In this document: positions 1 to 64,000 of the stretch, piece by piece
How the letters are laid out: each line of letters begins with the position of its first letter
Numbering within the stretch: the first letter of the stretch is position 1
NCBI GenBank assembly: GCA_965214095.1
Contig: OZ243938.1
Span: 576,001-640,000, forward strand
DNA length: 64,000 nt
Direction of reading: 5' to 3'
DNA from: Candidatus Poribacteria bacterium
GTDB lineage: Bacteria; Poribacteria; WGA-4E; WGA-3G
Notes under the pieces: model-generated
Databases searched by the model: none
The model's input: the letters and a program-made list of their open reading frames with translations, nothing else
Told to the model about the DNA's origin: nothing
Program-made: the position numbers and the translations under genes

Positions 1-792
1 AGAGGTAGGTAGTTGTTTGTACACCTCATGCCGTATTAACTCAGGTGTGTACCTACGAGAGAAGTGATTTAGGACGATATGATTGCTCTTAAATTGTTCC
101 AATAGCGAGGGAATCATATCCAGATGTAAATGCTTTGTTTTCTTAGCACGGTCACGGTGATCTGGCGTTATAAACGTACATTCACATATAAGAAGTTTAC
201 AGTGCTTAAGTAATGGATGTGCGTCAACGGAAAAACCGCGGGTATCACCCAAATAGGCAACCAATGGTAGTTGTACCTCGTTAGTTATTTCAACTCCTGA
301 ATGCTTGAGTGCCACGATTTCTCTATCCGATAAATTGTGGTATTCAGGCTTTAGTTTTTTACGAATTTCGCAAATCAGGTAGGAGACAGATGGCACACTA
401 TGGTTACCCGGTAAGATGTGGGCAACTAAATTCTGCCGAAACTGAATTGAACAACCAACATCAACCGGTGTGAGATGATAATTCCAACTTCTACCTCCAT
501 CTAACATTGAGATTCTGTTGAGAATATTATGTAATTGCTTGAACCCGTCTGATGGAACGAAAATATTTCCCGGTGGCATATCAGCAAGCCAACGTTGACT
601 AATATAAATCGGCAAACCAAAATAGTGGTCAAGATGAAAATGAGATATAAATACATGGTTCGTCCCAATAAAACGCATCGGACATCTACCTAAATCAAAT
701 ATTAGGTCTAACTCTTTTATTCTTATATAAGTTGCAACAGCAGAACTGGATTTGCCTTCAAGCGTCCAATTTCCACATTGTAACATAGGCAT
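1..792 (-). CDS. MBL-fold metallo-hydrolase, RNase Z (tRNase Z)-like; 3' end runs off the window
   Basis: Not in the ORF track. Manual translation from ATG 792 gives MPMLQCGNWTLEGKSS...FDLGRCP...VFISHFHLDHYFG (HxHxDH)...YLGDT...VECTF...HLHL...NHFSRRY, open to base 1. Confidence 0.8.
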   Translation of the reverse strand, partial: MPMLQCGNWTLEGKSSSAVATYIRIKELDLIFDLGRCPMRFIGTNHVFISHFHLDHYFGLPIYISQRWLADMPPGNIFVPSDGFKQLHNILNRISMLDGGRSWNYHLTPVDVGCSIQFRQNLVAHILPGNHSVPSVSYLICEIRKKLKPEYHNLSDREIVALKHSGVEITNEVQLPLVAYLGDTRGFSVDAHPLLKHCKLLICECTFITPDHRDRAKKTKHLHLDMIPSLLEQFKSNHIVLNHFSRRYTPELIRHEVYKQLPTS

Positions 793-811
793 AGTAAATT
801 ATTATTGCAAT

Positions 812-949
812 TATAGTCAAATGTAAAAATACATGCACACTCCGCGGTAGATGCGGTTTCCTAACCGCATCTATGAGACTGAACAAACACCGGTTCGGTT
901 AGGAAACCGAACCTACCGTAGTGTGTAAATAATTATGATTTTTACTATA
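812..949. mobile_element. MITE with IS630-like ends carrying two GTAG REP-like hairpins
   Basis: TATAGT...ACTATA ends. Internal GTAGATGCGGTTTCCTAACCGCATC and an inverted GTAGGTTCGGTTTCCTAACCGAACC. A related copy lies in reverse orientation at 56560-56769. Confidence 0.7.
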
Positions 950-978
950 AAATTGCTTCCTTTGGAGTATAGTTATTT

Positions 979-1842
979 ATGCAGGTTAAAATAGGTATAA
1001 TAGGTGGCAGCGGATTCTATCAGATTGAAGGTCTAACCGAAATAGAAACCATTGATATTGATACGCCATTTGGTAAACCGAGTGATACTTTTATATACGG
1101 TAAACTTGATGAACAAACTGTTGTTTTTTTACCGAGACACGGTGTCGGTCATCCACTCCTTCCTTCAGATATTAATGTTCGCGCTAATATATATGCCTTG
1201 AAAACACTTGGAGTAGAATTTGTCATCTCTGTCAGTGCAGTTGGGAGTCTAAAACAGGAAATTGAACCGCGTCATTTTGTTGTTCCTGATCAACTTTACG
1301 ACCACACAAAAAACCGAATATCAACCTTCTTCGGAGATGGAGTAGCTGCGCATATCAGTATGGCACACCCATTCTGTTCGCACCTAAGCACACTTCTATA
1401 CAGTACTGCAACAGAAGAAGGCGCAACTGTTCATAATGGTGGCACCTACTTATGTATGGAAGGACCCGGGTTCTCTACACAAGCCGAATCAAATGTCTAC
1501 AGACAATTAGGTTGTGACATCATTGGAATGACGGCTGCACCAGAAGCTAAACTTGCACGCGAAGCAGAAATGTGCTATGCCATCCTTGCCTGCTCAACAG
1601 ACTATGATTGTTGGCATCCTGAACATGATAACGTAACAACTGAGATGATCCTGGACAATCTTCGATCCAATGTGGAATTATCCAAACAAATTGTGAAAAA
1701 TCTGGTATCAAAAATATCAATTGAACAACGTGAATGTACTTGTGGCAACGCCCTTCAATATGCTATCGCTACACAACCCGATAAGATACCACTCACTAAA
1801 CGCCATCAGTTAAAACTATTGTTGGATAAGTACCTCGTGTAA
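979..1842 (+). CDS. mtnP: S-methyl-5'-thioadenosine phosphorylase
   Basis: IGIIGGSG, PRHG, SAVGSL, EGPGFST, IIGMT, TDYDCW motifs. Confidence 0.92.
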   Translation: MQVKIGIIGGSGFYQIEGLTEIETIDIDTPFGKPSDTFIYGKLDEQTVVFLPRHGVGHPLLPSDINVRANIYALKTLGVEFVISVSAVGSLKQEIEPRHFVVPDQLYDHTKNRISTFFGDGVAAHISMAHPFCSHLSTLLYSTATEEGATVHNGGTYLCMEGPGFSTQAESNVYRQLGCDIIGMTAAPEAKLAREAEMCYAILACSTDYDCWHPEHDNVTTEMILDNLRSNVELSKQIVKNLVSKISIEQRECTCGNALQYAIATQPDKIPLTKRHQLKLLLDKYLV

Positions 1843-3162
1843 TGTGTTGTAGATTGTATCTGCCTCCGCTTCAGTGAGAATAAGTGGTGGTGCGATATAG
1901 ATGATATTCTCTGGTTCATCAACGGCATGACCAATTTTGCCAACAATCACACCTTTTTTTCTTAATCGTGCTACAATACTATTGGTCACTTCAGTTTCAA
2001 GGTGCACACCGTTGTCTTTGATGAATTCCACAGCAAGCATCAATCCCTTACCACGAACATCACCAACAATTTGCAAATCCTTTAATGTCATTAGTTTTTC
2101 AAGAAGATAACTACCTACCTTTTCTGCATTTTCACTAAGTCGTTCAGATTGCAAGATTTTCAAATTCGCGACACCCGCGGCACATGCTACAGGGTGTCCA
2201 CCATAAGTACAAACCTGCGAAAACTCAAGATTATCATCTGGCTCCCCAAGAAATGTGTTGAAGACAGACGTTGACGTAACACATGCTCCAAGTGGAATAT
2301 AGCCACTTGTCAATCCCTTAGCCAAGGTGATGATGTCAGGTTGTACATCCCAATGCTCACAAGCAAACATTTTGCCAGTCCGTCCAAATCCCGTAATCAC
2401 TTCATCAAGAATAAGTAATAAACCGTAATCGTCACAGATTTTTCTCAATTTTGGAAAATAATCGTCGGGTGGAACAATCACTCCACCACCACCGATAATG
2501 GGTTCAGCAATAACAGCGACTACCGTTTCTGGTCCTTCTGACTGTATTATACGTTCAATATCATTGACACATTCAATATTACATGATGACGGCTCTAAAC
2601 CGAGTGGACACCGATAACAGTATGGTGGATGCGCGTGATGAAATCCAGGGGCTAACGGTTCAAATGCTTTCCGTCTACGGGCTTGTCCCGTTGCTGACAT
2701 CGCACCATAGGTAAATCCGTGGTACCCTCTATACCTGCTAATAATCTTGTACCGGTTTTCTCGGGGATAGGTTTGTCTGCCATACTGCCGTGCAATCTTT
2801 ATAGCGGTTTCATTTGCTTCCGACCCACTGTTACAGAAGTAGACATGGTTCAAATCACCTGGAAGACAATTTGCTAACTGTTCTGCTAACTCAGTTGCAG
2901 GAACATTTATCTGTGAGTGTGGATAGTAAGGAAGTTGCTGTATTTGTTCATAAACCGCATCTGCAATTTCTTGCCTCCCATAGCCTACGTTTACATTCCA
3001 CAAAGCAGAATATGCATCTAAATATTCCCGTCCATCAATATCTACAAGTGTAGTGCCGTGTGCTGATTTGAAAACTATCAGATCCGTCTCGTCAAGACGT
3101 TGGTGTTGAAACAGTGGATGCCAAACGTGGGATTTGTCTGTTTCTCTATAATTTGATTCCAT
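1816..3162 (-). CDS. Class III PLP aminotransferase (omega-amino acid/taurine-type)
   Basis: [38 protein letters not shown]. Start placed at ATG 3162 (MESNY), just after the argS stop. Confidence 0.88.
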
Positions 3163-3184
3163 GACTAAAATTCTCCGTGATAAA

Positions 3185-4894
3185 CTACATAACTTCTGGG
3201 GCTGATATACCCAACAAGTCCAATCCATTTGCTAAAACCGTTTGTACACAACGAACAAGGGTAAGCCTTGCATTCGTCCGTTCCAAACTGTTTGCATCTA
3301 AAACACGATGTTGGTTATAGTAAGGATGAAACAGGCCTGCTAATTCATGAAGATAATGCGGAATACGGTGTGCTTCACGCTCCTCAGCACTGAAAAGAAC
3401 AATAGATGGAAAGTCTGCTAACTTCCGAATTATCTCATGTTCTGAGGGTTCAGAAAGCATCTGCAAGTTTATTTCTTCTATAGGTTTCAACTGTATCTCT
3501 TGTTCAGCTGCTTGTTGGAAAATACTACAACATCGCGCATGTGCATACTGGATATAAAATACAGGATTTTCATTCGCTTGTGTAACAGCTAATTCAAGAT
3601 TGAAATCAAGGTGTGTGTTGTTTGCACGCATAAGGAAAAAATAACGCGCAACATCAACCGCGAATTGTTCGCCAATAGCATCCGATAACTCGTCAATCAA
3701 AGCATCAAGGGTCAAAAATTGTCCTTGACGTTTAGACATATCCTTACGATTGCCTTCAGAATCAACCAGATTGACCTGTTGGATAATGTCTGCCTCTAAC
3801 CAATCATCCTCAAATCCGAGTGCTTTGACAAAGTTCTTTAATCGCATGACATGTCCTTGGTGGTCAGGACCCAGCAAATCTATAACTTTGTCAAATCCAC
3901 GCTCATATTTGTCACGATGATACGCTGCATCTGGAACAAAATAGGTGTATTCACCGTTTGAACGAATCACAACACAATCTTTTTCGTCTCCAAAATCTGT
4001 CATTCGAAACCAAGTTGCACCATCTGCCTCATATAGGTAATTCTTTTCACGAAAGAAGTCAATAATTTCGTCAGGCTTTCCACTCTCACGAATGACCTTT
4101 TCACTTGACCAAACATCAAAACTGACCCCAAACCGTTCCAATGATTCTTTTTGCTGTCCAAGTAGATATTCTATTCCCTTATCTCTGAATAATTCTATCC
4201 GTTCATTTGGTGCAAAATTGAGATATTTATCACCTTCGTCAGCAACGATAGATTCTGCAAATTCCTGTAAGTATTCACCTTGATATCCACCTTCAGGTAT
4301 TTCCAGATCGGTTTCACCCAGTGATTGTCGATAGCGTATGTCTATGGATTCTCCGAGCCTTTCCACTTGTCCACCTGCATCGTTCACGTAATATTCTCGG
4401 ATTGCGTCATAACCGATAGCATTTAATAAGTTGACAAGTGTATCACCTACAGCTGCTGCACGACCACTGACAATGTTTAATGGACCCGTTGGATTAGCAC
4501 TGACGAACTCAATTTGAATTCGCTTCCCTTTACCATTGTCTATTCTACCGTAATTGTCATTTTGTGATATTATTGCCCTGATCGTATCAAACAACCATTC
4601 ATGTGAAAGATAGACATTAATAAAACCCGGTCCCGCAATCTCAACCTTGCGAATACTCGGGTGTTCATTTTGATTGACATGCTTTACAATTGTATCTGCA
4701 ATTAACCGTGGTGCCATCTTTGCTTGTTTTGCCAACCCTAAAGCAATTGGCGTAGCAATATCCCCATGTTCAGGGGTCTTGGTTGGTGAAAACGGGATTT
4801 CAGGCACTTCAGATATTGGCAACTCTCCTGTCTCTATTGCAGCACGAATTGCAGATTCTAATATGTCGTAAATGTCTGATTTTATTTCATCCAT
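3185..4894 (-). CDS. argS: Arginine--tRNA ligase
   Basis: AGPGFIN, EFVSANPTGPL, DMSKRQG, NPVFYIQYAHAR, LLGISAPEVM. Confidence 0.95.
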   Translation of the reverse strand: MDEIKSDIYDILESAIRAAIETGELPISEVPEIPFSPTKTPEHGDIATPIALGLAKQAKMAPRLIADTIVKHVNQNEHPSIRKVEIAGPGFINVYLSHEWLFDTIRAIISQNDNYGRIDNGKGKRIQIEFVSANPTGPLNIVSGRAAAVGDTLVNLLNAIGYDAIREYYVNDAGGQVERLGESIDIRYRQSLGETDLEIPEGGYQGEYLQEFAESIVADEGDKYLNFAPNERIELFRDKGIEYLLGQQKESLERFGVSFDVWSSEKVIRESGKPDEIIDFFREKNYLYEADGATWFRMTDFGDEKDCVVIRSNGEYTYFVPDAAYHRDKYERGFDKVIDLLGPDHQGHVMRLKNFVKALGFEDDWLEADIIQQVNLVDSEGNRKDMSKRQGQFLTLDALIDELSDAIGEQFAVDVARYFFLMRANNTHLDFNLELAVTQANENPVFYIQYAHARCCSIFQQAAEQEIQLKPIEEINLQMLSEPSEHEIIRKLADFPSIVLFSAEEREAHRIPHYLHELAGLFHPYYNQHRVLDANSLERTNARLTLVRCVQTVLANGLDLLGISAPEVM

Positions 4895-4956
4895 ATTTAA
4901 AAACAGATACTTAATCTATAATTTCCTTTTATACGTCAAAATATTTCAATCAACGA

Positions 4957-4985
4957 ATTATAACACAATAGATGTGTCAAGTCAA
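4957..4985 (-). promoter_or_regulatory. Sigma70-type promoter of argS
   Basis: Minus strand TTGACT-17 nt-TATAAT with extended TG. Confidence 0.7.
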
Positions 4986-5078
4986 CTTTCATTGATTTTT
5001 TGCAGAGTTATTTAGTTTTAGGTATTTCTTGCGTTTTTTTCACAAATGCTAAATGCCCCTGATAACCATGTTATATTC

Positions 5079-5107
5079 TTGCGATAATTACACGGTTGTG
5101 CTAATAT
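5079..5107 (+). promoter_or_regulatory. Sigma70-type promoter of VOC gene
   Basis: TTGCGA-17 nt-TAATAT with extended TG. Confidence 0.5.
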
Positions 5108-5157
5108 CACTATACGGTTAAATAAACTACAAACATTATGAATTTAAGGAGTATTAA

Positions 5158-5580
5158 ATGGCAGTATTTTTACATACACGCGTTCGCGTCAGCGACCTTG
5201 ACAATTCAATAAAATGGTATTGTGATCATCTGGGTTTCAAAGTGTTGAGCCGGAGTGACAAATCACCCGCAGGCAATCAAATTGTTCATCTTGAACTTCC
5301 AGGAAATGCACACACATTAGAGTTAACCTATTCACCCGATTTTGACCTTCAGGTGCAGGAAGACCTGATGCACTTTGCAATTGGAGTCCCCGATATTGTC
5401 GAATTTTGCGACGGTTTGGAGAAGGCAGGATTAGAAATATGGCCCGATGAATGGCGTAAACAATTTACATCGGGTGGCATGAAGATGGCATTTATCACCG
5501 ATCCTGATGGATATGAAGTAGAACTTTTGGAACGTAAAGATACTTCAGGAGATCCGCTTGATGTCCTTGAAGAATCCTAA
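5158..5580 (+). CDS. VOC/glyoxalase family protein (lactoylglutathione lyase-like)
   Basis: HTRVRVSDL...LELTY...HFAIGV...FITDPDGYEVEL; AAGGAG RBS. Confidence 0.85.
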   Translation: MAVFLHTRVRVSDLDNSIKWYCDHLGFKVLSRSDKSPAGNQIVHLELPGNAHTLELTYSPDFDLQVQEDLMHFAIGVPDIVEFCDGLEKAGLEIWPDEWRKQFTSGGMKMAFITDPDGYEVELLERKDTSGDPLDVLEES

Positions 5581-5648
5581 ACGGATGTGTTGATTTTTGT
5601 TGTAGTAGGCGCGGTTTCAGATCGCGCCCTAAATACTATTTCAAAACT

Positions 5649-5808
5649 TTACCATTTTAGAATGAGACCTCTGTAGTCGCGCAATTCATTGCGCCTCTTA
5701 CATTTCTTATCAAAATAGAAGTCATTTAATGAGACCTCTGTAGTCGCGCAATTCATTGCGTCTCTTACATTTCTTATCAAAATAGAAGTCATTTGTGGAA
5801 ATGATATA
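5649..5808. repeat. MITE-like element (TACCATTT...AAATGRTA ends) with a tandem 67-bp duplication containing a GTAG REP-like hairpin
   Basis: Units 5661-5727 and 5728-5794 each contain GTAGTCGCGCAATTCATTGCG. The same hairpin and ends occur at 44799-44890. Confidence 0.7.
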
Positions 5809-5809
5809 A

Positions 5810-6625
5810 TTACACATAGGACCAGAATTGATCCCATGCAGTCATCCAATCTTCTGCGCGGCTTTCTGCAGTGACAGGTCCTGTTATCTCAATGCCATGT
5901 CGTCCTTTGAAGTCAGCAAGTTTGTCCACACTTGACACTTCAATCTTGATTGTTGTCGGTTTGTCCGGCACATAAGGTTTAATGTTCGTAAGATCTGAAA
6001 GTGCTTCCTTGGATGCCTTTTCAATCATCTCACGAGCGCGAACGGGTGGGATTTGTCTGGCACTGTATCGACTGAGTCCCTTTTTCACAGCAACTGTCGG
6101 TAAACCCTCACCAAGGAGTTCTTTGGCTTCTCTGCAAACCGCTGTGTCACCTGTAACCAATGCAATCGGTACACCATAGTGTCCGTTAAGTGCAGCGTTG
6201 ACACCGGTTTCACCGACAAGATCAGCGTTAAACCATAAGTTACGATATCGTACCGAAGAAATAGTATGACACAGGACACCATCGGGAGTGTTGTTACGGG
6301 CATGCATACCGATAAGCAAACAGGCATCACACCCATCTTTCCACATATCATCAAAACGTCCCCAACCGTGATGTGCAACCCATTCACAGTCTGGATCAAT
6401 CTTTTCTGGAATAAGCGAATTAAATGTCCACCCTTTTCCTGCCCCGTGGCAATCAACGACGACAATCTCCGTAGCACCCGCCGCTTTAGCACCGCGTACC
6501 GCAGCATTTATCTCTTCAGTGTAGAGAAGTCTACCCTCTTCAAACATAGCAGCACCACCCTCAACCTGGTCCCACACAACAATACCGCTGACACCCTCCA
6601 TGTCAGACATAATCAATACTCGCAC
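5810..6625 (-). CDS. M55 family D-aminopeptidase (DppA-like)
   Basis: SDMEGVSG (DxEG), VDCHG, HAR, VLCHT, GETGVNA, VTGD motifs. Confidence 0.88.
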   Translation of the reverse strand: MRVLIMSDMEGVSGIVVWDQVEGGAAMFEEGRLLYTEEINAAVRGAKAAGATEIVVVDCHGAGKGWTFNSLIPEKIDPDCEWVAHHGWGRFDDMWKDGCDACLLIGMHARNNTPDGVLCHTISSVRYRNLWFNADLVGETGVNAALNGHYGVPIALVTGDTAVCREAKELLGEGLPTVAVKKGLSRYSARQIPPVRAREMIEKASKEALSDLTNIKPYVPDKPTTIKIEVSSVDKLADFKGRHGIEITGPVTAESRAEDWMTAWDQFWSYV

Positions 6626-6756
6626 TTGTTATTTCCTCTCTTCTACAATACTATATTTGTTATTGAGTATAAATCAGTTAGTGATATAAAGCAAGCGTAA
6701 ATTGGAGAGATGCCACAGTGAAAAGGATTTATAATTGTTGGAAAACAAGGAAATGA

Positions 6757-8145
6757 ATGAATAATAAACGAGGTGATTTAACTCAAGGAAGTCTATTCAA
6801 ACATCTAATTCATCTTGCAGTCCCTTTAACATGTGGGTATATTCTACAGGATGCATTCAATATCGTTGACATGATTTTCGTAGGAAGATTGGGATCCGCA
6901 GCGATTGCAGCTGTAGGAGTAAGTGGGAATTTGCTCAGGTTAATTGGAGTTTTCTCACTCGGAATCTCAACTGGAGCCGGGATTATGGTAGCTCAATATC
7001 TCGGGGCAAGAAATCACGCACAAGCAGGACACTTAGCGATGCAGGCTATATTACTCGCTATTTTCTTTGCAATCGGTATCGGTATTGTTGGTTATCCTTT
7101 AGCTGAAATCGGTCTAAGAACTGTCCGTATAACTGATCCAGATGTGATAAAACTGGGCACAACCTATATCCAGATTATACTTGTCGGTATAAGCACGATG
7201 TTTTTATCAATGACACTCGGTTCTATCTTCCGAGCAGGTGGAGATGCCGTTACGCCAATGGTAGTGTTGGTGTTTGCTACGATAATTAACATCGGACTTG
7301 ACCCTATGCTGATTTTTGGGTTGTGGATTTTTCCCAAACTCGGTGTTGCGGGGTCTGCATTAGCAACCCTCATCGGAAGAGGAATCGGTGTAATCATTCT
7401 GCTTATTCTATGTTTCAGTGGAAAGGCACCAATCTCCTTAAAAAACGTGCCGTTCCGGGCAGATATTGTTGAAATGCTTGACATTTTAAGGTTAGGAATA
7501 TATAGTTCTATGCAAGGATTCTGGAGACATCTGTCTCGACTTGGATTCCTCTGGGTCATTGGACCTTATGGAAAAGTTGCTGTCGCTGCATATACGCTTT
7601 GCATGCGGCTACGGATTTTAGTGATGAACCCCGGTTTTGGTATAGCAAATGCTGTAGCACCTTTGGTAGGACAGAACATGGGAGCAGAACAGATTGACCG
7701 TGCTGAAAATTCTGCTAAAGTAGGAAATATTGTAGGCACTACGGTTATGTCAAGTATTGGCATTCTGTTTCTTGTATTTCCACAAATATTTATTCGTATT
7801 TTCACCGATGATGTAGAAGTAATTCAAATTGGAAAAGTCTACCTACAGTTTCTTTCACTAACATTCGGTTTCATTGCATTCTCATTAGTATTAGGAAAAG
7901 CCCTTAACGGTGCAGGGGACACTCTCTCACCAATGATAATCACCCTCGCAGCACAGATGGGTGTTGGATTGTGTCTTGTAATCATTTTATCACATTTCAT
8001 CGATCTGAAAGGTGTTTGGATTGGCATTGCTCTGTCAAATGTCGTACAAGGTGCAGCAATGTGGATTTGGTATAGAACTGGTAAATGGAAAAAAATAAAG
8101 ATTATTAAAAATGGTAGAGTTAATTCTCCCAGAAAGGTAGTATGA
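6757..8145 (+). CDS. MATE family efflux transporter
   Basis: NIVDMIFVGRLG, GD..TPM, NIGLDP, VGQNMGA; about 12 TM segments. Confidence 0.9.
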   Translation: MNNKRGDLTQGSLFKHLIHLAVPLTCGYILQDAFNIVDMIFVGRLGSAAIAAVGVSGNLLRLIGVFSLGISTGAGIMVAQYLGARNHAQAGHLAMQAILLAIFFAIGIGIVGYPLAEIGLRTVRITDPDVIKLGTTYIQIILVGISTMFLSMTLGSIFRAGGDAVTPMVVLVFATIINIGLDPMLIFGLWIFPKLGVAGSALATLIGRGIGVIILLILCFSGKAPISLKNVPFRADIVEMLDILRLGIYSSMQGFWRHLSRLGFLWVIGPYGKVAVAAYTLCMRLRILVMNPGFGIANAVAPLVGQNMGAEQIDRAENSAKVGNIVGTTVMSSIGILFLVFPQIFIRIFTDDVEVIQIGKVYLQFLSLTFGFIAFSLVLGKALNGAGDTLSPMIITLAAQMGVGLCLVIILSHFIDLKGVWIGIALSNVVQGAAMWIWYRTGKWKKIKIIKNGRVNSPRKVV

Positions 8146-8148
8146 AAA

Positions 8149-8982
8149 ATGGCATATAAAGGTTATATTAATCCTCATCTGGTCATATCAACAGAGGAAC
8201 TAAAAAGCAATCTTGATGACGACTCCTTATGTATTGTTGATACACGTCCAACGCATGAATACATACAGGGACATATCCCAGGGGCACTTCATCTGGATCT
8301 GTTTGGATTAAGCCTCATCAATACGCAGAAAGAAAATATGGATACATTCATGTGGATGATCGCATACTTATTCCAGCAACGTGGTCTTGATCCAGCAAAA
8401 ACTATAATCTGGTATGAAAACATCACAGGAACAAAAGCATCTCGTGGTTTATGGTTCTGTGAGTATTTAGGACATACAAATACTCGGGTATTGGATGGCG
8501 GCTATAATGCTTGGTTAGCAGCAGATGGTCCGGTCAGCACAGAAGGTGTTGAACCCCCTGAAATGCCACAATTCCCAATAGATGCAAAGCATGTTACACA
8601 CATGGACGCTGATAGCATACATGACAGGCTAAACCAAGATGATTTCATACCACTCGACACACGCACTGATGACGAACATTTTGGTAGGGTTGCTCGTGCT
8701 GAACGGGCAGGGGCAATACCGGGTTCTATTCATATTGAGTGGGTCAATAACCTTGATGAAAATGGCGCATTCAAACCTGCAGATGAACTACGAGATATGT
8801 ATGTAACAGCAGGAATCACACCAGAAAAACAGGTAATGTGCTACTGACAGGGCGGATACCGTTCTTCCCAAACCTATCTGGCTCTGCGACTTATCGGTTA
8901 TCCGAAGGTCAGCAACTATATTGGGTCTTGGAAAGAATGGGGTGACCGGCTGGATTTGCCGGTCGAAATTCCTGAAGAATAA
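8149..8982 (+). CDS. Tandem-domain rhodanese/sulfurtransferase, putative selenoprotein (UGA at 8845-8847)
   Basis: GHIPGA, VLDGG, GAIPGS. In-frame TGA at the catalytic position (MCY-U-QGGYRS), followed by 44 codons with the rhodanese signature [10 protein letters not shown] up to TAA 8982. Confidence 0.85.
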
Positions 8983-8984
8983 TC

Positions 8985-9890
8985 TATAGTAAACTTTAGA
9001 TTTTATGATACATGTTTATAACTTCATCAATGGTTCCATCTGCCTTGTATTCTCTAAGCCGTTTGATATTGGCAAAGTCATGTTCAATCGGATTGTAGTC
9101 AGGTGAATAAGGTGGTAAAAACAATACCTCTGCTCCCGATGCTTCTATCAACTCACGGGTGCGATGTGTCTTGTGTATCTTGGCATTATCAAGAACCACC
9201 ACGTCTGAGACAGACAACTTTGGACATAAATAGGTTTCAAGCCAAGCATTGAAACACGCAGCATCGCAGCTACCATCAAACAAACATGGTGCCGTAAAAG
9301 TTGAATCAATACGCGCAGCGACGAGCGTCGTTGTTCGTGTTCTAGTGCCTGAGATCAAATCTAAAATAGTTTCACCTTCGGAGCATAAGCATGCCGTCTA
9401 TAACTCTCAGCGCGAAAACCGCATTCATCAACATAAACTATCTTTTTCCCAGCGTCGTGTTTCTCGGCGAGTGCCTGAAGGTAGACTTGTCGTTTCTCGT
9501 CGCACCGCTCCTTGTATCCGAGTGTCTTTTTTTTCGCGTGATACCGAGTTTTCGCAGTCCATAACCGATACAAAACTCTGAAACACCGAAGTGTGCAGCA
9601 CGCTCTTTTTGTGTCAAGTCTGGGAAATCAGCGACATGTTTCCTGAGTGCCTCCTCATCAATCACTCTCATTTTTTTGGGTCCCGTTTTTCTAATGGCAA
9701 ACGGGTCGTCAGATGCTAACCATCTATCAATAGTTGAGCGTGCAACGGAAAACAGACGGGAAGCTTCAGATTTTTTCCCGCCAGCTTCAACAAAATCTAA
9801 AATGCGTTTTCGTAAATCTGGTGAATGTGCCATGGGAACATATTCTAACAAAAAACAAAAAATGTATCAATAATTCTAAATGTCACTATA
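8985..9890 (-). mobile_element. IS630-family insertion sequence
   Basis: Imperfect 29-bp TIRs (TATAGTAAACTTTAGATTTTATGATACAT / TATAGTGACATTTAGAATTATTGATACAT) with TA termini; encodes an HTH plus DDE transposase. Confidence 0.9.
8996..9833 (-). pseudogene. IS630 transposase split over three reading segments
   Basis: MAHSPDLRKR HTH; slippery A8G at 9526-9534 (typical programmed -1 shift); YVDECG; second break near 9375 (PK/GETILDLISG); VLDNA and PPYSPDYNPIE. Confidence 0.75.
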
Positions 9891-10622
9891 AATTATCTCA
9901 GCAAGACTTTGACATATTTCAGCAACTGATGCTGGACATTCGTGTGGCAAGTAATGTCCAGCATTCTGCAACCACACTATCTGAATATTTGCGTTAGGTG
10001 GGATACGCAATTTTTGCTCAGTGAGTTCATTCCTTCCCATCTCACCGAATACTTCATAAATAGGTAGTGATGCATTTTCAAGATAACTATAGCCATCAAA
10101 TTCTCTGACAGTTGTCCAGAATCTGTTCCACACATCAGTTTCAAACATGCTACGAGTCTCTTCCAATTTATGTTGTATATCAGTAATCTGATCTTCCGAA
10201 AGCGAACCGTAAAATCTTCCTGTGTCAAACGCACTTCCCGCGGATGAAAGACTTGTCCATCCTTCAAGTAAAACAAGTCCCGAAACCTGCGGACATCGTT
10301 GAGCAACTGAAATTGCAACCATACCGCCAAGGCTATGTCCTACAAGGACAACTCTTTGAGGGTTAATTGTGTCTATGAGGTGAATAATATCAACTGCAAG
10401 GTCATCTAATGTAAACGGTTCGGAGGGTACACTGCTTTTTCCATGTCCACGAAAATCAAGTGTTACGAATCTTTGAGTCAATGGCAATCTATCAATCACC
10501 GACATCCAATCTACCGAGTCACAACCCGTACCATGCAAGAACAGAAGAGTACATCCAGTTCCACCAGAATCAGCATAAACCATCTCTCCCCAACTTGTTA
10601 GGAGATATTTCCTGTTAGACAT
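9876..10622 (-). CDS. Alpha/beta hydrolase
   Basis: FLHG, DFRGHGKS, GHSLGG nucleophile elbow, AGHYLP. Confidence 0.88.
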   Translation of the reverse strand: MSNRKYLLTSWGEMVYADSGGTGCTLLFLHGTGCDSVDWMSVIDRLPLTQRFVTLDFRGHGKSSVPSEPFTLDDLAVDIIHLIDTINPQRVVLVGHSLGGMVAISVAQRCPQVSGLVLLEGWTSLSSAGSAFDTGRFYGSLSEDQITDIQHKLEETRSMFETDVWNRFWTTVREFDGYSYLENASLPIYEVFGEMGRNELTEQKLRIPPNANIQIVWLQNAGHYLPHECPASVAEICQSLAEIIYSDI

Positions 10623-10633
10623 AGTGATGTTAT

Positions 10634-11836
10634 TTAGTGCAGAAATTGTGCATCCACTGCCTCACCTGCAGCCAGAGTCGCACCAGATGGAATAGTAATC
10701 AATCCGTTTGCTAACACAAGGGAATGGAGGATACCTGAACCTTGTGGTCCTGTTGTCTTAGCAGTATACTGTCCATCTTTCTCTGCGAGAATAGACCGCA
10801 TAAAATTAACACGACCATCTTTATTCGTAACATCAGTTTCCAGAACTGCTTTGAAAGTTTGACGTAGTAGATTGGTGTGACCTGCCATTTTCAAAATTGC
10901 CGGACGTACAAAGAGTTCAAATACAACAAGGGATGACACAGGATTTCCGGGTAAACCGAATACAGGCTTACCATCAATTTTACCATAAGCTTGCGGTTTA
11001 CCGGGTTTCATCGCAACACGCCAGAAATTCATCTTACCCAATTTCGTTAGGACATTTTTCACTATATCGTGTTCCCCGACAGAAACACCACCACTTGTGA
11101 TGAGCGCATCTGCTTTTGCTATTGATTCTCGAAAGATGCGTTCAGTCTCTGCTTCATCATCTGGAGCAATCCCCATATCAATTGGGATTCCTCCTGCATT
11201 CTGCACTTGGGCAAAAATACCATACCTGTTGCTATCGCGTATCTTTCCAGGTGCTAATGACTCACCAAGCGGAGTGAGTTCATCGCCTGTTGAGACAATA
11301 GCAACAGTTGGCTTTTTATGAACTGTTACCTCTGCACAATTGAGTGATGCAAGCATTGACACTTCTGGCGGACGAAGCACCTTTCCCGGCGACATAACAC
11401 TATCACCCTGTGAAACACTTTCTCCAGTAAAACGGACATTTTCATTTTCCTCAACACTATCAAAGATTGTAACTTTATCACCGTTGAGTTCGGTCACCTC
11501 TTGCATTACGACTGCATCAGCACCTTCAGGCATCATCGCACCTGTCATAATCCGTGCTGCTTCTCCAGAAGTAACCTGTTGAGATGGCGCATACCCAGCA
11601 GCAATTGTCTCAACAACTGATAACACAATTGGATTGTCTTTGGATGCATTTTGCACATCTGTTGCACGAACTGCAAAACCGTCCATAGCGGAGTTGTCAA
11701 ATGGTGGAATATTCTCTGTAGACTTCAATTCTTCCGCGAGAACATAATTCACACATTCTAATATCCCTCGCTTTTTTGTTGGTAAAACAGGGATCGTCTC
11801 TAACATCTGTTCTCGTGCTTCTTCAACACTTAGCAT
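10634..11836 (-). CDS. moeA: Molybdopterin molybdotransferase
   Basis: PPFDNSAMDGFA, IMTGA, STGDEL, SGGVSVG, MKPGKP, GLPGNPVS. Confidence 0.93.
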   Translation of the reverse strand: MLSVEEAREQMLETIPVLPTKKRGILECVNYVLAEELKSTENIPPFDNSAMDGFAVRATDVQNASKDNPIVLSVVETIAAGYAPSQQVTSGEAARIMTGAMMPEGADAVVMQEVTELNGDKVTIFDSVEENENVRFTGESVSQGDSVMSPGKVLRPPEVSMLASLNCAEVTVHKKPTVAIVSTGDELTPLGESLAPGKIRDSNRYGIFAQVQNAGGIPIDMGIAPDDEAETERIFRESIAKADALITSGGVSVGEHDIVKNVLTKLGKMNFWRVAMKPGKPQAYGKIDGKPVFGLPGNPVSSLVVFELFVRPAILKMAGHTNLLRQTFKAVLETDVTNKDGRVNFMRSILAEKDGQYTAKTTGPQGSGILHSLVLANGLITIPSGATLAAGEAVDAQFLH

Positions 11837-11870
11837 TTAATTTGCTCCAGTTCTTATATGTTATGATGTT

Positions 11871-12365
11871 TCATTCCGCATGCCCAATCAGTAGCACAGC
11901 CGCAGGCAAAGATGTTTCTTTCGTCTTAGCATAAACCCACGCAATACTATCTAAATCATCATCCGTTTCCAACTTTTGATACGGAAGATTCCATGCTTTG
12001 AGAGTCGGTTCAAGGAAGGTAGTAACAGAATCTACCCATTTACCATCTTCATCCCGATTATGATAACCACGGTATCCAATAAAAACAACAATAGGAATTT
12101 GCATATTAGAGACAGTGCCCCGGAATGCATCACCAGATTCAAGAAAACCTGTATTTTGAATAATTATCACAGGTTTCTTACCACCGATATATAAACCAGC
12201 AGCAATTGCAAACGCCTCTCCCTCACGCGTTACCGTAATCACCTCAATCTTTGGGTCTTCGCGCAACAACTCATATATTCGCGCACTGCCGTTATCAGGT
12301 ACACCAATTGCATGAGTAATGTTCTGTTTTTTCAACGCATCTACGATTTTTTGTGCTGATGCCAC
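11871..12365 (-). CDS. TPP enzyme N-terminal domain protein (sulfopyruvate/phosphonopyruvate decarboxylase alpha-like)
   Basis: GVPD, TREGEAFAIAAG, QNTGF, IGYRG. Confidence 0.75.
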   Translation of the reverse strand: MASAQKIVDALKKQNITHAIGVPDNGSARIYELLREDPKIEVITVTREGEAFAIAAGLYIGGKKPVIIIQNTGFLESGDAFRGTVSNMQIPIVVFIGYRGYHNRDEDGKWVDSVTTFLEPTLKAWNLPYQKLETDDDLDSIAWVYAKTKETSLPAAVLLIGHAE

Positions 12366-12386
12366 TTATGCTCCTCATTCATAGAA

Positions 12387-12412
12387 TTGGGTAGGTATAA
12401 ACACCTACCCAA
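12387..12412 (-). terminator. Hairpin downstream of acs
   Basis: TTGGGTAGGT-ATAAAC-ACCTACCCAA, a 10-bp stem. Confidence 0.45.
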
Positions 12413-12447
12413 ATAAATTTACAATATAATGCACCTATTAACCAGAT

Positions 12448-14391
12448 TTACTGTCTGCCTTCAACTAATGCGTCAACGACTGTTGGATCAGCAAGAGTGG
12501 AGGTATCACCGAGATTAGAGACATCACCTTCTGCAATCTTACGCAGAATACGTCGCATAATCTTACCTGATCGTGTTTTCGGCAATGCAGGTGTAAATTG
12601 AATCTTATCAGGTGTTGCAATAGGACCGATATGTTGTCTTACTGCCTGTTTTATCCCAGTCTCCACATCTTCTGATGCAGATTCTCCTGTCATAAGTGTG
12701 ACATACGCATAGATACCTTGACCTTTGATGTCATGCGGATATCCGACCACAGCCGCCTCAGCAACAGCATCATGCTGTCCAATCGCACCTTCTACCTCCG
12801 CAGTGCCTAATCTATGACCTGAGACATTTAACACATCGTCCACACGACCTGTAATCCAGTAATATCCATCCTCATCACGCAAAACGCCATCACCTGTCAT
12901 ATAGTAGCCGGGAAATCTCCGAAAATAAACATCAAGGAACCGTTCATGATCACCATATACCGTCCGCATAATTCCTGGCCAGGCAGTTTTGATGCAGAGA
13001 TAACCTGTCGCAGGATTACCTTCCACTTCCTTTCCTTCTTCATCTAAAATCACAGGTTCAATTCCGAAGAATGGGTATGTTGCAGAGCCGGGTTTCAGTG
13101 GCGTAGCAGCGGGTAGCGGCGTAATCAAAATACCACCAGTTTCTGTTTGCCACCATGTATCAATAATCGGACAACGTTCTTCACCGACGATATTGTAATA
13201 CCACAACCACTCAGGTTCCTTAATCGGTTCACCCACAGTTCCCAGCAATCTGAGCGTTGACCTGTCATATTTGTCTACCCACGTATCGCCTTCTTTCATC
13301 AAAGCGCGTAAGGCAGTCGGTGCTGTATAAAAGAGATTTATATCATGTTTTTCAACAACTTGCCAAAACCGTCCATAATCAGGATAGTTCGGCACGCCTT
13401 CAAACATTACGGTAATCGCACGATTCGCGAGTGGTCCATATATAATATATGAATGTCCAGTTATCCAACCGATATCTGCCGTACACCAATAGACATCTCC
13501 TTCATGGTAGTCAAATATCTGTTCATGTGTATATGAAGTATAAACCAGATACCCACCCGTCGTATGCAATACACCCTTCGGTTTTCCAGTAGAACCTGAA
13601 GTATAAAGGATGAAAAGTGGATCTTCTGCATCCATTACTTCTGCTTCACATTCAGTACTGGCTGTTTCCATGGCTTCATGCCACCATATATCGCGCTTTT
13701 CATCAAAATCTACTTCGTCCCCCGTGCGTTTCACAACAACCGTTTTTTCAATAGATGGACAATTCACCACAGCGGCATCAGCATTCGCTTTCATCGGAAT
13801 ATCGCTCCGTGCACCTCGCATTGCAGTATCTTGTGTAATCAATAACTTACAAGCGGAATCGTTGATCCGATCTCTTAATGCCTCAGCAGAAAATGCGCCA
13901 AATACAATGGAATGTACAGCACCAATTCTTGCACAGGCCAACATTGCGACTGCTAATTCTGGCACCATTTGTAAATAGATACAGACACGGTCTCCCTTTT
14001 CAATCCCTTGTGCCTTCAAAACGTTGGCAAACTTTTTCACTTCTACAAGGAGTTCATTAAAACTGTAGGTCTTATCTTCAGATGGGTCGTTGCCTTCCCA
14101 GATAATTGCGGTCTCATCACCGTGTCCAGCATCCACATGTCTATCAAGGCAGTTATAACATGCATTGAGTGACCCACCTTCAAACCATTTTATCTCTGCT
14201 TTTACAAAATCGTAATCCCGAACAGTATCCCATTTTTCAAACCACGTCAACCGTTCAGCAATTTTTGCCCAAAATCCCTCTGGGTCTTTAATTGAATCAG
14301 CATAACGTTCCTGGTACACTTCCAAACTATTGACGTGCGCACCACCAATAGGATATGTAGTCTCATTCGGTGGAAATATATTATTAGCCAT
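12448..14391 (-). CDS. acs: Acetyl-CoA synthetase
   Basis: [38 protein letters not shown]. Confidence 0.95.
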
Positions 14392-14460
14392 TTTATATTT
14401 TCATCTCCTCTAAAATCAATCTGCGGTTCTCAAAACGCCTCTACAAGTTGCAACGGACAT

Positions 14461-14489
14461 ATTTTATAGAAAAACAGTGTGGATGTCAA
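14461..14489 (-). promoter_or_regulatory. Sigma70-type promoter of acs
   Basis: Minus strand TTGACA-17 nt-TAAAAT. Confidence 0.65.
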
Positions 14490-14697
14490 CTGCAATTAGA
14501 GGGTATTTGTATCAGAACGTGAGTTTATAATCCCGGGGAATGCCAAAGGGCATTCATACCGTTGATTTCCAAATCTACTAATCCTGAAAATCCTGGTTCA
14601 GACAATAGGAATATATACCGATAATAGATCTAACGTTTGTGAATAATATTGAACAAATATCTTAAAACTAAATAATCTTACCAACAAGAGAATAAAT

Positions 14698-14726
14698 TTG
14701 ACTTTGCAGGTAAGATATACTATAAT
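14698..14726 (+). promoter_or_regulatory. Sigma70-type promoter of Rrf2-cysK-cysH operon with overlapping inverted repeat
   Basis: TTGACT-17 nt-TATAAT. ATCTTACC (14675-14682) and GGTAAGAT (14709-14716) form an inverted repeat around the -35. Confidence 0.7.
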
Positions 14727-14767
14727 TATTGTCAACTGAATTGGTTAGGATTAAAAAGGGGGAGTAG

Positions 14768-15205
14768 ATGCATTTATCAGCAAAGTTAAAATATGCAATA
14801 TGTGCAATGTTAGAACTCGGTCTGCATTATCGAAAAGAATATGTTTCGGTTACAGTGATTGCGGAAACACGAAGTATTCCTAGACCCTTTTTGGAAAAAC
14901 TACTATTACAACTCAAGGAAGCTGGGCTGACAAAAAGCCGTCGGGGTCCTGACGGTGGGTATAGTTTAGCACTAGCTCCTGAAAAAATACGCGTTGGTGA
15001 TATATTTACTGCTGTAGAAGGTCCCGTAAATTTCACTGATGGATTTGAAGCACAAGAATCGTATGAATTAGTTACGTTCTTTGCAGAGATTGAAGAAAAT
15101 GTTCGAGAAGTGTTAAATTCAAAAACACTTCAAGAACTATGTACTCATGCTCGTAAATATAAAAAACTAACACAACCAACCCATTCGCACCCGTTCTTTA
15201 TATGA
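14768..15205 (+). CDS. Rrf2 family regulator (CymR-like, no Fe-S Cys triad)
   Basis: FLEKLL..LK.AGL..SRRGPDGGYSL; ATGA overlap with cysK. Confidence 0.88.
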   Translation: MHLSAKLKYAICAMLELGLHYRKEYVSVTVIAETRSIPRPFLEKLLLQLKEAGLTKSRRGPDGGYSLALAPEKIRVGDIFTAVEGPVNFTDGFEAQESYELVTFFAEIEENVREVLNSKTLQELCTHARKYKKLTQPTHSHPFFI

Positions 15206-16152
15206 AAATCGCGAAAAACCTGACAAAACTTATCGGGAATACACCTATGGTTCGGTTGAATTCCCTTCCAGTTAAAGATGGCGCGTCTATTTACGCAAAG
15301 TTAGAATCCTATAACCCCGGAGGCAGCATCAAAGATCGTATCAGTTATGGCATGATAGTTGATGCCGAACAACGCGGTATTCTTAAACCTGGTGATACAA
15401 TAGTTGAACCAACAGCAGGAAATACTGGAATCGGCCTGTCTATCGTTGGTGTCGCATGTGGGTATCAAGTCATTCTAACTATGCCAGAATATGTTAGTAG
15501 TGAAAAATATGCACTCCTTTCCGCTTTCGGAGCAGAAATAGTGTTAACGCCAGAACATGGCGGTATGGCAAGTGCCATTTGGGAAGCAGAAGAAATTCTT
15601 CGTCGAAATACTCGACATTATATGCCTAACCAATTTACAAATCCTGCAAACCCCAAAATTCATAGGGAGACAACAGCGGTTGAAATCCTCAATGCTACTG
15701 ACAAATTGATAGATTATTTTGTACTCGGTGTAGGAACAGGTGGCACATTAACCGGTGTAGGTGAAGTGCTAAAAGCACATAATCCAAAGACAAAGATAGT
15801 TGCGGTTGAACCATCTGTTTCATCCGTTCTATCAGGCGGTATGCCCGGTCCAACACGCATTGATGGACTTGGCGCAGGAATGATACCTGAAGTATTGAAT
15901 GTAGATATTATTGATGATGTAATTACTGTTTCAGAAGAAATAGCATATCAGACGATGAAAGAAATATCAAAAAAAGAAGGGTTGTTAGTCGGTATGTCCT
16001 CTGGAGCAAATGTATATGCGTCATTGCAGATTGCAAAAACTTTGGGACCTGACAAGACTGTAGTTACTATACTCCCTGATACTGGTGAAAGGTATTTTAG
16101 CTTAAGCCGATATTTTGAACTTGAAACCGATATAATGGAAACTCTATCATAG
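15202..16152 (+). CDS. cysK: Cysteine synthase A
   Basis: KLESYNPGGSIKDR, EPTAGNTG, GVGTGGT, PDTGERY. Confidence 0.92.
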   Translation: MKIAKNLTKLIGNTPMVRLNSLPVKDGASIYAKLESYNPGGSIKDRISYGMIVDAEQRGILKPGDTIVEPTAGNTGIGLSIVGVACGYQVILTMPEYVSSEKYALLSAFGAEIVLTPEHGGMASAIWEAEEILRRNTRHYMPNQFTNPANPKIHRETTAVEILNATDKLIDYFVLGVGTGGTLTGVGEVLKAHNPKTKIVAVEPSVSSVLSGGMPGPTRIDGLGAGMIPEVLNVDIIDDVITVSEEIAYQTMKEISKKEGLLVGMSSGANVYASLQIAKTLGPDKTVVTILPDTGERYFSLSRYFELETDIMETLS

Positions 16153-16178
16153 TAGATATAGGTAGGTAAACAAACGAA

Positions 16179-16937
16179 ATGACATTTCAGATTCAGAATG
16201 CTTCAATGGTAGAATTGAAGAAACAGGTAAATCTAATTGAGAATCCTCAAGATGTTCTTTTTACCATATTTAAGCAGTTCAGTCATCGTGCAGCAATTGT
16301 TACAAGTGGTCAGTTGACCGGTATGGTTCAAATACATCTTGCAGCAGAAAATAATATACCATTCCGCGTCTGCACTATTGACACATTAAGACTGTTTCCA
16401 GAGACCTATACTTTCTTTGAGAAAGTTGAAGCACGCTACGGGGTTGACATAGAACGGATCAAACCTGATAATTCTGAAGTAGAAAAAATGGTTTCAGAAC
16501 ACGGTGAATTCCTGTTCTTTGATAGCAGAGCAAAGCAGAAATTTTGTTGTGAAATCCGTAAGATAAACCCCATGCAACGTTTGTTAGAATCATTAGACAT
16601 TTGGATAACCGGCACGCGTCATGATCAATCTGAAGATAGACAAAAGTTCAAAAAAGTAGAAACAATATCTTCAGCTTCACACCCTATTCTTAAAGTAAGT
16701 CCATTAATTGATTGGACGACTGAACAGGTATGGAAATTTGTTATAGAAAACGAAGTTCCTATAAACCCGCTTTTTCTACCAGATTCCAACGGCCATTACT
16801 TCGAATCACTCGGTTGTATGACATGCACAACGCGTATCCGACCAGGAGAACCAAAACGCGCAGGCAGATGGCGTTGGCAAAACAAAATGGAAACTGAAGA
16901 TAATAACAAAGAGTGTGGGTTACACTACGCAATATGA
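16179..16937 (+). CDS. cysH: APS/PAPS reductase (Fe-S APS-reductase type)
   Basis: IDTLRLFPETY, CC..RK, SLGCMTCT, RAGRW, KECGLH. Confidence 0.88.
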   Translation: MTFQIQNASMVELKKQVNLIENPQDVLFTIFKQFSHRAAIVTSGQLTGMVQIHLAAENNIPFRVCTIDTLRLFPETYTFFEKVEARYGVDIERIKPDNSEVEKMVSEHGEFLFFDSRAKQKFCCEIRKINPMQRLLESLDIWITGTRHDQSEDRQKFKKVETISSASHPILKVSPLIDWTTEQVWKFVIENEVPINPLFLPDSNGHYFESLGCMTCTTRIRPGEPKRAGRWRWQNKMETEDNNKECGLHYAI

Positions 16938-17026
16938 TTGATGTACATTGGTGGATCCAAACTACCACTAATAAGAAATAGAAAATAGATACGGTGTCTG
17001 TAGACTGACACGAAAAAGGAGGAAAT

Positions 17027-17302
17027 ATGGCAGTAACAGTACGAATACCGACCCCGTTGAGACGCTTGACACAGAATCTCGCGGAGGTTGAAGCAGAAGG
17101 TGCTGATATTCAAACCATCATAGATAATTTGGAAACAGAGTACCCTGGAATGAAGGAACGGATCTGTGATGATGGCGGCAACATACGTCGATTTGTAAAT
17201 ATCTATCTCAATGACGAAGATATTCGATTCCTTGATGGAAAAGAAACGCCTGTTACAGATGGTGCTGAAATATCAATAATTCCCGCCATTGCTGGTGGCT
17301 AA
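17027..17302 (+). CDS. MoaD/ThiS/CysO ubiquitin-like sulfur carrier
   Basis: VRIPTPLR...RRFVNIYLN.EDIR...IIPAIAGG C-terminal diglycine. Confidence 0.92.
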   Translation: MAVTVRIPTPLRRLTQNLAEVEAEGADIQTIIDNLETEYPGMKERICDDGGNIRRFVNIYLNDEDIRFLDGKETPVTDGAEISIIPAIAGG

Positions 17303-17325
17303 ATCATTTCATAACAACACATGTG

Positions 17326-17464
17326 ATAATGCTGTGTCTATTTTGAATCGTATGTTTTGGTGATGTTCATAAGTTGGAATTACTACTTACAATACTCAAT
17401 ACCTCTGTAGGAGTAATCTCCGAATTAAGACCATAATTCACCTATATTGGTGACACAGCATTAT
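17326..17464. mobile_element. MITE-like element with 13-bp perfect TIRs
   Basis: ATAATGCTGTGTC ... GACACAGCATTAT; degenerate GTAGGAG REP-like core near 17407. Confidence 0.55.
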
Positions 17465-17644
17465 ATACAATTTACATTCTTTAGCAATATTCTAAACCCC
17501 ACCCTTCATCACAGATTCAGTAAATCCATGAAACATGACTAAGCATGACTATTACCTATTCGTGAAGTTAACACCACATTATTCAATTGACCTAAGTTGT
17601 ATGCATCAGAAGGACTTTAGAAGTGTCTTCGGAGTTATTCCTTC

Positions 17645-18100
17645 ATGAACCGTTTTAATTCAAAGAATAAATTACAAATCAATGTATATATTCTGACACT
17701 ATTAGCGTTGACACTGACTATCTTTCTATTTTCATGTAGTGAGAAACCAATGAAACAAGAAACAATATTGATTGAAGATGACGAATATATGTATCTGGCG
17801 AAAGTTTTAAATGGATATTCTGAATCAGACAAACAAATAAAAGTCTACATCTTCAATGAGAAAATACGAGAAAAAATTGGGAACTCAATCCCAAATAGTA
17901 AGTTGGCTGCAAAAAGGACTGAACCCGAAAATGGATGGGGAACCCATCAACTTGCATTACAATATTACTGGAATGAAGAATGGATTTATTCTGAGAATGT
18001 AGTTGAATTTGAAGAATACTTTCTTATCCCAATTGAAGACGGAAAAGATAGAGAAATTGAACTAAAAAACATACGCATCCCAATCCCTGTTCAACGATAA
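17645..18100 (+). CDS. Hypothetical lipoprotein
   Basis: Hydrophobic signal followed by LFSC lipobox; 151 aa. Confidence 0.6.
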   Translation: MNRFNSKNKLQINVYILTLLALTLTIFLFSCSEKPMKQETILIEDDEYMYLAKVLNGYSESDKQIKVYIFNEKIREKIGNSIPNSKLAAKRTEPENGWGTHQLALQYYWNEEWIYSENVVEFEEYFLIPIEDGKDREIELKNIRIPIPVQR

Positions 18101-18154
18101 CAAAATCGATAAATCAATATATAATCAATACCCATCCATGTTTTATGAAATTAA

Positions 18155-19306
18155 ATGTTAGGAAGGACACTTAAATCTATGGAAAAATTGAAGTCTGCTC
18201 TTATCATAACACTCTCTCTCATTTTGATGAGTACTATTATATGTGCCATTCCTGCTGATGCCCAAACTGTCCATGCACTCTTGGTTATAATGGATGACGA
18301 TCCGAGAATAGGGACTAATGTGAAAGTTGACCGAAAAAATATCGTCCAACTCTTAGGTTCTATTGAAAACGAATTATGTGAAGTAAATACAACAACTCTG
18401 CTGAGTTCCAAAGATCAGGCAACACGAGACGGTGTATTACAATGGATTCGGAGTGTGAATACTGAGAAAAACGACATCCTCTTTATTTATTATGCTGGAC
18501 ACGGTGGTATGAACGACAAAGAGCAGACTTTTCTCGTTACTGAAGGAAAATGGCTATTTCGTTCAGAACTTGTCAATGCCATTGAACAGGTGAAATCTCC
18601 TCGACTGACACTGCTCATTACAGATTGTTGTAGTAGTCTTGTCTCACAAAAATTAGATCCTAACCTACAAAGCAGTCGAAGCATGACCCGTCTAACCGAG
18701 AAAATCTTGCGTAATCTGTTCATTGAACATCAAGGTTTCCTACATATAACTGCTGCAACTGAAAAGCAATATGGGTGGAGTAACATTGTAACAGGAGGTT
18801 GGTTCACCAACAACTTTATTAAGGCATTAAACAGTAATCCAGATAAGAATAGTGATAGTTTTCTTACATGGAAAGAAGTGTTTGAAACAGCACGTCAAAA
18901 CACTGAAAAAACCTTCAGTCAGGCAACTTTCACAACTTCACAACTGCAAGACATGAGACGAAAAGGTATTACCAGCCAAACGCCAAAAGCATATTCGTTT
19001 CCTACTCCACTCAATGTATCATCAAACGACGAAAAAGAGACTGTCAACTACATTTTTTTAGCAATTGTACTATTTACCTTATTCATTTCAAGCCGCATAT
19101 CTCGAAGTTTGAAAAAACAACATGTTGGCAGAAGAAAGTTGAGTTCTCATAGAAGTAAAGCATGGGGTGTTTTTGCTATAGAAGTATTAACATGGCTTGG
19201 TTTCAACATTTTTTGGACGTTTTTCAGTTCAAATTGGTGGGTTGTCATTATCAGTATTGTCTTAATTCTGATGATTCTTACAAGAAGATCAAAAGGGTAT
19301 GCATAA
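18155..19306 (+). CDS. Caspase-like (C14) peptidase with signal peptide and C-terminal TM anchor
   Basis: YYAGHG and ITDCCS dyad motifs, GGWFT; three hydrophobic C-terminal helices. Confidence 0.8.
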   Translation: MLGRTLKSMEKLKSALIITLSLILMSTIICAIPADAQTVHALLVIMDDDPRIGTNVKVDRKNIVQLLGSIENELCEVNTTTLLSSKDQATRDGVLQWIRSVNTEKNDILFIYYAGHGGMNDKEQTFLVTEGKWLFRSELVNAIEQVKSPRLTLLITDCCSSLVSQKLDPNLQSSRSMTRLTEKILRNLFIEHQGFLHITAATEKQYGWSNIVTGGWFTNNFIKALNSNPDKNSDSFLTWKEVFETARQNTEKTFSQATFTTSQLQDMRRKGITSQTPKAYSFPTPLNVSSNDEKETVNYIFLAIVLFTLFISSRISRSLKKQHVGRRKLSSHRSKAWGVFAIEVLTWLGFNIFWTFFSSNWWVVIISIVLILMILTRRSKGYA

Positions 19307-19314
19307 AAAAATAG

Positions 19315-19812
19315 GTGTATATACTCTACAAAAATATGGTAACACTATTCAGAAAAACAATGGATGAAATCTGTGAACATGCTAAAGCAGATTTTCCTGA
19401 TGAATGTTGTGGAATGATTTTGCATACGGATACACAAGAATTTGTCAGACCTTGCCGCAATATCCAAAATCAGATGCATAAGGATGACCCAGATACCTAT
19501 ACGCGTGATGCACGGACAGCATACCTAATGCACCCTGATGATCTAATCACAATACATAAGGAAGCAGAGACACAAGACCGACCAATTAAAGCATTTTACC
19601 ATTCACATCCAAACCACGAGGCATACTTCTCAGAAAAGGACAAAGCAGATGCATTGGTGTGGGGTGAACCCGCATATCCAGGAGTAGCATACATCGTCAT
19701 ATCAATATACGAAGACACTATACGCGTTGTTAAAGCCTTTGCGTGGGATGAAGACACATCAGATTTTATTGAAGTTTCGGTTCAAACAACACAATCAGGA
19801 GCAAAAAAATGA
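19315..19812 (+). CDS. mec: JAB/M67 metallopeptidase (Mec/CysO-cysteine peptidase-like)
   Basis: PDECCG, YHSHP...FSEKD JAMM motif. Confidence 0.85.
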   Translation: MYILYKNMVTLFRKTMDEICEHAKADFPDECCGMILHTDTQEFVRPCRNIQNQMHKDDPDTYTRDARTAYLMHPDDLITIHKEAETQDRPIKAFYHSHPNHEAYFSEKDKADALVWGEPAYPGVAYIVISIYEDTIRVVKAFAWDEDTSDFIEVSVQTTQSGAKK

Positions 19813-20048
19813 AAGCATTAAAAGTACGGCTCACTTTTCCAACAGACAAAATCACTGAACCAATAATTTACAACATTGGACACAAATATAATGTGGTCAC
19901 AAATATCCGTCGCGCAAATGTTACCGAGGAAACCGGATGGGTGATATTAGAGATGCAAGCCACAGCAGAACAACTTGAACTTGCTATTCACTACCTAAAA
20001 AACATTAATGTCCAAGTTGAACCTGTTGAAGGTGATGTTGTACAATAA
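19809..20048 (+). CDS. NIL domain protein
   Basis: LTFP...EPIIY...TNIRRANV...GWVILE...VEPVEGDVV. Confidence 0.85.
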   Translation: MKALKVRLTFPTDKITEPIIYNIGHKYNVVTNIRRANVTEETGWVILEMQATAEQLELAIHYLKNINVQVEPVEGDVVQ

Positions 20049-20106
20049 AGTCTTCATTCTACATTGTATACAATTTGGTTGTTAGCAAGAGACTCTGACA
20101 AACATC

Positions 20107-22413
20107 ATGGAAATAGGACGTATCCGTTCCCTCCAAAGATTACTCCCAGACCTAAACATTAGTTACAGTGTCCACCTACGTCCTTATGTTCGCATAGTTG
20201 CAATATCGGCATTTTCATTAGCAATTGGAATAGGAATCGCACTACGCAACCATCTCAACTTTGAGTTTCATGACAGTTCAGGAGTAGTCGGTTGGATCAG
20301 TGTCCACCAGTATCCAAAACATCAAGAGTATTTCTACTATTTACTTGCTCTACTCGGAATACCGATCACCATTTGTGCCTATTGGTTCGTATGGCATACT
20401 TTCTCACAATGGGTGGCACAAGCAACCAAACAATCCCAACACAGAGTATTAAAGCTGAATGCCTTTGCATCAATTCCTTTGTGGTTGTGTTGGTTGCAGT
20501 TCCAAAACTATGCTGAAACTGATTATTTCTGGTTAATTCTACCCATAAGTTTATCACTAATCTTACATCTGATTCTATACTTGGTCAAGTATCAGTTTCT
20601 TCAAGCAAAACTGGATTCCGTATCATCTGAACCCTTAACCTTAATAGGTGGTACTACATCTACACAACCCAGCATTATCCTACTGATAAGACGTGCATGT
20701 AAATATATCATCATACCAATTTTTATCTATCTGCTCGTATATAATAGCGGCATAAATGGTAGAATCGATATGTTTCATGAGGGTGAAAGACTCGCGCCAC
20801 TGAATGAAATGCTACATGGGGGTGTCGTGTTCAAAGATGTCTATGTGCAGCATGGACTCTTCCAAAATGCATACTTAGCTTGGTTTGGCAGCAAAGTATT
20901 TGAGCCAACATTGATGGGTGTGCGTTCTATGGAACGCGTCTTGGGACCACTTGGATACATTGCCTTATACCTCCTCGGTCTACAAGTATTTCGTGGACGA
21001 TTTTTTACTGCTTTCTTATGTTTCCTGATAGTCTCTGGAAATAACTTCTCCATATCACCGAGACACTGCTTTGGTCTACTCAGTTTCACCTGTGTAGCAA
21101 ATTATCTCACATACAATAGAGATAAAGGGCTATTTGTAAGTTGGCAACGCACACCTTTTGATGAACGTAAATGGATTAGACATCTGTTCAAATTTGGGTG
21201 GAAACTGATTCTTGCAGGATTATTCACAAGCTTAGCATTTTGGTATAGCACGGAAGTCGGTCTTTATACACTCGGTGCAATCGGTCTGTTTTTATTCATT
21301 TACAGCCTACAACGTCGAATTCAGATGGAGATACGACCATTCCCGTTATCCAGTTATTGCTGCGGTCTACTGTTAGGTTTCCTCCCAGTTGCATTCTATT
21401 TTCTATCACACGGTGCATTTGATGATTTAATCTGGAATTCTTATATTCAGTGCAAATACCAACTTGCGACGTGGGGTCTCAAATACCCTTCACTTGCCAA
21501 CACACTGGCAATTATCTCAGATAGCGGATGGAAAGAATTCATTCTAAGCAATGGGTTTAGATGGTATCTTCCGATACTAATCTTTATGATTGCTGCGGGA
21601 TATCTTACATATCTGCGTTTGTGTAGAACAGACATCACACCTGAAGATACTATGAAACTTCTGTTGTTGTTACTTGGTGGCATCGCATTTTTCAGAACTG
21701 CACTTGGTAGATCAGACGGTGGTCATTTACATTTCGGATCAACATTCTTGTGGTTGCTCTGTTTATTCCCACTAGATAGAGGAATCTCTGGCATGATTGA
21801 TGGACTATTTACAGGTGAAGCAGTAGATGGTTTCCGTGAACGGTTGTCTCTACTCAAAGATAAAACACGTTGGCAACGAGTGTTGAAGTTGTCATGGATA
21901 CTTATACCAACAATAATGTGTATTTGGTATGTTGGGGCAGTTCATCACCCGTTGAAAGGATTAAGTAACAAGTGGAACAGAATGTTGGCAAACCAGTTTC
22001 AGACGAGAACTGCGCCTGCGGAATTGCAACGCGCAGGGAATGTTGATATTCCTGATGACCAAGTCGCACAGATACAGGAGGTGGTTACTTACATTCAGGA
22101 GAACACATCACCCGATGAGAAAATATTTGATTTTACAAGTCAAGGGGCATATTATTTCTTTGCAAACCGACCCAGTGTCACCCGATTCTATATGGTGTCT
22201 TACGCCGCAACGCCGGGGATGCAGCGAGAGGTAATTTCAGCACTTGAAAGCAATCAGACGCGTTTGGTGATATTCAAAACTGGGGGTTGGTTTGATAACG
22301 TGGATGGAGTACCAGTTGAGGAACGTCACCCGATAATTGCGGAATATTTAGATGAGCACTACGAACTCGATATCAATATAAACAATACCGAAATCCTGTT
22401 GCGAAAACAATAG
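20107..22413 (+). CDS. Large polytopic membrane protein, GT-C glycosyltransferase-like
   Basis: Many TM segments; DMFHEGE...G...KDVYVQHG loop; RSDGGH; C-terminal YYFFANRP domain. Confidence 0.6.
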   Translation: MEIGRIRSLQRLLPDLNISYSVHLRPYVRIVAISAFSLAIGIGIALRNHLNFEFHDSSGVVGWISVHQYPKHQEYFYYLLALLGIPITICAYWFVWHTFSQWVAQATKQSQHRVLKLNAFASIPLWLCWLQFQNYAETDYFWLILPISLSLILHLILYLVKYQFLQAKLDSVSSEPLTLIGGTTSTQPSIILLIRRACKYIIIPIFIYLLVYNSGINGRIDMFHEGERLAPLNEMLHGGVVFKDVYVQHGLFQNAYLAWFGSKVFEPTLMGVRSMERVLGPLGYIALYLLGLQVFRGRFFTAFLCFLIVSGNNFSISPRHCFGLLSFTCVANYLTYNRDKGLFVSWQRTPFDERKWIRHLFKFGWKLILAGLFTSLAFWYSTEVGLYTLGAIGLFLFIYSLQRRIQMEIRPFPLSSYCCGLLLGFLPVAFYFLSHGAFDDLIWNSYIQCKYQLATWGLKYPSLANTLAIISDSGWKEFILSNGFRWYLPILIFMIAAGYLTYLRLCRTDITPEDTMKLLLLLLGGIAFFRTALGRSDGGHLHFGSTFLWLLCLFPLDRGISGMIDGLFTGEAVDGFRERLSLLKDKTRWQRVLKLSWILIPTIMCIWYVGAVHHPLKGLSNKWNRMLANQFQTRTAPAELQRAGNVDIPDDQVAQIQEVVTYIQENTSPDEKIFDFTSQGAYYFFANRPSVTRFYMVSYAATPGMQREVISALESNQTRLVIFKTGGWFDNVDGVPVEERHPIIAEYLDEHYELDININNTEILLRKQ

Positions 22414-22476
22414 TAGAAAATATGTGGAATATCTGCTTATAGACTTACGCCACCTATGTAGCAACCACTATGTTCA

Positions 22477-23544
22477 TCAACCTTTATGTTGGTCTACAAA
22501 AATACGGTAAATGTCCTCAAATAATCTTACATCTGTTAATGTGTCTTCAGCAGAGGAACGGAATGGTTCTGGATTACGTAGGTTCTTGATAAAATACTCC
22601 GCTTCCCTGTGGTATGCCCACGTCCATGATGGTCTTGGAATCGGACGTGTAATTTCCTGTTCGTCTCCAGCCCTATAGATCTCAACTTCTGCAGGTGTGT
22701 TCTTCAATAACAACGGTGGTGCCCAAGTGTGAACCCATCCGTGTTGAAAATATATCTGTGAATGTTCATCCCAACGGTAGTGTGAAATGTGTCCTGTCTC
22801 CAGTGTCACTCGGATACCGTTCATATCAAGAATGACAACACCTGTATACCCGTTGTCATTCAGATCAACTGCTTTCACCGTGACATTGTCGCCAGCATCA
22901 AGAAACCACCGCATCAGATTAATATTGTGTGTATATTGTTGTAAGTATCCGATGTATGCTCCCCACCATTTTTCAGGTAGCCAATCAGGGAATTTCTGTG
23001 GTGCACTCGGTTTCGGTTCATCTGTATTATCCATCTGTGTATCAAGATTGCACACCCAATCGCCTCCAAAAGCGTGATTTCTGGCATAAGTCAAGCGACC
23101 CAGTTCCTCTGTTTCACGAAATTGTGTGATCTTTTCTTTGACAATCTCGTTGCCAGCATCGTATCGTTTCATATAGCCGACCATCAGCTTTTTTCCCGAT
23201 TCTCTTGACGCATCTACCATTTTTTGTGCTTGTTCTATGGAAATAGCCATCGGTTTTTCCATAAAGACATGTTTACCAGCAAGTAACAAATCTTTAGCGA
23301 TTTCTCCTTGTAAGGAAAAATCGGCTGAAACTGCTACAGCTTCAATTTCTGTATTTTGCGCGAGTTCTTGATGGTCTTTGTATAGGTGCGGAATACCAAA
23401 TCTACTTTGTACTTTCTTACCCAGATCAGTACGTATCTCAGCCAACCCGATGATTTCACATTCAGGAATGCTTGCAAAATTCGGGATATGCACCTTTTGC
23501 GCCATAAACCCACATCCAATATACCCGATTTTGACTTTTTCCAT
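22477..23544 (-). CDS. Gfo/Idh/MocA oxidoreductase
   Basis: IGCGFMA, GKHVFMEKP, VGYMKRYD. Confidence 0.9.
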   Translation of the reverse strand: MEKVKIGYIGCGFMAQKVHIPNFASIPECEIIGLAEIRTDLGKKVQSRFGIPHLYKDHQELAQNTEIEAVAVSADFSLQGEIAKDLLLAGKHVFMEKPMAISIEQAQKMVDASRESGKKLMVGYMKRYDAGNEIVKEKITQFRETEELGRLTYARNHAFGGDWVCNLDTQMDNTDEPKPSAPQKFPDWLPEKWWGAYIGYLQQYTHNINLMRWFLDAGDNVTVKAVDLNDNGYTGVVILDMNGIRVTLETGHISHYRWDEHSQIYFQHGWVHTWAPPLLLKNTPAEVEIYRAGDEQEITRPIPRPSWTWAYHREAEYFIKNLRNPEPFRSSAEDTLTDVRLFEDIYRIFVDQHKG

Positions 23545-23556
23545 TTGGTAGACTCC

Positions 23557-23988
23557 TTATTCCTTAGGCGATTCTATCTCTTCAATTGCAGTTTGTGCAC
23601 CTTGCCTCACAAGTGCCGAAGAGTCATTCTGAGCAAGTGCTTTTAGTCGTGTAAGACAATGTTCTGCTGCCAATTTTCCAAGCGCGACAGCAACAAAATA
23701 CCTCACGTCTGCGTCTTCATCGTCCAGTGCGTCAAGCAATGCATCAACATCTGAAGGACTTGCGATGTGTCGTTCAATGTCACCTATATTAATCAAAGCT
23801 TGTGCTGTAATCCGTCGAGTATGAATATCACCGTGTTTTAAAGAGGACAGCAATTCATCATTTCCATTGTTGATAGCAGACAAGTTATCCCAATCACAAT
23901 CTAAACAGAACCATGACTTTTCGTCTAACTTTTGCACATTAGCATGACCACATTGTGGACAAACTGCATACTCACTGGGTTGACTCAT
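23557..23988 (-). CDS. Zn-ribbon plus HEAT repeat protein
   Basis: CPQC...CLDC; LDDEDADVRYFVAVALG HEAT repeat. Confidence 0.78.
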   Translation of the reverse strand: MSQPSEYAVCPQCGHANVQKLDEKSWFCLDCDWDNLSAINNGNDELLSSLKHGDIHTRRITAQALINIGDIERHIASPSDVDALLDALDDEDADVRYFVAVALGKLAAEHCLTRLKALAQNDSSALVRQGAQTAIEEIESPKE

Positions 23989-24359
23989 GATGGTCCAATT
24001 GCCTCCATTTCAGGTAAATCTCTCCATATTTCTGGTCCCTCTGGTTTGAAATTTATAGTTGCGATGAACTGCATGCCGTGATAGAAATTGATCTTGAACT
24101 TACCACCACCAAAATGCTGTTTCAGATAGTCTAACGGAGCATCAATCAATGGACCCATTTCGTCCGCATAATAAAATGCAAGTGGTTTGAATCGCACTGT
24201 GTTTCCAACAGGTTCCTGCACTAAGAGTTGTGCGGAGGTTGCGGGAAATAGCACCTGAAAAGCATCCCACAAATCAGCGACTGTCGGATTCGGATTACCT
24301 ATACGCTTTTTGAAGTCGTTATCAAGATATTCAGAAAATGTGTTAAAAACCCAGTCCAT
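23985..24359 (-). CDS. Hypothetical protein
   Basis: 124-aa ORF translationally coupled (ATGA) to the HEAT gene. Confidence 0.7.
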   Translation of the reverse strand: MDWVFNTFSEYLDNDFKKRIGNPNPTVADLWDAFQVLFPATSAQLLVQEPVGNTVRFKPLAFYYADEMGPLIDAPLDYLKQHFGGGKFKINFYHGMQFIATINFKPEGPEIWRDLPEMEAIGPS

Positions 24360-24386
24360 AATGAAACCTTGTCAAGTAATAGCGAT

Positions 24387-24962
24387 TTATTGCTCTAAAT
24401 CCACGCGTCTATAAACTTCGTTTAAAGAAAGTTTGCATCCAATTGAGGAAAGTGTGAATGTCTCCTGAAGTTCTTGATATTCTTTTAATCTCCACTGAGT
24501 GCCTTGAATTCGATGATGTTCAACTTTAATCTTGTCTTGTGAAACGAGAATATATTCTTTTAAAGTGGCGATTTGTTTATAGTAATTGAACTTCTCTGTT
24601 CTGTCATATATCTCAGTTGAAGGTGAAAGCACCTCTATAATTACCACTGGGTTGAGAAGTGTATCAAAGGTATCATCCTCAAATTGTGATTCACCGCAGG
24701 CAATAACAACATCGGGATAGAAATATGATTCTGATTGACTTTCCTTGACACGCATGTCTCCTGAAAAAACTTCACAATCTCGGTCACGTAATTGGATATT
24801 TATCTCAGTTGCAATATCAAGTGTAATGTAATTATGTGCACGACTCGCACCCGACATTGCGAGTATCTCTCCTCTAAGATATTCACTCTTGAATGTTGCC
24901 TTGCGTTCTAAATATAGATATTCCTCAGGTGAATATATAGTTTGTGCTCCAAGAGATGACAT
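24387..24962 (-). CDS. Uma2 family endonuclease-fold protein
   Basis: EY..GEI.AM.GAS..H, YPDV, IEVLSPSTE.YDR. Confidence 0.9.
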   Translation of the reverse strand: MSSLGAQTIYSPEEYLYLERKATFKSEYLRGEILAMSGASRAHNYITLDIATEINIQLRDRDCEVFSGDMRVKESQSESYFYPDVVIACGESQFEDDTFDTLLNPVVIIEVLSPSTEIYDRTEKFNYYKQIATLKEYILVSQDKIKVEHHRIQGTQWRLKEYQELQETFTLSSIGCKLSLNEVYRRVDLEQ

Positions 24963-25103
24963 GGTTCCCTCCTTAAAGGATGATAATTTACATTACAAAT
25001 ATTCATTGAAACAACAGATAGAAATATTTTACATTCCAGGAGCCTTTAAGAAGTCCTTCCAATCAAAATCTGGCAGAGGGAACTCCTCTGTGGCTTTACA
25101 TTG

Positions 25104-25517
25104 TCAAAAGGTGGCGGCACTTTCAAAGAATTCTATATCAACACGTTCAATCTCTGCTGAACGTGCATTTTCAGCAACGCGTTGAACAACCATCTCTCGG
25201 ACAAACGGAATAGGAATACGTTTGACGCGGTGAACAACTTCCTCTGTGCATGGAACATTTGTGTTGTCAAGGTAAGGTCCATCATGTAACGGTGTTTCTG
25301 CAGGATGATCGCATGTCTCAGGAACAAGTTGCTGTAATCGCATTGAAACGTAATCTGTGACCCACTGTTGAAATTTTTCAGTGTTTTCAGTTTCAGGAAC
25401 ACTTGGTTGATTCGTCTGATCTAACTTTTCATTTATGTTGACAAGTAGGTTTTCTAATCGTCCCAATCGGTCTTCCACATTTGTGAGACGTTCTTGAACT
25501 TTCGTTTGATCGCTCAT
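25104..25517 (-). CDS. Coiled-coil plus PCP_red-like domain protein
   Basis: C-terminal TEEVVHRVKRIPIPFVREMVVQRVAENAR...VDIEFF. Confidence 0.7.
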   Translation of the reverse strand: MSDQTKVQERLTNVEDRLGRLENLLVNINEKLDQTNQPSVPETENTEKFQQWVTDYVSMRLQQLVPETCDHPAETPLHDGPYLDNTNVPCTEEVVHRVKRIPIPFVREMVVQRVAENARSAEIERVDIEFFESAATF

Positions 25518-25526
25518 GTTTCCTCC

Positions 25527-26246
25527 TTAGATTGTCCAATATTTCCATAGATCTTCCGGAATTTCGTATCTTATCTCTTCACGACGTTTATGATGATAGC
25601 GTGCAAATAGCCCAACTCGTGGGATGTCTCTGATATTGCCTGAACCTGTATGACACAAATATGCATGCCATAGCACGACATCACCCGCAGCTCCGATAAA
25701 CTCACGTGCTCCTTCTGGTGATGAATCAGAAAAAATATTCCAACCCCATCCCTCAATATCTCTAAAACTTCCATCAACCTGTTCAGGATATTTTAGGAAA
25801 TATTTGTGTGTTGTCCGATGGCTTTTTGGCCAAAACACGAAAGCACCACCACCCGGTTCAACATCATATAGATATGTGGTTGCACCCATCATGAATGGAC
25901 TCCAACCACCGGGACCGTAAGCATCAATGTGTCCGCTTCCAGGCAATGACCATTCTGCATCTGGGTTTGGCCATTTGACGAGAGGAGAACCCCCTCCGCC
26001 TGTAAATTCGCCTCCACTAAATTGCTGTATTATCGCTTGCATCTCCGGTAAATGTCCAAAGTTTGGAGAAAAACCGAAGTTTTCTACAACATAATTATCT
26101 GGCCATGTCTCTGGTGTTTCTAAACTGGAATTGAAATGCTTCCAAATCTGTTCACGCCAACCATTAATGACTTCTGTATCAATTAAGTTTTTAATAACCA
26201 GGTATCCGTTCTCTTGAAAAAACTCAACCTGTTTAGGTGCTAACAT
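25527..26246 (-). CDS. Phytanoyl-CoA dioxygenase (PhyH) family
   Basis: FFQENGYLV, GHIDAY (HxD), PKSH, AGDVVLWHAYLCH; start at ATG 26246. Confidence 0.85.
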   Translation of the reverse strand: MLAPKQVEFFQENGYLVIKNLIDTEVINGWREQIWKHFNSSLETPETWPDNYVVENFGFSPNFGHLPEMQAIIQQFSGGEFTGGGGSPLVKWPNPDAEWSLPGSGHIDAYGPGGWSPFMMGATTYLYDVEPGGGAFVFWPKSHRTTHKYFLKYPEQVDGSFRDIEGWGWNIFSDSSPEGAREFIGAAGDVVLWHAYLCHTGSGNIRDIPRVGLFARYHHKRREEIRYEIPEDLWKYWTI

Positions 26247-26313
26247 AAAAGTTTCCTCTATCGTCAAATGTTGTATTCGGGTAAAAGTCACTCCTACAGA
26301 AGAAATTACATAT

Positions 26314-27618
26314 CTAACTCTTAGGTCTGAAAGAGGGAATACCAGTCTTATCAAATCTGGATTTGACTGATTTCATAATTTCTGGAGTAATTTCCTGATA
26401 TCCGTGTTCACGCGCATATGTTTCAACACTCTTGACAACCATGCCACGCGCAAACGATGGCACACGTTTCAGTCTTTCTTCTGCAGCATCATTCCAAAGT
26501 AAATCGTAATCGGGTTCTGTGCCAAACGCTGTTCGTTTCTCAAGTTGTATAGGTTTATTGTCTCTTTGTCCTGGTTGGTATTCGCAAGATTCATCTGCTG
26601 CGAGATAGTTGCCAGTGGTAGCATAGGCACGTGCCCTACAACCACCGCATACTTCTTTAAATTCACATACCCCACATTTTCCCTCAAGCAAGTTCCGATT
26701 TCGTAATTCATCAAATGTTTCCGATTCATTCCACAGCTTGGAAAAACTTTCATCTTTAAGATTTCCAACGCTGACGGGAAGGTATGGACAAGGAGTCAAT
26801 TCACCTTCAGGACTAATGCGACAATAGTAGATACCACATGGACATGTGCCACTTGGATATCCCTGAAGGAATGCTGAGTCGGACTGCTGTTCATAAATGA
26901 CACGTTTGTAATGTGGTGCACATTTGGACGCAATAAGCATCTTCCCAATATAATCTTTCTGTAGTTTGAACATAGTATCCAGCATGTTCTCATATTGTTC
27001 TGGCGAGATGTCCATTACAGTCTTTCCTCTGCCTGTTCGGACGAGAAAATACAGATTTAGCACCTTTGCCCCTAACTGATATGCGAACTCAACGATCTTA
27101 GGAATTTCATCATAGTTCCACTGCGTAACTGATGTCTGTATAAGAAAATCAAGATGTGCGCGTTTAAGGGATTCTACCCCATTCATTGTCGCCTGCCATG
27201 CTCCCGGCATGCCACGAAACTTGTCATGTTCAGACGGTCGGATAGAATCTATACTTAATCCCGCTCCGGTTACACCGTGTTTTTGCATCTGCTCTACTAC
27301 ATCGTCATTGAGTAGCACACCGTTAGTTCCCATCACAACAAGAAAACCCGTATCCGATGCATATTTTGAAATCTCAAGAATATCTGGACGCAGCAACGGT
27401 TCCCCACCTGTAAGTATCAATAGGATATGAGGATTGATTTCCGCAATCTCATCAATAACGCGAAAGCATTCTGATTGTGTTAACTCAGATTCTCTGTGAT
27501 ACCCGTGCGGGAACTCGTCTGTGTCTACGAAACCCGCTGGTAGATAGCAGTGCATACATTTCAGATTACATAATCTGGTGATATTCCATGAGACTGCTTG
27601 AACTTTTGTTTTTTCCAT
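26314..27618 (-). CDS. Radical SAM/SPASM protein (AhbD/NirJ-like) with C-terminal PCP_red-like domain
   Basis: CNLKCMHC, TGGEPLLR, KCAPHY, SPASM GKCGVC...CGGCRARA; tail WNDAAEERLKRVPSFARGMV. Confidence 0.85.
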   Translation of the reverse strand: MEKTKVQAVSWNITRLCNLKCMHCYLPAGFVDTDEFPHGYHRESELTQSECFRVIDEIAEINPHILLILTGGEPLLRPDILEISKYASDTGFLVVMGTNGVLLNDDVVEQMQKHGVTGAGLSIDSIRPSEHDKFRGMPGAWQATMNGVESLKRAHLDFLIQTSVTQWNYDEIPKIVEFAYQLGAKVLNLYFLVRTGRGKTVMDISPEQYENMLDTMFKLQKDYIGKMLIASKCAPHYKRVIYEQQSDSAFLQGYPSGTCPCGIYYCRISPEGELTPCPYLPVSVGNLKDESFSKLWNESETFDELRNRNLLEGKCGVCEFKEVCGGCRARAYATTGNYLAADESCEYQPGQRDNKPIQLEKRTAFGTEPDYDLLWNDAAEERLKRVPSFARGMVVKSVETYAREHGYQEITPEIMKSVKSRFDKTGIPSFRPKS

Positions 27619-28077
27619 TTAATTTCTCAGTAGCAATGAAAGAGCAAAAACAACTGAACCCGATAACAGTGTTAGATATCCAAGAACATTGACATGTGTA
27701 GGTACAGTGATTGAACTGTCAGGCTCCACTGCTTCAAGGTGTTTGCGATATAATGAACTGTATAATCCCCAGCAAAGTGCCATAATGCCAAATGCTGCCA
27801 ATTTTGCTGCAGAATATATCATATACTCCGATTCTACTTGCATATTATTATTCCACGCAACAATGAAAATTACAATACCACCTGTCAATAGAATGATGTT
27901 TATTGTCAATCGCATTGCACCTTGAAAGCGATTGTGAATGTCTAACAACACATTTGCTTGGAGTTTTTTCTGGCCTAAAGGTATTGCTATGAAAGAATAA
28001 AAGAACACGCCTCCGAACCATAAGATTGCTGCGATTAGATGTATACATCGGAGGGAAAGTTCAACGACTTGGCGCAT
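27619..28077 (-). CDS. CopD/DUF4149-like four-TM membrane protein
   Basis: IHLIAAILWFGGVFF motif; 4 TMs. Confidence 0.65.
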   Translation of the reverse strand: MRQVVELSLRCIHLIAAILWFGGVFFYSFIAIPLGQKKLQANVLLDIHNRFQGAMRLTINIILLTGGIVIFIVAWNNNMQVESEYMIYSAAKLAAFGIMALCWGLYSSLYRKHLEAVEPDSSITVPTHVNVLGYLTLLSGSVVFALSLLLRN

Positions 28078-28119
28078 TGGTTGATATTGACTGGCTTATC
28101 CTTTTTATATTATATGAGA

Positions 28120-28434
28120 TTATACATCATCACATCTCTCATAAAAACTAACCCCATGAAGTTCAATTTGTGCTACCATATCTGGATTTCCTATTTTACT
28201 AAAATCGGATATGTCAATTGTATAGGGTAGAAGCAGATCATCAAGATCAAAGTCAATTTTAGTGAGTACGCTGTGTGTTAATCCTTCACCACAGAATGTT
28301 AGGTCAATGTCAGAGCCGTTTCGATATGTACCCGTTGCACGTGATCCATACAAAATTGCTTTATAAATCTGTGGATACTTTTGAAAGACACTATGTATTT
28401 TTTCAATAGTGCTGTCTGATAATCCGTATTTCAT
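28120..28434 (-). CDS. Minimal nucleotidyltransferase (MNT) antitoxin
   Basis: LYGSRATG...SDIDL...LPYTIDI. Confidence 0.88.
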   Translation of the reverse strand: MKYGLSDSTIEKIHSVFQKYPQIYKAILYGSRATGTYRNGSDIDLTFCGEGLTHSVLTKIDFDLDDLLLPYTIDISDFSKIGNPDMVAQIELHGVSFYERCDDV

Positions 28435-28439
28435 AAAAA

Positions 28440-28853
28440 CTATTCCTGTTCAAGTTGTTTTAATCTTGCTAACAACGTCTCAAACTCAGAGTAATAAATA
28501 TTGAGAATTGCCAATACCACCTCTTCTGCGGTATCTTCATTATATGTATGGGTTGTTAGATTACGATGTCGTATCATATCCATCCAGGCTTCTCCATTTT
28601 CGATTATTCCTTCTTTGAATGCTGCACGTGTTGTATCGCGAGAACCATAAAGTTTGAAATCTTGTGATTGAAGAAAATCCTTGAGGGTATTCCATGCTAA
28701 TTCATGAGTATATACAAATCCTTGTATCAAACCCTGGGCTTCTAAATCAGAGAGTTCCCGTTTCTTAGCAAGGTCTACAGCTTCCTTTAGTCGAGAAAAC
28801 GCTTTACGAAAACTATCAGCTCTCTGTTTCCAGCGGTTGGTAGGAAGGTTCAT
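28440..28853 (-). CDS. HEPN (HI0074-type) nucleotidyltransferase substrate-binding protein/toxin
   Basis: GLIQ..YTHELAW, RNLTTH (RX4H) followed by TYNE. Confidence 0.88.
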   Translation of the reverse strand: MNLPTNRWKQRADSFRKAFSRLKEAVDLAKKRELSDLEAQGLIQGFVYTHELAWNTLKDFLQSQDFKLYGSRDTTRAAFKEGIIENGEAWMDMIRHRNLTTHTYNEDTAEEVVLAILNIYYSEFETLLARLKQLEQE

Positions 28854-28911
28854 TGTGTACTCACATTTTATCTAAAATGAAACTGTATAGGATTTGAATA
28901 AGCGTTTAGAA

Positions 28912-29430
28912 CTACATTGGAAAGTTTCCGCGTGCTGCATCCATTACTTCAGCAGTAATTTCAGTATGTCCATTGTCTTTGGCAAAACCTTCAATTCCCA
29001 TTTTCGCCATCGGACGCACAAAACTTGGGATTCGCTCTAACCGTTCCAATGCTTCTGGAGTCCATTTTACTCCATCAGGTTCTGGTTCTGCTTGCTCCTC
29101 AAAAGCATCCGAGATAACTGAGGTAAAGGGACATTTACCGCCTTCTTCTGATTTGCTTATGTCTGTGTCAAAGGTAGTATCAGTCATCATATCTGGTTTA
29201 GAGGTCTCTAACTGTGAACGTATCAACTGCATTGGTTGAGCTGCAGCGTTACTTCCCCCGAGTTTCAGGTCTAAGGATTTCAACATCTGTGTTTCTGAAG
29301 GGTTTAGGAACATAGCAATCTCAGTGAAACACTCTGGACACTCAAATACTGCGGTGACAGATCCCTGTTCAGGTTGGGTTACGTCTTTGAATTTCATTGC
29401 CGTGTCGCAGTCTATACATAGGAATTTCAT
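28912..29430 (-). CDS. Zn-ribbon plus PCP_red-like domain protein
   Basis: CIDC...CPEC, GKCPF, WTPEALERLERIPSFVRPMAK. Confidence 0.78.
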   Translation of the reverse strand: MKFLCIDCDTAMKFKDVTQPEQGSVTAVFECPECFTEIAMFLNPSETQMLKSLDLKLGGSNAAAQPMQLIRSQLETSKPDMMTDTTFDTDISKSEEGGKCPFTSVISDAFEEQAEPEPDGVKWTPEALERLERIPSFVRPMAKMGIEGFAKDNGHTEITAEVMDAARGNFPM

Positions 29431-29466
29431 CTTCTCACTCCATTATTCTCTATAAATGCTAAAAAA

Positions 29467-30339
29467 CTAAATTTTGAAGAAATCTTGTATCTTCTGAGAT
29501 ACCTCTGATATGGATTTACTTGCTAAAGATTTCGGGTATTCGTGGACATAAGGTGTACCGTTGTCGTTACATAAAGACAACTTTGGATCGAAAGGTATCT
29601 TTCCAAGGAGCATTTGCTGAAACGATGTATCATCAGCAGAAAAGAGTTGTTCGTGTTCACCGCAGTGCTGGCATACATAGAATGCCATATTTTCAACAAC
29701 TCCAATGATTGGCACGTTGAGTATGTCACTTGCCATAGAAATAGATTTCTTTACGATCAGGTTTGACACATCGGAAGGAATGGTTACAACGACGACACCA
29801 CCGAGATTTGGAATGAGTTCAACAACATTTGGTAAACGATCAGAACCTGGTGGCAGATCAAGCAGTAGAAAATCTAACGCTCCCCAATCAGTGTCACCGA
29901 TAAACTCCCTTAATGCTCCTACTTCCATAGTGCTACGCCATGTGAATGCATCCTTTTGGGTGTGCGCGTTCCATAATACTGGTGCATCATCGTCTGATAG
30001 GAGTAGATCCATTGAAATGACTTTTGTACCGAGTGATGTTATAGCCGGTTTGACACCAGATTCAACATACTCAAGCGAGGTGTTTCGAACACCCATCATT
30101 TTGGCGATCGTAGGTCCGTTGATATCAGCATCAACAACACCGACAGCAAAACCAGATAATGTTAGGGCAGTCGCAAGGTTTACCGTTACAGCACTCTTTC
30201 CGACTCCTCCTTTTCCACTCATAATTGTGATGGTATGTTTCACCGATGCCAGGCGCGTACTGATTCGGTTCGCTTGTGCGGTGACTTGTCCAATTATGTT
30301 AGAACCTGCATCCTTTGGGAGTTCCTCGTAAGTTTTCAT
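29467..30339 (-). CDS. mrp: Mrp/NBP35/ApbC Fe-S carrier P-loop ATPase
   Basis: SGKGGVGKS, DADINGP, DLPPG, VENMA..CQHC. Confidence 0.88.
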   Translation of the reverse strand: MKTYEELPKDAGSNIIGQVTAQANRISTRLASVKHTITIMSGKGGVGKSAVTVNLATALTLSGFAVGVVDADINGPTIAKMMGVRNTSLEYVESGVKPAITSLGTKVISMDLLLSDDDAPVLWNAHTQKDAFTWRSTMEVGALREFIGDTDWGALDFLLLDLPPGSDRLPNVVELIPNLGGVVVVTIPSDVSNLIVKKSISMASDILNVPIIGVVENMAFYVCQHCGEHEQLFSADDTSFQQMLLGKIPFDPKLSLCNDNGTPYVHEYPKSLASKSISEVSQKIQDFFKI

Positions 30340-31610
30340 TCTATCTTGCCGATTGCATACAAGGCATCATAACTCCGTAAATAGAGAGTGCCATCAGCAA
30401 CAATAGGTGATGCAGCAACGGCTTCATCTATTGAATTGGTCGCCACGACTTCAAATTCGCGTCCTGCCTTAACAACTGTGACAACACCGTCACGAGCTGT
30501 TAGGTAGATATTGCCATTAGCATAGACAGGTGAAGATCGATGACGATGGTTATGTGTTCGTTCCTCATAGAGTTTTTCACCTGTTTTGGCATCAAGACAG
30601 ATAAGTACACCGTTTTCTCGGCAAAGGTAGACTAAGCCATCGTGAATAAGTGGGGATGGCACATCAGGCGTTCCACGTCCAAGTTTCCATATCTGCCATT
30701 CGCTTTCCGTTATGTCACCTTGACCAGATGGGTCTAAACCCAGTACAGGACCATTTTTTGCCGATGGAACAACTATGAGTCCTTCAGTTGCTACTGGAGA
30801 GGCAACGAGTCGGAAGGAAGTATTATACCTTTGTTTAGCGTTTAGTCCACCACATCGCCAAATCTCACTACCATCATCAAGACTATGTGCGGTAACATAA
30901 TCTGCACCATGAACAATGAGTAATTCTCTCTCTGCATCTTTATATAATATTGGCGAGGTGTATGCATGTTCACATTCTGCCCTTGCGTCACTTTTCCTGT
31001 CGTGCATCCATATCTCTTCACCTGTCATCTTATCAAGTGCAAGAACTAACCATGCGTTGCTGTGGATGAGTTGAAGGTATAATCTGTCTTTGTATAGCAG
31101 CGGAGTCATTGACATCAGGAAACCGAGTCTAAAATTACCATATCGTTCCTCAATATTTGTCTTCCATATACTATTTCCTTCAAAATCGTAGCAAACAAGA
31201 TCCCCTGTTCCGAGAAATGCCCAAACATATTTACCATCGGTTGTGGGAGAAGGAGCAGCATAGTTGACTTCATCGCCTCGTTTAGTACGATTGCCTTCTG
31301 CTAATGTGCGTTTCCATAATTCTTCGCCATCTGTGTTGATACACATCAGAACTAATTCCATGCCATCTGCACATGTCAGAAAAATCTTATCATTCCAAAC
31401 AACAGGAGTAGATGCGCCTTCACCCGGTAATGGAAGTCTCCAACGTACATTCTCAGTCTGACTCCACTGAATTGGCACATCAGTTTCATTGCTGATTCCG
31501 TCATTGTTTGCCCCTCTCCACTGATGCCAGTTTTCAGAAAAACAGTCATCTATTGGTATGAGAGATAATATAAGGATTATAACCAAATTACTGATTAACA
31601 GTTTCCGCAT
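30336..31610 (-). CDS. Secreted PQQ-binding-like beta-propeller protein
   Basis: Signal peptide, NWHQWRG, repeated SP/TP...W blades; start at ATG 31610. Confidence 0.82.
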   Translation of the reverse strand: MRKLLISNLVIILILSLIPIDDCFSENWHQWRGANNDGISNETDVPIQWSQTENVRWRLPLPGEGASTPVVWNDKIFLTCADGMELVLMCINTDGEELWKRTLAEGNRTKRGDEVNYAAPSPTTDGKYVWAFLGTGDLVCYDFEGNSIWKTNIEERYGNFRLGFLMSMTPLLYKDRLYLQLIHSNAWLVLALDKMTGEEIWMHDRKSDARAECEHAYTSPILYKDAERELLIVHGADYVTAHSLDDGSEIWRCGGLNAKQRYNTSFRLVASPVATEGLIVVPSAKNGPVLGLDPSGQGDITESEWQIWKLGRGTPDVPSPLIHDGLVYLCRENGVLICLDAKTGEKLYEERTHNHRHRSSPVYANGNIYLTARDGVVTVVKAGREFEVVATNSIDEAVAASPIVADGTLYLRSYDALYAIGKIE

Positions 31611-31773
31611 GATATTCCTCCATTTTCTCGGAATGCAAATAAAAGTAACTATTTCATTGTCTCTACCTTCGTCTATTTGTATATTTGTCACCTAACTTTT
31701 ACCTTGATTATGTTTATATTAAGATAGCATATTCTGAATGAATATGCTATGTATTTGTTGTATATTATAGTGA

Positions 31774-31876
31774 TATAGTGAATTATAAATATAAGTTAAC
31801 ACTTTCACCCCACGGTAGGCGAGGTTTCCTAACCTCGCTGATGCAGAGTGTTCAAGTAATTTCAAAATCTACCATA
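31774..31876. mobile_element. IS630-type MITE with GTAG REP-like hairpin
   Basis: TATAGTGAATT...ACCATA; GTAGGCGAGGTTTCCTAACCTCGC; near-identical to 43759-43860. Confidence 0.7.
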
Positions 31877-31895
31877 AATCAGATACGATTTCGAT

Positions 31896-33806
31896 TTATT
31901 CTGTATTTTCTGGTTGTTCAACTTGATAGTACTCACCTAACACTTCATTAGCAAGACTTCTCCCATCTTCAATGACCCGTGCAGCGAAATCTAGAGATAT
32001 TTGCGTGATGTCATTTTCTTGTGCGCGCTGTTCAATGCGAGTTTGTGTAATATTCCGCATAAAACCTGCTGGCACAAGATTCAACCGCTCAATCGCATCA
32101 TCTGTCCATTTCAATGAACTTACAAAGTCTTCAGATGGAGTAGAATCTTGGGTTTCGTTTTGTGTTTGTAATGCTTTGAGTTCTGGAGCATCCTCCCGAA
32201 CAGCGGCTGCTTCCCCCATACTATCGTCAATGATTTCCATAGCGAAAGCATTTGTGATTGTGTTTATCTTTTGTGACCGAGCAGATTTTTCAATTCGCGC
32301 TTTGACATTACGTCGCATATAGCCGCGTGGGACAGTACGTAGTGCTTTCTTTGACTGCTCAGACCATTGCAATCGGATACCGTCGAATGTCTCCACTTCA
32401 TCAGCACCACCCTCGTCAATTGCAATGTTATCAAGTGAATCTTTATCAACCATCTGGAAACGTTCTGGTGGTGAACTACAGACAGGACATTTGACAGGTT
32501 GTTCGTTGTGGGCAGCGTATCCGCATTCACCGCATATATATGTCTGTACTGCATCTGATTCTAAGACCTTCTGTTCCGCGATTTCCTTCGCAACTCTTGT
32601 GAGTTTCTCAGATGCGCGTTGCGGCATAATCGCTTCCATCGCCTTGTCAATAACACTTTCAGTAATAACTGAATGCCCACGCTCAATGGCAAAACGGTGA
32701 ACAGCGGTTTTAGCTATACCCCGCACCAAAGGAGGTGCTTTCTCCATGCGATCCATTGCTTCCTGTGTCCAAACAAGGGTTTCTTCAGCTTTTACGTCAA
32801 TCTGAGGGAAATAACGTTGGCTTGAAAGCATGATATTACATGGAGCAAGACGTAGGAGATTCTCTGCGGTGCTGCCTATGTCAGAATCTTGTTCATTATG
32901 GACACCGATTCTTCCAATAACAAGTAGCCAGGGATTGGTTTTACGAGTGTATTGCAATATTTTTTCGTAGGCTTTTCCATCAAGAAGGGTGATTTTTAGT
33001 TGATAGTCGTGTTCTTCCTTTGCTATTGAACGTGCAACCTCAAGGTGGGATTGGTATATTTTAGCAAGACCGGTATCTATTACCTCTTCGTGTAATTGTT
33101 CCTGCTCTTTGAATCTGAAAGTTCTTGCTGCGCGTTCAGTGAGAACATTCACAACAGAGTTGAAGACGATGTAGTGGAGATAAGGGTCGTAGACACCAAC
33201 TGCTTCCACTTGCCTGTTGAATTTCTGACCGAGTTGTATAGCAGTTTTCAATCCAGAAAAAGACTCTGGACTTCCATCAATTCCAACAAGTATATTTCCA
33301 TTTTGTTGATTAACTGAGTTAAGATCTCTAACAACAAGTGTATCCGTTGTTATCCGACGTACAACACGTTCACAGACTCCACCGATTAGGCTGTCCTTTA
33401 CTGCACCCATACCGAGTGCACCCATAATTACCAAATCGTAATCGCTTTCCTGAATATCCTCAACAAGCTTAATGTAGTGCTTACCTTCAGGCATCTTCGG
33501 TTCAAATGGTATGTTAAGTTTTTCACACTTATGTTTCATTACCTCAAGATATGAATCTGAGATAAGTTGTAGTCCCATAGTAATGAGAGTGTCGTGAATG
33601 CGACGTTGCTTTTCAAGTTCTACTTCGTCCTGATATTCTTCTGGTAAAGTATATTCCATCTGTTTGAAGCGAACATCATGCATTTTCGCTGCATAAACGT
33701 GGGAACCGACCAATTGAGATTCAAATTTCTTTGCGAATTCAACCGCTAAATCAATACTTACATCAGAATAGTCTGAATTATCAACCGGAACATATATTTT
33801 TTTCAT
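31896..33806 (-). CDS. Tandem universal stress protein with rubredoxin-like and three PCP_red-like domains
   Basis: IYVPVDNS...DLVIMGALG and ILVGIDGS USP domains; CGEC...CPVC; three W[TS]..A..R....P..[VM]R repeats. Confidence 0.85.
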   Translation of the reverse strand: MKKIYVPVDNSDYSDVSIDLAVEFAKKFESQLVGSHVYAAKMHDVRFKQMEYTLPEEYQDEVELEKQRRIHDTLITMGLQLISDSYLEVMKHKCEKLNIPFEPKMPEGKHYIKLVEDIQESDYDLVIMGALGMGAVKDSLIGGVCERVVRRITTDTLVVRDLNSVNQQNGNILVGIDGSPESFSGLKTAIQLGQKFNRQVEAVGVYDPYLHYIVFNSVVNVLTERAARTFRFKEQEQLHEEVIDTGLAKIYQSHLEVARSIAKEEHDYQLKITLLDGKAYEKILQYTRKTNPWLLVIGRIGVHNEQDSDIGSTAENLLRLAPCNIMLSSQRYFPQIDVKAEETLVWTQEAMDRMEKAPPLVRGIAKTAVHRFAIERGHSVITESVIDKAMEAIMPQRASEKLTRVAKEIAEQKVLESDAVQTYICGECGYAAHNEQPVKCPVCSSPPERFQMVDKDSLDNIAIDEGGADEVETFDGIRLQWSEQSKKALRTVPRGYMRRNVKARIEKSARSQKINTITNAFAMEIIDDSMGEAAAVREDAPELKALQTQNETQDSTPSEDFVSSLKWTDDAIERLNLVPAGFMRNITQTRIEQRAQENDITQISLDFAARVIEDGRSLANEVLGEYYQVEQPENTE

Positions 33807-33839
33807 TTCTCTTCTCTCTTCTCATACATAAAAATACGC

Positions 33840-34103
33840 TTATCGCGTCTGAACATTATCACACGGTTTGAAACGAGAACCAACATATCCTCCGACAATA
33901 TGAGCAATCAGAACTGCAGGCCATAAGTAAATCAAAGCGGTTTGCCAATCCCAGTGAAGGATAAAACGTCTGACAAGAATGTTAAGCACAATTGGTATAT
34001 ATAGACACCTGCTCCAAGGACGACTGAATTTTTTGTAACGAACCCGATAAAATCCAAATGGAAAATGAACCAGAAAGGCAATAAAGGAAACTATTAGGTT
34101 CAT
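33840..34103 (-). CDS. Small membrane protein
   Basis: 87 aa, 3 TMs, co-directional in the cluster. Confidence 0.6.
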   Translation of the reverse strand: MNLIVSFIAFLVHFPFGFYRVRYKKFSRPWSRCLYIPIVLNILVRRFILHWDWQTALIYLWPAVLIAHIVGGYVGSRFKPCDNVQTR

Positions 34104-34110
34104 AAGAAAT

Positions 34111-34743
34111 CTATTTATGAAGTGTTTTCATATCCTTACGAAGTTTCGTCATTGCTGCTTCACTGTGGCTATCGTAATAACCGTAAATGTCTCCATTTGG
34201 AGCAACGAGAACAAACTTTCTACTATGTGGAAACACACCTTCATGTTGTGCAGCGGCTAATTTAAATCCGTTATTTGCCAATTGATAAATCTGATCCTTC
34301 TCACCAGTCAGAAAATGCCAGGTTTTTTCATCTGCTCCATAACGTTCAGCATAATTCGCAAGCACTTCTGATGTATCACGTTCTGGGTCAACGGTAAAGG
34401 AAACGAAGTTCACATCAGAGGAACTAAACTCTGATTGCAATGTTGCCATCTCTTTTGTCATTATAGGACAAATTGTAGGACAATTGGTAAAAATAAAATC
34501 CGCTACCCAGACTTTACCAGATAAATCAGACAAACTTATTTCGTCTCTCTGTTGGTTCGTCAATGTAAATTCTGGGACACTTGCGATTAGTTTCTCAGAA
34601 TCAGATTCATCTTTATTTTCAAACATTAACCACAAATTGAATAGTGCAATACTGATGATAATTAATCCTAATACAACCCAAGGAAGTGTGGATTTATCAA
34701 GTTTACGCCGCTTGGACTCAAGATTACTTTTCTGATGTTCCAT
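34111..34743 (-). CDS. SCO/SenC copper chaperone
   Basis: FIFTNCPTICP (CxxxC), VDPERDT, conserved His (PHS). Confidence 0.92.
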   Translation of the reverse strand: MEHQKSNLESKRRKLDKSTLPWVVLGLIIISIALFNLWLMFENKDESDSEKLIASVPEFTLTNQQRDEISLSDLSGKVWVADFIFTNCPTICPIMTKEMATLQSEFSSSDVNFVSFTVDPERDTSEVLANYAERYGADEKTWHFLTGEKDQIYQLANNGFKLAAAQHEGVFPHSRKFVLVAPNGDIYGYYDSHSEAAMTKLRKDMKTLHK

Positions 34744-34785
34744 ACTCTTTGTGTCTACTATTGATGGATTGTATTGCTACTTACC

Positions 34786-35124
34786 CTAATTCGGTGTGGT
34801 CTCAACGACCTTTTCAACAGGTTTTTCAATTGCATTGTGACGCGCATCTGTTGTCAAGTCAGGCATTAACATAATAACAAGGAAGACGCAGATGACAAAT
34901 GGTGTAATCACAATTGCAGATAAAGTGCGTTTTTCCAGATTTAGATGCATAAAATACGCAGCGACTAAGAATGCTTTACCGCAAGCCAATCCAATGAGTA
35001 GGATCGCTTTGATAACGGTCGAATACTCAGGTATTGCAACACCAACCTCAATGGCAGTTAACACAGTAAGCCACAAAAAAATAAACCAATACCTTGTATG
35101 TTTATGTTCTCCGTTCTGAGCCAT
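34786..35124 (-). CDS. Cytochrome c oxidase subunit IV family
   Basis: LTAIEV...KAFLVAAYFMHL motif. Confidence 0.85.
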   Translation of the reverse strand: MAQNGEHKHTRYWFIFLWLTVLTAIEVGVAIPEYSTVIKAILLIGLACGKAFLVAAYFMHLNLEKRTLSAIVITPFVICVFLVIMLMPDLTTDARHNAIEKPVEKVVETTPN

Positions 35125-35134
35125 TAATCTCCTC

Positions 35135-35794
35135 CTATAATAAATAGATAAATGTGAAAACCATGATCCAGATAAGATCTACAAAGTGCCAATAGAGTCC
35201 AACAATTTCTACTTCATGGTTAAATTCAGCAGTATATCTCCCACGCAGACCATGGATCAGGATAACTATCAGATATATTACACCACCAGTTACATGCAAT
35301 CCGTGGAATCCAGTGATAGCATAGAAAGTGGGACCAAACAGAGTAGAACCACTAATTGCAGCACCTGATAGTCCATGGTCTGGAATACCTGTCAAAGTTA
35401 ATCCGTGTTTGATTAGATGTGTCCATTCATACACTTGCAATCCAAGAAAAATAACACCACCTAAAATTGTTAATCCAAGATACATACACATCCGAGAGAC
35501 GTTACCCTTCTGAATTGACTCTAATGATTTAACCATAGTAACACTGCTGCAAATCAACAGAAATGTCATACCAGCGGTCAGATTTATGCCAAGAATCTCA
35601 CTGGGTGTCACCCATCCGACTACGCCTGCTCCAGCTCTGAGTGCTGCATAAGCCGCGAGCAAAGCACCAAATGACATGGTATCGCCAATGAGGAATATCC
35701 ACATGCCGAGTTTGCCAAGACTATCTGGTGTAAGCGATGGTTCGTATACGTCTTCAGTATGTTCTAAAGTGGTAGCTTGTTCCACTATACTCAA
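35135..35794 (-). CDS. ctaE: Heme-copper oxidase subunit III (short form)
   Basis: KLGMWIFL, TFLLICSS, ITGFHGLHV, GLYWHFVDLIW. Confidence 0.9.
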   Translation of the reverse strand: MSIVEQATTLEHTEDVYEPSLTPDSLGKLGMWIFLIGDTMSFGALLAAYAALRAGAGVVGWVTPSEILGINLTAGMTFLLICSSVTMVKSLESIQKGNVSRMCMYLGLTILGGVIFLGLQVYEWTHLIKHGLTLTGIPDHGLSGAAISGSTLFGPTFYAITGFHGLHVTGGVIYLIVILIHGLRGRYTAEFNHEVEIVGLYWHFVDLIWIMVFTFIYLL

Positions 35795-35887
35795 CTCCTT
35801 TATTATTGTTATACCTATTTTATTCTCATATAACTACATATTTCAATTGCAATTATTACCGATTTACTTCTATCAACAATTGCGTAT

Positions 35888-36757
35888 TTATTTTTTTCCT
35901 ATCTGAATTCGATTATTAGCTATGACAGACATTTCTTTGTCAATCTCAAACCCAATGAACTCTCGTCCCTCTTCAAGTGCTGCCCTGCCAGTTGAACCTG
36001 AACCAGCAAATGGATCACATACGATTGATCCTTCCGCAGAAAATATCCTAATGAGATGTCGCAGCAAAGGAACAGGTTTGGCAGCGATATGTCCGAACTT
36101 CTCACGCGGTTTGGGAACAGGAATCACTGTACCGGGAAATCTTTCGTTTTCAAGAACTGGATTAGATACATCAATGAGTCCCGTCTGATGTTGTAACCAA
36201 TTGTCAACGAATGTTCCTTCACGCGGAGATTGCGCTAATATAATCAACTCCATCTGTGGCTTAAGTTGCGGTGTCTTTCTACCACCTAATGCTTGAATAA
36301 TCCTCTCTTTTTCATCATTTGGAAGGTTGCGCTTCCGAACGAAATGGTCTTGTTTAAATGCTTTTGCTTGTCCTTCATATCGCCATGCTAACATATCACG
36401 AATTTCAAAACCGGCATCCTCTATGGCAATAGCTGCACGATGCGATAATCTTGGATGTGAAAAACAGAGAATAAACCCTCCAGGTTTGATTATCCTAAAC
36501 CATTCTTCAGCTATCGGTACCAGAAATCTGTATAGATTTTTACCTTGTTCCTTGTCAAATTTCATACCAACAGGCAGTCCACCAATAACACTTTTCTTTT
36601 GTCTGGATTTAATTTGTTGTTTGTCCCAGTTGTCATCCAATCCATCAAGGAAATAGGGTGGATCTGTTAATATCAGTGAAACAGTATGTGTGGCAATTTT
36701 GGACATCCCATTTCTACAATCAATGCATTCTATCCAAGAGTCGCCACTATTCTTCAT
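35888..36757 (-). CDS. Orphan N6A/N4C DNA methyltransferase (beta class)
   Basis: TDPPY catalytic motif N-terminal; H...KP..L and DPFAGSGST SAM-binding motif C-terminal. Confidence 0.9.
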   Translation of the reverse strand: MKNSGDSWIECIDCRNGMSKIATHTVSLILTDPPYFLDGLDDNWDKQQIKSRQKKSVIGGLPVGMKFDKEQGKNLYRFLVPIAEEWFRIIKPGGFILCFSHPRLSHRAAIAIEDAGFEIRDMLAWRYEGQAKAFKQDHFVRKRNLPNDEKERIIQALGGRKTPQLKPQMELIILAQSPREGTFVDNWLQHQTGLIDVSNPVLENERFPGTVIPVPKPREKFGHIAAKPVPLLRHLIRIFSAEGSIVCDPFAGSGSTGRAALEEGREFIGFEIDKEMSVIANNRIQIGKK

Positions 36758-36983
36758 TATGTTTTATGTCTCTATTTGCGCGTCTATAAGAATAGAAAAC
36801 ACTCCCACCGATGACACCAAACACAGTGAAAGGCATCGCCATCATAAACAGTACACTCCAATTGAATCCGCGTGCAATCGGTTCATCTAAGTTTTTACAT
36901 GCAGGACATGCATCAAGAGAAAGCGGTATAATTGCAACAATGAGTACAGTTATTAGTAAACTCAAGACCATTTTCCGTAACAT
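36747..36983 (-). CDS. Small exported/membrane protein with CPAC motif (cox-associated)
   Basis: Signal peptide, ACPACK, GFNWSVLFMMAMPF TM; start at ATG 36983. Confidence 0.65.
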   Translation of the reverse strand: MLRKMVLSLLITVLIVAIIPLSLDACPACKNLDEPIARGFNWSVLFMMAMPFTVFGVIGGSVFYSYRRANRDIKHNEE

Positions 36984-36994
36984 TAAAGTCTCCT

Positions 36995-37570
36995 TCAGGC
37001 GAAATACACTAAATAGTAAAGTACAGGCCAAAGTGCAACCACATAAATCCAATAGATAGTACAGGTCTCAACACCTGTGTGATTTTCAGATGAAAACCTT
37101 CCTGTCAACGACATACCAATGACAATTGCTAACCAAATTACTGCTCCTAATACATGAATAGCATGACAACCGATAAGCACATAAAACGTAGCACCATATA
37201 CACCAGATTGAAGCGTCAATCCTTTACCAATTAGTTGAATCCACTCACTACCTTGTATTACGAGAAAAAGCAGTCCTAATGCTCCAGTGAAAAGTAAGTA
37301 ATATCGTAGATACTTCACCTTATCAAGTTGAATTGATCGTAATGCTTGAAACATCGTAAAGCCGCTAATAATCAGAAGTCCAGTATTGATACCTGTTACC
37401 AACCGTGGAAGTTGAATATCAGCATGAGACAATGGAGGCCATGTAACATTCCCCATTCGATATACCAAGAATGTTCCAATCAGTCCTGCAAACAACATCG
37501 TCTCAGCACCCAGGAGTATTAATACTCCTAATTTGGCATTACTAAATGGGCGATTTTCAGCAATTTCCAT
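36995..37570 (-). CDS. Second heme-copper oxidase subunit III-like protein
   Basis: KLGVLILLGAETMLF, NTGLLIIS, GCHAIHV, YWIYV. Confidence 0.85.
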   Translation of the reverse strand: MEIAENRPFSNAKLGVLILLGAETMLFAGLIGTFLVYRMGNVTWPPLSHADIQLPRLVTGINTGLLIISGFTMFQALRSIQLDKVKYLRYYLLFTGALGLLFLVIQGSEWIQLIGKGLTLQSGVYGATFYVLIGCHAIHVLGAVIWLAIVIGMSLTGRFSSENHTGVETCTIYWIYVVALWPVLYYLVYFA

Positions 37571-37584
37571 ACCACGTTATACCA

Positions 37585-37863
37585 TCATCCACGAACTCTG
37601 CGGTACCCTTTTTTTATTAAATTAACGACAAAAGCAATAAGGCCAGTCCTAATAATTATCTCAATAACGGCTGCACCTATAAGAAAAATACCGACCACGG
37701 CTGCGATAATTGTTGTAATTACTGAAACAAGTCTTTTTATGGAAGGTGATGCTTCAAAACCGACTACAAATCCTATCGTAGTAATTGCGAATAAGCCTAA
37801 GAAAATTACACCTAAAATAAGACCAATCTTCAGATTTCCTCTTCTACGTTCACGGTTGTCCAT
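37585..37863 (-). CDS. Small membrane protein
   Basis: 92 aa, 2 TMs, GGAG RBS. Confidence 0.6.
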   Translation of the reverse strand: MDNRERRRGNLKIGLILGVIFLGLFAITTIGFVVGFEASPSIKRLVSVITTIIAAVVGIFLIGAAVIEIIIRTGLIAFVVNLIKKGYRRVRG

Positions 37864-37874
37864 ATTGACTCCAT

Positions 37875-38807
37875 TTAAAAATGTATCTTATCTATTGCCA
37901 TCGTTATGAATATTAGTGGCAGATACAATAAAGATGCATAAAGCACATATCGTGCGGTTTTGACTGTAGGCCTTTTATCAAAATAGATACCACTTATCAA
38001 AAACATACCACCCACGAGTAGTGCTACCAGAAAATATATTCCACCGGATATATTGAAAAGAGTAGGTAGAAGACCTATACCAAAAAGTGCTATACAGTTG
38101 ATTACAATCTGACGACGTGTGCTCATTCCATCTGGATGTATAACAGGTAATAACTTTAATCCAGCATCTGCGTAATCCTGGCGATAAATAAATGCAATCG
38201 CCAGTGAGTGTGGTAGTTGCCAAAGAAATAGAATAGCGAACAATACACATGCAGAACCTGATATTTTACCCTGTGCTGCTACCCATCCTACAACAGGTGG
38301 TAACGCACCGGGGAACGCTCCAATTAGCGTACACAATGACGTACTACGTTTTAGTGGTGTATAGATAAACAGATAACTTACAACAATTAGAGAAATAATG
38401 AATCCACTCAACGGGTTTACAAAAGTCGTTAGGTATAACATTCCTCCTGTTGTGAGTAAAACACAAAAAATCAGTGCTTCCATTCCATGTATTCTTCCAG
38501 TAGGAAGCGGTCTGTGCTGCGTTCGCGCCATCAACGCATCAATGTCACGTTCAAGGTATTGGTTTAGACCTAACACACCTGCTGCAGTTAACCCCGCACC
38601 AATAATCGTGTGTCCAAATAACATCCAGTTCATTGCCCCTTGTGTGCCGAGATAGAAACCAGCAGCAGTCGTAACAAGAATCATCAATACCAGTCGTGGT
38701 TTGGTAAGTTCAATATAAGCATCAACACGTCTCATTAACACTGAGACTCTTGATGGTTGATCTACTGTATCACTGCCGTTAGGTATGGTTACTGTTGTTG
38801 AACGCAT
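37875..38807 (-). CDS. ctaB: Protoheme IX farnesyltransferase (heme O synthase)
   Basis: LTKPR, NQYLERDIDALMARTQHRPLPTG, YTPLKR, GALPP, WQLPH. Confidence 0.93.
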   Translation of the reverse strand: MRSTTVTIPNGSDTVDQPSRVSVLMRRVDAYIELTKPRLVLMILVTTAAGFYLGTQGAMNWMLFGHTIIGAGLTAAGVLGLNQYLERDIDALMARTQHRPLPTGRIHGMEALIFCVLLTTGGMLYLTTFVNPLSGFIISLIVVSYLFIYTPLKRSTSLCTLIGAFPGALPPVVGWVAAQGKISGSACVLFAILFLWQLPHSLAIAFIYRQDYADAGLKLLPVIHPDGMSTRRQIVINCIALFGIGLLPTLFNISGGIYFLVALLVGGMFLISGIYFDKRPTVKTARYVLYASLLYLPLIFITMAIDKIHF

Positions 38808-38811
38808 AATG

Positions 38812-39756
38812 TTAATCTCTATCTATGACCGGTGTATTTGTATCAGGAATTTTTATCATCCTTGAAGTGTCTGTCAAACGGAAGATTTTCAATGTAATAA
38901 CAAAACTAATCGCTAACATAAGAGCACCGATAGCAACATGGCCTGTTGTCACAAGGTCCGTAAGTAGTGCTGATACCGTTTCTCCGAAGGCAGTTAGTCT
39001 TGTAATGTAAGCACCAGTTCCCAGCATCAACTGAATTGCAAGTAGACCAAGCAATAGCAGTGGGAATGTTTGTCCAATTTCTTGTGTTTGTACATCTGTA
39101 CTAAAGACGCGTCTGACCAATAAGATGATATGTAGTGTTACCAAGAATGCCAATAACAGATGGGCATCAAGACGGTTTCCAGTATGCCGTAATACTGCGC
39201 CAAAGATAAGCTGAACATATATCAGACACGTTGTTATCAGACTTAACCTTCGTAATTTCTTTGAGAGTATCTCATCAGTCTGTACTTCTGGTTCAATGCT
39301 ATGCCATGCTTGTGAGGTAAATAAACAAATGCCACACAATAATGATAAAAATGCTTGTGCCAGACACGCATGTATTATTGCAAAGTTCAGATTAAGTTCA
39401 GTTACTCTAAGTCCTCCGAGAACACCCTGCACACTGACACCAATGAGAGCAGCAAATCCAAGCCATTTTAACCACTTTCTGGAGTCTTTTATCAATATCA
39501 TAATGAACAAGGCAATCGTTAACAGACCTACAAGAGATCCCATCAAACGATGACTGTGTTCATATAGGATTCCACCTACCATCTCAGAAATCGGATACAG
39601 AAACATGTTGTAACCGAAAGTTGTGGGCCAATCTGGTACAGCTAATCCAGATTCAGTGCTTGTTACTATGCCTCCAATAACAATCAGTAAGAAAGTTGCT
39701 CCTGCCGTAATTATGGCAATTCTATATAACCAGGGACTATATATGGTTTGCTTCAT
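38812..39756 (-). CDS. ctaA: Heme A synthase (COX15/CtaA)
   Basis: GG.VT...SGLAVPDWP, EHSHR, QGVLGG, multiple conserved His. Confidence 0.9.
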   Translation of the reverse strand: MKQTIYSPWLYRIAIITAGATFLLIVIGGIVTSTESGLAVPDWPTTFGYNMFLYPISEMVGGILYEHSHRLMGSLVGLLTIALFIMILIKDSRKWLKWLGFAALIGVSVQGVLGGLRVTELNLNFAIIHACLAQAFLSLLCGICLFTSQAWHSIEPEVQTDEILSKKLRRLSLITTCLIYVQLIFGAVLRHTGNRLDAHLLLAFLVTLHIILLVRRVFSTDVQTQEIGQTFPLLLLGLLAIQLMLGTGAYITRLTAFGETVSALLTDLVTTGHVAIGALMLAISFVITLKIFRLTDTSRMIKIPDTNTPVIDRD

Positions 39757-39807
39757 TTTTTATTTAGCATAACTATCTCATATAACTAATTTTTGTTGCT
39801 TCGTCTA

Positions 39808-39933
39808 TATAGTAAAAACCATAATTATTTACACGCTACGGTAGGTTCGGTTTCCGAACCGGTGTCCCACGGTAGGCGAGGTTTCCTAACCTCGCCGATG
39901 CAGAGTGTTCAAGTAATTTCAAAATCTACTATA
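39808..39933. mobile_element. Chimeric IS630-type MITE with two REP-like hairpins
   Basis: Left end matches the 56560 element; right end matches the 31774/43759 elements. Confidence 0.7.
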
Positions 39934-39937
39934 CCAG

Positions 39938-41899
39938 TTAATCTCCTGTACTTGCAGGTGCATGTTCAGGTTGTGCCTGTGGTATCCAATCAGATTCTTC
40001 ACCGGGTACGCTGTATTCATAAGGACCACGATAGACAGTTGGGATCTGTACAAAGTTGCCGTGTGGAACTGGTGTCGGTGCTTCCCATTCCAATGTCGTA
40101 ACATGCCATGGATTCTTTTCAGCGACTTTACCTTTATAGATACTCCAGAAAAAGTTGAAAGCCAATATCAGTTGAACAGCGCCAAGTGTGAAAGCACTCA
40201 TCGTGATGAATATATTCATACCTTCAAATCCGCGTAGATGTTCAGTTAACATTGGATTATCAATACGCCGTCTGTGTAAGCCTACGCCGAGAATGTGCAT
40301 TGGGAAGAAGGTGCAATTAAATGCTATAAAGGTCAACCAAAAGTGAATTTTGCACAACGTGTCATTCATATAACGTCCATACATTTTGGGGAACCAGAAG
40401 ATAATTCCACCGAAGATTGCAAACAGACTACCACCAAATACTACATAATGAATATGTGCCACAATAAAGTATGTATCGTGTATAGCAATATCAACGGGTG
40501 TGTTTGCCATATAAATCCCACTAAGTCCACCAATTACAAACATAGATACGAATGCAATCGCATGGAGCATCGGTGTTGTAAATCGTATTGATCCACGGAA
40601 CATAGTACCAAGCCAATTAAATGTTTTTATAGCAGACGGCACAGCAATCAACATTGTAGTCGTCATGAAGAATGCACCCATTCCCGGACGCATTCCACTT
40701 TGGAACATGTGATGTCCCCAGACAATCCATCCCAAGAACGCAATTGCGATCATAGCATAGACCATTGAACGATATCCGAATACCGGTTTACGTGAAAAAA
40801 CAGGAATTAATTCAGAAGCAATACCCATTCCCGGTAATATAAGGACATAGACTTCGGGGTGTCCAAAGAACCAGAACAAGTGCTGCCATAGTAACGGGTC
40901 GCCACCACCTTCAGGTGTTGCCGAGAAGAATGTTGTTCCAGCGAGTCGATCAAAAATGAGAAGTGCTAAAGCAGAGGATAGGACTGGGAAAGCGAGAAGT
41001 AGGAGGATAGCAACGATGAAAAGTGCCCAGATAACGAGCGGAAGTCTGAAGAAAGTCATTCCTGGCGCACGCATGTTGATGATGGTTGTAATATAGTTAA
41101 TTGAACCAACAAGTGATGAAAAACCTTGTATTAATAGACTAATCGCCCATAAGTTCATTCCCCAACCCACACCTGTCCAAGCAGGATCAACCGATAACGG
41201 CGCGTATCCTGTCCATCCAGCAGAAGCATGACCTCCCGGCACGAAAAATCCGGAGACCATTACAACAGCTGCAAGAACTGCTAGCCAGAAAGAGAGCATG
41301 TTAAGAACTGGGAATGCCATGTCCCGCGTACCGATCATGAGTGGAATCAGGAAATTACCGAATGCCCCCACTAAAATTGGTACAACTACGAAAAACACCA
41401 TGACAGTCGCATGCATGGTGAATAGCATGTTATAGAATTCACCAGTCATGACCCCGCCCGGAATATATTGTTCAACCCATTCAGTTTCTTCGGATTCAAA
41501 GATACTCAACCACCAATTATCTGCCCAGGTCTTTGGTTCACCTGTTTCCTGAAATTCATCAGATACACCGATAATTGGGAACGGTTTCGCACCACGTCCT
41601 GGTTGTCCTTCAAGTTCCGGTATTTCAGGATATGCCAGTTGCCACCTAAATAGCATCGCAAGACCACCACCAAGAAATAGCATTATTAACCCGTAAACCA
41701 GGAACTGTTTGCCAATCATCTTGTGGTCAAGTGAAAAGATATATTTTCTTAGAAAACCTTCTTCATGATGATGTGCATGTGCATCGTCGTGGTCACCATT
41801 ATGCTCAGGTGCGTGTTCAACTGCATCATGATCTTCATGTGCAGCATCATGACCTTCATCATTGTCGTGTTCATGTGATTTATTATCGTTTTCCTGCAT
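39938..41899 (-). CDS. ctaD: Cytochrome c oxidase subunit I, A1 type, His-rich N-terminus
   Basis: SLDHKMIG, TMHAT, FGHPEVY, WGHHMF, VAHIHYV. Confidence 0.95.
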   Translation of the reverse strand: MQENDNKSHEHDNDEGHDAAHEDHDAVEHAPEHNGDHDDAHAHHHEEGFLRKYIFSLDHKMIGKQFLVYGLIMLFLGGGLAMLFRWQLAYPEIPELEGQPGRGAKPFPIIGVSDEFQETGEPKTWADNWWLSIFESEETEWVEQYIPGGVMTGEFYNMLFTMHATVMVFFVVVPILVGAFGNFLIPLMIGTRDMAFPVLNMLSFWLAVLAAVVMVSGFFVPGGHASAGWTGYAPLSVDPAWTGVGWGMNLWAISLLIQGFSSLVGSINYITTIINMRAPGMTFFRLPLVIWALFIVAILLLLAFPVLSSALALLIFDRLAGTTFFSATPEGGGDPLLWQHLFWFFGHPEVYVLILPGMGIASELIPVFSRKPVFGYRSMVYAMIAIAFLGWIVWGHHMFQSGMRPGMGAFFMTTTMLIAVPSAIKTFNWLGTMFRGSIRFTTPMLHAIAFVSMFVIGGLSGIYMANTPVDIAIHDTYFIVAHIHYVVFGGSLFAIFGGIIFWFPKMYGRYMNDTLCKIHFWLTFIAFNCTFFPMHILGVGLHRRRIDNPMLTEHLRGFEGMNIFITMSAFTLGAVQLILAFNFFWSIYKGKVAEKNPWHVTTLEWEAPTPVPHGNFVQIPTVYRGPYEYSVPGEESDWIPQAQPEHAPASTGD

Positions 41900-41974
41900 T
41901 GTTTTATTTGCTCCTTTTGAGATCGTAAACGAGGTGTGTAAGTCGTTGAATAAGGATATATATCTATTCTAAGC

Positions 41975-42883
41975 TTAGTTGGCCATCGCTTCTGCTACCC
42001 ATGCATCGTAACTCTCTTGTGTATGTACATATAGTTGACCAACCATTCCACCGTGACCAAACCCACATAGTTCTGCACACGGCATTTCAAAACGCCAGAC
42101 CGTTACATCAAGTTGATTTACATCTGATTTGTTGTATGTACTCAGTTCCCCATCAATACTAAGAGTCAATGTATCATCAGTTTCAACGACAATATTACCG
42201 GTTACTGCGGGTGTATTTACATCAGAAAATGTAAGTGTACCAGTATAACATCCTTTCCACCTGACGTTTTCAAGCTCAGTTATTGGACTCACATCTAACT
42301 CTTTGGTATCAAACCATACATCAATAAATCTGTTGGGTAGTGCGTCTTGTTTTAAACGTAATTGCGGAACGAAAAAACTATGAATAACATCTTCAGATAT
42401 TAATCTGACATGAACAACCTTGTGAACAGGCACATGCAATTCATCAAGATACTTGAGATCATCACCAGGATCATCAACAGTACCTAATTCGCCGTCACGA
42501 CCAACTTCTGTGTTGAATTCATTGTCAGGACCGGGATAGATCACTTTCCAATTAAACTGTTTCGCTCTAACTTGAACCACAATATCCGGATTTGTTGGAA
42601 ACTCTGAAGGAGATTTTATATTGTTCCATTGTGGAAAACTCAACATCGCCAACCCGAATACAATCACGGTAGTCGCCGTTGTCCAGATAATTTCAAGCTT
42701 CGTACTTCCTTCTATATACTCAGCACGGACTCCTTCACGATGGCGATATTTAATAAGAAATACTATGAGTGTTGCCATTACAAGTACAAATACAACAAAC
42801 GTAATCCAATATATAAGCGTAAACAGATTGTCAACGCCTACTCCGAACGATGATATATTTACTGGGAGCCATCGTAACATCAA
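41975..42883 (-). CDS. ctaC: Cytochrome c oxidase subunit II (CuA) with ~70-aa insertion
   Basis: LEIIWT, KQFNW, DVIHSFF, CAELCGFGHGGM. Confidence 0.92.
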   Translation of the reverse strand: MMLRWLPVNISSFGVGVDNLFTLIYWITFVVFVLVMATLIVFLIKYRHREGVRAEYIEGSTKLEIIWTTATTVIVFGLAMLSFPQWNNIKSPSEFPTNPDIVVQVRAKQFNWKVIYPGPDNEFNTEVGRDGELGTVDDPGDDLKYLDELHVPVHKVVHVRLISEDVIHSFFVPQLRLKQDALPNRFIDVWFDTKELDVSPITELENVRWKGCYTGTLTFSDVNTPAVTGNIVVETDDTLTLSIDGELSTYNKSDVNQLDVTVWRFEMPCAELCGFGHGGMVGQLYVHTQESYDAWVAEAMAN

Positions 42884-42961
42884 ATTCTCCTTAACATAAA
42901 GTTGTGCACAATATGGTGGGATACACCAATAAACAGAAAATGCACATTAAATTCTAATGAT

Positions 42962-43744
42962 TCAGTTCGTTTGGGAGTACGCTGTAAACGTTGCCCCCAA
43001 GTAAGTCAATACACAAAACACGCTTGTTATCAGTATAGAGAAAGTCCATTGAGGTATTTCTATACCTGTCGGTATAGTATTGAAATATAGACTGTGTCGA
43101 AATGCAGCGAGACCATAAGACAAAGGGTTAATTTTCATTATCCATCCTAACCAAACTGGAACGCCAGATATTGGAAAAAAAGCACCTGACAACAACCATA
43201 TTGGTATGAGAATTAGGTTCATGATAGCATGAAAGCCTTGTGTTGATTCCATTCTCCAGGCGATCATCAAACCAAGATTTGTCAATCCAAATGCGATAAG
43301 GAACATCACAACTAAAGTCAACAACAGTGAGGTAAAGCCAAATCTTATTCCTATGAATGGGGCGATGACCAACAATAGTATCCCTTGGATGAGTGCTAAA
43401 GTCGTTCCTCCTAATGCTTGACCGAGAACTATGCTCCATCTTGAAACAGGTGCGACGAGTATCCCTTGTAGAAACCCCTCTCTCCGTTCATTTACAACCG
43501 AGATTGTAGCAAATATAGCAGTAAATAGCAATACCAAAACAACAATACCCGGATAGAAATACTCAATATAACCTTGATTCTCAGGTGTTCCTGCAGGTTG
43601 AAATGATGCACTTAATCCACTTCCTATCAAGACCCAGAAAATCAAAGGTTGAGCAATGGCACTAAATAGTCTGCTCCGTTGGCGAATAAACCTTATTATT
43701 TCACGCCACCAAATAGTTGAAACAGGAAGCAGAACGCTCATCAT
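42962..43744 (-). CDS. ABC-2 type permease
   Basis: ERREGFL..ILVAPVSR, LSGAFFP, NPLSY. Confidence 0.9.
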   Translation of the reverse strand: MMSVLLPVSTIWWREIIRFIRQRSRLFSAIAQPLIFWVLIGSGLSASFQPAGTPENQGYIEYFYPGIVVLVLLFTAIFATISVVNERREGFLQGILVAPVSRWSIVLGQALGGTTLALIQGILLLVIAPFIGIRFGFTSLLLTLVVMFLIAFGLTNLGLMIAWRMESTQGFHAIMNLILIPIWLLSGAFFPISGVPVWLGWIMKINPLSYGLAAFRHSLYFNTIPTGIEIPQWTFSILITSVFCVLTYLGATFTAYSQTN

Positions 43745-43758
43745 TCAATTGTGCCTTA

Positions 43759-43860
43759 TATAGTGAATTATAAATATAAGTTGACACTTTCGACCCACGG
43801 TAGGCGAGGTTTCCTAACCTCGCCGATGCAGAGTGTTCAAGCAATTTCAAATCTACTATA
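43759..43860. mobile_element. IS630-type MITE with GTAG REP-like hairpin
   Basis: TATAGTGAATT...ACTATA; its end supplies the TAG stop of the ABC ATPase. Confidence 0.72.
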
Positions 43861-44773
43861 CAAATGGGTTTCCTGTAAACTTGATGAAAACATCCTCTAA
43901 TGTTGGCTTACCAATCTGCACGTTTCCTATCTCTTTAGGGAATGCAGTAACGACTTCTTTCACAAACTCATGTCCCTGCTCACATACAATATACAATCTG
44001 TTGTTAATTGTTGTTGATGTAATACCAAATCTTTCAGAAATTGCCTGATTGAGAATGTCTGGGTCTGTAGTTTCTATTCTAACCACATCACCCACAATTT
44101 GGGATTTGAGTATCTCAGCCGTTCCAAGTGTAACCAATTTTCCTTTGTCTAATATACCAATTCGGTCACACGACTCAGCTTCATCTAATATATGTGATGT
44201 CAATAGAATGAGTATATTTTCAGATTTTGCAAGTAGATTTAGGTATTCACTCAGTTGTCTTCTAATGCCAACATCTAAACCGCTACTTGGTTCATCAAGG
44301 AGCAAAACCCTTGGTGAATGTAACAACGCTTTAGCAATTTCAACCCGTCTTTGTAATCCTCCAGATAACTCTTCTACAAGGTCATTTTCTCTATCAATTA
44401 TATCTAACTTTTCAAGAAGTTCTGATATCCTATTATTTAGGTTCTTTCCTTGGCATCCGTAGAGATGACCTTGATGTCTTAGATTTTCCTTAACTTTGAG
44501 CTTTCCATCAAGTCCTGGATGTTGAAAAACAACCCCCAATAACTTCCGTATTGCTTTTACATCCATCCTCAGATCATATCCAAGAATGTTTACATTTCCC
44601 GATATATGAGAGAGTAACGTTGAAAGTATCTTAAAAAGGGTTGTTTTTCCACTTCCGTTTGGACCGAGAAAACATAAAATCTCACCACATGATACGGTAA
44701 AACTCACATCGTCTAATGCACATCTTGAACCGTATGAATGTGAAAGGTTTTCAACCGTAATTCTATTTTCCAC
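43856..44773 (-). CDS. ABC transporter ATP-binding protein
   Basis: GPNGSGKTT, LSGG, LLDEPSSG, PTLEDVF. Confidence 0.93.
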   Translation of the reverse strand: MENRITVENLSHSYGSRCALDDVSFTVSCGEILCFLGPNGSGKTTLFKILSTLLSHISGNVNILGYDLRMDVKAIRKLLGVVFQHPGLDGKLKVKENLRHQGHLYGCQGKNLNNRISELLEKLDIIDRENDLVEELSGGLQRRVEIAKALLHSPRVLLLDEPSSGLDVGIRRQLSEYLNLLAKSENILILLTSHILDEAESCDRIGILDKGKLVTLGTAEILKSQIVGDVVRIETTDPDILNQAISERFGITSTTINNRLYIVCEQGHEFVKEVVTAFPKEIGNVQIGKPTLEDVFIKFTGNPFV

Positions 44774-44798
44774 ACTATACTATTGGAGTGTCCATTCT

Positions 44799-44890
44799 TA
44801 TACCATTTCTGAAAAATAACTTCTCATTAAGAAAGGAACCGTTCGTAGTCGCGCAATTCATTGCGCCTCTTACATTTAGAAATGGTATTA
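44799..44890. mobile_element. MITE (TACCATTTCT/AGAAATGGTA ends) with REP-like hairpin
   Basis: 10-bp perfect TIR core; GTAGTCGCGCAATTCATTGCGC inside. Confidence 0.65.
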
Positions 44891-44893
44891 CAT

Positions 44894-44977
44894 TGTAGGT
44901 CGGGTAGAGGCACGAAACCCGACTTTATTGATGATAAATGGATGCATGTCGGGTTTCGTGCCTCTACCCGACCTACA
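44894..44977. repeat. REPIN-like inverted REP doublet
   Basis: Perfect 30-bp inverted repeat TGTAGGTCGGGTAGAGGCACGAAACCCGAC with a 24-bp spacer. Confidence 0.75.
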
Positions 44978-44997
44978 AGATTAGTGTAGACAGAACA

Positions 44998-45798
44998 CTA
45001 TTCTGCAAGTTTCAGTGTAAAATCTTGCTTTACCTCTCCACCAGCGGTGACAGTGACAGTTTGCGGTTCTTTGTTATTTGTACCGCATGCTTCATGCCAA
45101 TAACCCAATTTATATGTTCCCGGTGGTACATTTTCAAGTGTGAATTCACCCTTTTCATTAGTCACGGCAAAATATGGGTGTGGCACATAGGCTATATATG
45201 CTTTCATCCAACTATGAATGTCACACTTAACTTCAACTGGACCACCTGCTTCAGCGATTCCCTTGATCCTTAACCTCTTGAGCATCCTGTTCTGCTGTTT
45301 GTTAATGTCCTGTCCCATATCATTGTCATTGAGCATAATATGTACATTATGGGTAACCGGTGCATTGTTTAGCATTGTTAGACGTACCCCAACAGGGACT
45401 ATTTGGACGTGCGGGGTGAATTTACAATTTTCTTGATCGATTTCAGGTTTTTTTGCTGCAGCGTCAAAATCTTTCCCTTTGGTGATATCCATTAGATAGA
45501 CAATCGTATTTTTCAGTTCCATGGCTTCGCCTACAACAACAGATTCATCATACTTATCGGTTTTACCACAAACTGCGACATCTTTGTTAATCGGCAGTTT
45601 CTTCATTTTAGGTGTTTCGCCATCAAACTTGACGACACCAATGATTTTACCGCCGTCATTTACCTTCATGGATGTATACGCTTCTGGAAAAACAAGTTTA
45701 TTATTTTCTTCTTCTTCTTCATGGTTGTCTGCAAATACAATCAGACCAAAACAGCACGCAAGAAGTACCATAAAAGACGCGAACACTTTAGTTTTCAT
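44998..45798 (-). CDS. Periplasmic cupredoxin-like/carboxypeptidase-regulatory-domain protein (paralog 2)
   Basis: Signal peptide; DQENCKFTPHV, THNVH, KCDIHSWM (H/C/H/M type-1 Cu set), GEFTLENVPPGTY..WHE. Confidence 0.78.
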   Translation of the reverse strand: MKTKVFASFMVLLACCFGLIVFADNHEEEEENNKLVFPEAYTSMKVNDGGKIIGVVKFDGETPKMKKLPINKDVAVCGKTDKYDESVVVGEAMELKNTIVYLMDITKGKDFDAAAKKPEIDQENCKFTPHVQIVPVGVRLTMLNNAPVTHNVHIMLNDNDMGQDINKQQNRMLKRLRIKGIAEAGGPVEVKCDIHSWMKAYIAYVPHPYFAVTNEKGEFTLENVPPGTYKLGYWHEACGTNNKEPQTVTVTAGGEVKQDFTLKLAE

Positions 45799-45933
45799 TT
45801 TATTCTCCTTTTTCAACGCACAATGATTTATCCATCGCTCAAATACATGCGATTCTCAACAACCAAAGTAGCGTATCGTTTAATAAATTATAGGATGAGG
45901 AACATTGTCGTTCCTACACACCATTCCATAAAA

Positions 45934-47664
45934 TTAAGTATTTCTTCTCAGTACAAACTGTCGCAAACCGACTAACAAACCTAACGAGAGTAATGCGACT
46001 AAAGGTGGGTATATAAACCTTCTTGAAGAAGGTACTGGCTCCAGAACAAAGGTATACCAACTTGAAATGACACGTTTTGTGTCTACATCGCCATTAGCAC
46101 CATCCCATGCTGAGAATGCAATCGGTACAAATACAGCAGGTTCAATCTGCAAATCCTTTTTATCTTCAGTTTTTAATGCGCGTTTAACCCATAGTCTGTA
46201 TTGTCCCTCTTTGTATTCACTCTCTGCTTGAACATTCCCTTGATCTTCTTGTAACTCTGCATTGGACATGCCCTTTGCAGTAAGTTCCTTGAGTGTTTCT
46301 GGTTCTGAAGCCATCCACTGCCACAGATAGACAGGTTTTCTGCCACCCCATAGAAAATAGGGTTTTTCATCTGTTGGCCCCTTGGGCACTTTAACCGGAA
46401 ACTGAATTGCCAAACCATCTATAAAGGATTGACCAAAATCTTCAGTTTCTTCCACAGAAGTATTGTTCGTTCTGTCGTCCCAAGTGAATAAGAACGCTAC
46501 TTCAGTATCGTTGTAGAATGACTTGACATTCACGGAGTCTATTGTTGGATTAAACTGTCTCGGTTCAACTATGACTTGTCCAACAAGTGGGTAATAACTT
46601 GATTCAAGTGTATCCCATTCAGCATCGTCAAATGTTGGTAAATCTCCTTCTTTATACTGCGATCTCAAGACATTGTTTCCTATGGCAGATTCAGGTCGTT
46701 TTTCTGGTGAAAGAGATTTGACATAGTTTGCAAGATGCCAACTCTTTTCATAAACAACCTTCATTGCATCATCATAGATTTTTTGTGCTTCTGGGGTAAG
46801 TTCAGTTCCTTCCGCACGATCAAGCGCAGCAATAACAGTTGTATCCCATTTTTCAAAAAGCAGATCAAATTCCGCTTGTTCTTCTTCAGATAACTCCTGG
46901 CCATCATCAACCTTTTTTTCTAACGGGGCAAATCGTTTAGATTCTTCTGGTGTCAAACCGAAGTGATAGAAAGTGTCACCTTCAAATGCAGGCATAGGTG
47001 AACCAGCAATTCCACCTATAAATCGCCTAAAAATATCTTCCGTGGTTGAGCCACCTCTGTAGTTCCATCCCTGAGCAAGATTAGCTGGCCATGTCCTGTA
47101 ATCCCAACCATCAACTAATGTTGGTGCGGAAGTTCCATCACCTCTGCCTACATTGCCGTGACATTCAATACAACCGAGTTCTGTATAAAGCTCTTTCCCA
47201 ATTTCTACACTCTCTTGTGAGTATTTTACTTTTCCAGTTAGATCAATTTGTCTTGGTGTCGTTTCACTATCTTCTAATTCTTGAAACCCACTATAAAAAG
47301 TTTTTATATACGCAACAAGTTCCCAACGGTCATTAGCACTGAGTGCGCTCTCCCACTCTGGCATGGATGAACCTGGCATTCCATTCGTAATTATATCAAA
47401 TAAGTCTTGATCTGTAGGTAATTCGCCACTTTCTGTAGATCTGATTTTATACACGCCACCCGTGAAGTCTCTTGGTCTCGGAAGCAGATTCTCGGCAGCA
47501 CTACCATCACCACGACCTTCAATACCGTGACAGTGCGCGCAGCTTTCCTCATATACCTCTTTCCCACGTTCAGAAACTTCTGGAACTTCTTGGGTATAAG
47601 AGATATAAGTAACTGCAAACAAACTAAATATAAGGATAAATAGGACAAAAAATGTTGTTCTCAT
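45934..47664 (-). CDS. Diheme cytochrome c fused to ethylbenzene dehydrogenase gamma-like domain, C-terminal TM
   Basis: CAHCH and CIECH; W.D...D.LAIQFP...AFSAWDG.NG....K..SSW. Confidence 0.8.
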   Translation of the reverse strand: MRTTFFVLFILIFSLFAVTYISYTQEVPEVSERGKEVYEESCAHCHGIEGRGDGSAAENLLPRPRDFTGGVYKIRSTESGELPTDQDLFDIITNGMPGSSMPEWESALSANDRWELVAYIKTFYSGFQELEDSETTPRQIDLTGKVKYSQESVEIGKELYTELGCIECHGNVGRGDGTSAPTLVDGWDYRTWPANLAQGWNYRGGSTTEDIFRRFIGGIAGSPMPAFEGDTFYHFGLTPEESKRFAPLEKKVDDGQELSEEEQAEFDLLFEKWDTTVIAALDRAEGTELTPEAQKIYDDAMKVVYEKSWHLANYVKSLSPEKRPESAIGNNVLRSQYKEGDLPTFDDAEWDTLESSYYPLVGQVIVEPRQFNPTIDSVNVKSFYNDTEVAFLFTWDDRTNNTSVEETEDFGQSFIDGLAIQFPVKVPKGPTDEKPYFLWGGRKPVYLWQWMASEPETLKELTAKGMSNAELQEDQGNVQAESEYKEGQYRLWVKRALKTEDKKDLQIEPAVFVPIAFSAWDGANGDVDTKRVISSWYTFVLEPVPSSRRFIYPPLVALLSLGLLVGLRQFVLRRNT

Positions 47665-47666
47665 GA

Positions 47667-48443
47667 TTAGTGTCCCTCACCAAATGTCCGATATGAATAA
47701 CCAGTATAATGAGACAAAAAGAGAATTACATCCCAGATCTCTTCTTCAGTTAACATTTCTTCCCATACAGGCATGGCGGAGTTCCAAGGGGTTCCAGCAT
47801 TAGGTAAACCTGGGCCACCTTTGCTTATCCTCCAAAAGAAAAAAGATTCTTGGAAATTTGGAATGATACCTGGGTCTTGAAAATTTGCTGGTAGAGGTTG
47901 AAACCCATGTGCAAGATGTCCTTGTCCATCAAGATGATCTCCATGACAGACGAAGCAGTTATCATAATATACACGTCGTCCATTTTCTACATGAGACTTA
48001 AATTCTTCAGGATCATCCTTTTCATAATGACGATATGGATTCTCTGCCTCCTGCATTGAACCGATGACTTTGTCCTTATACGTCAATTCAAGCGGAGGTG
48101 AAGGATGTGCATCCCGCGGGTCTCCTGGAGGATTAGCCTTTTGGGCAATATTTGTATACGTATACCCTAACATGAGAACTGGTATCAGAACTGCAAGAAC
48201 TATACGACGGCTACTGTGTCTCTCATCAACAAGTGTCTCGTGTATAGGTCTGATGAATTCTTCAAATCTTGTATCTTCTACGGAGACATGTACCAGAATA
48301 GCAATAAGGATCAACGCCATATACATAGCGATTACACTATTAGGAATTGGAACTGAGATAAGACCTCCTACGACGAATCGCAGAAATACCCAACAGGCAA
48401 TGAATATAACAAAACATATTGTGAAGAGTGAAATCCTTTTCAT
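47667..48443 (-). CDS. Membrane-anchored monoheme cytochrome c
   Basis: 3 TMs, CFVCH, FWRISKGGPGLP...SAMPVWE. Confidence 0.85.
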   Translation of the reverse strand: MKRISLFTICFVIFIACWVFLRFVVGGLISVPIPNSVIAMYMALILIAILVHVSVEDTRFEEFIRPIHETLVDERHSSRRIVLAVLIPVLMLGYTYTNIAQKANPPGDPRDAHPSPPLELTYKDKVIGSMQEAENPYRHYEKDDPEEFKSHVENGRRVYYDNCFVCHGDHLDGQGHLAHGFQPLPANFQDPGIIPNFQESFFFWRISKGGPGLPNAGTPWNSAMPVWEEMLTEEEIWDVILFLSHYTGYSYRTFGEGH

Positions 48444-48472
48444 TGCTTTTCTCCTCTTAAGTTCTTCCCAAT

Positions 48473-50014
48473 CTATTCTGGTGCTTCTCCAGATGAATCA
48501 GTGGTTTCAGATTGTTCAATATCGTCAGAGGCAGTTTCATCCGTAGTGGTTCCAGTCAAAGTACTCAAAAATGCAATTAAATCCGCTAACTGTGTCACAG
48601 TTAATGTATCGGGAAAGTTATCAGGCATTGGAGATTTTATAAGTAACTTTTTACCTGAACCGACTGCTAAGACATCTCCTGCTACATCAAAGGTATCAAA
48701 TATTTCTTCGCTTCCATCAACCATCAAAACGATTTCGTCATCTTCCATTGTACCGGACACATGTTCTCCAACAACCTCTCCCACATCAAAGATTGTAAGT
48801 GTCATCATCATTTTCAAATCAGTTTTTGAGAAGCTTCTTGTTTCTTCACCGATTTTCAGCGTAACCGTATCGGTAGTTTCCTCAACGATCTCTCCACTGA
48901 CAGGCGTATCGGAATCTTTAGGTGTAATTGTCAATGTGAAAAACCCATTGTCCTTAAGATTTACAATATCCTCTTCATCAACTGGTTCTTCATCAAATTC
49001 ACTAAATAATACGGTATGTTCTGTTTCTGTTCCATCGGCTGCTTTCGTCCTAATTACAACTTTTTCTTCATCTTGGGAAACTATAGTGCCTTCGTAGGTA
49101 GTACCATTCGCTTTGATTTTTGCTGTTCCATATCCGCTGACAATTTGTGCATGTGGTTTTAAAACAGATTCTTCAAGGTAACGCGCTTCATTGAAAGCAG
49201 CAATTTCAGTAAGTTCTGGTGCAGTGACAACTTCAAAGTCTTCACTTGCTTCACCCGCTTTTGGATTTTCAACACCTTCAACAACATGACAGGAAATACA
49301 TGCTTGATCTATAAAAACTTTTCTTCCTGCATCAGGGTTACCCGTAAGCAGTGGTGGTAAAGCAGCACCCGCTGTTTCAATATTTGCTCTATCAATAGGT
49401 TCATCAAACGGTTCCGGGTCAATTTCACCACCTTGACTCTGTAGAAAGGCGATAACCGCTGCAATCTCTAACTTAGTGAGTTCAATCGGTTTTTTCCATA
49501 CCTCTGGCATAATCTTACCATAACCAGGCACCAAATATTTTCCCGGATCATAGAGCGATTCAATTAGATAAGACTTCGCATCCATTCCTGCCACACGGTT
49601 AGCTGCATTGACACCAATATCTGTTAGGTCGGGACACCGTCCTGGCAGTGCAGAAGTATCCACTGTATGACATGTCTTACACTGTCCTTTTGTATTGAAA
49701 ATAGCAGCACCTATTTCTACCACTGCATCAGGATCAGACCAATCCAGTTCCGTTACAGGACCTGTTGCTGTTGAGGTATCTGGGACAAGTGCGGCAACAA
49801 ATGCGTAAAACCAAATCACCCCTAATGAAAATGTTACCAATTTCATCACAGGAAACCACAATACCATGTTCAACAAGACTGAAACTGTGAACCAGACTGA
49901 CCATGGCAATAGGTTTTCTGATGCAATTGGAAAAGCAGGTGCCTTTGCAATAAATGCAATGAAACTCACAACCATTAGGAGCAGACATCCTGTCCTGATA
50001 AGCGTTTTTTTCAT
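48473..50014 (-). CDS. Membrane-anchored diheme cytochrome c with repeated beta inserts
   Basis: CKTCH and CISCH; YLEESV.KP.A.IVSGY...SPMP...ADLIAFL domain interrupted by three beta-rich repeats. Confidence 0.82.
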   Translation of the reverse strand: MKKTLIRTGCLLLMVVSFIAFIAKAPAFPIASENLLPWSVWFTVSVLLNMVLWFPVMKLVTFSLGVIWFYAFVAALVPDTSTATGPVTELDWSDPDAVVEIGAAIFNTKGQCKTCHTVDTSALPGRCPDLTDIGVNAANRVAGMDAKSYLIESLYDPGKYLVPGYGKIMPEVWKKPIELTKLEIAAVIAFLQSQGGEIDPEPFDEPIDRANIETAGAALPPLLTGNPDAGRKVFIDQACISCHVVEGVENPKAGEASEDFEVVTAPELTEIAAFNEARYLEESVLKPHAQIVSGYGTAKIKANGTTYEGTIVSQDEEKVVIRTKAADGTETEHTVLFSEFDEEPVDEEDIVNLKDNGFFTLTITPKDSDTPVSGEIVEETTDTVTLKIGEETRSFSKTDLKMMMTLTIFDVGEVVGEHVSGTMEDDEIVLMVDGSEEIFDTFDVAGDVLAVGSGKKLLIKSPMPDNFPDTLTVTQLADLIAFLSTLTGTTTDETASDDIEQSETTDSSGEAPE

Positions 50015-50029
50015 GGTTCTAATCTCCTA

Positions 50030-51976
50030 TTAATCGTTACTCTCTGTCACTGCTTCCATTGGAACTTCAGGTTGCTTCTTTTTCTCTCCCCAAAGACCAA
50101 GCCAGAAAATAAATCCGACAAGTGCGAAAAAGAGAACCATTATGATAGATACCATATTCACAGCCTCGCTAAGCGAAGGTGTGAATGCGTCAACAGAGGT
50201 GTCTCTATGAACACCGAAAATATGCCACCCTTCACGTAGACCTGAACGCGCATATCCCATCAAACCCATCAGGGAGGTAAAGGTGATAGCAAGTAATATC
50301 AGAACGTATTGTGAACGTTCTGTCATCCCACCCCAATCTATAGTGCCAGATGTTGTTGCTCTTCTATACATGAATATATCAATGATTGTTACAATCACCA
50401 TGACACCAAGCGCAACCATAACTTGCCAAGGGGTTAGGACATTCACACGGGTGTCAGTAGCAACAGAAAAACCAACGATTCCGATAACAACAATAGAAAC
50501 AACTCCTAAAAAGAATATAGAAGAAATTAATATATTACCAAGACCTTTCCAGCTTGTTGTTGGTGTCTTACCAGAACGTCTATAGAATAGAAAACTCAAG
50601 AAAGTTGTTAGGATAACGATGTTAACAGCGGTATTTTTCGCAGTCATCAATCCAAAGAAACCAAGGTGCGGGTGGTTTGAACCTCCCATTGCACTTAACT
50701 CAGATGCTGAGGAGATTTTTGATAAAGTACGCGGGGTCATCCATACAGCTACACAGATGACAATAATGGCAATCATATAAGGACGATAGCGAGCATATAT
50801 CTCACCACCCTTAATACGACCCATTCCTGACCATAGATAGTAGTTTGCACCGATGAATAGCACACCGATCATCACTGCCTGAAGAATAAATAGCCAAGAA
50901 AATAGGCTACCCATCATATTGATACCCATGGTGTTATTGAACATGTAGATTTCTCTACCTAACCAATAACCCGCGAAGGGAAGTGGTATTAGACCACACA
51001 ATGCAATGAAATTGCCGTTATATCCCATCCAATCGTAATGTGCTTTGTCTTCCTTCGTTTTGGCAACGAGGAACCGGAATGCAGCATAAGCTGCAACAAT
51101 AGAACCACCAAAGGCAATGTTACCAATTAATCTGTGAATATTGACTGGCATCCATGTAAAGTTGTTGACTGCTTCCCATACATTCGCTAAGAAGTCTCCT
51201 GACTCATTGTGAAGCGGAATAACAGAGTTGCCAGTTATCCCATCAAGAACTTCAGCACGTGTCATCTCAGGATCTTGAGTTAACATGCTTTCAATCCATG
51301 CTTCCTTTGTTTCATCGGACAATTTCTTAAATTGTGTTGCAGGACTCGTTTGATAGGTGAGCCATGTATTTGATACAAACATGATGGCTGTTCCCCACAA
51401 GTTTAACAGAACACCAAGCACAAGGTGTATCCATTTAAACCGTCCCCGCATCTTATCCCAACCATAATAATAGATGTATAACGTAAAAGTTTCTCCAAAG
51501 AACAGTACAACGTAGAATATCATTGTCGGACCAAAGATTCCGCTCAACTTACTCAAAACCTTTGGATAACACCATACAAGGATAAAGACAAGAACGCCAC
51601 CCAACAGTGCTGTTGTAGAGAATGCACCCATACAGAGTTTGATGAACTCATGTGCCATTCTGTCATATCGTTCATCTTTGGTCTTCCAACCGATGAACTC
51701 AATAATAACAGCAAACATCGGAACACCAAGGATGAAGGATCCGAAGAGCAGATGTAGCTGCGCGGCGATCCAAGCTGCGTTTCGGCTACCGATCATTGGG
51801 AACGGTCGATATTCTTCATCTGTCACGTCTTGCGCAAAGGCAGGAAGAACAGCAAATAGCACAAAACCGATTAGCATCACTGCAAGTATGAAATATATTC
51901 TCTTCAGAGTTTTTGGAGAGCAACAACGCATCTTTCGTTTCTCACCTACATTGTGTTGTCTTTCGATTGGCAACAC
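50030..51976 (-). CDS. Cytochrome bd-like oxidase subunit I (CydA-like, long OR-N/Nitrospira type)
   Basis: AQLHLLFGSFILGVP, DERYDRMA.E, FFGETF.LY.YYYGW, NIHRLIGN, MGYARSGLR..W; no cydB adjacent. Confidence 0.82.
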   Translation of the reverse strand: MLPIERQHNVGEKRKMRCCSPKTLKRIYFILAVMLIGFVLFAVLPAFAQDVTDEEYRPFPMIGSRNAAWIAAQLHLLFGSFILGVPMFAVIIEFIGWKTKDERYDRMAHEFIKLCMGAFSTTALLGGVLVFILVWCYPKVLSKLSGIFGPTMIFYVVLFFGETFTLYIYYYGWDKMRGRFKWIHLVLGVLLNLWGTAIMFVSNTWLTYQTSPATQFKKLSDETKEAWIESMLTQDPEMTRAEVLDGITGNSVIPLHNESGDFLANVWEAVNNFTWMPVNIHRLIGNIAFGGSIVAAYAAFRFLVAKTKEDKAHYDWMGYNGNFIALCGLIPLPFAGYWLGREIYMFNNTMGINMMGSLFSWLFILQAVMIGVLFIGANYYLWSGMGRIKGGEIYARYRPYMIAIIVICVAVWMTPRTLSKISSASELSAMGGSNHPHLGFFGLMTAKNTAVNIVILTTFLSFLFYRRSGKTPTTSWKGLGNILISSIFFLGVVSIVVIGIVGFSVATDTRVNVLTPWQVMVALGVMVIVTIIDIFMYRRATTSGTIDWGGMTERSQYVLILLAITFTSLMGLMGYARSGLREGWHIFGVHRDTSVDAFTPSLSEAVNMVSIIMVLFFALVGFIFWLGLWGEKKKQPEVPMEAVTESND

Positions 51977-52011
51977 GAGATTTAAAATCTAATTTATGTC
52001 AAGAAGTCAGG

Positions 52012-52128
52012 TAATGCCATTTCTAATAGAAAATGCCGCATTTTTGTAGCATAAACTGCCAGTTTGTGCCGTCGTTCAAGGCATTCATAACAAATGTTAA
52101 TGAGATAAACATTTATAGAAATGGTATA
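52012..52128. mobile_element. MITE (CCATTTCT/AGAAATGG ends) with a different GTAG hairpin
   Basis: TAATGCCATTTCT...AGAAATGGTATA; GTAGCATAAACTGCCAGTTTGTGC core. Confidence 0.6.
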
Positions 52129-52130
52129 AC

Positions 52131-52895
52131 TTATTTTTTCTTAGGTTTTTTGAAATCTGTACTCTTAAATTCAACTGTGACATCACCATCTGCAGGAACT
52201 TCTACGGTTTTGTTAGCAGATCCGAGATCTTCATGCCACGCAATTACTCTCGTTCTACCTGCTGGAACTTCTTTCAATGTAAATTTACCTGTATCAGTCG
52301 ATTTTTCATAGGTATCAGGATCAATGAATTTATCTTTATCGTCTTTCTGTCCAGTTACAGTATAATAGTTACTATCTACCGCAACAATGTAACCTGACAT
52401 CCATGCATGAATATCACATGTCAACTTAATCGCTTCTGCTTTAGTGATTTTATAAGGTACTTTTGTGCCTTTTTGTGCAATCTGCACGTTCGGTGCCTCA
52501 TTCTTTTCAGCATGTGAATGAACATTGTGTGCTACTGGATCACTTGACGTAAGTTCTACCGTCGAACCTGTCGGAACAACGAGAACATGCGGCAAATAAC
52601 GACAGTTCTTTTGGTCAACAACTACATTCTCCTTGAGTGGCGTAACTGTATAACCCCTACCCCGTGCATAAATCACAACATTCTGGATACCTTTACCTTT
52701 AGATACAACAAGATTCTCAGATTTCGCACCCGCAGTTGAATCAATACAATGTTGTTCAGTCGTGTTAATTGTCAGGGCAGTACGCGCTGGGGCATCTCCT
52801 TCATAAATTACTGTTCCAGTTATATTGCCGGCAAATGCAAGACTAGTCATTGTCCCGATAATAAGTAATGTGAATATGATTTTTAAGTTTTTCAT
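52131..52895 (-). CDS. Periplasmic cupredoxin-like/carboxypeptidase-regulatory-domain protein (paralog 1)
   Basis: Signal peptide; DQKNCRYLPHV, AHNVH, TCDIHAWM, GKFTLKEVPAG...AWHE. Confidence 0.78.
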   Translation of the reverse strand: MKNLKIIFTLLIIGTMTSLAFAGNITGTVIYEGDAPARTALTINTTEQHCIDSTAGAKSENLVVSKGKGIQNVVIYARGRGYTVTPLKENVVVDQKNCRYLPHVLVVPTGSTVELTSSDPVAHNVHSHAEKNEAPNVQIAQKGTKVPYKITKAEAIKLTCDIHAWMSGYIVAVDSNYYTVTGQKDDKDKFIDPDTYEKSTDTGKFTLKEVPAGRTRVIAWHEDLGSANKTVEVPADGDVTVEFKSTDFKKPKKK

Positions 52896-52974
52896 CGTTC
52901 TACTCCTCAATTTAATAATTAAACTTTTTATTATATTAACACCTTAAGATTTGAATTGGCAAACCCTAAAAAAC

Positions 52975-53000
52975 AACTATCACGGATATCCGTGATAGTT
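52975..53000. promoter_or_regulatory. Perfect 26-bp palindrome, putative regulator site
   Basis: AACTATCACGGATATCCGTGATAGTT; the 16-bp core recurs at 59156. Confidence 0.6.
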
Positions 53001-53355
53001 AAGGTCTGAAACTTTTCTTGATATATTCAAGAAGTTCCTCTTGTTCATCAACGCTGAGATAATAGTGAAACGCTGGCATATCGTTTTTTCCATCTCGTAT
53101 ACTATTCAGTAATTGTTCATCTTCATGCATCAACCATAGAACGTTGTCTGTTAGGTCTGCCGGGTCTAATTTTTTAAACCGTCCTATTCTCCCATTGCCT
53201 TCACCACTGTGCCCGTGGCATCCGGCACAATATCTTGCATAATGATACTCAACTTCAGTCGGATACTTTGTGCTTGGGTCAATTTGTTTCCCTAACCAGA
53301 TGAAACCGTTTAACCAAACTAAGACCATGACGATAATAATCAATAGATGTTTCAA
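52999..53355 (-). CDS. Small monoheme cytochrome c
   Basis: CAGCH, GKNDMPAF. Confidence 0.85.
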   Translation of the reverse strand: MKHLLIIIVMVLVWLNGFIWLGKQIDPSTKYPTEVEYHYARYCAGCHGHSGEGNGRIGRFKKLDPADLTDNVLWLMHEDEQLLNSIRDGKNDMPAFHYYLSVDEQEELLEYIKKSFRP

Positions 53356-53392
53356 TATGTAGGATACTCCGAAAAAGAAATCCGCACCTACA

Positions 53393-56300
53393 CTAACGTC
53401 CTAATGATATGAGATAATCCCGGACTAACCGAATCTGTTTCTCAGCATCATCGCCGGCATAACCCGGAACAGCCATGTGTTGTCCACCTGCGATTGGCCA
53501 TGCCTGTGGCATTGCAGTGCCTTTCTGGAAACTTTGTGGATCTTTCATCCAATCTATGAGCCAATCTGCTTTGAGTCGCGTTTTTGCCAAGGATAGATCG
53601 GGTCTACCAGCTTTGTCGCTACCTGCGGGAATCACCTCACCCTGTGATGGATGACAGGAATCGCATTTCAGTGCATCAAAAATCTGTTTACCGACTTGAA
53701 GTTCAGCACGGGTTGACGTTGGTTGTTCTATGGTTTCATAGGGGAAAGGTTCATTGTCTAATGTTGAGAAGTATTTCACAAGTGTCGTTGCATCTTCATC
53801 CGACATATCAAATGTTGGCATACGAACTTTGAGACCGTAACGGATGTCTGAAGGAGCTTTGAGGAAATCAAATAACCATTCAGGATAAACCCGCGCACCT
53901 TCTGCTTGAAGCGTAGGTGGGGCAAGCTGCTTCGCAGTGATCTGATCTAAACCCTCGTGTGAAACAATAATGTTTTCATAATCACCACCCTCACCCTCAA
54001 TTATGTGACATCCAGTGCAGTTGTATTTTTTCACTACTCTTCTGCCAGCGTCTATTTGATTCTGTTTTTCAACGCGTTCTGGTTCAACTGCATGCTCAAA
54101 TATATAATTCAATGGATATGGTTGTGGTTGGAAACTCTTCAATAAAACAGCGATAGCCTTGGCATCTTCTACATCGTTTTTCAGATTTTGGAACACTGGC
54201 ATACGAGAAGCAATCCGACGCGTTTCGTATCTTCTTGGGTCTGTAAGTTTACCAATTGTCCAACCGTGCCAACTATGTTCAACATCTTCTTCTAAGGTAT
54301 CACCGAAGTCAAGCTCATCATATAGTTTCGCACCAAATTCACCGAGATCAGCACCGACCTTGGATTCATTCTCAAATCCTGGGATCTCATGGCAACCGAA
54401 ACATCCGTAAGTCCGGACAAGTTTTTCACCTTCCTGTGCATCAACTTCACCGATTGAATTGGATAGAGGCGATGGTGTTGTTTCTTGGAGACTCATTAGA
54501 TATGCAACTACATTATCAAGTTCACGGTTGCTTAAACGCAGACTCGGCATTGATGTATCGGGGTCATATTCTCTCGGATTTTCTATCCATTTACGGAGGT
54601 AACTTGGTTTCACTTTGTTACCTACACTGTCAAGAGCAGGTGCAAAATCACTGCCTAATCCATCTACAGTATGACAGGACAGACATCCTACCGTCTTCAC
54701 AGTTTCTTCACCAGCACTGATCGCACTTTCAGACTTTGAATATGTTTCCTGCGATTCATCCAAAGATGGGTCTTTCATTCTCGCAAGATAGGCTGCAATT
54801 GATTTTACCTCATCAACGATACGTAAAACATCATCTTTTGCATAAGTATATGATGTACCATCATCTGCAGTTAGAACATAGTTCGCATCTGTTTCTGCAA
54901 CAACGCCTGTCCGCTGACCACCATTCTTAAAGTAGACAAGCTGGGTCATGCCTTCTACAGGAAAGAAATTCGGCATCGTAGTTTCTGGTAGGTAGGCTTC
55001 CGGTTGTTTAATCCATTCTTCAAGCCATTTGACATCGTCAACCTTACTGCCAACTTTGCTCAGTGATGGACCAACCTTGCCAAGTTTCTCAAGAGAACTG
55101 TATCCTTCAACTGCATGACACCCATGACATCCAAGTGTTTCAAATAGATCCATACCTTTTGAAAGAGTAGGTGCATAGTCCACTGGAATGTTAGTTTCTG
55201 GGTCAACATGATCTAACTTCATCACCCCATCATGACAACGTCTACAATTTGATTCCATATATCCTTTTTTCTCTGTAGATGTCATTCCAGTCTCTTTATC
55301 CATACCAAGCACAGGTGTAAGCCAAAATTCTGCATGTGTTAGTGCATGTGCGGATTTTGCTGTCAAGCCGTGTCCTTGTCCACCATGACAAGGTGTACAC
55401 CCAAATCTTTCAACGGGGTGTTTTGCAAGTAACACATCACGATCTGGATGCGTTTGCAGGACATCACGGTATCCCGTTTCATAAGATATTTCAACTTCAC
55501 CAAACACACCTGTATCAGTGAACGTGAGCAATCCATCTTCTGACAATTCATATTCATCAGGTTCTGCATCAAAACCATCAATAACTATTGTCTCACTACC
55601 AAGTTTCACCTTTGGATGTTTCAGTTGATGTGTTTCAAAGTTCTCTCCATCACCATCTACTTCAAACGTCTCCTGTGCCTCAGTATCATAACCGCTTCTA
55701 TCAACCGAGAAGTGACAAGTCGCACATCGATCAGCAGTATAATCGAACTCTTCAAGATAATACTGAACGATAGTACGCGTCTCTCTAAATGGATTTTCTA
55801 AGAGACTTCCAAGGAAGGTGCGTTTGATGCCACCGACATCTGCTAACTTCTCTTCAAGTCGTGTAACTGCATCAAATTGTTTCTTGATCGTATCAAGTGA
55901 ATCGAGTGCTTGTTGTGCTGCAGCAATCCCATCTGTAATATCTGTGTCAGTAGACTTGTTTTTTTGTGCAATGAGATATGTTGAAAGTGCTTTTGCTGGG
56001 TCATTATTGGATAGGTAAAATTCTGCAAGTGATTTATTTTCATCTGCATATTCTTTTTGTGCTTTCAGGACTGCAAAGGTGAGTTCACCTTCAATCCGTT
56101 TTTCAAATTCGTCTAATTTTTCTTTCCACTTTTGGACTTCTTCTGTCTCTTCACCATGTGCTACATGTAGACTATTCTGATATTTATAATTGATTGCATC
56201 GGATTTGCTCTGTTCAAACTTGCGTTCTTGCAATGCTTCATCCAACGCCACCTTTTTCGTCTCAACGACATTCTCTAATTTACTTAATTCTTTCGTATCA

Positions 56301-56533
56301 AACTCAGGATCGGAGGGTTTTTCAGGTAAATTATTCTTTGCATGTTCCAATTCAGTCTTTGTCTTTTCATATTCATATTGGTAAAACTGTTGTTGGATTT
56401 CTTTCCAAGGTCTTCGAGTGATCATCTCATCCCAGAAACCCCATACGGTAACCAAGCCTAACAGTGCTGACAGAATAAAGAACAAAACAGCATAAGATTT
56501 TTTTTCTGCTGGAATATCTTTGTTGTTCCTCAC
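53393..56533 (-). CDS. Large membrane-anchored octaheme cytochrome c of the Rieske/cyt b complex
   Basis: Eight CxxCH motifs (CATCH, CTPCH, CRRCH, CHGCH, CLSCH, CFGCH, CTGCH, CDSCH); N-terminal TM and coiled coil. Confidence 0.88.
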   Translation of the reverse strand: MRNNKDIPAEKKSYAVLFFILSALLGLVTVWGFWDEMITRRPWKEIQQQFYQYEYEKTKTELEHAKNNLPEKPSDPEFDTKELSKLENVVETKKVALDEALQERKFEQSKSDAINYKYQNSLHVAHGEETEEVQKWKEKLDEFEKRIEGELTFAVLKAQKEYADENKSLAEFYLSNNDPAKALSTYLIAQKNKSTDTDITDGIAAAQQALDSLDTIKKQFDAVTRLEEKLADVGGIKRTFLGSLLENPFRETRTIVQYYLEEFDYTADRCATCHFSVDRSGYDTEAQETFEVDGDGENFETHQLKHPKVKLGSETIVIDGFDAEPDEYELSEDGLLTFTDTGVFGEVEISYETGYRDVLQTHPDRDVLLAKHPVERFGCTPCHGGQGHGLTAKSAHALTHAEFWLTPVLGMDKETGMTSTEKKGYMESNCRRCHDGVMKLDHVDPETNIPVDYAPTLSKGMDLFETLGCHGCHAVEGYSSLEKLGKVGPSLSKVGSKVDDVKWLEEWIKQPEAYLPETTMPNFFPVEGMTQLVYFKNGGQRTGVVAETDANYVLTADDGTSYTYAKDDVLRIVDEVKSIAAYLARMKDPSLDESQETYSKSESAISAGEETVKTVGCLSCHTVDGLGSDFAPALDSVGNKVKPSYLRKWIENPREYDPDTSMPSLRLSNRELDNVVAYLMSLQETTPSPLSNSIGEVDAQEGEKLVRTYGCFGCHEIPGFENESKVGADLGEFGAKLYDELDFGDTLEEDVEHSWHGWTIGKLTDPRRYETRRIASRMPVFQNLKNDVEDAKAIAVLLKSFQPQPYPLNYIFEHAVEPERVEKQNQIDAGRRVVKKYNCTGCHIIEGEGGDYENIIVSHEGLDQITAKQLAPPTLQAEGARVYPEWLFDFLKAPSDIRYGLKVRMPTFDMSDEDATTLVKYFSTLDNEPFPYETIEQPTSTRAELQVGKQIFDALKCDSCHPSQGEVIPAGSDKAGRPDLSLAKTRLKADWLIDWMKDPQSFQKGTAMPQAWPIAGGQHMAVPGYAGDDAEKQIRLVRDYLISLGR

Positions 56534-56559
56534 GAAATGTATTCCTCCAAATCAATCAT

Positions 56560-56769
56560 TATAGTAAAAACCATAATTATTTACACACTACGGTAGGTTC
56601 GGTTTCCTAACCGAACTTACACACTACGGTAGGTTCAGTTTCCTAACCGAACTTACACACTACGGTAGGTTCGGTTTCCTAACCGAACCAGCGTTTGTTC
56701 AGTCTCATAGATGCGGTTAGGAAACCGCATCTATGAGAGAGTGTGCACGTATTTTTACATTTCACTATA
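56560..56769. mobile_element. IS630-type MITE with a triplicated 36-bp REP-like unit
   Basis: TATAGT...ACTATA; units 56581-56616, 56617-56652 and 56653-56688 (TTACACACTACGGTAGGTTCRGTTTCCTAACCGAAC). Confidence 0.75.
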
Positions 56770-56822
56770 ATACGAGTACAATGTATACAGAAAGACAATG
56801 TTATACTAACTAACATCTACAT

Positions 56823-57689
56823 TTAGATATTGAACCAAGGAGACACCCAAACGTATTTTATGTTCAATCCTAAACGTAGTATCATTTTAATCGGTAGTGC
56901 CATCATACATAAGAACAGAGATGATACGATGACATATCGAATCAATCCAAGTTCTTGTAGAAATTTGCTGCTTTTACCTTTCCAAAAATAGAAAACTGGA
57001 CCAAGTGCGAAATATCCTGCAACTACCGCAAATCCAAAGAAATTCGCCGTCATCTCATCGCGGATGCCAAAGAGATATGATAGATTTACATTTGTTAATG
57101 GGACAATTTTATGTGGATCCCAATATTCCCACGGCATAAATATATTCCAACCAGGTCCCCTTAAGAAAGTGCCAACAATCATCAGGACAATCCATAGGAT
57201 AATAAAACCAAAGCAGAATACACCCAAGGCAAACGGACGTTCCTTAATTGTATAATAGCCTTTTCCTTTGGGATTGATGTCAATATAGGGGATTGCTATT
57301 AGACCTACAATGATAAGTCCAGGTAAAACCACACCCGCAATCCAAGGATCAAAATAAACCAACATTTCTTGAAGGGCAAGGAAGTACCATGGGGCTTTAG
57401 ATGGATTAGGTGTTTTGGCCGGATCACTTATCTCTTCAAGTGGTGCATCAATCATAATTGACCACACCGCTAGGATAAGCATGATGATAATCGCACAGAC
57501 AAATTCATTACGACAGAGATAAGGCCAGACATATACTTTATCGTTAAGTGCTGCATCTGAAGGGACACCTGTTCTATCTGTTTGACGTGCTTGCCTGTAT
57601 GCTAACCACATAAAGAATGGAATTAAGAAAAGCATTGCCAAAATTGGCACATTATCGGGTTTCTCTATCAGTAATAGAATATTCTCCAT
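56823..57689 (-). CDS. Cytochrome b C-terminal subunit (subunit IV/PetD-like, extended)
   Basis: DAPLEE..DP..TPNPSKAPWYF...QEMLVYFDPW, PYID. Confidence 0.85.
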   Translation of the reverse strand: MENILLLIEKPDNVPILAMLFLIPFFMWLAYRQARQTDRTGVPSDAALNDKVYVWPYLCRNEFVCAIIIMLILAVWSIMIDAPLEEISDPAKTPNPSKAPWYFLALQEMLVYFDPWIAGVVLPGLIIVGLIAIPYIDINPKGKGYYTIKERPFALGVFCFGFIILWIVLMIVGTFLRGPGWNIFMPWEYWDPHKIVPLTNVNLSYLFGIRDEMTANFFGFAVVAGYFALGPVFYFWKGKSSKFLQELGLIRYVIVSSLFLCMMALPIKMILRLGLNIKYVWVSPWFNI

Positions 57690-57772
57690 ATCTATATCCT
57701 GTCTCCTTCAAATGTGTATTCGTATTTTTGTAAAATATAAGTCTGATTATGTTTATCCAGATTCCAAATGTC

Positions 57773-58561
57773 TTATAGTGGACCAGAAATACCACCATCT
57801 TTACGGACACGCCAGAAATGTAACGCCATCAATAGACTCGCAACAAGAGGAACTGCAATACAATGCAAGATATAGAACCTTAACAATGTTGATGGACCGA
57901 CAATAGTTCCTCCAAGTAATGCAAATCTCACATCATTTGATTGCGTGATAATATCTGCGGGGGCAAAAGGACCTTCATGTCCTAATACTGGTGTAGCACG
58001 AGCCATGTTCGTTCCAACGGTAACTGCCCAATATGCAAGCTGGTCCCACGGAAGTAAATATCCTGTAAAACTCAGGAAAAATGTAATAAGTAATAGAATT
58101 ACGCCGACTGCCCAATTAAACTCACGCGGCTTTTTGTATGAACCTGTCAAGAAAACCCTGAACATGTGTAGCATGACAGAAATAACCATACCATGCGCAG
58201 CCCACCTGTGCATGTTACGCAGAAGCATACCAAAAGGAATGTCAAATTCAAGTGCCTGTACATCTCGAAAAGCATATTCAGCAACAGGTCTATAATAGAA
58301 CATCAGGAGGACACCTGTAACTGCTGTCACAAGGAACATGAGAAAGGTGATACCACCCATACACCATGTAAATCTGAAATTCAAGGCATGACGCGAAATA
58401 CGGGGAGGATGTAAATGAAGCCATACATTCTGTAGGACTTGAAGTGTGAAACGACGTCCAGTATCTTCGTAACCGTGGCGAAAAATAGACTTCCAAATAT
58501 CGGAATTCGTAATCTTTTCTTTTAAACCTTTACGTTCTTCGTTCATTCTTTTCCTTTTCAA
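57773..58561 (-). CDS. petB: Cytochrome b6-like N-terminal subunit
   Basis: WCMGGITF, TGVLLMFYY, RNMHRW..H, H.FRVF, FTGYLLPWDQ, four heme His. Confidence 0.9.
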   Translation of the reverse strand: MKRKRMNEERKGLKEKITNSDIWKSIFRHGYEDTGRRFTLQVLQNVWLHLHPPRISRHALNFRFTWCMGGITFLMFLVTAVTGVLLMFYYRPVAEYAFRDVQALEFDIPFGMLLRNMHRWAAHGMVISVMLHMFRVFLTGSYKKPREFNWAVGVILLLITFFLSFTGYLLPWDQLAYWAVTVGTNMARATPVLGHEGPFAPADIITQSNDVRFALLGGTIVGPSTLLRFYILHCIAVPLVASLLMALHFWRVRKDGGISGPL

Positions 58562-58568
58562 TCTATTG

Positions 58569-59054
58569 TTAGACTTTCAAAGATGCACCAGAGTCACTCC
58601 ATTGACCTTTTTCACCTAAAAACTTAACAGATTTATCTATTTGAAGTTGTCCATCCTCAGCCAAGGTAATCTTCACACGCTCAAGCGGTCGTGGTGCCGG
58701 TCCTTCATAGTTTATACCATCACGATCAAAACCGCTACCGTGGCAAGGACATTTAAATTTGTTTTCTGATGAGAGCCAACGCGGAGTACATCCTAAGTGC
58801 GTGCAAGTGGTTAGTAATGCATAAAACTCTCCATCTTCGCGGCGAACAATCCACACACCAAAAGGTTCTTTCTTGAATTTTTCGCTTACACTACCCGCTG
58901 GATATTCAGCAGGAAAACCAGCTTTAAAGACAGATGAAGGTTCATACAATACACGCGGGTATAAATAACGCACTAAACCCGGACCGAAACATAAACCGAG
59001 TGCAGCCGTAAAACTACCCCATCCAAGTGTATTGAAAAATGCTCGTCTTGACAA
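58569..59054 (-). CDS. petC: Rieske 2Fe-2S subunit
   Basis: Tat SRRAFF; CTHLGC and CPCHGS; GPAPRPL. Confidence 0.92.
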   Translation of the reverse strand: MSRRAFFNTLGWGSFTAALGLCFGPGLVRYLYPRVLYEPSSVFKAGFPAEYPAGSVSEKFKKEPFGVWIVRREDGEFYALLTTCTHLGCTPRWLSSENKFKCPCHGSGFDRDGINYEGPAPRPLERVKITLAEDGQLQIDKSVKFLGEKGQWSDSGASLKV

Positions 59055-59155
59055 CGTTTGTGCCCCCTATCTACGAATCACATTATTTATTTTGTAAAAG
59101 TATATCACAATACAAACTTCTTTGCATGAAATTTGACTGCTTTAAAATTACTTTA

Positions 59156-59171
59156 TCACGGATATCCGTGA
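59156..59171. promoter_or_regulatory. Perfect 16-bp palindrome upstream of the Rieske operon
   Basis: TCACGGATATCCGTGA, identical to the core at 52980-52995. Confidence 0.6.
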
Positions 59172-59269
59172 ATTTTGAAGCAGGAACAACAAAGCGAATT
59201 TGATGTAACAAATAACGTGAGTTGGATAATAGGTATATGAACTTCATTTTCCTAAATATTACTCTCATA

Positions 59270-59520
59270 GACCCGGTAGGTGCGGTTTCCAAACCTCACC
59301 ATAGGTGTCAATTTAGCGGTTACCTAATCCCTCTTCCATTGTTGGAGTGGTTTCTAACCACGATAATGTGGATCTTCCATTGTTGAAGTGGTTTCTAACC
59401 ACGATTTACAGGTTTTGGCTCAAAAAATCGGGGTTACAAACCCCTCCAACAATAGCGGATATCCTTATATTGACCCCTATGGTGAGATTTCCTAACCTCA
59501 CCATAGGCATCAATATAGCA
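59270..59520. repeat. Cluster of degenerate REP-like hairpins and short direct repeats
   Basis: GTAGGTGCGGTTTCCAAACC; TCTTCCATTGTTG[G/A]AGTGGTTTCTAACCACGAT twice; AACCTCACCATAGG twice. Confidence 0.6.
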
Positions 59521-59534
59521 AACCACAACCCGCT

Positions 59535-59675
59535 CTAGGCGCGCTTTGATGAAGATTAATTTATTAAACGGGTAATTCTCATATTCTCAAACCCGGTAGG
59601 AGCGGTTTCCTAACCGCTCCGGACTTCTCATGGAAATTACCTGATTTATTTCTTAATCTTCATTAAGCGCACTAG
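59535..59675. mobile_element. MITE with CTAG ends and central REP-like hairpin
   Basis: CTAGGCGCGCTTTGATGAAGATTAA ... TTAATCTTCATTAAGCGCACTAG; GTAGGAGCGGTTTCCTAACCGCTCC core. Confidence 0.62.
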
Positions 59676-59941
59676 ACATATCATATATGAAATATAACGA
59701 TGTGTGCAATTTTAGGTTGATATCAGCAATATCTTCTCAATCTTAAATGAAACCACAGGAGCGGCACCACGAACACTGAAAACATTAGAAACTTGCTAAT
59801 GTGCAGTAATGCTCAGTTGACACCTAGGTTCACAACAAATATCAAAGTTAAATTCACGAATTCTTGAGCGGATATGAAAAACGGCTCAAATCAAGTTATT
59901 ACTGGATTTAAGCCGATTTAGAAAATGTCCGATATTTGCGC

Positions 59942-60619
59942 TTATCGGGTGTTTTTGATGCTTGCCCATTTTGTTGTGAGCTTGGATTTAGGGTCTACGG
60001 GAAAACTGGTATCGCCGAAGTACTCAATTTCGCCAAGTTGAAAGTTTTGAACGGTTTCAAAAGCAATAAACCGAAAGAACCGATATCCGATATCTTGATC
60101 GTCGTAATCATCTCCTGCATCAAAACGGATAACTTGCAGGCGCGCATCCCACACACTACCCCCTTCGTGAGCAAAGATGGTCGTAAAATCTTCGCCGTCG
60201 TTCGACCCCTGGACTTCCCACACTGTCGGGTCTCTATTAGGAACATCGTTCGCTGAAGATACGGTGAAGTGTGTTAATGCATATTCTTCTTGAAACTCAG
60301 CTGTCACGTGTATGCCTCCCGCCGGAAGGTTTGCCGGTCCTCAGCACCATTTCGCATTGCCGCCGCCAAGTTGGTTATCAAAGACGTTAAACGCAAATTC
60401 CCCACCACCGAATCCGGGTTCTTCGCTAGATGTGAAAATGGCGTCATAACCTTCATCTGCATCAGGCAGTCCATCGTCTTCTGGGTCGGTTAGGTCTCCA
60501 CCAAGCAGTGAATCCGTTCCTACACCCAAGATTTCCTCAGCCTGTGCTATGTCGCTTGTGCTGAAAACAAACAGAGTCATCATCAACGCAAGTGCTGCTA
60601 ATACGAACATAATTCTCAT
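59942..60619 (-). CDS. Secreted discoidin/F5-8C-like protein, putative selenoprotein (KWC-U, UGA at 60341-60343)
   Basis: Two ORF-track fragments are in the same frame, separated only by TGA plus 11 sense codons. Signal peptide; AFNVFDN...KWC; SANDVPNRDP..WEVQGSNDG; QLGEIEYFG. Confidence 0.78.
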
Positions 60620-61174
60620 TCAGTACTACCTCCTAAGAGAAATGAATCTCACTTTTACGTGAGTTTCGCGTTAAGTTACGTTAGTTTGAATAAACTGCAT
60701 CAATTTTACCATTCAAATCTTTACTAATCTGTGTTCCATCATAGCATTTTATTTGAAATTATCAATTAATTCTAGAAATTCAATATTATTTTCAATAAAT
60801 TATGAAAACAGAGCAATGAAGTAGAGTATCATAGAGAACTTTGTGCAGTTACTCACCCAAAACAAAAAACTGATTCATTAACTGTGTTCCTATTAAGACA
60901 CTTTATTTGAAAACAGCATATATTATATAGAATGCCTTAATAAGTCCCATCATATCGTAGTTTGACATAATTGTCAACTAAAAATCAATGGAAATCCACC
61001 AATTATTTCAAAAGAGTGTGTAATTACCAATATGAAATGTCATTTCATAAAAGATTCGCTGGAGGAGTAAGAAAGATTCCAAATACTGAATATGGATATA
61101 TCTTTGTAGGAGGGAACTCAGATTCCCAATTTATCTGGCGCTTCAGATTTTTGGAGAGGACACTCCACTAGATA

Positions 61175-61220
61175 ATAAATCACTTCAAAGGAAACAAGAT
61201 TTTCCTTTGAAGCGATTTAT
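61175..61220. terminator. Long hairpin downstream of the PPC-domain gene
   Basis: ATAAATCACTTCAAAGGAAA-CAAGAT-TTTCCTTTGAAGCGATTTAT. Confidence 0.55.
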
Positions 61221-61292
61221 CTACCGTAAAGATTTTGCTTCAAACCTACCAACACAGCAATACATTTTCAATAAAACTAAGAACCTTGACAG

Positions 61293-63776
61293 TTAACGTA
61301 ATATCTTTACATTGATAACCGGACTGTCTTGTTGAAAAGTCTTTCCGTTTATAATAGCAGTAGCACGAAATCTGACCTGATAGGTCTTGGCTTCCAAAGA
61401 ACTCAGTGCCTCTAAATCTACTTCAATATCATTTTCATTGATAGGTATAGTCGCATCTGGGATAGTGATACCTTCTGGCACCGTTATCGGTTTTATAGTA
61501 ACAATATCCGTAAAACTTCCCTTCCGAACAATGCTCATTGTAAGTGTTGCAGATTTGGTAATCGGTTCAACCTTCGTCTCAGGTTCTGCTTGTGAAGTTT
61601 CAGTTGGACTCGGATTTGAGACCGCGACAGTTTCACCTTCTGCTGCTGCTGCCTGTGGTGCAGTTTCGTCTGTTTGCTTTGGAAATACAATGCTAAAACG
61701 CAATGGTTCAATCGTTACAATAAATGGTGCTTCAACGACTGTCAAAGGTATAACAGGAGATGACTCGGAATAGTTTTCTCGGTTGACATTCGCGGTACCA
61801 CTCACAGAAATGTAACTTGTTCCTGGAGTGGGGACAACAGAGAACTGCTCTCGACGTTCAACTGTACCCGCTCTCAATGAAATCACTGCACTATTTTTAC
61901 CCGCAGGAATTGTTGCCTTTCCGCCTGTGATACGAGCCGGAACACCTTGCACATTTAAGGCAATTGCCCCAGTGAAGTCAGCCCTTCGATCCGCAATCAC
62001 ATGAAAGTTTGTAGCTTTATTGTGAACAACGTTCACATCAACATCAGCAAATGATAGTGTAAATGGTGGTGTGTCCAACACCGTCAAGAGAATACCTTTC
62101 GGTGATGCAGTTTCCTCTATACGTTGACCACCAACAGCACTAACGCCAACAATAGAAAATGGATGTAGTCCCAACTCAGCGTCCTTTGGTGCGGTAATCG
62201 TTAACAGTGCTTGATTTTGACCGGGAAAGAGAATAGTTGGACTAACAACAAATCCTTTGGGTAGATCAGGAGAATAAAAACGGAGTGCACCATTGAATCC
62301 ATCTATCCGTCCAACTGAAGCAGTCAACATAAGCGTGCCACCGCGGCTAATCCGAGGATTGTCAGCATTCACACTCAAACGAAAACCTTGTTTCAGAGTA
62401 CGTATTGTAAGTCTATACGGAAAATTACTACCACCTGCATTATTTAGGTCTCGTATTGAAATACCGTAATCACCGGCTTCTGGGAATGTAAATGCAATCC
62501 TTGCGTCTGTTCCACTTGCATCATCATTGACCCGTAATATCTGTTCTACTACACTTCCTTCTGCTTCACCCTTTTTATGTGAATAGATAGTTAGCACCGG
62601 GTCGAGATGTGAACGGAACTCGCGTGCTTTTACATCAAAGACTAAACTCGTTCCTTTTTCAACTTTGATGGAATACCTATCTACATCTCCTTCTTTCTCT
62701 ATTCTACCGTTGACTGTGATCGGTGTACCAATTTTGTTTTCTTGTGCCAACGCATCATTCGGTTCAGTCTCGTTAGTCTCATTAAATTCACCAATAGCAA
62801 ATGGATATGGGTTTGTCTCTAAACCGTTGGGATTGCTAACTCTGAGCTCCTGAATGCCAAGTGTTGCATCCGGTGAAATATCAAGTTGTATCGCATTCAC
62901 AGATCCCAAATTAGCACCAGCAACATTGACTGTATTTGCAGCACCGCGTTTTCCACCTAATGGAAAAACACTCTGAAGATAGGGTAACTCTCCGATATTC
63001 AACCGATATAGATAATTGCCACCACCTTGGTATCTCACATCACGTAGGTGTAGTGTATATTTCCCTGCCATTTGGGTCGTATAATCAATAAATGAATCTA
63101 ACCCATTCCCATCCAAACTTTTTACAACCTCAGTACCATTTGGGTCATACAAAACCATATACGAATCTAAAGGAGACCCAATACGTTGCGCGAATATATC
63201 AGATATGAGACGCGCTCCTTTTCTTAAATTAAAATGAAATATATCCACATCATCAATAGAAGCAACCGTACCATTAACAGTAACTGGCAACTCAAGCATA
63301 TTTGATTCTTCATTGGTAGAATTTGGCTCCTGCTCCTTCATCTCAGGGAGGTCACCGACCATGAAGTTTTGTGGGTTCGAGACACCGTTTGGTGTGATAA
63401 GACGTATCTGATGATTCCCGAGTGGTGCGTTCGGTGCAATTTCAAATGACAGAACTAACCGAGGGTCATTTGGAATGTTCGCTGAAATACCAGATCCTGT
63501 AAAGCGAACGGTCGCTACAGGTGTTTTTTGCTTTATTTCTGCTTTGATACCTTCTTTATTAAGCCAAATCTTCGCACTTTCGTCTATGTTTTTTCCGACT
63601 AATGTTACTTCGATCGTTTGTCCGCGTTGTGCTGCACGTGGGGATATACTCGACAATTGTGGCGCAACTTGGGCATGTGATATCCCTACAATCAAAAAGA
63701 AGGTTAGGACAACTTGAATTAGGAATTGTTTTTTATACTTTGTTGCTATATGTTTACAGAATAGTGGTTCAAGCAT
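61293..63776 (-). CDS. Secreted PPC (peptidase pre-C-terminal)-domain repeat protein, Planctomycetes type
   Basis: P.AAQRG, EQEPN, LPVTVNG, GSPLDS, GKYTLHLRD, YRL.IG, FPLGG repeats. Confidence 0.8.
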   Translation of the reverse strand: MLEPLFCKHIATKYKKQFLIQVVLTFFLIVGISHAQVAPQLSSISPRAAQRGQTIEVTLVGKNIDESAKIWLNKEGIKAEIKQKTPVATVRFTGSGISANIPNDPRLVLSFEIAPNAPLGNHQIRLITPNGVSNPQNFMVGDLPEMKEQEPNSTNEESNMLELPVTVNGTVASIDDVDIFHFNLRKGARLISDIFAQRIGSPLDSYMVLYDPNGTEVVKSLDGNGLDSFIDYTTQMAGKYTLHLRDVRYQGGGNYLYRLNIGELPYLQSVFPLGGKRGAANTVNVAGANLGSVNAIQLDISPDATLGIQELRVSNPNGLETNPYPFAIGEFNETNETEPNDALAQENKIGTPITVNGRIEKEGDVDRYSIKVEKGTSLVFDVKAREFRSHLDPVLTIYSHKKGEAEGSVVEQILRVNDDASGTDARIAFTFPEAGDYGISIRDLNNAGGSNFPYRLTIRTLKQGFRLSVNADNPRISRGGTLMLTASVGRIDGFNGALRFYSPDLPKGFVVSPTILFPGQNQALLTITAPKDAELGLHPFSIVGVSAVGGQRIEETASPKGILLTVLDTPPFTLSFADVDVNVVHNKATNFHVIADRRADFTGAIALNVQGVPARITGGKATIPAGKNSAVISLRAGTVERREQFSVVPTPGTSYISVSGTANVNRENYSESSPVIPLTVVEAPFIVTIEPLRFSIVFPKQTDETAPQAAAAEGETVAVSNPSPTETSQAEPETKVEPITKSATLTMSIVRKGSFTDIVTIKPITVPEGITIPDATIPINENDIEVDLEALSSLEAKTYQVRFRATAIINGKTFQQDSPVINVKILR

Positions 63777-63879
63777 ATTATATACCTCTTAGACAAGGAC
63801 TTATACCGTTTTCAATTGATAATACTTAGTAGTTATGATGTGCTCATTTGGGTAGGAATAAAATAATTGGTTTTCCACA

Positions 63880-64000
63880 TTATATCGTTACCGAAGCTAA
63901 CCCCTCTGAAAAAAGTCCAGCTTCCTTAAATCTCGGTTCAATAACCCACTCTCCCGATTTGTCAATGTAACCGTACTTAGCATCTACATAAAGTCCAGTT
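63880..64000 (-). CDS. WG-repeat protein, C-terminal fragment
   Basis: Manual translation KYGYIDKSGEWVIEPRFKEAGLFSEGLASVTI*; the gene starts beyond the window. Confidence 0.75.
   Translation of the reverse strand, partial: TGLYVDAKYGYIDKSGEWVIEPRFKEAGLFSEGLASVTI

Follow-up and report, generated by a model that had tools for sequence, protein, structure and literature searches.

Outside the locus described here, the PCP_red domain (Pfam PF08369) is known from the tetrapyrrole enzyme BchB. A phmmer comparison with PDB sequences matches it to the C-termini of BchB and ChlB chains and to a stand-alone protein, Asr4154, and the accessible part of the literature on BchB contained no statement on the role of this C-terminal domain. 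AhbD and NirJ2 remodel the side chains of iron tetrapyrroles, and a review, in its accessible part, presents AhbD as able to replace ChdC in the coproporphyrin pathway. We found no published description of a PCP_red helper system of OR-N oxidases. In the poribacterial DNA analysed here (the window, a stretch of 64,000 nucleotides), PCP_red is carried instead by a radical SAM enzyme and by USP, Zn-ribbon and coiled-coil proteins, all encoded close to oxidase genes (Table 1).

Table 1. Oxidase genes and PCP_red cluster genes in the window
Feature	Coordinates	Strand	Length	Evidence
Zn-ribbon + HEAT-repeat protein, cluster distal end	23557..23988	-	143 aa	HEAT_2 43.9 bits; in 3/4 other-family genomes
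Conserved protein, cluster distal end	23985..24359	-	124 aa	no Pfam/NCBIfam match
Coiled-coil + degenerate PCP_red protein	25104..25517	-	137 aa	PCP_red 22.2 bits, below cutoff
Radical SAM/SPASM enzyme, C-terminal PCP_red	26314..27618	-	434 aa	Radical_SAM 81.1, SPASM 33.8, PCP_red 55.5 bits
CopD/HemJ-superfamily-like small membrane protein	27619..28077	-	152 aa	sub-cutoff Pfam: CopD 21.6, Urate_ox_N 21.2, UPF0093 (HemJ) 17.6 bits
Zn-ribbon + linker (GGKCPF) + PCP_red protein	28912..29430	-	172 aa	PCP_red 64.7 bits
Cluster-type Mrp/NBP35-family P-loop ATPase, specialised paralogue	29467..30339	-	290 aa	PF10609 232.1 bits
PQQ_2/BamB-like beta-propeller protein, one N-terminal hydrophobic segment	30336..31691	-	451 aa	PQQ_2 83.6 bits
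USP-USP-PCP_red-rubredoxin-like-PCP_red-PCP_red protein	31896..33806	-	636 aa	Usp 112.9, PCP_red x3 94.0 (total), RUBY_RBDX 22.8 bits
Protein with two hydrophobic segments, between SCO1 and USP gene	33840..34103	-	87 aa	no family match; in 3/4 other-family genomes
A-type heme-copper oxidase operon: COX2, COX1, CtaA, CtaB, two COX3-like, COX4, SCO1	34111..42883	-		COX1 501 bits; CtaD 617 bits
bd-like module partners: 513-aa dihaem c, 258-aa monohaem c, 576-aa dihaem c + EB_dh, CarboxypepD_reg-domain protein	44998..50014	-		Pfam + CxxCH counts
bd-like (OR-N-type) CydA homologue	50030..51976	-	648 aa	Cyt_bd_oxida_I 66.8 bits, residues 65-342

PCP_red domains and the proteins that carry them

A preliminary description of the window had proposed six PCP_red-like domains distributed over four proteins, and Pfam hmmscan matched PF08369 at all six places. 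The coiled-coil copy (E 1.5e-4) falls short of the gathering score of 32.5 bits, and an alignment of all six copies, which regained the motif originally reported, shows that it has also lost the leading Trp; it had rightly been called the more degenerate one. A six-frame search of the whole genome (5,245,196 bases) detected no copy of PF08369 beyond these six. The open frames with matches span 140–641 aa, so none of them is BchB-sized. The preliminary description gives this domain, as the tail of BchB/ChlB, a putative contact with the Fe protein of DPOR, on which the accessible part of the literature on BchB is silent. In the AF2 models of the radical SAM enzyme and the USP protein the PCP_red units hang on low-confidence linkers.

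No other partner of the radical SAM enzyme is as widespread as the tandem-USP protein, whose full-length orthologues, at 600–740 bits, include sequences from Acidobacteriota, Bacteroidota, Methylomirabilota, Nitrospira and Rhodothermales. Its AF2 model (pLDDT 75.1, pTM 0.51) has two confident USP domains, for which the top Foldseek matches are the ATP-binding tandem USPs Rv2623 and TTHA0350, and an ATP-type glycine motif can be read by eye in the alignment of these domains. All 28 sequences compared have histidines 36, 43, 71, 211, 239 and 303, and 22 of them keep the four rubredoxin-like cysteines.

The Mrp protein reaches neither NCBIfam equivalog (MrpORP 227.7 bits, cutoff 450; ApbC 163 bits, cutoff 348), does not have the FeS_assembly_P N-domain and shares 36% identity with the second Mrp of the genome. 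Its Walker A motif GKGGVGKS is invariant, and 17 of 23 sequences have a CxxC. A 12-residue insertion (residues 123–134) distinguishes it from both the second Mrp and a housekeeping Mrp of Nitrospina. Six loci, belonging to five taxon groups, show a 4-bp overlap of the Mrp stop with the start of the Zn-ribbon-PCP_red gene, and Cys5, 8, 31 and 34 of the Zn-ribbon-PCP_red protein are kept in 19–20 of 20 sequences. A complex of an Mrp dimer with this protein was predicted with an ipSAE of 0.63, compared to 0.00 for the best of three controls; the runs share at least 75% of contacts, and the pLDDT of the partner is 64 or higher. Of 80 solved complexes, 58 attained this ipSAE mark, as did 2 of 110 mismatched pairs; these counts are only a rough guide for the Mrp complex, which was predicted with its own alignments and two Mrp copies. 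The predicted interface involves, on the Mrp side, the N-terminal segment and the 12-residue insertion, both specific to the cluster-type Mrp, and on the partner side residues 1–79, which form the Zn-ribbon half and lie outside PCP_red. Of the earlier suggestion that PCP_red is a shared docking tag, the presence of the tag on each component stands, while the prediction lends no support to PCP_red as the element that docks to Mrp. The Zn-ribbon-PCP_red protein is a putative adaptor that would hang PCP_red on Mrp.

The CopD/HemJ-like protein, common to Poribacteria and Nitrospira, has an invariant His in its first transmembrane segment and an invariant W-x-G-G motif in 14 sequences (the window, seven Poribacteria and six Nitrospira loci). 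Its gene adjoins that of the radical SAM enzyme in 11 of the 14 and lies about 0.55 kb upstream in two loci (L034 and L040); L020 is outside this count. The remaining genes are more restricted. Orthologues of the coiled-coil protein are 66–72% identical in 4/4 Poribacteria genomes of other families, and among 80 loci surveyed this protein occurs in Poribacteria only. The conserved 124-aa protein is 74–81% identical in three of these four genomes and matches a single Rhodothermales locus, at 92 bits; its best Atlas score of 0.80 is a lead only. The PQQ_2/BamB-like gene is lineage-specific, being present in two of the four genomes and in none of the non-poribacterial loci surveyed. Small unassigned membrane ORFs lie at 33840–34103, 36747–37052 and 37585–37863. 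Of the other genes, PhyH (25527–26354), Uma2 (24387–24962) and the MNT/HepT pair (28120–28853), which lie inside the span originally put forward, and a DNA methylase (35888–36757) are missing from the syntenic clusters of all four other-family genomes and were therefore placed outside the conserved core. At the RNA level, contigs from four metatranscriptome libraries, all from a single study, span and connect the cluster genes of a relative at approximately 90–95% identity; DNA carry-over may contribute to them.

A radical SAM enzyme related to AhbD and NirJ2

Catalysis in the system is presumed to centre on the radical SAM enzyme, which had been likened to AhbD and NirJ. Its best NCBIfam models are indeed AhbD (327.7 bits) and NirJ2 (309.8 bits), both under the cutoff of 500 bits that applies to each, compared with approximately 80–130 bits for most listed peptide-maturase models. 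All 33 sequences compared have cysteines 17, 21, 24, 233, 259, 277, 315, 318, 324, 327 and 345. The AF2 model (pLDDT 88.8) has a three-helix tail at residues 377–424; in one family representative, P0142, a HATPase_c domain takes the place of the PCP_red tail. Among the solved folds closest to the model are PqqE (8.8e-18), SkfB, CteB, SuiB and anSME; none of the matches listed bears an AhbD or NirJ name, and the fold ranking therefore cannot discriminate between the families.

In the tree, the sequences with a PCP_red tail form a clade of their own (SH-aLRT 97), separate from the AhbD-like clade. The enzyme is the only AhbD-like one in the genome, in which no AhbC-like radical SAM enzyme was found and which encodes a ferrochelatase and a Chlor_dismutase-family protein, a candidate ChdC. 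In four of four related Poribacteria (f4) searched, which have COX1 and no bd-like CydA, no AhbD-like enzyme was found (best score 53 bits vs 332 in the positive control). Such sequence comparisons establish the family placement and the cluster-binding cysteines, and on the same grounds the enzyme belongs to a distinct AhbD/NirJ2-related clade and is not simply the housekeeping AhbD of the genome. Its identity between poribacterial families is 75–78%, compared to 71–77% for COX1; together with the invariant cysteines, this fits an enzyme under strong constraint.

Association with the bd-like oxidase

The bd-like CydA has approximately 12–15 hydrophobic segments, no CxxCH and no NCBIfam match, and its partner genes are kept beside it in other phyla. 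The heme-copper oxidase operon separates the bd-like module from the PCP_red cluster, and the order of the operon and the cluster is identical in 4/4 Poribacteria genomes of other families. The cluster had been placed directly downstream of the oxidase genes; in Poribacteria this is true of the heme-copper operon, but not of the bd-like CydA gene, which in the window is approximately 16 kb further away.

The co-occurrence with the bd-like module that the preliminary description anticipated was found both among neighbouring genes and in presence or absence across genomes. PF08369 is present in 36/36 Poribacteria genomes with the bd-like gene and 0/5 without it. The corresponding numbers are 32/32 and 4/89 in Gemmatimonadota, and 8/8 (6/6 without the unpublished G220 and G318) and 1/143 in Acidobacteriota; the counts for these two phyla ignore kinship, such that the positives may represent few clades and independence is overstated. 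Among the Gemmatimonadota lacking the bd-like gene, G121, G134 and G146 have 71–73-bit matches in frames of 569, 143 and 596 aa, respectively, which are taken to be BchB, and the matches in G095 are close to a contig end. All of ten further genomes, picked because the fetched locus had no bd-like gene, proved to contain bd-like CydA.

The core of radical SAM, USP, Mrp and Zn-ribbon-PCP_red proteins is shared by a dozen lineages or more and often lies next to a bd-like CydA/cytochrome c module. At least one partner lies within approximately 10 kb in 50 of 67 tailed radical SAM loci (USP in 41, Mrp in 22, Zn-ribbon-PCP_red in 21, bd-like CydA in 19), and none of nine truly untailed AhbD-like loci has any partner gene. 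The adjacency is not universal, as 17 of the 67, including all six Nitrospina loci, have no partner gene in the flank. In Nitrospira, a gene encoding a protein with two PCP_red domains is flanked by a DUF420 gene and a CydA-like gene. Carriers of the radical SAM enzyme include anammox bacteria and Nitrospina, organisms of low-oxygen life. The tie between the PCP_red gene set and the bd-like oxidase across phyla is well supported; the same distribution would arise from co-transfer of one large island in which only some genes are coupled.

Possible functions of the PCP_red gene set

The radical SAM enzyme could be an oxygen-independent coproheme decarboxylase, equivalent to AhbD, that provides heme b for the whole cell and is supported or regulated by the PCP_red, USP and Mrp proteins, the set being inherited with a low-oxygen oxidase through shared lifestyle. 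AhbD being the top-scoring model, the lack of a second AhbD-like enzyme, the ability of AhbD to stand in for ChdC (stated in the accessible part of the review) and the anammox and Nitrospina carriers agree with this possibility. We nevertheless consider it unlikely, given that the AhbD score is below cutoff and nearly equalled by NirJ2, that the tailed clade is separate, that a ferrochelatase and a candidate ChdC are already present, that no such enzyme was found in the four f4 Poribacteria, which keep a heme-copper oxidase, and that no PCP_red was found in 85 Gemmatimonadota and 142 Acidobacteriota genomes (of 89 and 143, respectively) lacking the bd-like gene; in several phyla the genes also lie right next to the bd-like module, which exceeds what shared lifestyle would produce. 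It is quite improbable that the enzyme is instead a protein or peptide maturase, to which PCP_red recruits a substrate (a bd-like subunit or a small peptide) for cross-linking or another modification. The nearest solved folds, with PqqE as the first-named, are peptide-modifying SPASM enzymes and the cluster does contain small membrane ORFs, but the fold ranking is undiscriminating, the sequence groups with AhbD and NirJ2, and unbiased clustering of 80 loci gave no small ORF beside the radical SAM gene that is conserved across phyla.

The ATP-type motif and fold matches of the USP domains, the rubredoxin-like site and the HATPase_c domain of P0142 would suit a mainly regulatory set, in which USP, knuckle and PCP_red act as sensors of ATP, redox state or oxygen and govern the assembly or activity of the oxidases, with the radical SAM enzyme in a sensing or minor role. 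The full retention of its cluster cysteines and a conservation at least equal to that of COX1 make this very unlikely, and an Mrp paralogue reserved for the system and paired with an adaptor suits cofactor supply better than signalling. Service to the adjoining A-type heme-copper oxidase, by assembly of heme a or the copper centre and with an incidental link to the bd-like gene, would explain why the cluster comes immediately after COX4-SCO1 in the window as well as in 4/4 other-family Poribacteria, and why COX operons lie near it in Gemmatimonadota, Acidobacteriota, Bacteroidota and Methylomirabilota. However, 5/5 f4 Poribacteria have COX1 (approximately 50% identity) and neither PCP_red nor the bd-like gene, COX1 is absent near 14 tailed Nitrospira and five alphaproteobacterial loci, and it occurs in 13 of 67 tailed-locus flanks vs 19 for the bd-like gene; we regard this explanation as highly implausible.

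We favour, with a probability of about 50%, the interpretation that the region codes for a dedicated cytoplasmic accessory system of the OR-N-type CydA module, most likely tailoring or supplying the heme cofactor of the oxidase. The preliminary description staked its proposal on three points, and on each the outcome is in its favour: the repeats match PCP_red, the gene set accompanies the bd-like module across genomes, and the radical SAM enzyme is set apart from housekeeping AhbD. The scores above 300 bits for AhbD and NirJ2, the presence of PCP_red in BchB, the invariant His of the CopD/HemJ-like protein and the Nitrospira arrangement of 2xPCP_red, DUF420 and CydA-like genes together point to a tetrapyrrole theme, and family resemblance suggests that a heme or metal cofactor is made or modified. 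In such an accessory system the radical SAM enzyme may use SAM and three Fe-S clusters to yield a modified iron tetrapyrrole (coproheme, heme b or a derivative), with the specialised Mrp possibly loading or repairing its clusters. The N-terminal half of the Zn-ribbon protein would hold Mrp and present a free PCP_red, as the controlled prediction and the overlapping genes suggest. It is possible that the tandem-USP protein, with its ATP-type motifs, four-cysteine knuckle and three tethered PCP_red units, serves as a scaffold, an ATP-dependent gate or an electron donor, and that PCP_red, a three-helix module on flexible linkers, gathers the components or directs them to a common target. In Poribacteria and Nitrospira, the CopD/HemJ-like membrane protein may then carry the product to the membrane oxidase.

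PCP_red proteins and their gene neighbourhood

The preliminary description had read a motif recurring in four neighbouring proteins as six copies of the PCP_red domain (PF08369), and this observation is confirmed by Pfam matches, a genome-wide search, the shared motif and phmmer links. Three copies lie in the 636-aa USP protein (94.0 bits in total; 47.5, 33.0 and 32.1–32.5 bits singly), and single copies in the 172-aa Zn-ribbon protein (64.7 bits), the 434-aa radical SAM enzyme (55.5 bits) and the 137-aa coiled-coil protein. Five of the six reach the gathering score of 32.5 bits; the last, at 22.2–23.8 bits, falls below it. Alignment of the six copies reproduces the motif, with the leading Trp lost only in the coiled-coil protein. 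A six-frame search of the entire 5.2-Mb Candidatus Poribacteria genome returned exactly six PF08369 matches, in frames of 140–641 aa, and no PCP_red frame of BchB size.

By phmmer, the domain matches the C-termini of the DPOR subunit BchB (2xdq_B, 4.4e-5) and the cyanobacterial stand-alone protein Asr4154 (2l09_A), which carry the same Pfam domain. BchB and ChlB, which have BchN and BchL as partners, possess a nitrogenase-like core that the window proteins lack; the BchB/ChlB equivalog models match only their last 55–70 residues, at 40–58 bits against cutoffs of 490–912. With no such core N-terminal to PCP_red, identity as BchB/ChlB was rejected. PCP_red is distributed here among four unrelated proteins, with putatively flexible linkers in the models. 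In DPOR, the BchB C-terminal region reaches over to the other half of the NB tetramer. The accessible parts of the DPOR literature yielded no statement about the function of this domain, and searches for 'PCP_red' and 'PF08369' returned nothing relevant.

According to Pfam annotation, the window contains a single long array of respiratory genes, all on the minus strand (see table). The heme-copper oxidase operon, the bd-like module and the genes at 53393–59054 together form this one-strand array, in which Rieske and a split cytochrome b are encoded upstream of the bd-like module. The PCP_red cluster had been described as directly following oxidase genes and serving a bd-like oxidase; the oxidase directly upstream of it turned out to be of the heme-copper type. 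In four genomes from two other families of the same order, the conserved order is ABC, ABC, COX2, COX1, CtaA, CtaB, COX3, small ORF, COX3, COX4, SCO1, (87-aa ORF), USP protein with three PCP_red domains, (PQQ_2 propeller, in two of the four), Mrp, Zn-ribbon-PCP_red, CopD-like, radical SAM-PCP_red and coiled-coil-PCP_red, ending distally, in three of the four, with the 124-aa and HEAT proteins. Across families the USP protein and the radical SAM enzyme are 75–78% identical, compared with 71–77% for COX1. For the 124-aa protein, an Atlas search gave scores of 0.76–0.80, which serve as leads only.

Features of the window and their positions
Feature	Position	Strand	Remarks
151-aa ORF, Peptidase_C14, Prok-JAB and 768-aa proteins	17645-22413	+	151-aa ORF and 768-aa protein without family match; Peptidase_C14 caspase-like (47 bits); Prok-JAB 72.4 bits
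HEAT protein	23557-23988		
124-aa protein	23985-24359		
Uma2-family putative endonuclease	24387-24962	-	inserted in PCP_red cluster
Coiled-coil-PCP_red protein	25104-25517		
PhyH-family gene	25527-26354	-	2-oxoglutarate/Fe(II) oxygenase-like; between radical SAM and coiled-coil-PCP_red genes
Radical SAM-PCP_red enzyme	26314-27618		
CopD-like membrane protein	27619-28077	-	152 aa
MNT-type nucleotidyltransferase and HepT/NTase_sub_bind protein	28120-28853	-	Polbeta 59.9 bits; HepT/NTase_sub_bind 137 bits
Zn-ribbon-PCP_red protein	28912-29430		
Mrp	29467-30339		
USP protein with three PCP_red domains	31896-33806		
87-aa ORF	33840-34103		
Heme-copper oxidase operon	34111-42883	-	A-type, complete, with CtaA, CtaB, SCO1
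N6/N4 DNA methylase	35888-36757	-	inserted between two COX3-like genes
ABC transporter		-	between bd-like module and heme-copper oxidase operon in the array's listed order
Three cytochrome c genes	45934-50014	-	after bd-like CydA; one fused to EB_dh
bd-like CydA homologue	50030-51976	-	
Cytochrome c, 1046 aa	53393-56533	-	eight CxxCH
Rieske/cytochrome b genes	56823-59054	-	

Not everything in the span belongs to the core that had been described as one system, as PhyH, Uma2, the MNT/HepT pair and the DNA methylase are each found in 0/4 of the syntenic clusters of other families. MNT/HepT, a pair resembling a toxin-antitoxin system that separates the Zn-ribbon-PCP_red gene from the CopD-like gene, recurs in one further poribacterial locus (L024). 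PhyH occupies the same position in five poribacterial loci (L023, L024, L025, L034 and L040, the last with two copies) and might represent an oxygen-dependent component that particular lineages have added to the system. The methylase and Uma2 inserts show that genes have moved locally into an array of otherwise constant order, and so do the inserts specific to the window as a whole (MNT/HepT, Uma2, methylase). We also considered that a mobile island merely carries the cluster along, but rejected such hitch-hiking as a full explanation because the core is kept across families where these inserts are absent. Beyond the distal end, the 768-aa protein and a neighbouring GFO/IDH/MocA oxidoreductase are kept beside the cluster in several poribacterial loci.

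Contigs of a relative, approximately 90–95% identical, are present in four metatranscriptome libraries of a single study; they cover 21–25 of 30 bins between 23500 and 43000 and bridge neighbouring genes (e.g., 28922–31529), with 0.07–0.09 of the sampled words present in the four runs; such contigs show no level, strand, transcript ends or operon structure, the libraries may contain DNA, and uncovered parts are uninformative.

Co-occurrence with bd-like CydA

Many phyla contain bd-like oxidases of the OR-N type, which presumably act as terminal oxidases in a wide range of bacteria; in the nitrite oxidisers Nitrospira and Nitrospina they are regarded as the principal oxygen-reducing enzymes. 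The CydA homologue in the window, a candidate member of this type, matches Cyt_bd_oxida_I with 66.8 bits over residues 65–342 only, and a crude hydropathy scan gives about 12–15 hydrophobic segments. The OR-N family of the cytochrome bd superfamily was defined by Murali et al. (bioRxiv 10.1101/2021.01.16.426971), in the accessible part of that preprint by homology to the CydA N-terminus, absence of the quinol-binding Q-loop and 10–14 helices.

With the radical SAM enzyme as query, 50%-identity representatives were searched exhaustively, which gave 1,140 proteins at E ≤ 1e-30. The top-ranked relatives are 40–49% identical, with alignments extending through the PCP_red tail, and Radical_SAM, SPASM and one to four PCP_red domains are present in 25 of the 29 top representatives scanned; named members of the family belong to Binatia, Nitrospinota and Nitrosomonadales. 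Scanning one genome per species gave 80 loci, in Nitrospinaceae, anammox Planctomycetota, Nitrospira, Zetaproteobacteria, Acidobacteriota, Gemmatimonadota, Methylomirabilota, Anaerolineales, Alpha-, Beta- and Gammaproteobacteria, Bacteroidota, Rhodothermales, Myxococcota and Poribacteria, together with untailed archaeal AhbD-like genes. When ORFs were searched with the window proteins, at least one partner was found within ~10 kb in 50 of the 67 loci whose radical SAM enzyme carries a C-terminal PCP_red domain ("tailed"): the USP-PCP_red protein in 41, Mrp in 22, Zn-ribbon-PCP_red in 21, bd-like CydA in 19, an EB_dh cytochrome in 17 and COX1 in 13. The 17 tailed loci with no partner in the flank, several of them short, include 6/6 Nitrospina loci. 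Four of the 13 remaining loci belong to the family but are truncated by a contig end or frame, and these have partners; no partner accompanies any of the nine loci with a truly untailed enzyme, of which seven are archaeal and one each comes from Syntrophales and Planctomycetia. Clustering all ORFs of the 80 loci without the window as reference recovered the same families.

At the level of whole genomes, the same 36 of 41 Poribacteria are positive for both PF08369 and bd-like CydA, and the other five, all from a fourth family, are negative for both and contain COX1 (~50% identity). PCP_red is present in all 32 of 121 Gemmatimonadota with bd-like CydA and in all eight of 151 Acidobacteriota with that gene (6/6 without G220 and G318, two genomes flagged as unpublished), in samples whose internal kinship is not disclosed and whose genomes are not independent observations. 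Four additional Gemmatimonadota genomes have PCP_red without bd-like CydA: the matches of 71–73 bits in G121, G134 and G146 (frames of 569, 143 and 596 aa, respectively) are probably DPOR BchB of phototrophs, and those in G095 lie close to a contig end. One extra Acidobacteriota genome, G290, has a single PCP_red match. In ten genomes whose radical SAM locus had shown no bd-like CydA in its flank (Nitrospina, Nitrospira, Brocadia, two Alphaproteobacteria, two Methylomirabilota, a Zetaproteobacterium, an Anaerolineales and an Acidobacteriota genome), the whole-genome search found the gene in 10/10, several times within a few kb of the locus. A functional link is the simplest reading because three phyla agree and the genes are directly adjacent in many lineages. 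We regard the link as well supported, and functional coupling of the PCP_red gene set with the bd-like oxidase module as very probable. In five relatives of the same genus (G002, G003, G010, G020, G024), the bd-like CydA match contains one in-frame stop (TAA or TGA), which could precede the genuine start codon or indicate that the gene is disrupted.

PCP_red copies number 11 in a Nitrospira genome (G044), six in a Nitrospina genome (G043) and five in a Brocadia genome (G045), including stand-alone proteins with two or three copies and one radical SAM enzyme with three. In Nitrospira, the gene for a protein with two PCP_red domains is flanked by those of a DUF420 membrane protein and a CydA-like protein; DUF420 is connected with CtaM and heme A synthase in the accessible part of one paper. 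The locus concerned (L092; G044, C58:1-14000) encodes, in order, an O-methyltransferase, the DUF420 protein, the protein with two PCP_red domains, a 353-aa protein of no assigned family, a CydA-like protein, two FGE-sulfatase-domain proteins and a second CydA-like protein, and thus represents a different set of PCP_red neighbours beside bd-like oxidase genes.

OR-N oxidases are called uncharacterised or 'enigmatic', and experimentally unconfirmed, in the accessible text of PMC12342949 (Nitrospirales), PMC10839748 (Nitrospinota) and PMC3578206 (Nitrospina gracilis genome). That text contains no occurrence of 'radical SAM' or 'universal stress' in any of the three papers, nor of 'protochlorophyllide' in the first two, and 'radical SAM' does not occur in the accessible main text of bioRxiv 10.1101/2021.01.16.426971. 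Searches combining bd-like, radical SAM and Nitrospira found no literature, and AhbD is not mentioned among the nitrifier and anammox papers listed. No prior description of the gene set was found in the accessible parts of these sources, whose supplementary operon figures or tables may list the neighbours.

Properties of the component proteins

Radical_SAM (81.1 bits) and SPASM (33.8 bits; the Cys-rich domain for auxiliary clusters) matches place the radical SAM enzyme in its superfamily. The best-scoring curated NCBIfam families are AhbD (TIGR04545, 327.7 bits) and NirJ2 (TIGR04055, 309.8 bits), both below the equivalog cutoff of 500 bits that applies to each. Seven tailed relatives score about 270–350 bits on these models, and 270–329 bits on AhbD; among untailed relatives many reach 380–470 bits on AhbD and one exceeds the NirJ2 cutoff. 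In a quick maximum-likelihood IQ-TREE search with 57 rows and support given as SH-aLRT rather than bootstrap, all 20 tailed rows fall into one 22-row clade (SH-aLRT 97) on the NirJ2-like side, separate from an AhbD-like clade of 22 rows (SH-aLRT 95), and the window enzyme is not placed inside the AhbD clade. AhbD (heme b synthase), NirJ and NirJ2 all belong to the radical SAM/SPASM enzymes and act on iron tetrapyrroles, whose propionate side chains they remodel. AhbD and NirJ2 share with the window enzyme both domains, the invariant CxxxCxxC and eight further invariant Cys, all of which (the motif as Cys17/21/24) are conserved in 33/33 sequences. Unlike AhbD and NirJ, the tailed enzymes carry one to four C-terminal PCP_red domains, form a separate clade and have oxidase genes rather than ahb or nir genes as neighbours. 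The AF2 model (pLDDT 88.8, pTM 0.80) has a SPASM-type core, followed by a low-confidence linker and a three-helix PCP_red tail. In one 504-aa family representative (P0142), a histidine-kinase-type HATPase_c domain replaces the tail, and at a Brocadia locus (L095) a radical SAM gene with three PCP_red domains is followed by a sensor histidine kinase gene.

Mrp was compared with PF10609, NF008669 and NF041136. It has the features of an Fe-S carrier ATPase, namely the P-loop domain (PF10609, 232.1 bits), an invariant deviant Walker A motif GKGGVGKS and the CxxC for a bridging cluster, present in 17/23 sequences. Within the Mrp/ApbC/NBP35 carriers its best NCBIfam model is that of MrpORP, known from Desulfovibrio, and it stays below equivalog level for both MrpORP (227.7 bits, cutoff 450) and ApbC (163 bits, cutoff 348). 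The cluster-type Mrp differs from housekeeping Mrp in having a short N-terminal segment instead of the FeS_assembly_P N-domain and a 12-residue insertion (123–134) absent from the housekeeping paralogues. Its gene partner encodes the Zn-ribbon-PCP_red protein, whose start overlaps the Mrp stop by 4 bp in each of six loci, drawn from five taxon groups; Nitrospina, too, has an Mrp-like/PCP_red gene pair, which is detached. For the Zn-ribbon protein, all homologues among the matches listed are close kin, at least 75% identical.

Complex prediction for an Mrp dimer with this small protein gave an ipSAE of 0.63, compared with 0.00 for the best of three controls, a mark reached by 58/80 solved complexes and 2/110 mismatched pairs in a calibration that is only rough here, where our own alignments and two Mrp copies were used. 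At least 75% of contacts are shared between the runs, the partner pLDDT is at least 64, and the predicted complex supports binding. On the small protein, the predicted interface comprises residues 1–79 (the Zn ribbon and the next conserved stretch) and not PCP_red (123–167); on Mrp it comprises residues 1–25 and 88–149, where the cluster-type Mrp differs from its housekeeping paralogues. Because the modelled interface avoids PCP_red and uses the Mrp-specific surface, the small protein looks like an adaptor that would equip Mrp with a free PCP_red domain.

The USP protein (Usp, 112.9 bits) matches the fold of 3cis over residues 1–330 (Foldseek, 2.9e-17), and its N-terminal half matches ATP-binding tandem USPs, including ATP-bound TTHA0350. 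In the AF2 model (pLDDT 75.1, pTM 0.51), both USP domains are confidently predicted and contain long helical insertions, and low-confidence linkers lie between the PCP_red units. An alignment read by eye has G129, G132, G142, G301 and G311 invariant and G298 nearly so, in the pattern G-2x-G-9x-G-[ST] that with the fold defines ATP-binding USPs; the final position of the USP1 motif is Gly or Ser. By fold and motif, the protein thus fits the ATP-binding type, as judged from its sequence. It shares the fold of residues 1–330 with the tandem USPs Rv2623, TTHA0350 and UspE, but differs from them in a helical insertion per domain with invariant His, Asp, Glu and Arg, a rubredoxin-like knuckle and the three PCP_red domains. 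Six His in the USP domains are invariant in 28/28 sequences, and the four rubredoxin-like Cys are present in 22/28. With ~50% identity between phyla the protein seems, in our judgement and without comparison to other USPs, unusually conserved for a USP. The insertions contain similar motifs, H-V-Y-A-A-K-M-H-D-x-R-F-K-Q-M-E (residues 30–75) and D-P-Y-L-H-Y...F-R-F-K-E-Q-E-Q-L-H-E-E (205–255), with invariant His, Asp, Glu, Arg and Gln in 28/28 sequences from many phyla; from this conservation pattern they look less like something common to USPs than like a site for a ligand or metal.

The CopD-like membrane protein scores below the gathering cutoffs of both UPF0093/HemJ (PF03653, 17.6 vs 34.2 bits) and CopD (PF05425, 21.6 vs 32.1 bits), and is a member of neither by that measure; a weak Urate_ox_N match is also under its cutoff. 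Proteins of the HemJ/CopD superfamily, which it matches weakly, are small heme- or copper-related membrane proteins, and a TM1 His with W-x-G-G is typical of them. An invariant TM1 His followed by W-x-G-G is found in the window, seven Poribacteria and six Nitrospira loci, in most of which the gene adjoins that of the radical SAM enzyme, and the conserved His keeps a distant HemJ/CopD relationship open.

Possible function of the gene set

We estimate at about one half the probability that the set is a maturation system dedicated to heme or tetrapyrroles. Several features together argue for this reading: the closest characterised relatives of the radical SAM enzyme remodel iron tetrapyrroles, PCP_red has its origin in an enzyme of tetrapyrrole metabolism, the radical SAM gene of two phyla has a heme-type membrane protein encoded next to it, and the set as a whole is surrounded by heme proteins. 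The radical SAM enzyme would be the catalyst, Mrp and its adaptor would load it with Fe-S clusters, the USP/rubredoxin protein might act as scaffold, gate or electron donor, and PCP_red would be the tether that gathers the components.

The radical SAM enzyme is the sole AhbD/NirJ-like enzyme in the genome, and could in principle be a general oxygen-independent heme b synthase. The next best match in the genome scores 42.7 bits, and no partner resembling AhbC, which like the siroheme decarboxylase AhbA/B belongs to the pathway of AhbD, was found. The genome carries ferrochelatase and a 250-aa Chlor_dismutase-family protein that could be ChdC; a PF03653 search at E ≤ 0.001 found no HemJ. In the fourth poribacterial family an AhbD-like enzyme was found in 0/4 genomes searched (best match 53 bits, against 332 bits for the positive control). 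Because the enzyme forms its own clade, was found in none of those four genomes and coexists with ferrochelatase and the possible ChdC, it tracks the bd-like module and not heme supply generally, and we consider the general synthase unlikely. Those same four genomes do carry heme-copper oxidase, and a helper of heme-copper oxidase, the type encoded next to the cluster in the window, is the least probable of the alternatives. The case for a protein or peptide maturase comes from structure, the nearest solved folds by Foldseek being PqqE, SkfB, CteB, SuiB and anSME; since AhbD- and NirJ-named entries are absent among the matches listed, this comparison cannot separate tetrapyrrole from peptide substrates, and with tetrapyrrole enzymes as the nearest characterised relatives we find such a role rather improbable. 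That a set built around a SPASM-type enzyme is mainly a regulatory module seems to us more improbable still.

Within a maturation system for heme, a more specific, bolder and quite tentative proposal is that the tailed enzyme makes a so far unknown modified heme, which would be the oxygen-reducing centre of the OR-N bd-like oxidases. PCP_red would then be a module for handling or handing off tetrapyrroles, through which the radical SAM enzyme, its private Fe-S loader (Mrp and adaptor) and an ATP-gated USP/rubredoxin scaffold would form one machine. On this view, DPOR would hold a photosynthetic relative of this module in the tail of BchB.

With this gene set, PCP_red is seen in a first context outside photosynthesis, and a specialised paralogue of Mrp is recognised together with a putative adaptor protein of its own. 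Four strictly co-occurring cytoplasmic proteins around a tetrapyrrole-type radical SAM enzyme could account, in a testable way, for a possible need of OR-N oxidases for a special cofactor or a dedicated assembly line, and the set names candidates for co-expression to obtain an active OR-N oxidase.

Follow-up and report, generated by a model that had tools for sequence, protein, structure and literature searches.

A conserved respiratory gene neighbourhood in Candidatus Poribacteria joins complex III, a Nitrospira-type bd-like module and an aa3 cytochrome c oxidase

In Candidatus Poribacteria, a sponge symbiont, the chromosomal respiratory genes within the 64-kb stretch of DNA analysed here (the window) form a cluster of four neighbouring units on one strand: complex III, a bd-like module, an ABC-2 exporter and an aa3 oxidase. 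The "second oxidase" of this cluster is recognizable by sequence as a Nitrospira-type bd-like (OR-N) module, that is, as one of a known type. The reading that we favour as a whole, with moderate confidence, is that of a branched aerobic chain in which the bd-like module is a second oxygen reductase and the units are probably transcribed separately. In such a chain the electrons of quinol would pass through complex III to c-type haems and cupredoxins, and these carriers would hand them on to one of two ends, aa3 or a bd-like module supplied from the periplasm. The branch through the bd-like module is inferred, and its reduction of oxygen is put forward as a hypothesis; nor does this reading require that complex III, aa3 and the bd-like module form a stable supercomplex.

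Pfam and NCBIfam searches confirmed, gene by gene and position by position, the minus-strand list drawn up by a sequence-only reading of the window, and all the features described below lie on that strand. The total of 14 CxxCH motifs given by the same reading is exact (8+1+2+1+2 over five cytochromes), and since the number per protein was the same in all the orthologues examined (71/71, 74/74, 78/78, 76/76 and 76/76 for the octahaem, the 118-aa monohaem, the 513-aa dihaem, the 258-aa monohaem and the NxrC-like proteins, respectively), these counts are not due to chance. The relatives compared were the best 80 of 560 confirmed stretches from one genome scan, all 80 of them from Poribacteria, whose CydA-like proteins are 69-94% identical to that of the window. 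Gene order was collinear in 80/80 of these best loci from the Rieske gene to the start of ctaA, the span that the comparison covers within Poribacteria; the three blocks are therefore genuinely linked, and the unlinked blocks in relatives that the reading had named as evidence against itself are not what the loci show. Each neighbour pair from Rieske through coxI was seen in 64 to 78 loci among the best 80 of 560, and the coxI-ctaA pair in 40; by our reading of the table, the missing genes all fall at incomplete locus ends.

The complex III block opens with a Rieske [2Fe-2S] subunit (161 aa, 58569..59054; PF00355, E 2e-11) bearing the motifs CTHLGC and CPCH, with an orthologue in at least 64 loci among the best 80 of 560. 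Cytochrome b is split. Its N-terminal half is a cytochrome b6-type subunit (57773..58561; PF00033, E 4e-44) whose closest solved structures are the chloroplast and cyanobacterial b6 proteins (6rqf_I, E 2.9e-49), the Cys of its wCmGG motif being aligned with yCLGG of b6. The C-terminal half, extended by extra C-terminal helices, is a subunit IV-like protein (288 aa, 56823..57689; PF00032, E 8.7e-7) that matches the NCBIfam models ExtQ (1.6e-15) and cytb6_f_IV (8e-6) and shows APWY at the Qo-motif position. These genes are followed by that of a membrane-anchored octahaem cytochrome c (1046 aa, 53393..56533), composed of an N-terminal helix, a coiled region, four close-set haems and four class-I cytochrome c domains, with Pfam matches to Cytochrom_C, Cytochrome_CBB3 and Cytochrome_C7, and by the last gene of the unit, encoding the 118-aa monohaem cytochrome c (52999..53355; PF13442, E 1e-12). 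By homology, the block encodes a b6-type Rieske/cytochrome b complex, with the octahaem cytochrome as its c-type subunit, that should oxidize quinol and load the periplasmic haems.

The next unit is no canonical cytochrome bd but a Nitrospira-type OR-N module, made up of one CydA homologue with 14 helices, two membrane cytochromes c (one dihaem, one monohaem), a protein resembling alternative NxrC and a pair of cupredoxins. Cupredoxin 1 (52131..52910) joins an amicyanin-like type-1 copper domain to a C-terminal CarboxypepD_reg (Ig-like) domain, an architecture shared by its paralogue (31% identity, E 3e-32), cupredoxin 2 (272 aa, 44998..45816; AF2 pLDDT 84.7). Pfam support for both was weak (E about 3e-3 or no match), but the calls are upheld by the fold search, in which cupredoxin 2 retrieved Cupredoxin_1 4hcf, amicyanin and plastocyanin (Foldseek, E 2e-5 to 1e-3), and by the invariant His/Cys/His/Met set (n=38 sequences for cupredoxin 1; H156, C198, H201 and M204 in cupredoxin 2). 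The membrane-anchored dihaem cytochrome c (513 aa, 48473..50014) matches Cytochrom_C and the TIGR02603 haem-binding domain, and contains tandem small beta mini-domains and, by hydropathy, N-terminal hydrophobic helices. The 258-aa membrane-anchored monohaem cytochrome c (47667..48443), found with Pfam and having three hydrophobic helices by hydropathy, is the predicted subunit of the CydA-like protein: complex prediction scored this pair 0.71, while the best of three controls scored 0.00. The mark used, reached by 116/157 solved complexes and 2/215 mismatched pairs, holds roughly for runs with our own alignments; these runs agree in 42% or more of their contacts, with a pLDDT of 77 or above for the cytochrome. 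The alternative-NxrC-like protein (576 aa, 45934..47664; PF09459, E 7.5e-17; TIGR03477, E 6.6e-27) consists of a dihaem c domain, an EB_dh/DMSO-reductase-type-II gamma haem-b domain and one C-terminal helix, and its structure matches include 6h5l_B (E 6.2e-43) and NxrC (7b04_C, E 1.8e-9).

The CydA-like protein itself (50030..51976), which matches PF01654 in its N-terminal part only (E 1.8e-18), likely starts at Met16 (coordinate 51931), contains 14 helices besides a signal-like one and lacks CxxCH. In a Foldseek search with its AF2 model (pLDDT 87.4), each of the ten best matches was a CydA chain (E 1.9e-7 to 9.4e-6). H75 and H281 align with H21 and H186 of the Geobacillus enzyme, each kept in 39/41 family members, and E162 aligns with E108 (34/41). 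In contrast, the canonical proton-channel/haem-region Glu (Geobacillus E101, E. coli E99) is Tyr in 38/41 sequences of the family, and no alignable counterpart was found for the Met that is the second ligand of haem b558 or for the ligand of the third haem. The quinol-binding Q-loop was not recognizable either, the alignments to canonical CydA ending near residue 290. The nearest named relatives are Nitrospira proteins (45-47% identity), a quick tree placed the poribacterial clade as sister to a Nitrospirota clade (SH-aLRT 88), and the nearest ESM Atlas clusters are from Nitrospirota. While the Nitrospirota OR-N oxidases are thought to be CydAA' pairs, the poribacterial loci contain a single CydA homologue, with no second CydA-like gene within 10 kb in 80/80 of the best 80 of 560 loci.

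OR-N proteins have been proposed to be cytochrome c-oxidizing O2 reductases (bioRxiv 10.1101/2021.01.16.426971, PMC10839748, PMC12342949); in the parts of the literature available to us the function of the family is described as unconfirmed (PMC10839748, PMC3578206, PMC6606698, PMC12342949), oxygen reduction being not demonstrated for any member (PMC10839748, PMC3578206, PMC12342949). An alternative, which we consider unlikely, denies the bd-like module the role of terminal oxidase. The module would instead connect carriers of the periplasm (c-type haems, cupredoxins) reversibly to the quinone pool, in the manner of an alternative complex III, or would hold a periplasmic molybdoenzyme at the membrane through the NxrC-like protein. 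Both roles were proposed, in the available text of PMC3578206 and PMC6606698, for the homologous cluster of Nitrospina, Nitrospira and Kuenenia (an alternative NxrC, mono- and dihaem cytochromes c, two cupredoxins and a 14-helix bd-like protein), which in nitrite oxidizers and anammox bacteria was taken to serve reverse electron flow by connecting to the quinone pool, and not to be an oxidase. The poribacterial module has this same gene set of nitrite-oxidoreductase regions and fits what the accessible sections of PMC6606698 say of the N. moscoviensis bd-like_3/alt_NxrC_2 cluster (a CydA-like protein, two membrane cytochromes c and an NxrC-like protein with two haems c and one helix). The homology of the EB_dh domain to NxrC, the Tyr substitution and the lack of a nearby CydA' partner also favour such a role, and a gene for the molybdenum-cofactor protein MoeA is present in the same window (10634-11836). 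However, family searches of the 64-kb window detected genes for neither nitrite oxidoreductase nor any other molybdoenzyme, a quinol-binding loop is not recognizable, and the module is placed between complex III and aa3, as expected of an oxidase gene. Poribacteria are heterotrophs or mixotrophs with no obvious need to drive electrons backwards from a donor of high potential; nor did the excerpts of the literature retrieved attribute a nitrite oxidoreductase or molybdoenzyme to them. Were this alternative true, the cluster would comprise two quinol-cytochrome c routes and only one oxidase, aa3.

Beyond the bd-like module lie the genes of a DrrA-like ABC transporter ATPase (43856..44773; PF00005, E 3.9e-35; TIGR01188, E 2e-73), next to the same neighbours in 74 loci among the best 80 of 560, and of a DrrB-like ABC-2 type permease (42962..43744; PF01061, E 1.6e-35; TIGR01247, E 7.4e-55). 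In the cox block, coxII (41975..42883; TIGR02866, E 1.8e-41; motifs HSF and CAELCGFGHGGM) encodes a CuA site without a fused cytochrome c, and coxI (39938..41899; PF00115, E 3.2e-150; TIGR02891, E 2e-185) an A-type subunit with the motifs GHPEVY, HHM, HIHYV and DMAFP and a His/Asp/Glu-rich N-terminal tail. They are followed by ctaA (haem A synthase, 38812..39756; PF02628, E 9.6e-21), ctaB (haem O synthase, 37875..38807; TIGR01473, E 1.8e-80, above the curated cut-off), a short five-helix coxIII (copy a, 36995..37570; PF00510, E 3.5e-20), a second coxIII (copy b, 35135..35794; PF00510, E 8.7e-16; CtaE/CyoC-like in NCBIfam, E about 1e-32), a prokaryotic coxIV (34786..35124; PF03626, E 5.1e-13) and a SCO1/SenC copper chaperone with a CPTIC motif (34111..34743; PF02630, E 5.7e-30). 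The run is not uninterrupted, as had been claimed: an unrelated N6/N4 DNA methyltransferase gene (35888..36757; PF01555, E 1.7e-34), with a GC content of 0.405 similar to that of its neighbours, sits between the two coxIII genes, and the stretch also holds three small membrane ORFs absent from the earlier list and lacking Pfam and NCBIfam matches. These are a 92-aa ORF with two helices by hydropathy (37585..37863), one with CPACK (36747..37052) whose true start is probably an internal Met past the coxIII stop, and a hydrophobic one of 87 aa (33840..34103). Genes on the same strand continue past both ends, from 22477 to 63776. By family matches and motifs, the cox block encodes a proton-pumping aa3 cytochrome c oxidase of the A type, together with assembly factors for its haem A (CtaA, CtaB) and its copper (SCO); of the two cytochrome c-fed terminal oxidases originally proposed this one is bona fide, while the other belongs to the OR-N family discussed above.

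The units are probably transcribed separately, because the complex III block ends in a strong terminator-like hairpin (52974..53001; 12-bp stem followed by a T run), which overlaps the 118-aa cytochrome gene at its stop, and because relatives carry insertions at its borders. Among the best 80 of 560, unrelated genes were inserted in 9/75 loci between the octahaem and 118-aa cytochrome genes and in 12/75 between the latter and cupredoxin 1; they include genes for a dicarboxylate symporter, binding proteins and an FGE-sulfatase-domain protein. A promoter-like site with an extended -10 (52962-52933) lies downstream of the hairpin, both elements being consensus matches only. Promoter-like matches were not enriched but rarer than in shuffles (40 vs 48.5 and 25 vs 35.0), so the unit map rests mainly on one hairpin and the insertions.

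This organization bears on the proposal, drawn from adjacency only, that complex III forms one physical branched supercomplex with both the bd-like module and aa3, whose outputs would differ in affinity (low and high) or in what they reduce (O2 and NO). We regard this as quite unlikely. The strict conservation of order speaks for it, the octahaem subunit could act as a wire, and the CuA domain of CoxII carries a 67-aa insertion (residues 196-262) that resembles a repeat of the dihaem cytochrome (39% identity to residues 341-403; E 5e-10, 28-protein database), so that the two might serve docking in common; for N. moscoviensis, a supercomplex of complex III with a bd-like protein was proposed in the available text of PMC6606698. 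However, adjacency is not assembly, the insertion cannot be essential, being present in just 7/68 complete CoxII orthologues, and the hairpin and inserted genes favour separate units. The NO-reducing output finds no counterpart in the genes, as nothing NO-reductase-like was found and the CoxI motifs are A-type. It is very improbable that the bd-like module reduces or detoxifies another substrate such as NO or peroxide, or serves extracytoplasmic metal or sulphur oxidation via cupredoxins and haems. For this reading, side activities towards NO and peroxide are known of canonical bd oxidases (cited in the part of PMC10839748 available), a manganese oxidizer expresses OR-N proteins (Murali et al., preprint bioRxiv 10.1101/2021.01.16.426971, in part) and the NCBIfam SoxX model matches portions of both the octahaem and the dihaem cytochrome; but this SoxX similarity is generic to class-I cytochrome c domains and Pfam and NCBIfam revealed no dedicated substrate-oxidizing enzyme gene in the cluster.

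In summary, the arrangement is a real and conserved respiratory neighbourhood of Candidatus Poribacteria, but a largely familiar one. The idea of such a supercluster is less new than it was taken to be, because complex III had already been described as encoded beside bd-like oxidases in Nitrospira moscoviensis (PMC6606698, in its accessible sections). Of the original proposal, the linkage, the aa3 output and the potential for branching stand: the set is rich in periplasmic c-type haems and copper carriers that could split the electron flow.

The minus-strand genes between 59054 and 33840 form a real and conserved cluster, which the sequence-only reading had itemised correctly save for one methyltransferase gene. 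ORF listing and family scans upheld its gene list. The complex III block has genes for the Rieske protein, for cytochrome b6 and a protein like subunit IV, for a cytochrome c of 1046 aa that carries eight CxxCH motifs, and for a monohaem cytochrome c. The bd-like block (44998-52910) begins and ends with a cupredoxin gene; between these lie, in order, the genes for the CydA-like protein, for a dihaem and then a monohaem cytochrome c, and for a further dihaem cytochrome c joined to an EB_dh haem-b domain of the NxrC/EbdC type. Next come a pair of genes for an ABC ATPase and an ABC-2 permease, and then the cox block, with CoxII, CoxI, CtaA and CtaB, subunit III in two short copies, subunit IV and SCO; all of these genes are on the minus strand. 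The total of 14 CxxCH motifs was likewise confirmed by count. Contrary to the claim of an uninterrupted run, the subunit III genes are separated by an N6/N4 DNA methyltransferase gene (35888-36757), and there are three small hydrophobic ORFs as well; the run is thus same-strand, but with unrelated genes within it, and it extends past both of the ends first assigned to it. ORF 36747-37052 was considered as a piece of coxIII and dropped, as neither the Pfam nor the NCBIfam scan supported it. In the NCBIfam scan the CydA-like protein, CtaA and both cupredoxins matched no family, and a search of the whole window against Rfam at gathering thresholds gave no matches. All parts of the cluster belong to known families, and the placement of complex III beside bd-like modules has precedent.

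The CydA-like protein was used to scan one genome per species, which yielded 560 confirmed stretches, and the best 80 of these 560 were used for comparison; all 80 derive from Candidatus Poribacteria or from MAGs of the same kind, with CydA-like identities of 69-94%. When all window proteins were compared by tblastn with these loci (each comprising the CydA-like match and up to 10 kb on either side), gene order and orientation were unchanged in 80 of 80 over the region covered, from the Rieske gene to the start of ctaA. The blocks are therefore linked in close relatives, so that the outcome which the sequence-only reading had named as refuting it, unlinked blocks in such relatives, is not borne out. 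Each neighbouring gene pair from Rieske to CoxI was seen in 64 to 78 of the 80 loci and the CoxI-CtaA pair in 40; by inspection of the tblastn table, all missing pairs fall at cut-off locus ends. The CxxCH count was constant in all orthologues examined, namely those of the octahaem cytochrome (71/71), the monohaem cytochrome of the complex III block (74/74), the dihaem cytochrome (78/78), the monohaem membrane cytochrome (76/76) and the NxrC-like protein (76/76). As a separate observation, one locus (L003, 16316-17116) carries a cupredoxin 2 orthologue with an in-frame stop, either a pseudogene or a sequence error.

This neighbourhood is conserved, yet it is not one obligate operon. A hairpin with a 12-bp stem followed by a T run (53001-52974) overlaps the stop codon of the monohaem cytochrome gene that closes the complex III block (52999-53355), and a divergent poribacterial clade has unrelated genes of the same strand at this border. 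The gap between the octahaem cytochrome gene and this monohaem gene exceeds 700 nt in 9 of 75 loci, where a sodium:dicarboxylate symporter gene is found. The gap from the monohaem gene to cupredoxin 1 exceeds that length in 12 of 75 loci, where the inserted genes encode an FGE-sulfatase/MORN protein besides one or two periplasmic binding proteins, and the gap between the two ABC genes does so in 6 of 74, where a D12 DNA methyltransferase and a winged-helix protein are found (locus L064, 18203-19890). Because of the hairpin and these inserted genes, a single 25-kb operon was dropped as an explanation. By consensus match, a promoter-like site with an extended -10 element follows the hairpin, ahead of cupredoxin 1. 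Matches to the sigma-70 consensus were fewer than in shuffled sequences (40 versus 48.5 and 25 versus 35.0); as they are no commoner than in shuffles they carry no weight, and they were not used to place promoters.

The spacers have features of their own. REP-like intergenic hairpin repeats with the core GGTTTCCTAACC gave 13 matches with at most one mismatch in the window, against 0.15 expected (positions 855, 897, 31823, 39849, 39880, 43808, 56601, 56637, 56673, 56715, 59284, 59486 and 59604), and 10 of the 13 lie within, or at the edge of, spacers of the respiratory cluster, which are longer in the window than in locus L001 because of them. Their consensus is ACGGTAGG-NNNN-GGTT/TCCT/AACC-N'N'N'N'-CC, the middle of the stem covaries among copies and the MFE ranges from -11 to -26 kcal/mol; the exact core was present in 11 of the 80 poribacterial loci. 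These repeats may act on mRNA stability or may simply be mobile. The 2.2-kb spacer upstream of the Rieske gene (59055-61292) contains such repeats and two short ORFs, one of them a fragment that matches the F5/8 type C domain, and looks like an insertion or a gene remnant; in L001 the upstream gene, for a PPC-domain protein, lies only 273 nt from the Rieske gene. A perfect 31-nt inverted repeat with a 24-nt spacer occupies 44893-44978, between cupredoxin 2 and the ABC ATPase gene. Solitary DNA methyltransferase genes occur inside the respiratory cluster both in the window (N6/N4 type) and in L064 (D12 type), and Pfam recognised no restriction enzyme beside the window's copy.

Directly downstream of the cluster, on the same minus strand, is a run of unusual genes (26314-33806). 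Besides a 636-aa protein that combines a universal-stress domain with three PCP_red domains and a rubredoxin-like one, they encode a PQQ-type beta-propeller, an Mrp/NUBPL P-loop ATPase, a PCP_red protein of 172 aa, a pair of nucleotidyltransferase genes' products and a radical SAM-SPASM-PCP_red protein. Elsewhere in the window, an IS630-type transposase (8996-9851, minus strand) is divided into two ORFs, with HTH_Tnp_IS630 and DDE_3 domains, and is probably frameshifted or subject to programmed frameshifting. On the plus strand, genes for a caspase-domain protein and an adjoining prokaryotic JAB-domain protein, with a ThiS-like ubiquitin-fold protein nearby (18155-19812 and 17027-17302), constitute a possible ubiquitin-like conjugation or defence set.

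The CydA-like protein (648 aa) matched PF01654 in its N-terminal part only (residues 65-342, E 1.8e-18). Its AlphaFold2 model, based on an alignment of 41 family members (pLDDT 87.4), shows a signal-like helix and 14 further long helices, and the top 10 matches of this model in a Foldseek search of the PDB were all CydA chains (probability 1.00, E 1.9e-7 to 9.4e-6, target-normalised TM 0.48-0.58). H75 falls on H21 of Geobacillus CydA, a haem ligand equivalent to E. coli His19, and in the profile-to-PDB alignment H281 falls on H186, a ligand of haem b558; each is His in 39 of 41 family members. At the proton-channel positions, E162 falls on Geobacillus E108 (E. coli E107) and is Glu in 34 of 41 members, and the position of Geobacillus E101 (E. 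coli E99) is occupied by Tyr155, which is Tyr in 38 of 41. H184, H435, H585, E93, E426 and K447 are also conserved in the 41-sequence alignment. Both sequence and profile alignments to six solved CydA proteins end at about residue 290, with the Q-loop not alignable, and past this residue the model continues in consecutive helices without a long periplasmic loop. Alignments and model agree in predicting that the quinol-binding Q-loop is absent, which matches the account of bd-like proteins in PMC3578206.

The family to which this protein belongs comprises 1040 clusters at 50% identity (E up to 1e-3). Its named relatives in a profile search were Nitrospira proteins with 45-47% identity, its closest ESM Atlas clusters were from Nitrospirota, and a quick midpoint-rooted tree placed the poribacterial clade next to a Nitrospirota clade (SH-aLRT 88). 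Given its predicted fold, its residues, the lack of a Q-loop and these Nitrospira relatives, we identify it, from sequence and modelling, as the "bd-like" protein of nitrite oxidisers, the OR-N family of Murali et al. (2021; preprint 10.1101/2021.01.16.426971). The likeness to OR-N includes the N-terminal CydA fold, the His19 equivalent, the missing quinol loop, a helix number near 14 (as in N1 and N2), an operon that also encodes alternative electron donors, and a CydA devoid of haem-c motifs; CxxCH is absent from our protein, which separates OR-N from OR-C. The preprint presents Nitrospirota OR-N1/N2 under a CydAA' pair model, with OR-N2 often alone; the window differs in its single CydA-like gene and in the Tyr at the E99 position. 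No second CydA-like gene (CydA') was found in the window, nor within 10 kb on either side in any of the 80 loci.

In the NxrC-like protein, the haem-b domain matched Kuenenia NxrC (7b04_C, E 1.8e-9) and the dihaem domain matched chain B of 6h5l (E 6.2e-43), which a 2026 preprint gives as an entry for Kuenenia HAO. Cupredoxins 1 and 2 are paralogues (31% identity, E 3e-32), and H156, C198, H201 and M204 are invariant in 38 cupredoxin sequences covering both. The C-x2-H-x2-M spacing of these ligands is that of amicyanin. The only PDB match to the cupredoxin 2 sequence was a ribosomal protein at E 0.57, discarded as chance, and a fold search was used instead: the AF2 model of the domain (pLDDT 84.7) matched the Bacillus Cupredoxin_1 protein 4hcf, amicyanin and plastocyanin in Foldseek. 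The modelled cupredoxin fold and the His/Cys/His/Met set identify both as predicted type-1 (blue) copper proteins. Complex prediction for the monohaem membrane cytochrome with the CydA-like protein scored 0.71, the best of three controls scoring 0.00; 116 of 157 solved complexes reach the mark applied to such scores, as do 2 of 215 mismatched pairs, counts that are only rough as own alignments were used. At least 42% of contacts agreed between runs, the partner pLDDT was at least 77, and the predicted interface takes in the conserved E426 region. These models support binding between this cytochrome and the CydA-like protein.

As described by Lücker et al. (2013; PMC3578206), the NXR regions of Nitrospina, Nitrospira and Kuenenia have in common a 14-helix bd-like protein, in which helices take the place of the Q-loop, together with an alternative NxrC, two cupredoxin-like proteins and two cytochromes c, one of them monohaem and the other dihaem. 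For N. moscoviensis, Mundinger et al. (2019; PMC6606698) report a bd-like_3 cluster in which two cytochromes c are membrane-bound and the alternative NxrC has one helix and two haem-c motifs. The window has the same parts list, part for part, as the module of Nitrospina gracilis, Nitrospira and Kuenenia stuttgartiensis, including a 14-helix CydA-like protein without a Q-loop and a haem-b protein of NxrC type that likewise has one helix and two haem-c motifs. In contrast to those modules, the poribacterial copy is flanked by complex III and aa3 genes, and its host is a sponge symbiont not known for nitrite oxidation; among the 63 ORFs of the 64-kb window, Pfam detected no genes for NXR alpha, beta or gamma, a TorD-like chaperone or other molybdoenzymes. 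A separate N. moscoviensis region, according to PMC6606698, has complex III_1 beside bd-like_1/bd-like_2, alt_nxrC_1 and c-type cytochromes, for which a complex III-IV supercomplex was proposed. The poribacterial cluster is similar in joining a Rieske/cytochrome b complex to a bd-like protein, an NxrC-like protein and several cytochromes c, whereas Nitrospira has no haem-copper oxidase and the poribacterial cluster adds a complete aa3 with its assembly genes and an octahaem subunit in complex III. No account of this cluster in Poribacteria turned up in our literature searches, although the phylum table of Murali et al. may already list Poribacteria for OR-N.

The complex III encoded here resembles cytochrome b6f/b6c-type complexes in its Rieske protein, which has both cluster motifs (CTHLGC at residue 84 and CPCH at residue 102), and in its cytochrome b, which is split into b6 and subunit IV. 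The b6 half had its best match in chloroplast/cyanobacterial b6 (6rqf_I, E 2.9e-49), compared with about 1e-27 for bc1 cytochromes b, and the Cys of its wCmGG aligns with the Cys of yCLGG in b6, which we take to be the haem-ci attachment site. The c subunit is different: the block encodes neither cytochrome f nor a mono- or dihaem c1-type subunit, and instead has a membrane-anchored octahaem protein of 1046 aa (53393-56533), in which four close-set haems precede four class-I cytochrome c domains. Subunit IV also differs, being longer (288 aa) and carrying APWY at the expected position of the Qo motif, canonically PEWY.

The aa3 oxidase set is complete. CoxI (PF00115, E 3.2e-150) has GHPEVY at 346, HHM at 396 and HIHYV at 482, which we take to be the A-type oxidase motifs with the haem and CuB ligands. 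CoxII has a CuA site with the HSF and CAELCGFGHGGM motifs and no haem-c motif, and the CuA pattern is present in every complete orthologue with a true CoxII match; this site marks the predicted enzyme as a cytochrome c oxidase rather than a quinol oxidase. Haem A and copper supply is represented by CtaA (PF02628), CtaB (TIGR01473, above the curated cut-off) and SCO (PF02630, with a CPTIC motif), and two subunit III paralogues of five helices and subunit IV, together with SCO and CtaA, complete the set. Within the CuA domain, CoxII has a 67-aa insertion (residues 196-262; 42100-42298) that shares 39% identity with residues 341-403 of the dihaem cytochrome whose gene adjoins the CydA-like one (E 5e-10, 28-protein database). 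An insertion of similar size was found in 7 of 68 complete CoxII orthologues (L001, L002, L010, L049, L052, L061 and L068), and its scatter across clades, as judged by CydA identity, suggests that it was gained or lost repeatedly. CoxI itself has an insertion of about 60 aa between its first two helices, and an N-terminal tail (residues 1-62; 41714-41899) with 13 His and 18 Asp/Glu in 62 residues, which is possibly metal-binding. Comparable clusters, in which a quinol:cytochrome c oxidoreductase and an A-type oxidase are encoded together, include the actinobacterial bcc-aa3 and the alternative complex III-caa3 clusters. They share with the present one the placement of genes for a quinol-oxidising complex beside those of an aa3-type oxidase; the present one differs in having a bd-like module and an ABC exporter in between and a CoxII to which no cytochrome c is fused.

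In Nitrospira and Nitrospina the presumed terminal oxidases are bd-like (OR-N) proteins, which in anammox bacteria are encoded within the nitrite-oxidoreductase clusters. In the poribacterial cluster, homology shows a b6-type complex for quinol oxidation, an aa3 oxidase for oxygen reduction and a set of haem and copper carriers that face the periplasm. The bd-like module would take electrons from these carriers and reduce oxygen, providing a second output, probably of higher affinity. We somewhat favour this assignment of the module as a putative oxygen reductase; in PMC10839748 and PMC12342949, oxygen reduction is given as unconfirmed for the whole OR-N/bd-like family. A distinctly less probable alternative is that the module serves as a link to the quinone pool or as an enzyme anchor, as proposed for the homologous cluster in PMC6606698 and PMC3578206. 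In its gene set the window does resemble bd-like_3 more than bd-like_2, the putative oxidase, and the Tyr at the E99 position agrees with such a role, whereas the 64-kb window has no adjacent nitrite oxidoreductase and the module is placed between complex III and aa3. The single physical supercomplex of complex III, bd-like module and aa3 that the sequence-only reading had envisaged seems unlikely to us. Its suggestion of a NO-reducing output was dropped, because CoxI carries A-type oxidase motifs and family scans found no Nor-like protein.

A broader reading, which we regard as speculative and on balance improbable, concerns the module that work on nitrification and anammox has tied to NXR (the bd-like protein, alternative NxrC, two membrane cytochromes c and two cupredoxins). 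On this reading it would be a terminal oxidase of general purpose that draws electrons from cytochrome c and cupredoxin, and Poribacteria would have it without NXR, wired between an octahaem b6-type complex III and aa3. CoxII in some lineages has acquired a mini-domain related to repeats of the dihaem cytochrome, and the three assemblies may therefore share a docking element and form a switchable supercomplex, fit for sponge tissue that alternates between oxic and anoxic states.

The added value of these observations is modest, and consists in finding the "nitrite-oxidiser" module in an NXR-free setting. A lineage in which the complete module has no nitrite oxidoreductase nearby, and has complex III on one side and a normal oxidase on the other, amounts to a natural experiment, and the retention of the module under these circumstances argues for a general respiratory job. 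The six-gene unit is compact and conserved, and offers itself for expression and assay; textbook bioenergetics would remain unchanged unless an activity of the module were shown. For sponge biology, the cluster suggests two oxygen-facing routes in the abundant Poribacteria, a feature that would matter once pumping ceases and the tissue becomes anoxic.

Follow-up and report, generated by a model that had tools for sequence, protein, structure and literature searches.

Gene organization at the locus

We analyzed a 64,000-nucleotide stretch of DNA from a Candidatus Poribacteria genome (hereafter, the window) and found that two of its minus-strand ORFs, a 92-aa ORF (60341..60619) and a 121-aa ORF (59942..60307), belong to one frame with a TGA alone between them. 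This TGA, the only one in the frame, is codon 93 (60340..60338, minus strand), and the read-through product has 225 residues and reads ...GGGNAKWC-U-GPANLPAGGIHVTAEF... around it. The original prediction that the two ORFs form one gene of 225 aa upon UGA read-through was thereby confirmed by translation. Additionally, a six-frame search of the gene's own genome, in which stops were read through, recovered the gene as a 100% match with 1 TGA. The features of the gene are collected in Table 1, in which A1 and A3 denote two alignments of homologues that are described below.

Table 1. Positions of the gene features in the window and median dN/dS of the gene parts.
Feature	Position	Strand	Remarks
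Whole gene	59942..60619	minus	225 codons and TAA stop; one in-frame TGA (Sec93)
Shine-Dalgarno AGGAGG	60629..60634	minus	9 nt 5' of the ATG; read from the sequence
Putative signal peptide, residues 1-27	60539..60619	minus	MR, hydrophobic core, AQA then EE
Acidic GGDLTDPEDDGxPDADEGY segment	60449..60508	minus	nearly invariant in A1 and A3
Discoidin/CBM32 β-sandwich, ~residues 63-205	60005..60433	minus	Pfam PF00754, Foldseek, PDB profile search
Vicinal Cys92 (TGC) and Sec93 (TGA)	60338..60343	minus	the only Cys/Sec residues of the protein
Candidate bacterial SECIS hairpin	60312..60326	minus	6-bp stem CCUUCC/GGGAGG, GGC loop
C-terminal tail PVDPKSKLTTKWASIKNTR	59945..60001	minus	predicted disordered; genome-wide tag
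Mature part before TGA			median dN/dS 0.164
Part after TGA			median dN/dS 0.159
Part beyond hairpin			median dN/dS 0.142

The neighbors of the gene are those of a PPC-domain protein and of Rieske/cytochrome b. Synteny gave no functional clue, as the window flanks recurred at only 1 of the 30 related loci examined. A second UGA gene, which had also been claimed for the window, was found at 25032..25517 (minus strand), where the TGA was kept in 26 of 26 genus genomes. Elsewhere in the window, one TGA each was observed in ORFs of the PAPS reductase (16179-16988), JAB (19315-19821), HEAT (23557-24027), BamB-like (30294-31691), and COX3 (36983-37570) types.

Overall structure of the read-through product

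A complete jelly-roll or discoidin-like domain had been proposed for the read-through product, and this was borne out by both the sequence and the model. In particular, Pfam F5_F8_type_C (PF00754) matched residues 63-167, across the TGA, with an E value of 8.9e-8 and 32.7 bits against a cut-off of 28.2. The AF2 model built from a diverse alignment had a mean pLDDT of 87.9 and a pTM of 0.79, with residues 30-205 above 90; it replaced a first model from close homologues only, for which the pLDDT was 62. The Pfam match spans the TGA, and according to the model an intact, single folding unit requires UGA read-through. The Foldseek search revealed 292 matches at E ≤ 1e-3 with CBM32 modules on top, the best match being 7nsn (E 1.4e-9), and the TMt (target-normalised TM-score) to the C. 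perfringens GH89 CBM32-5 was 0.75-0.76. When PDB sequences were searched with a profile, the sole matches were CBM32-like domains in the GH92 mannosidase 7nsn (E 4e-22).

As evident from these comparisons, the protein shares its β-sandwich with CBM32 and F5/8 type C modules (7nsn from Neobacillus novalis GH92; 4a41/4a44 from C. perfringens GH89 CBM32-5), and a SANDxxxRDPxxW...GSxDG motif is common to the window protein and 7nsn. In contrast to other CBM32 modules, a vicinal Cys-Cys or Cys-Sec pair and a packed acidic N-terminal extension are found in this subfamily alone, and the literature searched reports Sec from no CBM32 module. In the AF2 model, W91-C92-U93-G94 forms a short strand between two Gly-rich loops, and the acidic segment is packed against the domain. 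None of the solved relatives from the PDB profile search extends over the WCC strand; 7nsn aligns only beyond it, and the Cys pair is therefore informed by no solved structure. By our own reading, the acidic segment, for which there was no Pfam hit, resembles a TSP3-type Ca-binding repeat, and TSP3_bac repeats adjoin the module in multidomain relatives.

The N-terminus of the read-through product is signal-peptide-like, as had been claimed, with a sequence pattern that is kept in alignment A1, and AF2 modeled residues 2-20 as a helix. The pLDDT fell below 50 for residues 209-225, in the C-terminal tail. We found that the tail motif V(D/E)PxxKL(T/A)TTWGxIKxxR, which has no TM helix, ends 87 ORFs in the genome, with the window gene included. 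The signal peptide and this common tail together suggest that the product is exported. The single-domain homologues (to 42% identity) end at the tail position in the canonical PEP-CTERM signal of exosortase substrates, namely VPEP followed by a TM helix and an Arg cluster (RRR), and the Poribacteria proteins carry VDPKxKLTTTWGSIKxxR where these distant homologues have that signal. Membership of the window protein in the PEP-CTERM class was ruled out, because its tail has the VDP but no hydrophobic helix, and it gave no NCBIfam hit. Additionally, the genome, which is 94.5% complete, gave no match to exosortase (PF09721).

The TGA column in homologous genes

A protein search with the read-through product, in which U was entered as C, gave 366 matches at E ≤ 1e-3 among 870 candidates. 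The 120 best of the 366 matches were proteins of ~230 aa, the named ones being Candidatus Poribacteria proteins annotated as 'discoidin domain-containing' or 'PEP-CTERM sorting domain-containing'. Alignment A1 consisted of the query and 41 of those 120 best homologues; in it, the KWCCG motif was invariant, and the TGA fell on the second Cys, which was Cys in 41 of 41 homologues. The same was found in alignment A3, whose 33 homologues, with identities as low as 42%, all had Cys at the TGA column and were equally invariant at C92. Cys at this column was what the original prediction had led us to expect.

We found that the TGA is not restricted to the window gene. Another paralogue of this genome, 73% identical, likewise contains a single TGA, which falls in the same column and again gives KWCU. 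Six-frame searches of 61 genomes (its own genome, 36 of the same genus, and 24 of the same order) found the family in 34, and 63 full-length genes were kept after rows of <220 aa, rows with masked X, and rows without the KW..G motif were left out. The column held TGA in 23 of these 63 genes and TGC or TGT in the other 40. The 23 TGA genes came from 20 genomes, all in the Poribacteria genus of the window, and contained no extra stops or frameshifts. Since the same column is TGA in 23 of 63 genes and in 20 genomes, the feature is neither a chance event nor a one-off; a TGA unique to this assembly, which had been named as a possible objection, was thus not what we found, and the mixture of KWCC and KWC-TGA homologues with a conserved downstream frame was present as had been anticipated. 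Several copies outside this set were ordinary broken genes, unlike the 23 intact TGA genes: L051 (G001) has a TGA at the invariant Trp column and keeps KWCC, and L078, L080/L134, and L077/L116 have extra stops or frameshifts.

In a maximum-likelihood tree of the family genes, which was built with U masked, the window gene groups with 12 others in a clade that has support of 100/100, represents 13 genomes, and contains TGA genes only. The other 10 TGA genes are dispersed among Cys forms, and the starred branches of the tree force at least 4 Sec/Cys changes. Every copy in the out-group, which was drawn from a different family of the order, has Cys. Tandem paralogues include both Sec and Cys forms. 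In the Sec forms, it is always the second Cys that is replaced (28 of 28 rows), and never the first Cys in any intact gene; the 28 rows take in 4 partial or broken copies and one gene that was counted twice (L037/L079).

A wider search of the phylum, comprising 176 genomes, found the family in 99, and every match with one TGA among the 150 matches listed belonged to the genus of the window. In the sister genus, the family was found in 60 of 65 genomes, with uninterrupted copies only among the matches listed (41 more were unlisted). As selA was present in 62 of these 65 genomes and in 105 of 112 across the whole family, Sec use is family-wide, and this particular recoding appears to be genus-specific. 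A degenerate DNA pattern, G-N-[A/D/E]-K-W-C-TGA-G, was also scanned over one genome per species for 185,579 species, which gave 30 matches in 29 loci. Among these, 23 matches (22 loci) stood in a family context, and all were labelled Poribacteria save one 'uncultured bacterium'. The remaining 7, which came from other phyla, lacked a family context and were rejected as chance matches.

We then compared the coding sequence on either side of the TGA by Nei-Gojobori counts over 78 pairs from the 13-gene all-Sec clade. With a synonymous divergence (dS) of 0.53-0.66, the median dN/dS values were similar in the mature part before the TGA, after it, and beyond the hairpin (Table 1). Purifying selection therefore acts equally on the sequence upstream and downstream of the TGA, which led us to exclude a pseudogene and a truncated product.

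Selenocysteine machinery and UGA-containing genes of the genome

The genome (5.25 Mb in 4 contigs, 94.5% complete) was searched for an inventory of sel genes, the lack of which would have spoken against the original prediction, and selA, selB, the gene of tRNA-Sec, and selD were all found, each above the curated cut-offs. The tRNA-Sec scored 78.1 bits and has the anticodon TCA according to ARAGORN, selB directly adjoins its gene, and selD contains its own in-frame TGA at the usual position. Reassignment of UGA throughout the genome was considered and ruled out: among the 2065 long ORFs of contig 1, 404 end in TGA, and their read-through extensions have a median length of 8 residues, which indicates that UGA is an ordinary stop in this genome.

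Of the 4356 in-frame TGA candidates of the genome, only 85 (2%) are followed by a suitably spaced hairpin with a stem of 6 bp or more and a G-containing loop. According to Pfam and NCBIfam, these 85 included FdhA (formate dehydrogenase alpha), five AhpC/redoxin-like UxxC genes, a thioredoxin with a dockerin domain, DUF3179, UGSC, and three HMA domains (GMTUxxC). The hairpins of the known-type selenoprotein genes have stems of 6-7 bp with loops such as GGU, GGA, GUU, GGUCU, or AGUCU starting 18-23 nt past the UGA, and the window hairpin is of the same build. Further unannotated UGA candidates were also observed in the genome, comprising an ATFUQC gene in the window and three ESCUGSGK genes. Eight 'VDFEITUTLC' matches with a 9-bp hairpin, one copy of which had no Pfam hit, look like a repeat element and not like genes.

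The hairpin downstream of the UGA

The sequence CCTTCC-GGC-GGGAGG begins at the 12th nt past the TGA, and its loop starts 17 nt past the UGA. The start and the G-led loop were as originally described, and the hairpin has the geometry of a bacterial SECIS. In the published bSECIS model, a stem of 4-16 bp carries a loop of 3-9 nt with G in its first two positions at a spacing of 16-37 nt (PMC13188914), with which the 6-bp stem, GGC loop, and 17-nt spacing of the window gene agree.

Two forms of the hairpin were found among the Sec genes. In the window clade, the UGA is followed by 11 nt and CCUUCC-GGC-GG(G/A)AGG, with the loop from nt 17; in the other Sec genes, it is followed by 12 nt and GGC-A-UUCC-GG(A/C)-GGAA-G-GCC, with the loop from nt 20. 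One extra codon accounts for the 3-nt shift of the loop. The core UUCC-NNN-GGRA with G in the first two loop positions was present in 28 of 28 Sec rows and in 6 of 42 Cys rows, and it is therefore not exclusive to the Sec forms. Among the B-type genes, most of the differences in the Cys forms are synonymous changes by which the stem is disrupted (GAA or GAT for GAG, GGT for GGC). The window clade has GP-ANLPAGG as its post-Sec peptide, in contrast to the otherwise nearly invariant GxGGGIPEEG. Both the stem-breaking synonymous sites and the departing peptide are as expected if an RNA structure constrains the coding sequence.

The energetics of the region were less distinctive. The 81-nt stretch around the TGA folded no more stably than shuffled sequence (z = 0.74, single-sequence folding), so the support for the hairpin comes from the comparison between genes and not from energy. 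For nt 3-45, the MFE of the window gene was borderline at -7.3, and the mean folding energy was -11.5 kcal/mol for the 28 Sec rows versus -8.7 for the Cys rows (MWU p = 0.0008, a value that overstates the gap because the rows are related and one gene, L037/L079, is present twice). Among 24 Sec-form sequences, which vary little, 4 of 9 pairs never vary, and 83.8% of the cells pair versus 29-61% in slid controls. In 59 of 500 shuffles, as many pairs had changes on both sides as in the real alignment, and the support that compensatory changes lend the hairpin is weak.

A large family of extracellular modules

When 1.84 billion representative proteins were searched exhaustively with phmmer, 1170 matched at E ≤ 1e-3 and 181 at E ≤ 1e-30. 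A module of ~175 residues (VFDNxxGGGNxKWCC...) occurs 1-3 times in proteins of up to 3906 aa. When the top 149 proteins were scanned with a regular expression, 158 module instances had CC at the pair, a few were degenerate (YY, LY, FE, LL, YA), and 10 proteins were without the motif. Among 53 multidomain representatives, the partner domains were TSP3 repeats, Laminin_G_3, PA14, FBA, cadherin-like, dockerin, PKD, RTX, and CHRD, which are extracellular adhesion and glycan-binding modules. This co-occurrence with lectin and adhesion modules points only indirectly to a domain that may bind a carbohydrate. No redox enzymes were found among the partner domains of the 53 multidomain proteins scanned, which argues against a classical oxidoreductase role.

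Comparison with known selenoproteins

To our knowledge, nearly all known bacterial selenoproteins have oxidoreductase folds or are metal-handling proteins. A vicinal arrangement of the same kind is found in thioredoxin reductase, whose C-terminal Gly-Cys-Sec-Gly redox center contains a pair that forms a selenenylsulfide. The two proteins are similar in that adjacent Cys and Sec are followed by Gly, which here gives W-C-U-G. In contrast, the pair of the window protein is internal, on a β-strand within a lectin fold. The window protein is predicted to be secreted, is not a homologue of thioredoxin reductase, and has neither a flavoprotein domain nor a flexible C-terminal arm.

Vicinal Cys-Sec with Cys-Cys homologues is also found in SaoC and KCU-star, two families ending in CU for which a ligand- or metal-binding role is considered probable (PMC13188914). 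We found that the window protein differs from the families as described there, since their CU is at the extreme C-terminus of small proteins, the CU of the window protein occupies residues 92-93 of 225, and the fold is different. Membership in either family (NF040734 / NF033934) was ruled out, as no NCBIfam family matched at E ≤ 1.

The original prediction had stated that no Sec is known in a discoidin fold, and the literature that we searched agrees with this as far as main texts are concerned, although supplementary tables might list one. The review of May 2026 tabulates 119 prokaryotic selenoprotein families or subfamilies, and its main text does not contain the terms discoidin, PF00754, lectin, galactose-binding, carbohydrate, or PEP-CTERM (PMC13188914). 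Similarly, discoidin and galactose-binding do not occur in the deep-Sep paper, supplementary tables apart (PMC12013277). A search for selenocysteine together with discoidin or carbohydrate-binding modules gave nothing relevant, as judged for the latter by title and abstract among the papers listed, and a search for Poribacteria selenoproteins gave only hydrogenase work, which was not relevant. We therefore rate this as a new selenoprotein family, with a fold and a functional class that are new to selenoproteins and a decoding system that is itself known.

Interpretation of the UGA and of the Cys-Sec pair

Taken together, the computations support the original prediction and lead us to a probability of roughly 0.88 that the window gene is a Sec-decoding selenoprotein gene, and we consider it very likely indeed that the family is real and previously undescribed. 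In the proposed mechanism, SelB and Sec-tRNA(Sec) would read UGA93 as selenocysteine, directed by the short hairpin in the coding sequence with its GGC loop 17 nt past the UGA, so that Sec is presumably incorporated in vivo. The N-terminal signal peptide would export the product, which is predicted to be a single CBM32/discoidin lectin-type β-sandwich with a C-terminal sorting-like tail. Its C92-U93 would replace the invariant Cys-Cys of the large extracellular module family (VFDNxxGGGNxKWCC), and Sec probably arose from Cys within one Poribacteria genus and was exchanged with Cys several times, at the second position only.

Two other readings concern the UGA itself. The TGA might be a nonsense mutation of a TGY Cys codon that leaves only a 92-aa N-terminal fragment; a change from TGC to TGA takes one base, and broken family copies do exist (L051, L078, L080/L134, and L077/L116). 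We consider such a pseudogene or truncation scarcely credible, however, as 23 intact genes of 20 genomes, none of them with another stop or a frameshift, have TGA at this codon, dN/dS is 0.16 after the TGA at a dS of ~0.5, a hairpin is associated with the TGA, and truncation would halve the β-sandwich. Alternatively, the UGA could be decoded mainly as another residue, either by near-cognate reading as Trp or Cys or by SelB-dependent Cys insertion under scarce Se, so that the mature protein has CC or CW. Cys can enter at Sec codons under Se limitation in other systems, and the Cys forms of this family are clearly functional and in the majority (40 of 63). This reading nevertheless appears highly improbable to us, because the Sec machinery is complete, at least 13 other known-type selenoprotein genes in the genome share the hairpin build, and a clade of 13 genomes keeps the TGA even though a one-base change would supply Cys.

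If Sec is inserted, the pair may have a redox, a metal-binding, or a structural role, the first two of which had been suggested originally for an extracellular protein (with Hg or Cu as possible metals). As a soft-metal or metalloid site (Hg, Cu, Cd, As), it would make the protein an extracellular trap or sensor on a lectin scaffold. We regard this as a doubtful though serious candidate: the pair contains the only Cys/Sec of the protein, and three HMA domains encoded by this genome have Sec in place of their metal-binding Cys (GMTUxxC), but no metal-resistance genes flank the gene, the usual partners of the module are adhesion and lectin domains, and a pair of neighboring residues chelates a metal poorly unless other ligands contribute. 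In favor of such a site, the review considers that Sec probably binds metal in proteins of the SaoB/SaoC type (PMC13188914). In a purely structural role, a vicinal Se-S bridge would stiffen the strand or loop that shapes the glycan-binding face, and Sec would merely be tolerated, drifting almost neutrally with Cys in a Sec-rich lineage. This agrees with a CC pair that is invariant across a huge family lacking redox partner domains, with Sec and Cys forms that coexist as tandem paralogues and interconvert (at least 4 tree-forced changes), and with the sister genus, where selA is present in 62 of 65 genomes, yet only Cys forms occur among the matches listed. Sec is costly to decode, however, and is rarely kept at non-reactive sites, a principle that follows the behavior of Sec/Cys pairs in general; here it always replaces the second Cys (28 of 28 rows) and is fixed in the 13-genome clade, and we find the structural reading rather unlikely.

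Sec/Cys pairs usually mark reactive Cys residues. Considering this principle, the repeated fixation and exchange of Sec at the second Cys only suggests that residue 93 is chemically reactive and not a passive structural residue. The likeliest chemistry would be a vicinal selenenylsulfide or selenol-thiol couple that exchanges or resists over-oxidation outside the cell. Side chains that are adjacent in a β-strand usually face opposite sides, and since C92 and U93 lie in a β-strand of the model, a bond between them is not favored; this strand geometry, together with the lack of redox partner domains, speaks against a classical oxidoreductase. We tentatively propose, as a possibility that is less likely than not, that the VFDNxxGGGNxKWCC module, which is widespread and often stands in several copies within one giant adhesin, has a reactive center in its invariant vicinal Cys-Cys. 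The Sec of Poribacteria would then reveal this center, and the module would be a 'redox lectin' or a covalent-capture adhesion domain. If true, the module could form mixed (seleno)disulfide bonds, for example with thiol-bearing partners on a host or sponge matrix, or it could alternatively trap soft metals or metalloids at the cell surface; this would be a class of function that is not known for CBM32-like domains.

The presence of Sec in a secreted lectin-type β-sandwich would widen the range of places where selenium chemistry is used. By the logic of Sec/Cys pairs, the vicinal Cys-Cys of a very large and uncharacterised extracellular module family would be a likely reactive site, which provides a testable hypothesis for hundreds of giant surface proteins. 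We also observed that current annotations of Poribacteria MAGs split or truncate these genes.

The TGA region was also compared with contigs from sequencing runs. The RNA contigs of run X23 are Cys-type relatives, and none of them covers 60328-60360. A contig from a second study (X5) is identical and stops 4 nt short of the TGA. The X1 and X4 contigs, which possibly come from the source sample, contain the TGA region with 0 differences.

Predicted selenoprotein genes in the window and its genome

The original prediction had mentioned a second UGA gene in the window, and this is likely the ATFUQC ORF (U denotes an in-frame TGA read as selenocysteine), whose TGA was retained in 26/26 genomes of the genus at sequence identities of 82-94%. 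The TGA lies in the context ESAATF-U-QCKATEEF and is followed by a hairpin with a 6-bp stem, in which the loop begins 19 nt past the UGA. No Pfam family was found at a threshold of 1e-4, the only match being a weak one to PCP_red (2e-4), and no family was found in NCBIfam. We consider this ORF to be probably another unannotated selenoprotein, of the UxC type.

As judged from its sequence, the genome of the window (G000) is a Poribacteria genome rich in predicted exported selenoproteins. Among these are AhpC-like UxxC proteins, of the lipoprotein type or with a signal peptide, that carry a fused CarboxypepD_reg or Big_5 domain. The group also comprises a dockerin-containing thioredoxin and HMA domains with a GMTUxxC motif, one of which is joined to a WD40 propeller and to an N-terminus resembling cytochrome c. 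We also observed a further candidate vicinal Cys-Sec pair in three tandem genes sharing the TGA context (D/E)E(S/A)C-U-G(S/T)GK; each contained the hairpin GAGGRC-AGKU-GUCCUC with a loop beginning 23 nt past the UGA, and searches of the three against Pfam and NCBIfam revealed no family.

An element reading VDFEIT-TGA-TLC(I/L/T)GE in one frame recurred at eight places on contig C1. It contained a perfect 9-bp hairpin, GGCGAGGUU-AGGA-AACCUCGCC, followed by TACCGTGGG, and the single copy scanned against Pfam gave no match. Rather than encoding a selenoprotein, this element probably represents a dispersed repeat or a small RNA.

Coordinates of the features described (ranges without a prefix are window positions; C1, contig of the window)
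Feature	Position	Strand	Description
ATFUQC ORF (L099)	25032..25517 (G000:C1:601032-601517)	-	162 aa, single in-frame TGA
Tandem CUG(S/T)GK genes (L090, L091, L084)	G000:C1:4273374-4278909		657, 511 and 675 aa; single in-frame TGA in each
VDFEIT element copies	G000:C1, e.g. 1737757, 704094, 5051268, 4927230, 4337562, 1690975, 535261
Locus L032 of the related genome G032	G032:C3:1570505-1574197		compared with window 57773..63776
C-terminal tail of the discoidin gene	59945..60001	-	V(E/D)PxxKL(T/A)TTWGxIKxx(R) tag, found genome-wide in G000
Short overlapping ORFs	59083..59538		in the 890-nt gap from the Rieske gene to the discoidin gene

Locus and C-terminal tail of the discoidin gene

L032 was the only related locus with the flanks of the window gene, namely a PPC-domain protein and a Rieske protein, at 96-97% identity. 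L032 holds a selenocysteine gene of the B type (hairpin loop at nt 20 after the UGA). This gene shares both its N-terminus and its C-terminus with the window gene, differs from it in the middle part, and clusters with the second paralogue of G000. Taken together, these features suggest that gene conversion has occurred between loci or that paralogues have been swapped between them.

The C-terminal tail of the discoidin protein was found at the end of 87 ORFs of G000, taken from stop to stop with a minimum length of 60 aa; this is a raw count that includes at least one apparently spurious case. The tail contains no TM helix and occupies the place of the PEP-CTERM signal in distant homologues. 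A search of G000 for exosortase (PF09721) did not find it, and a literature search on Poribacteria and PEP-CTERM found nothing related. The tail looks like a lineage-specific C-terminal tag for sorting or anchoring.

In the gap beside the discoidin gene, similar strings recurred in the ORF translations, one pair being LLEWFLTTIMW and LLKWFLTTIYRF and the other MPMVRLGNLTIG and TPMVRFPNLTIG, which points to a putative direct DNA repeat.
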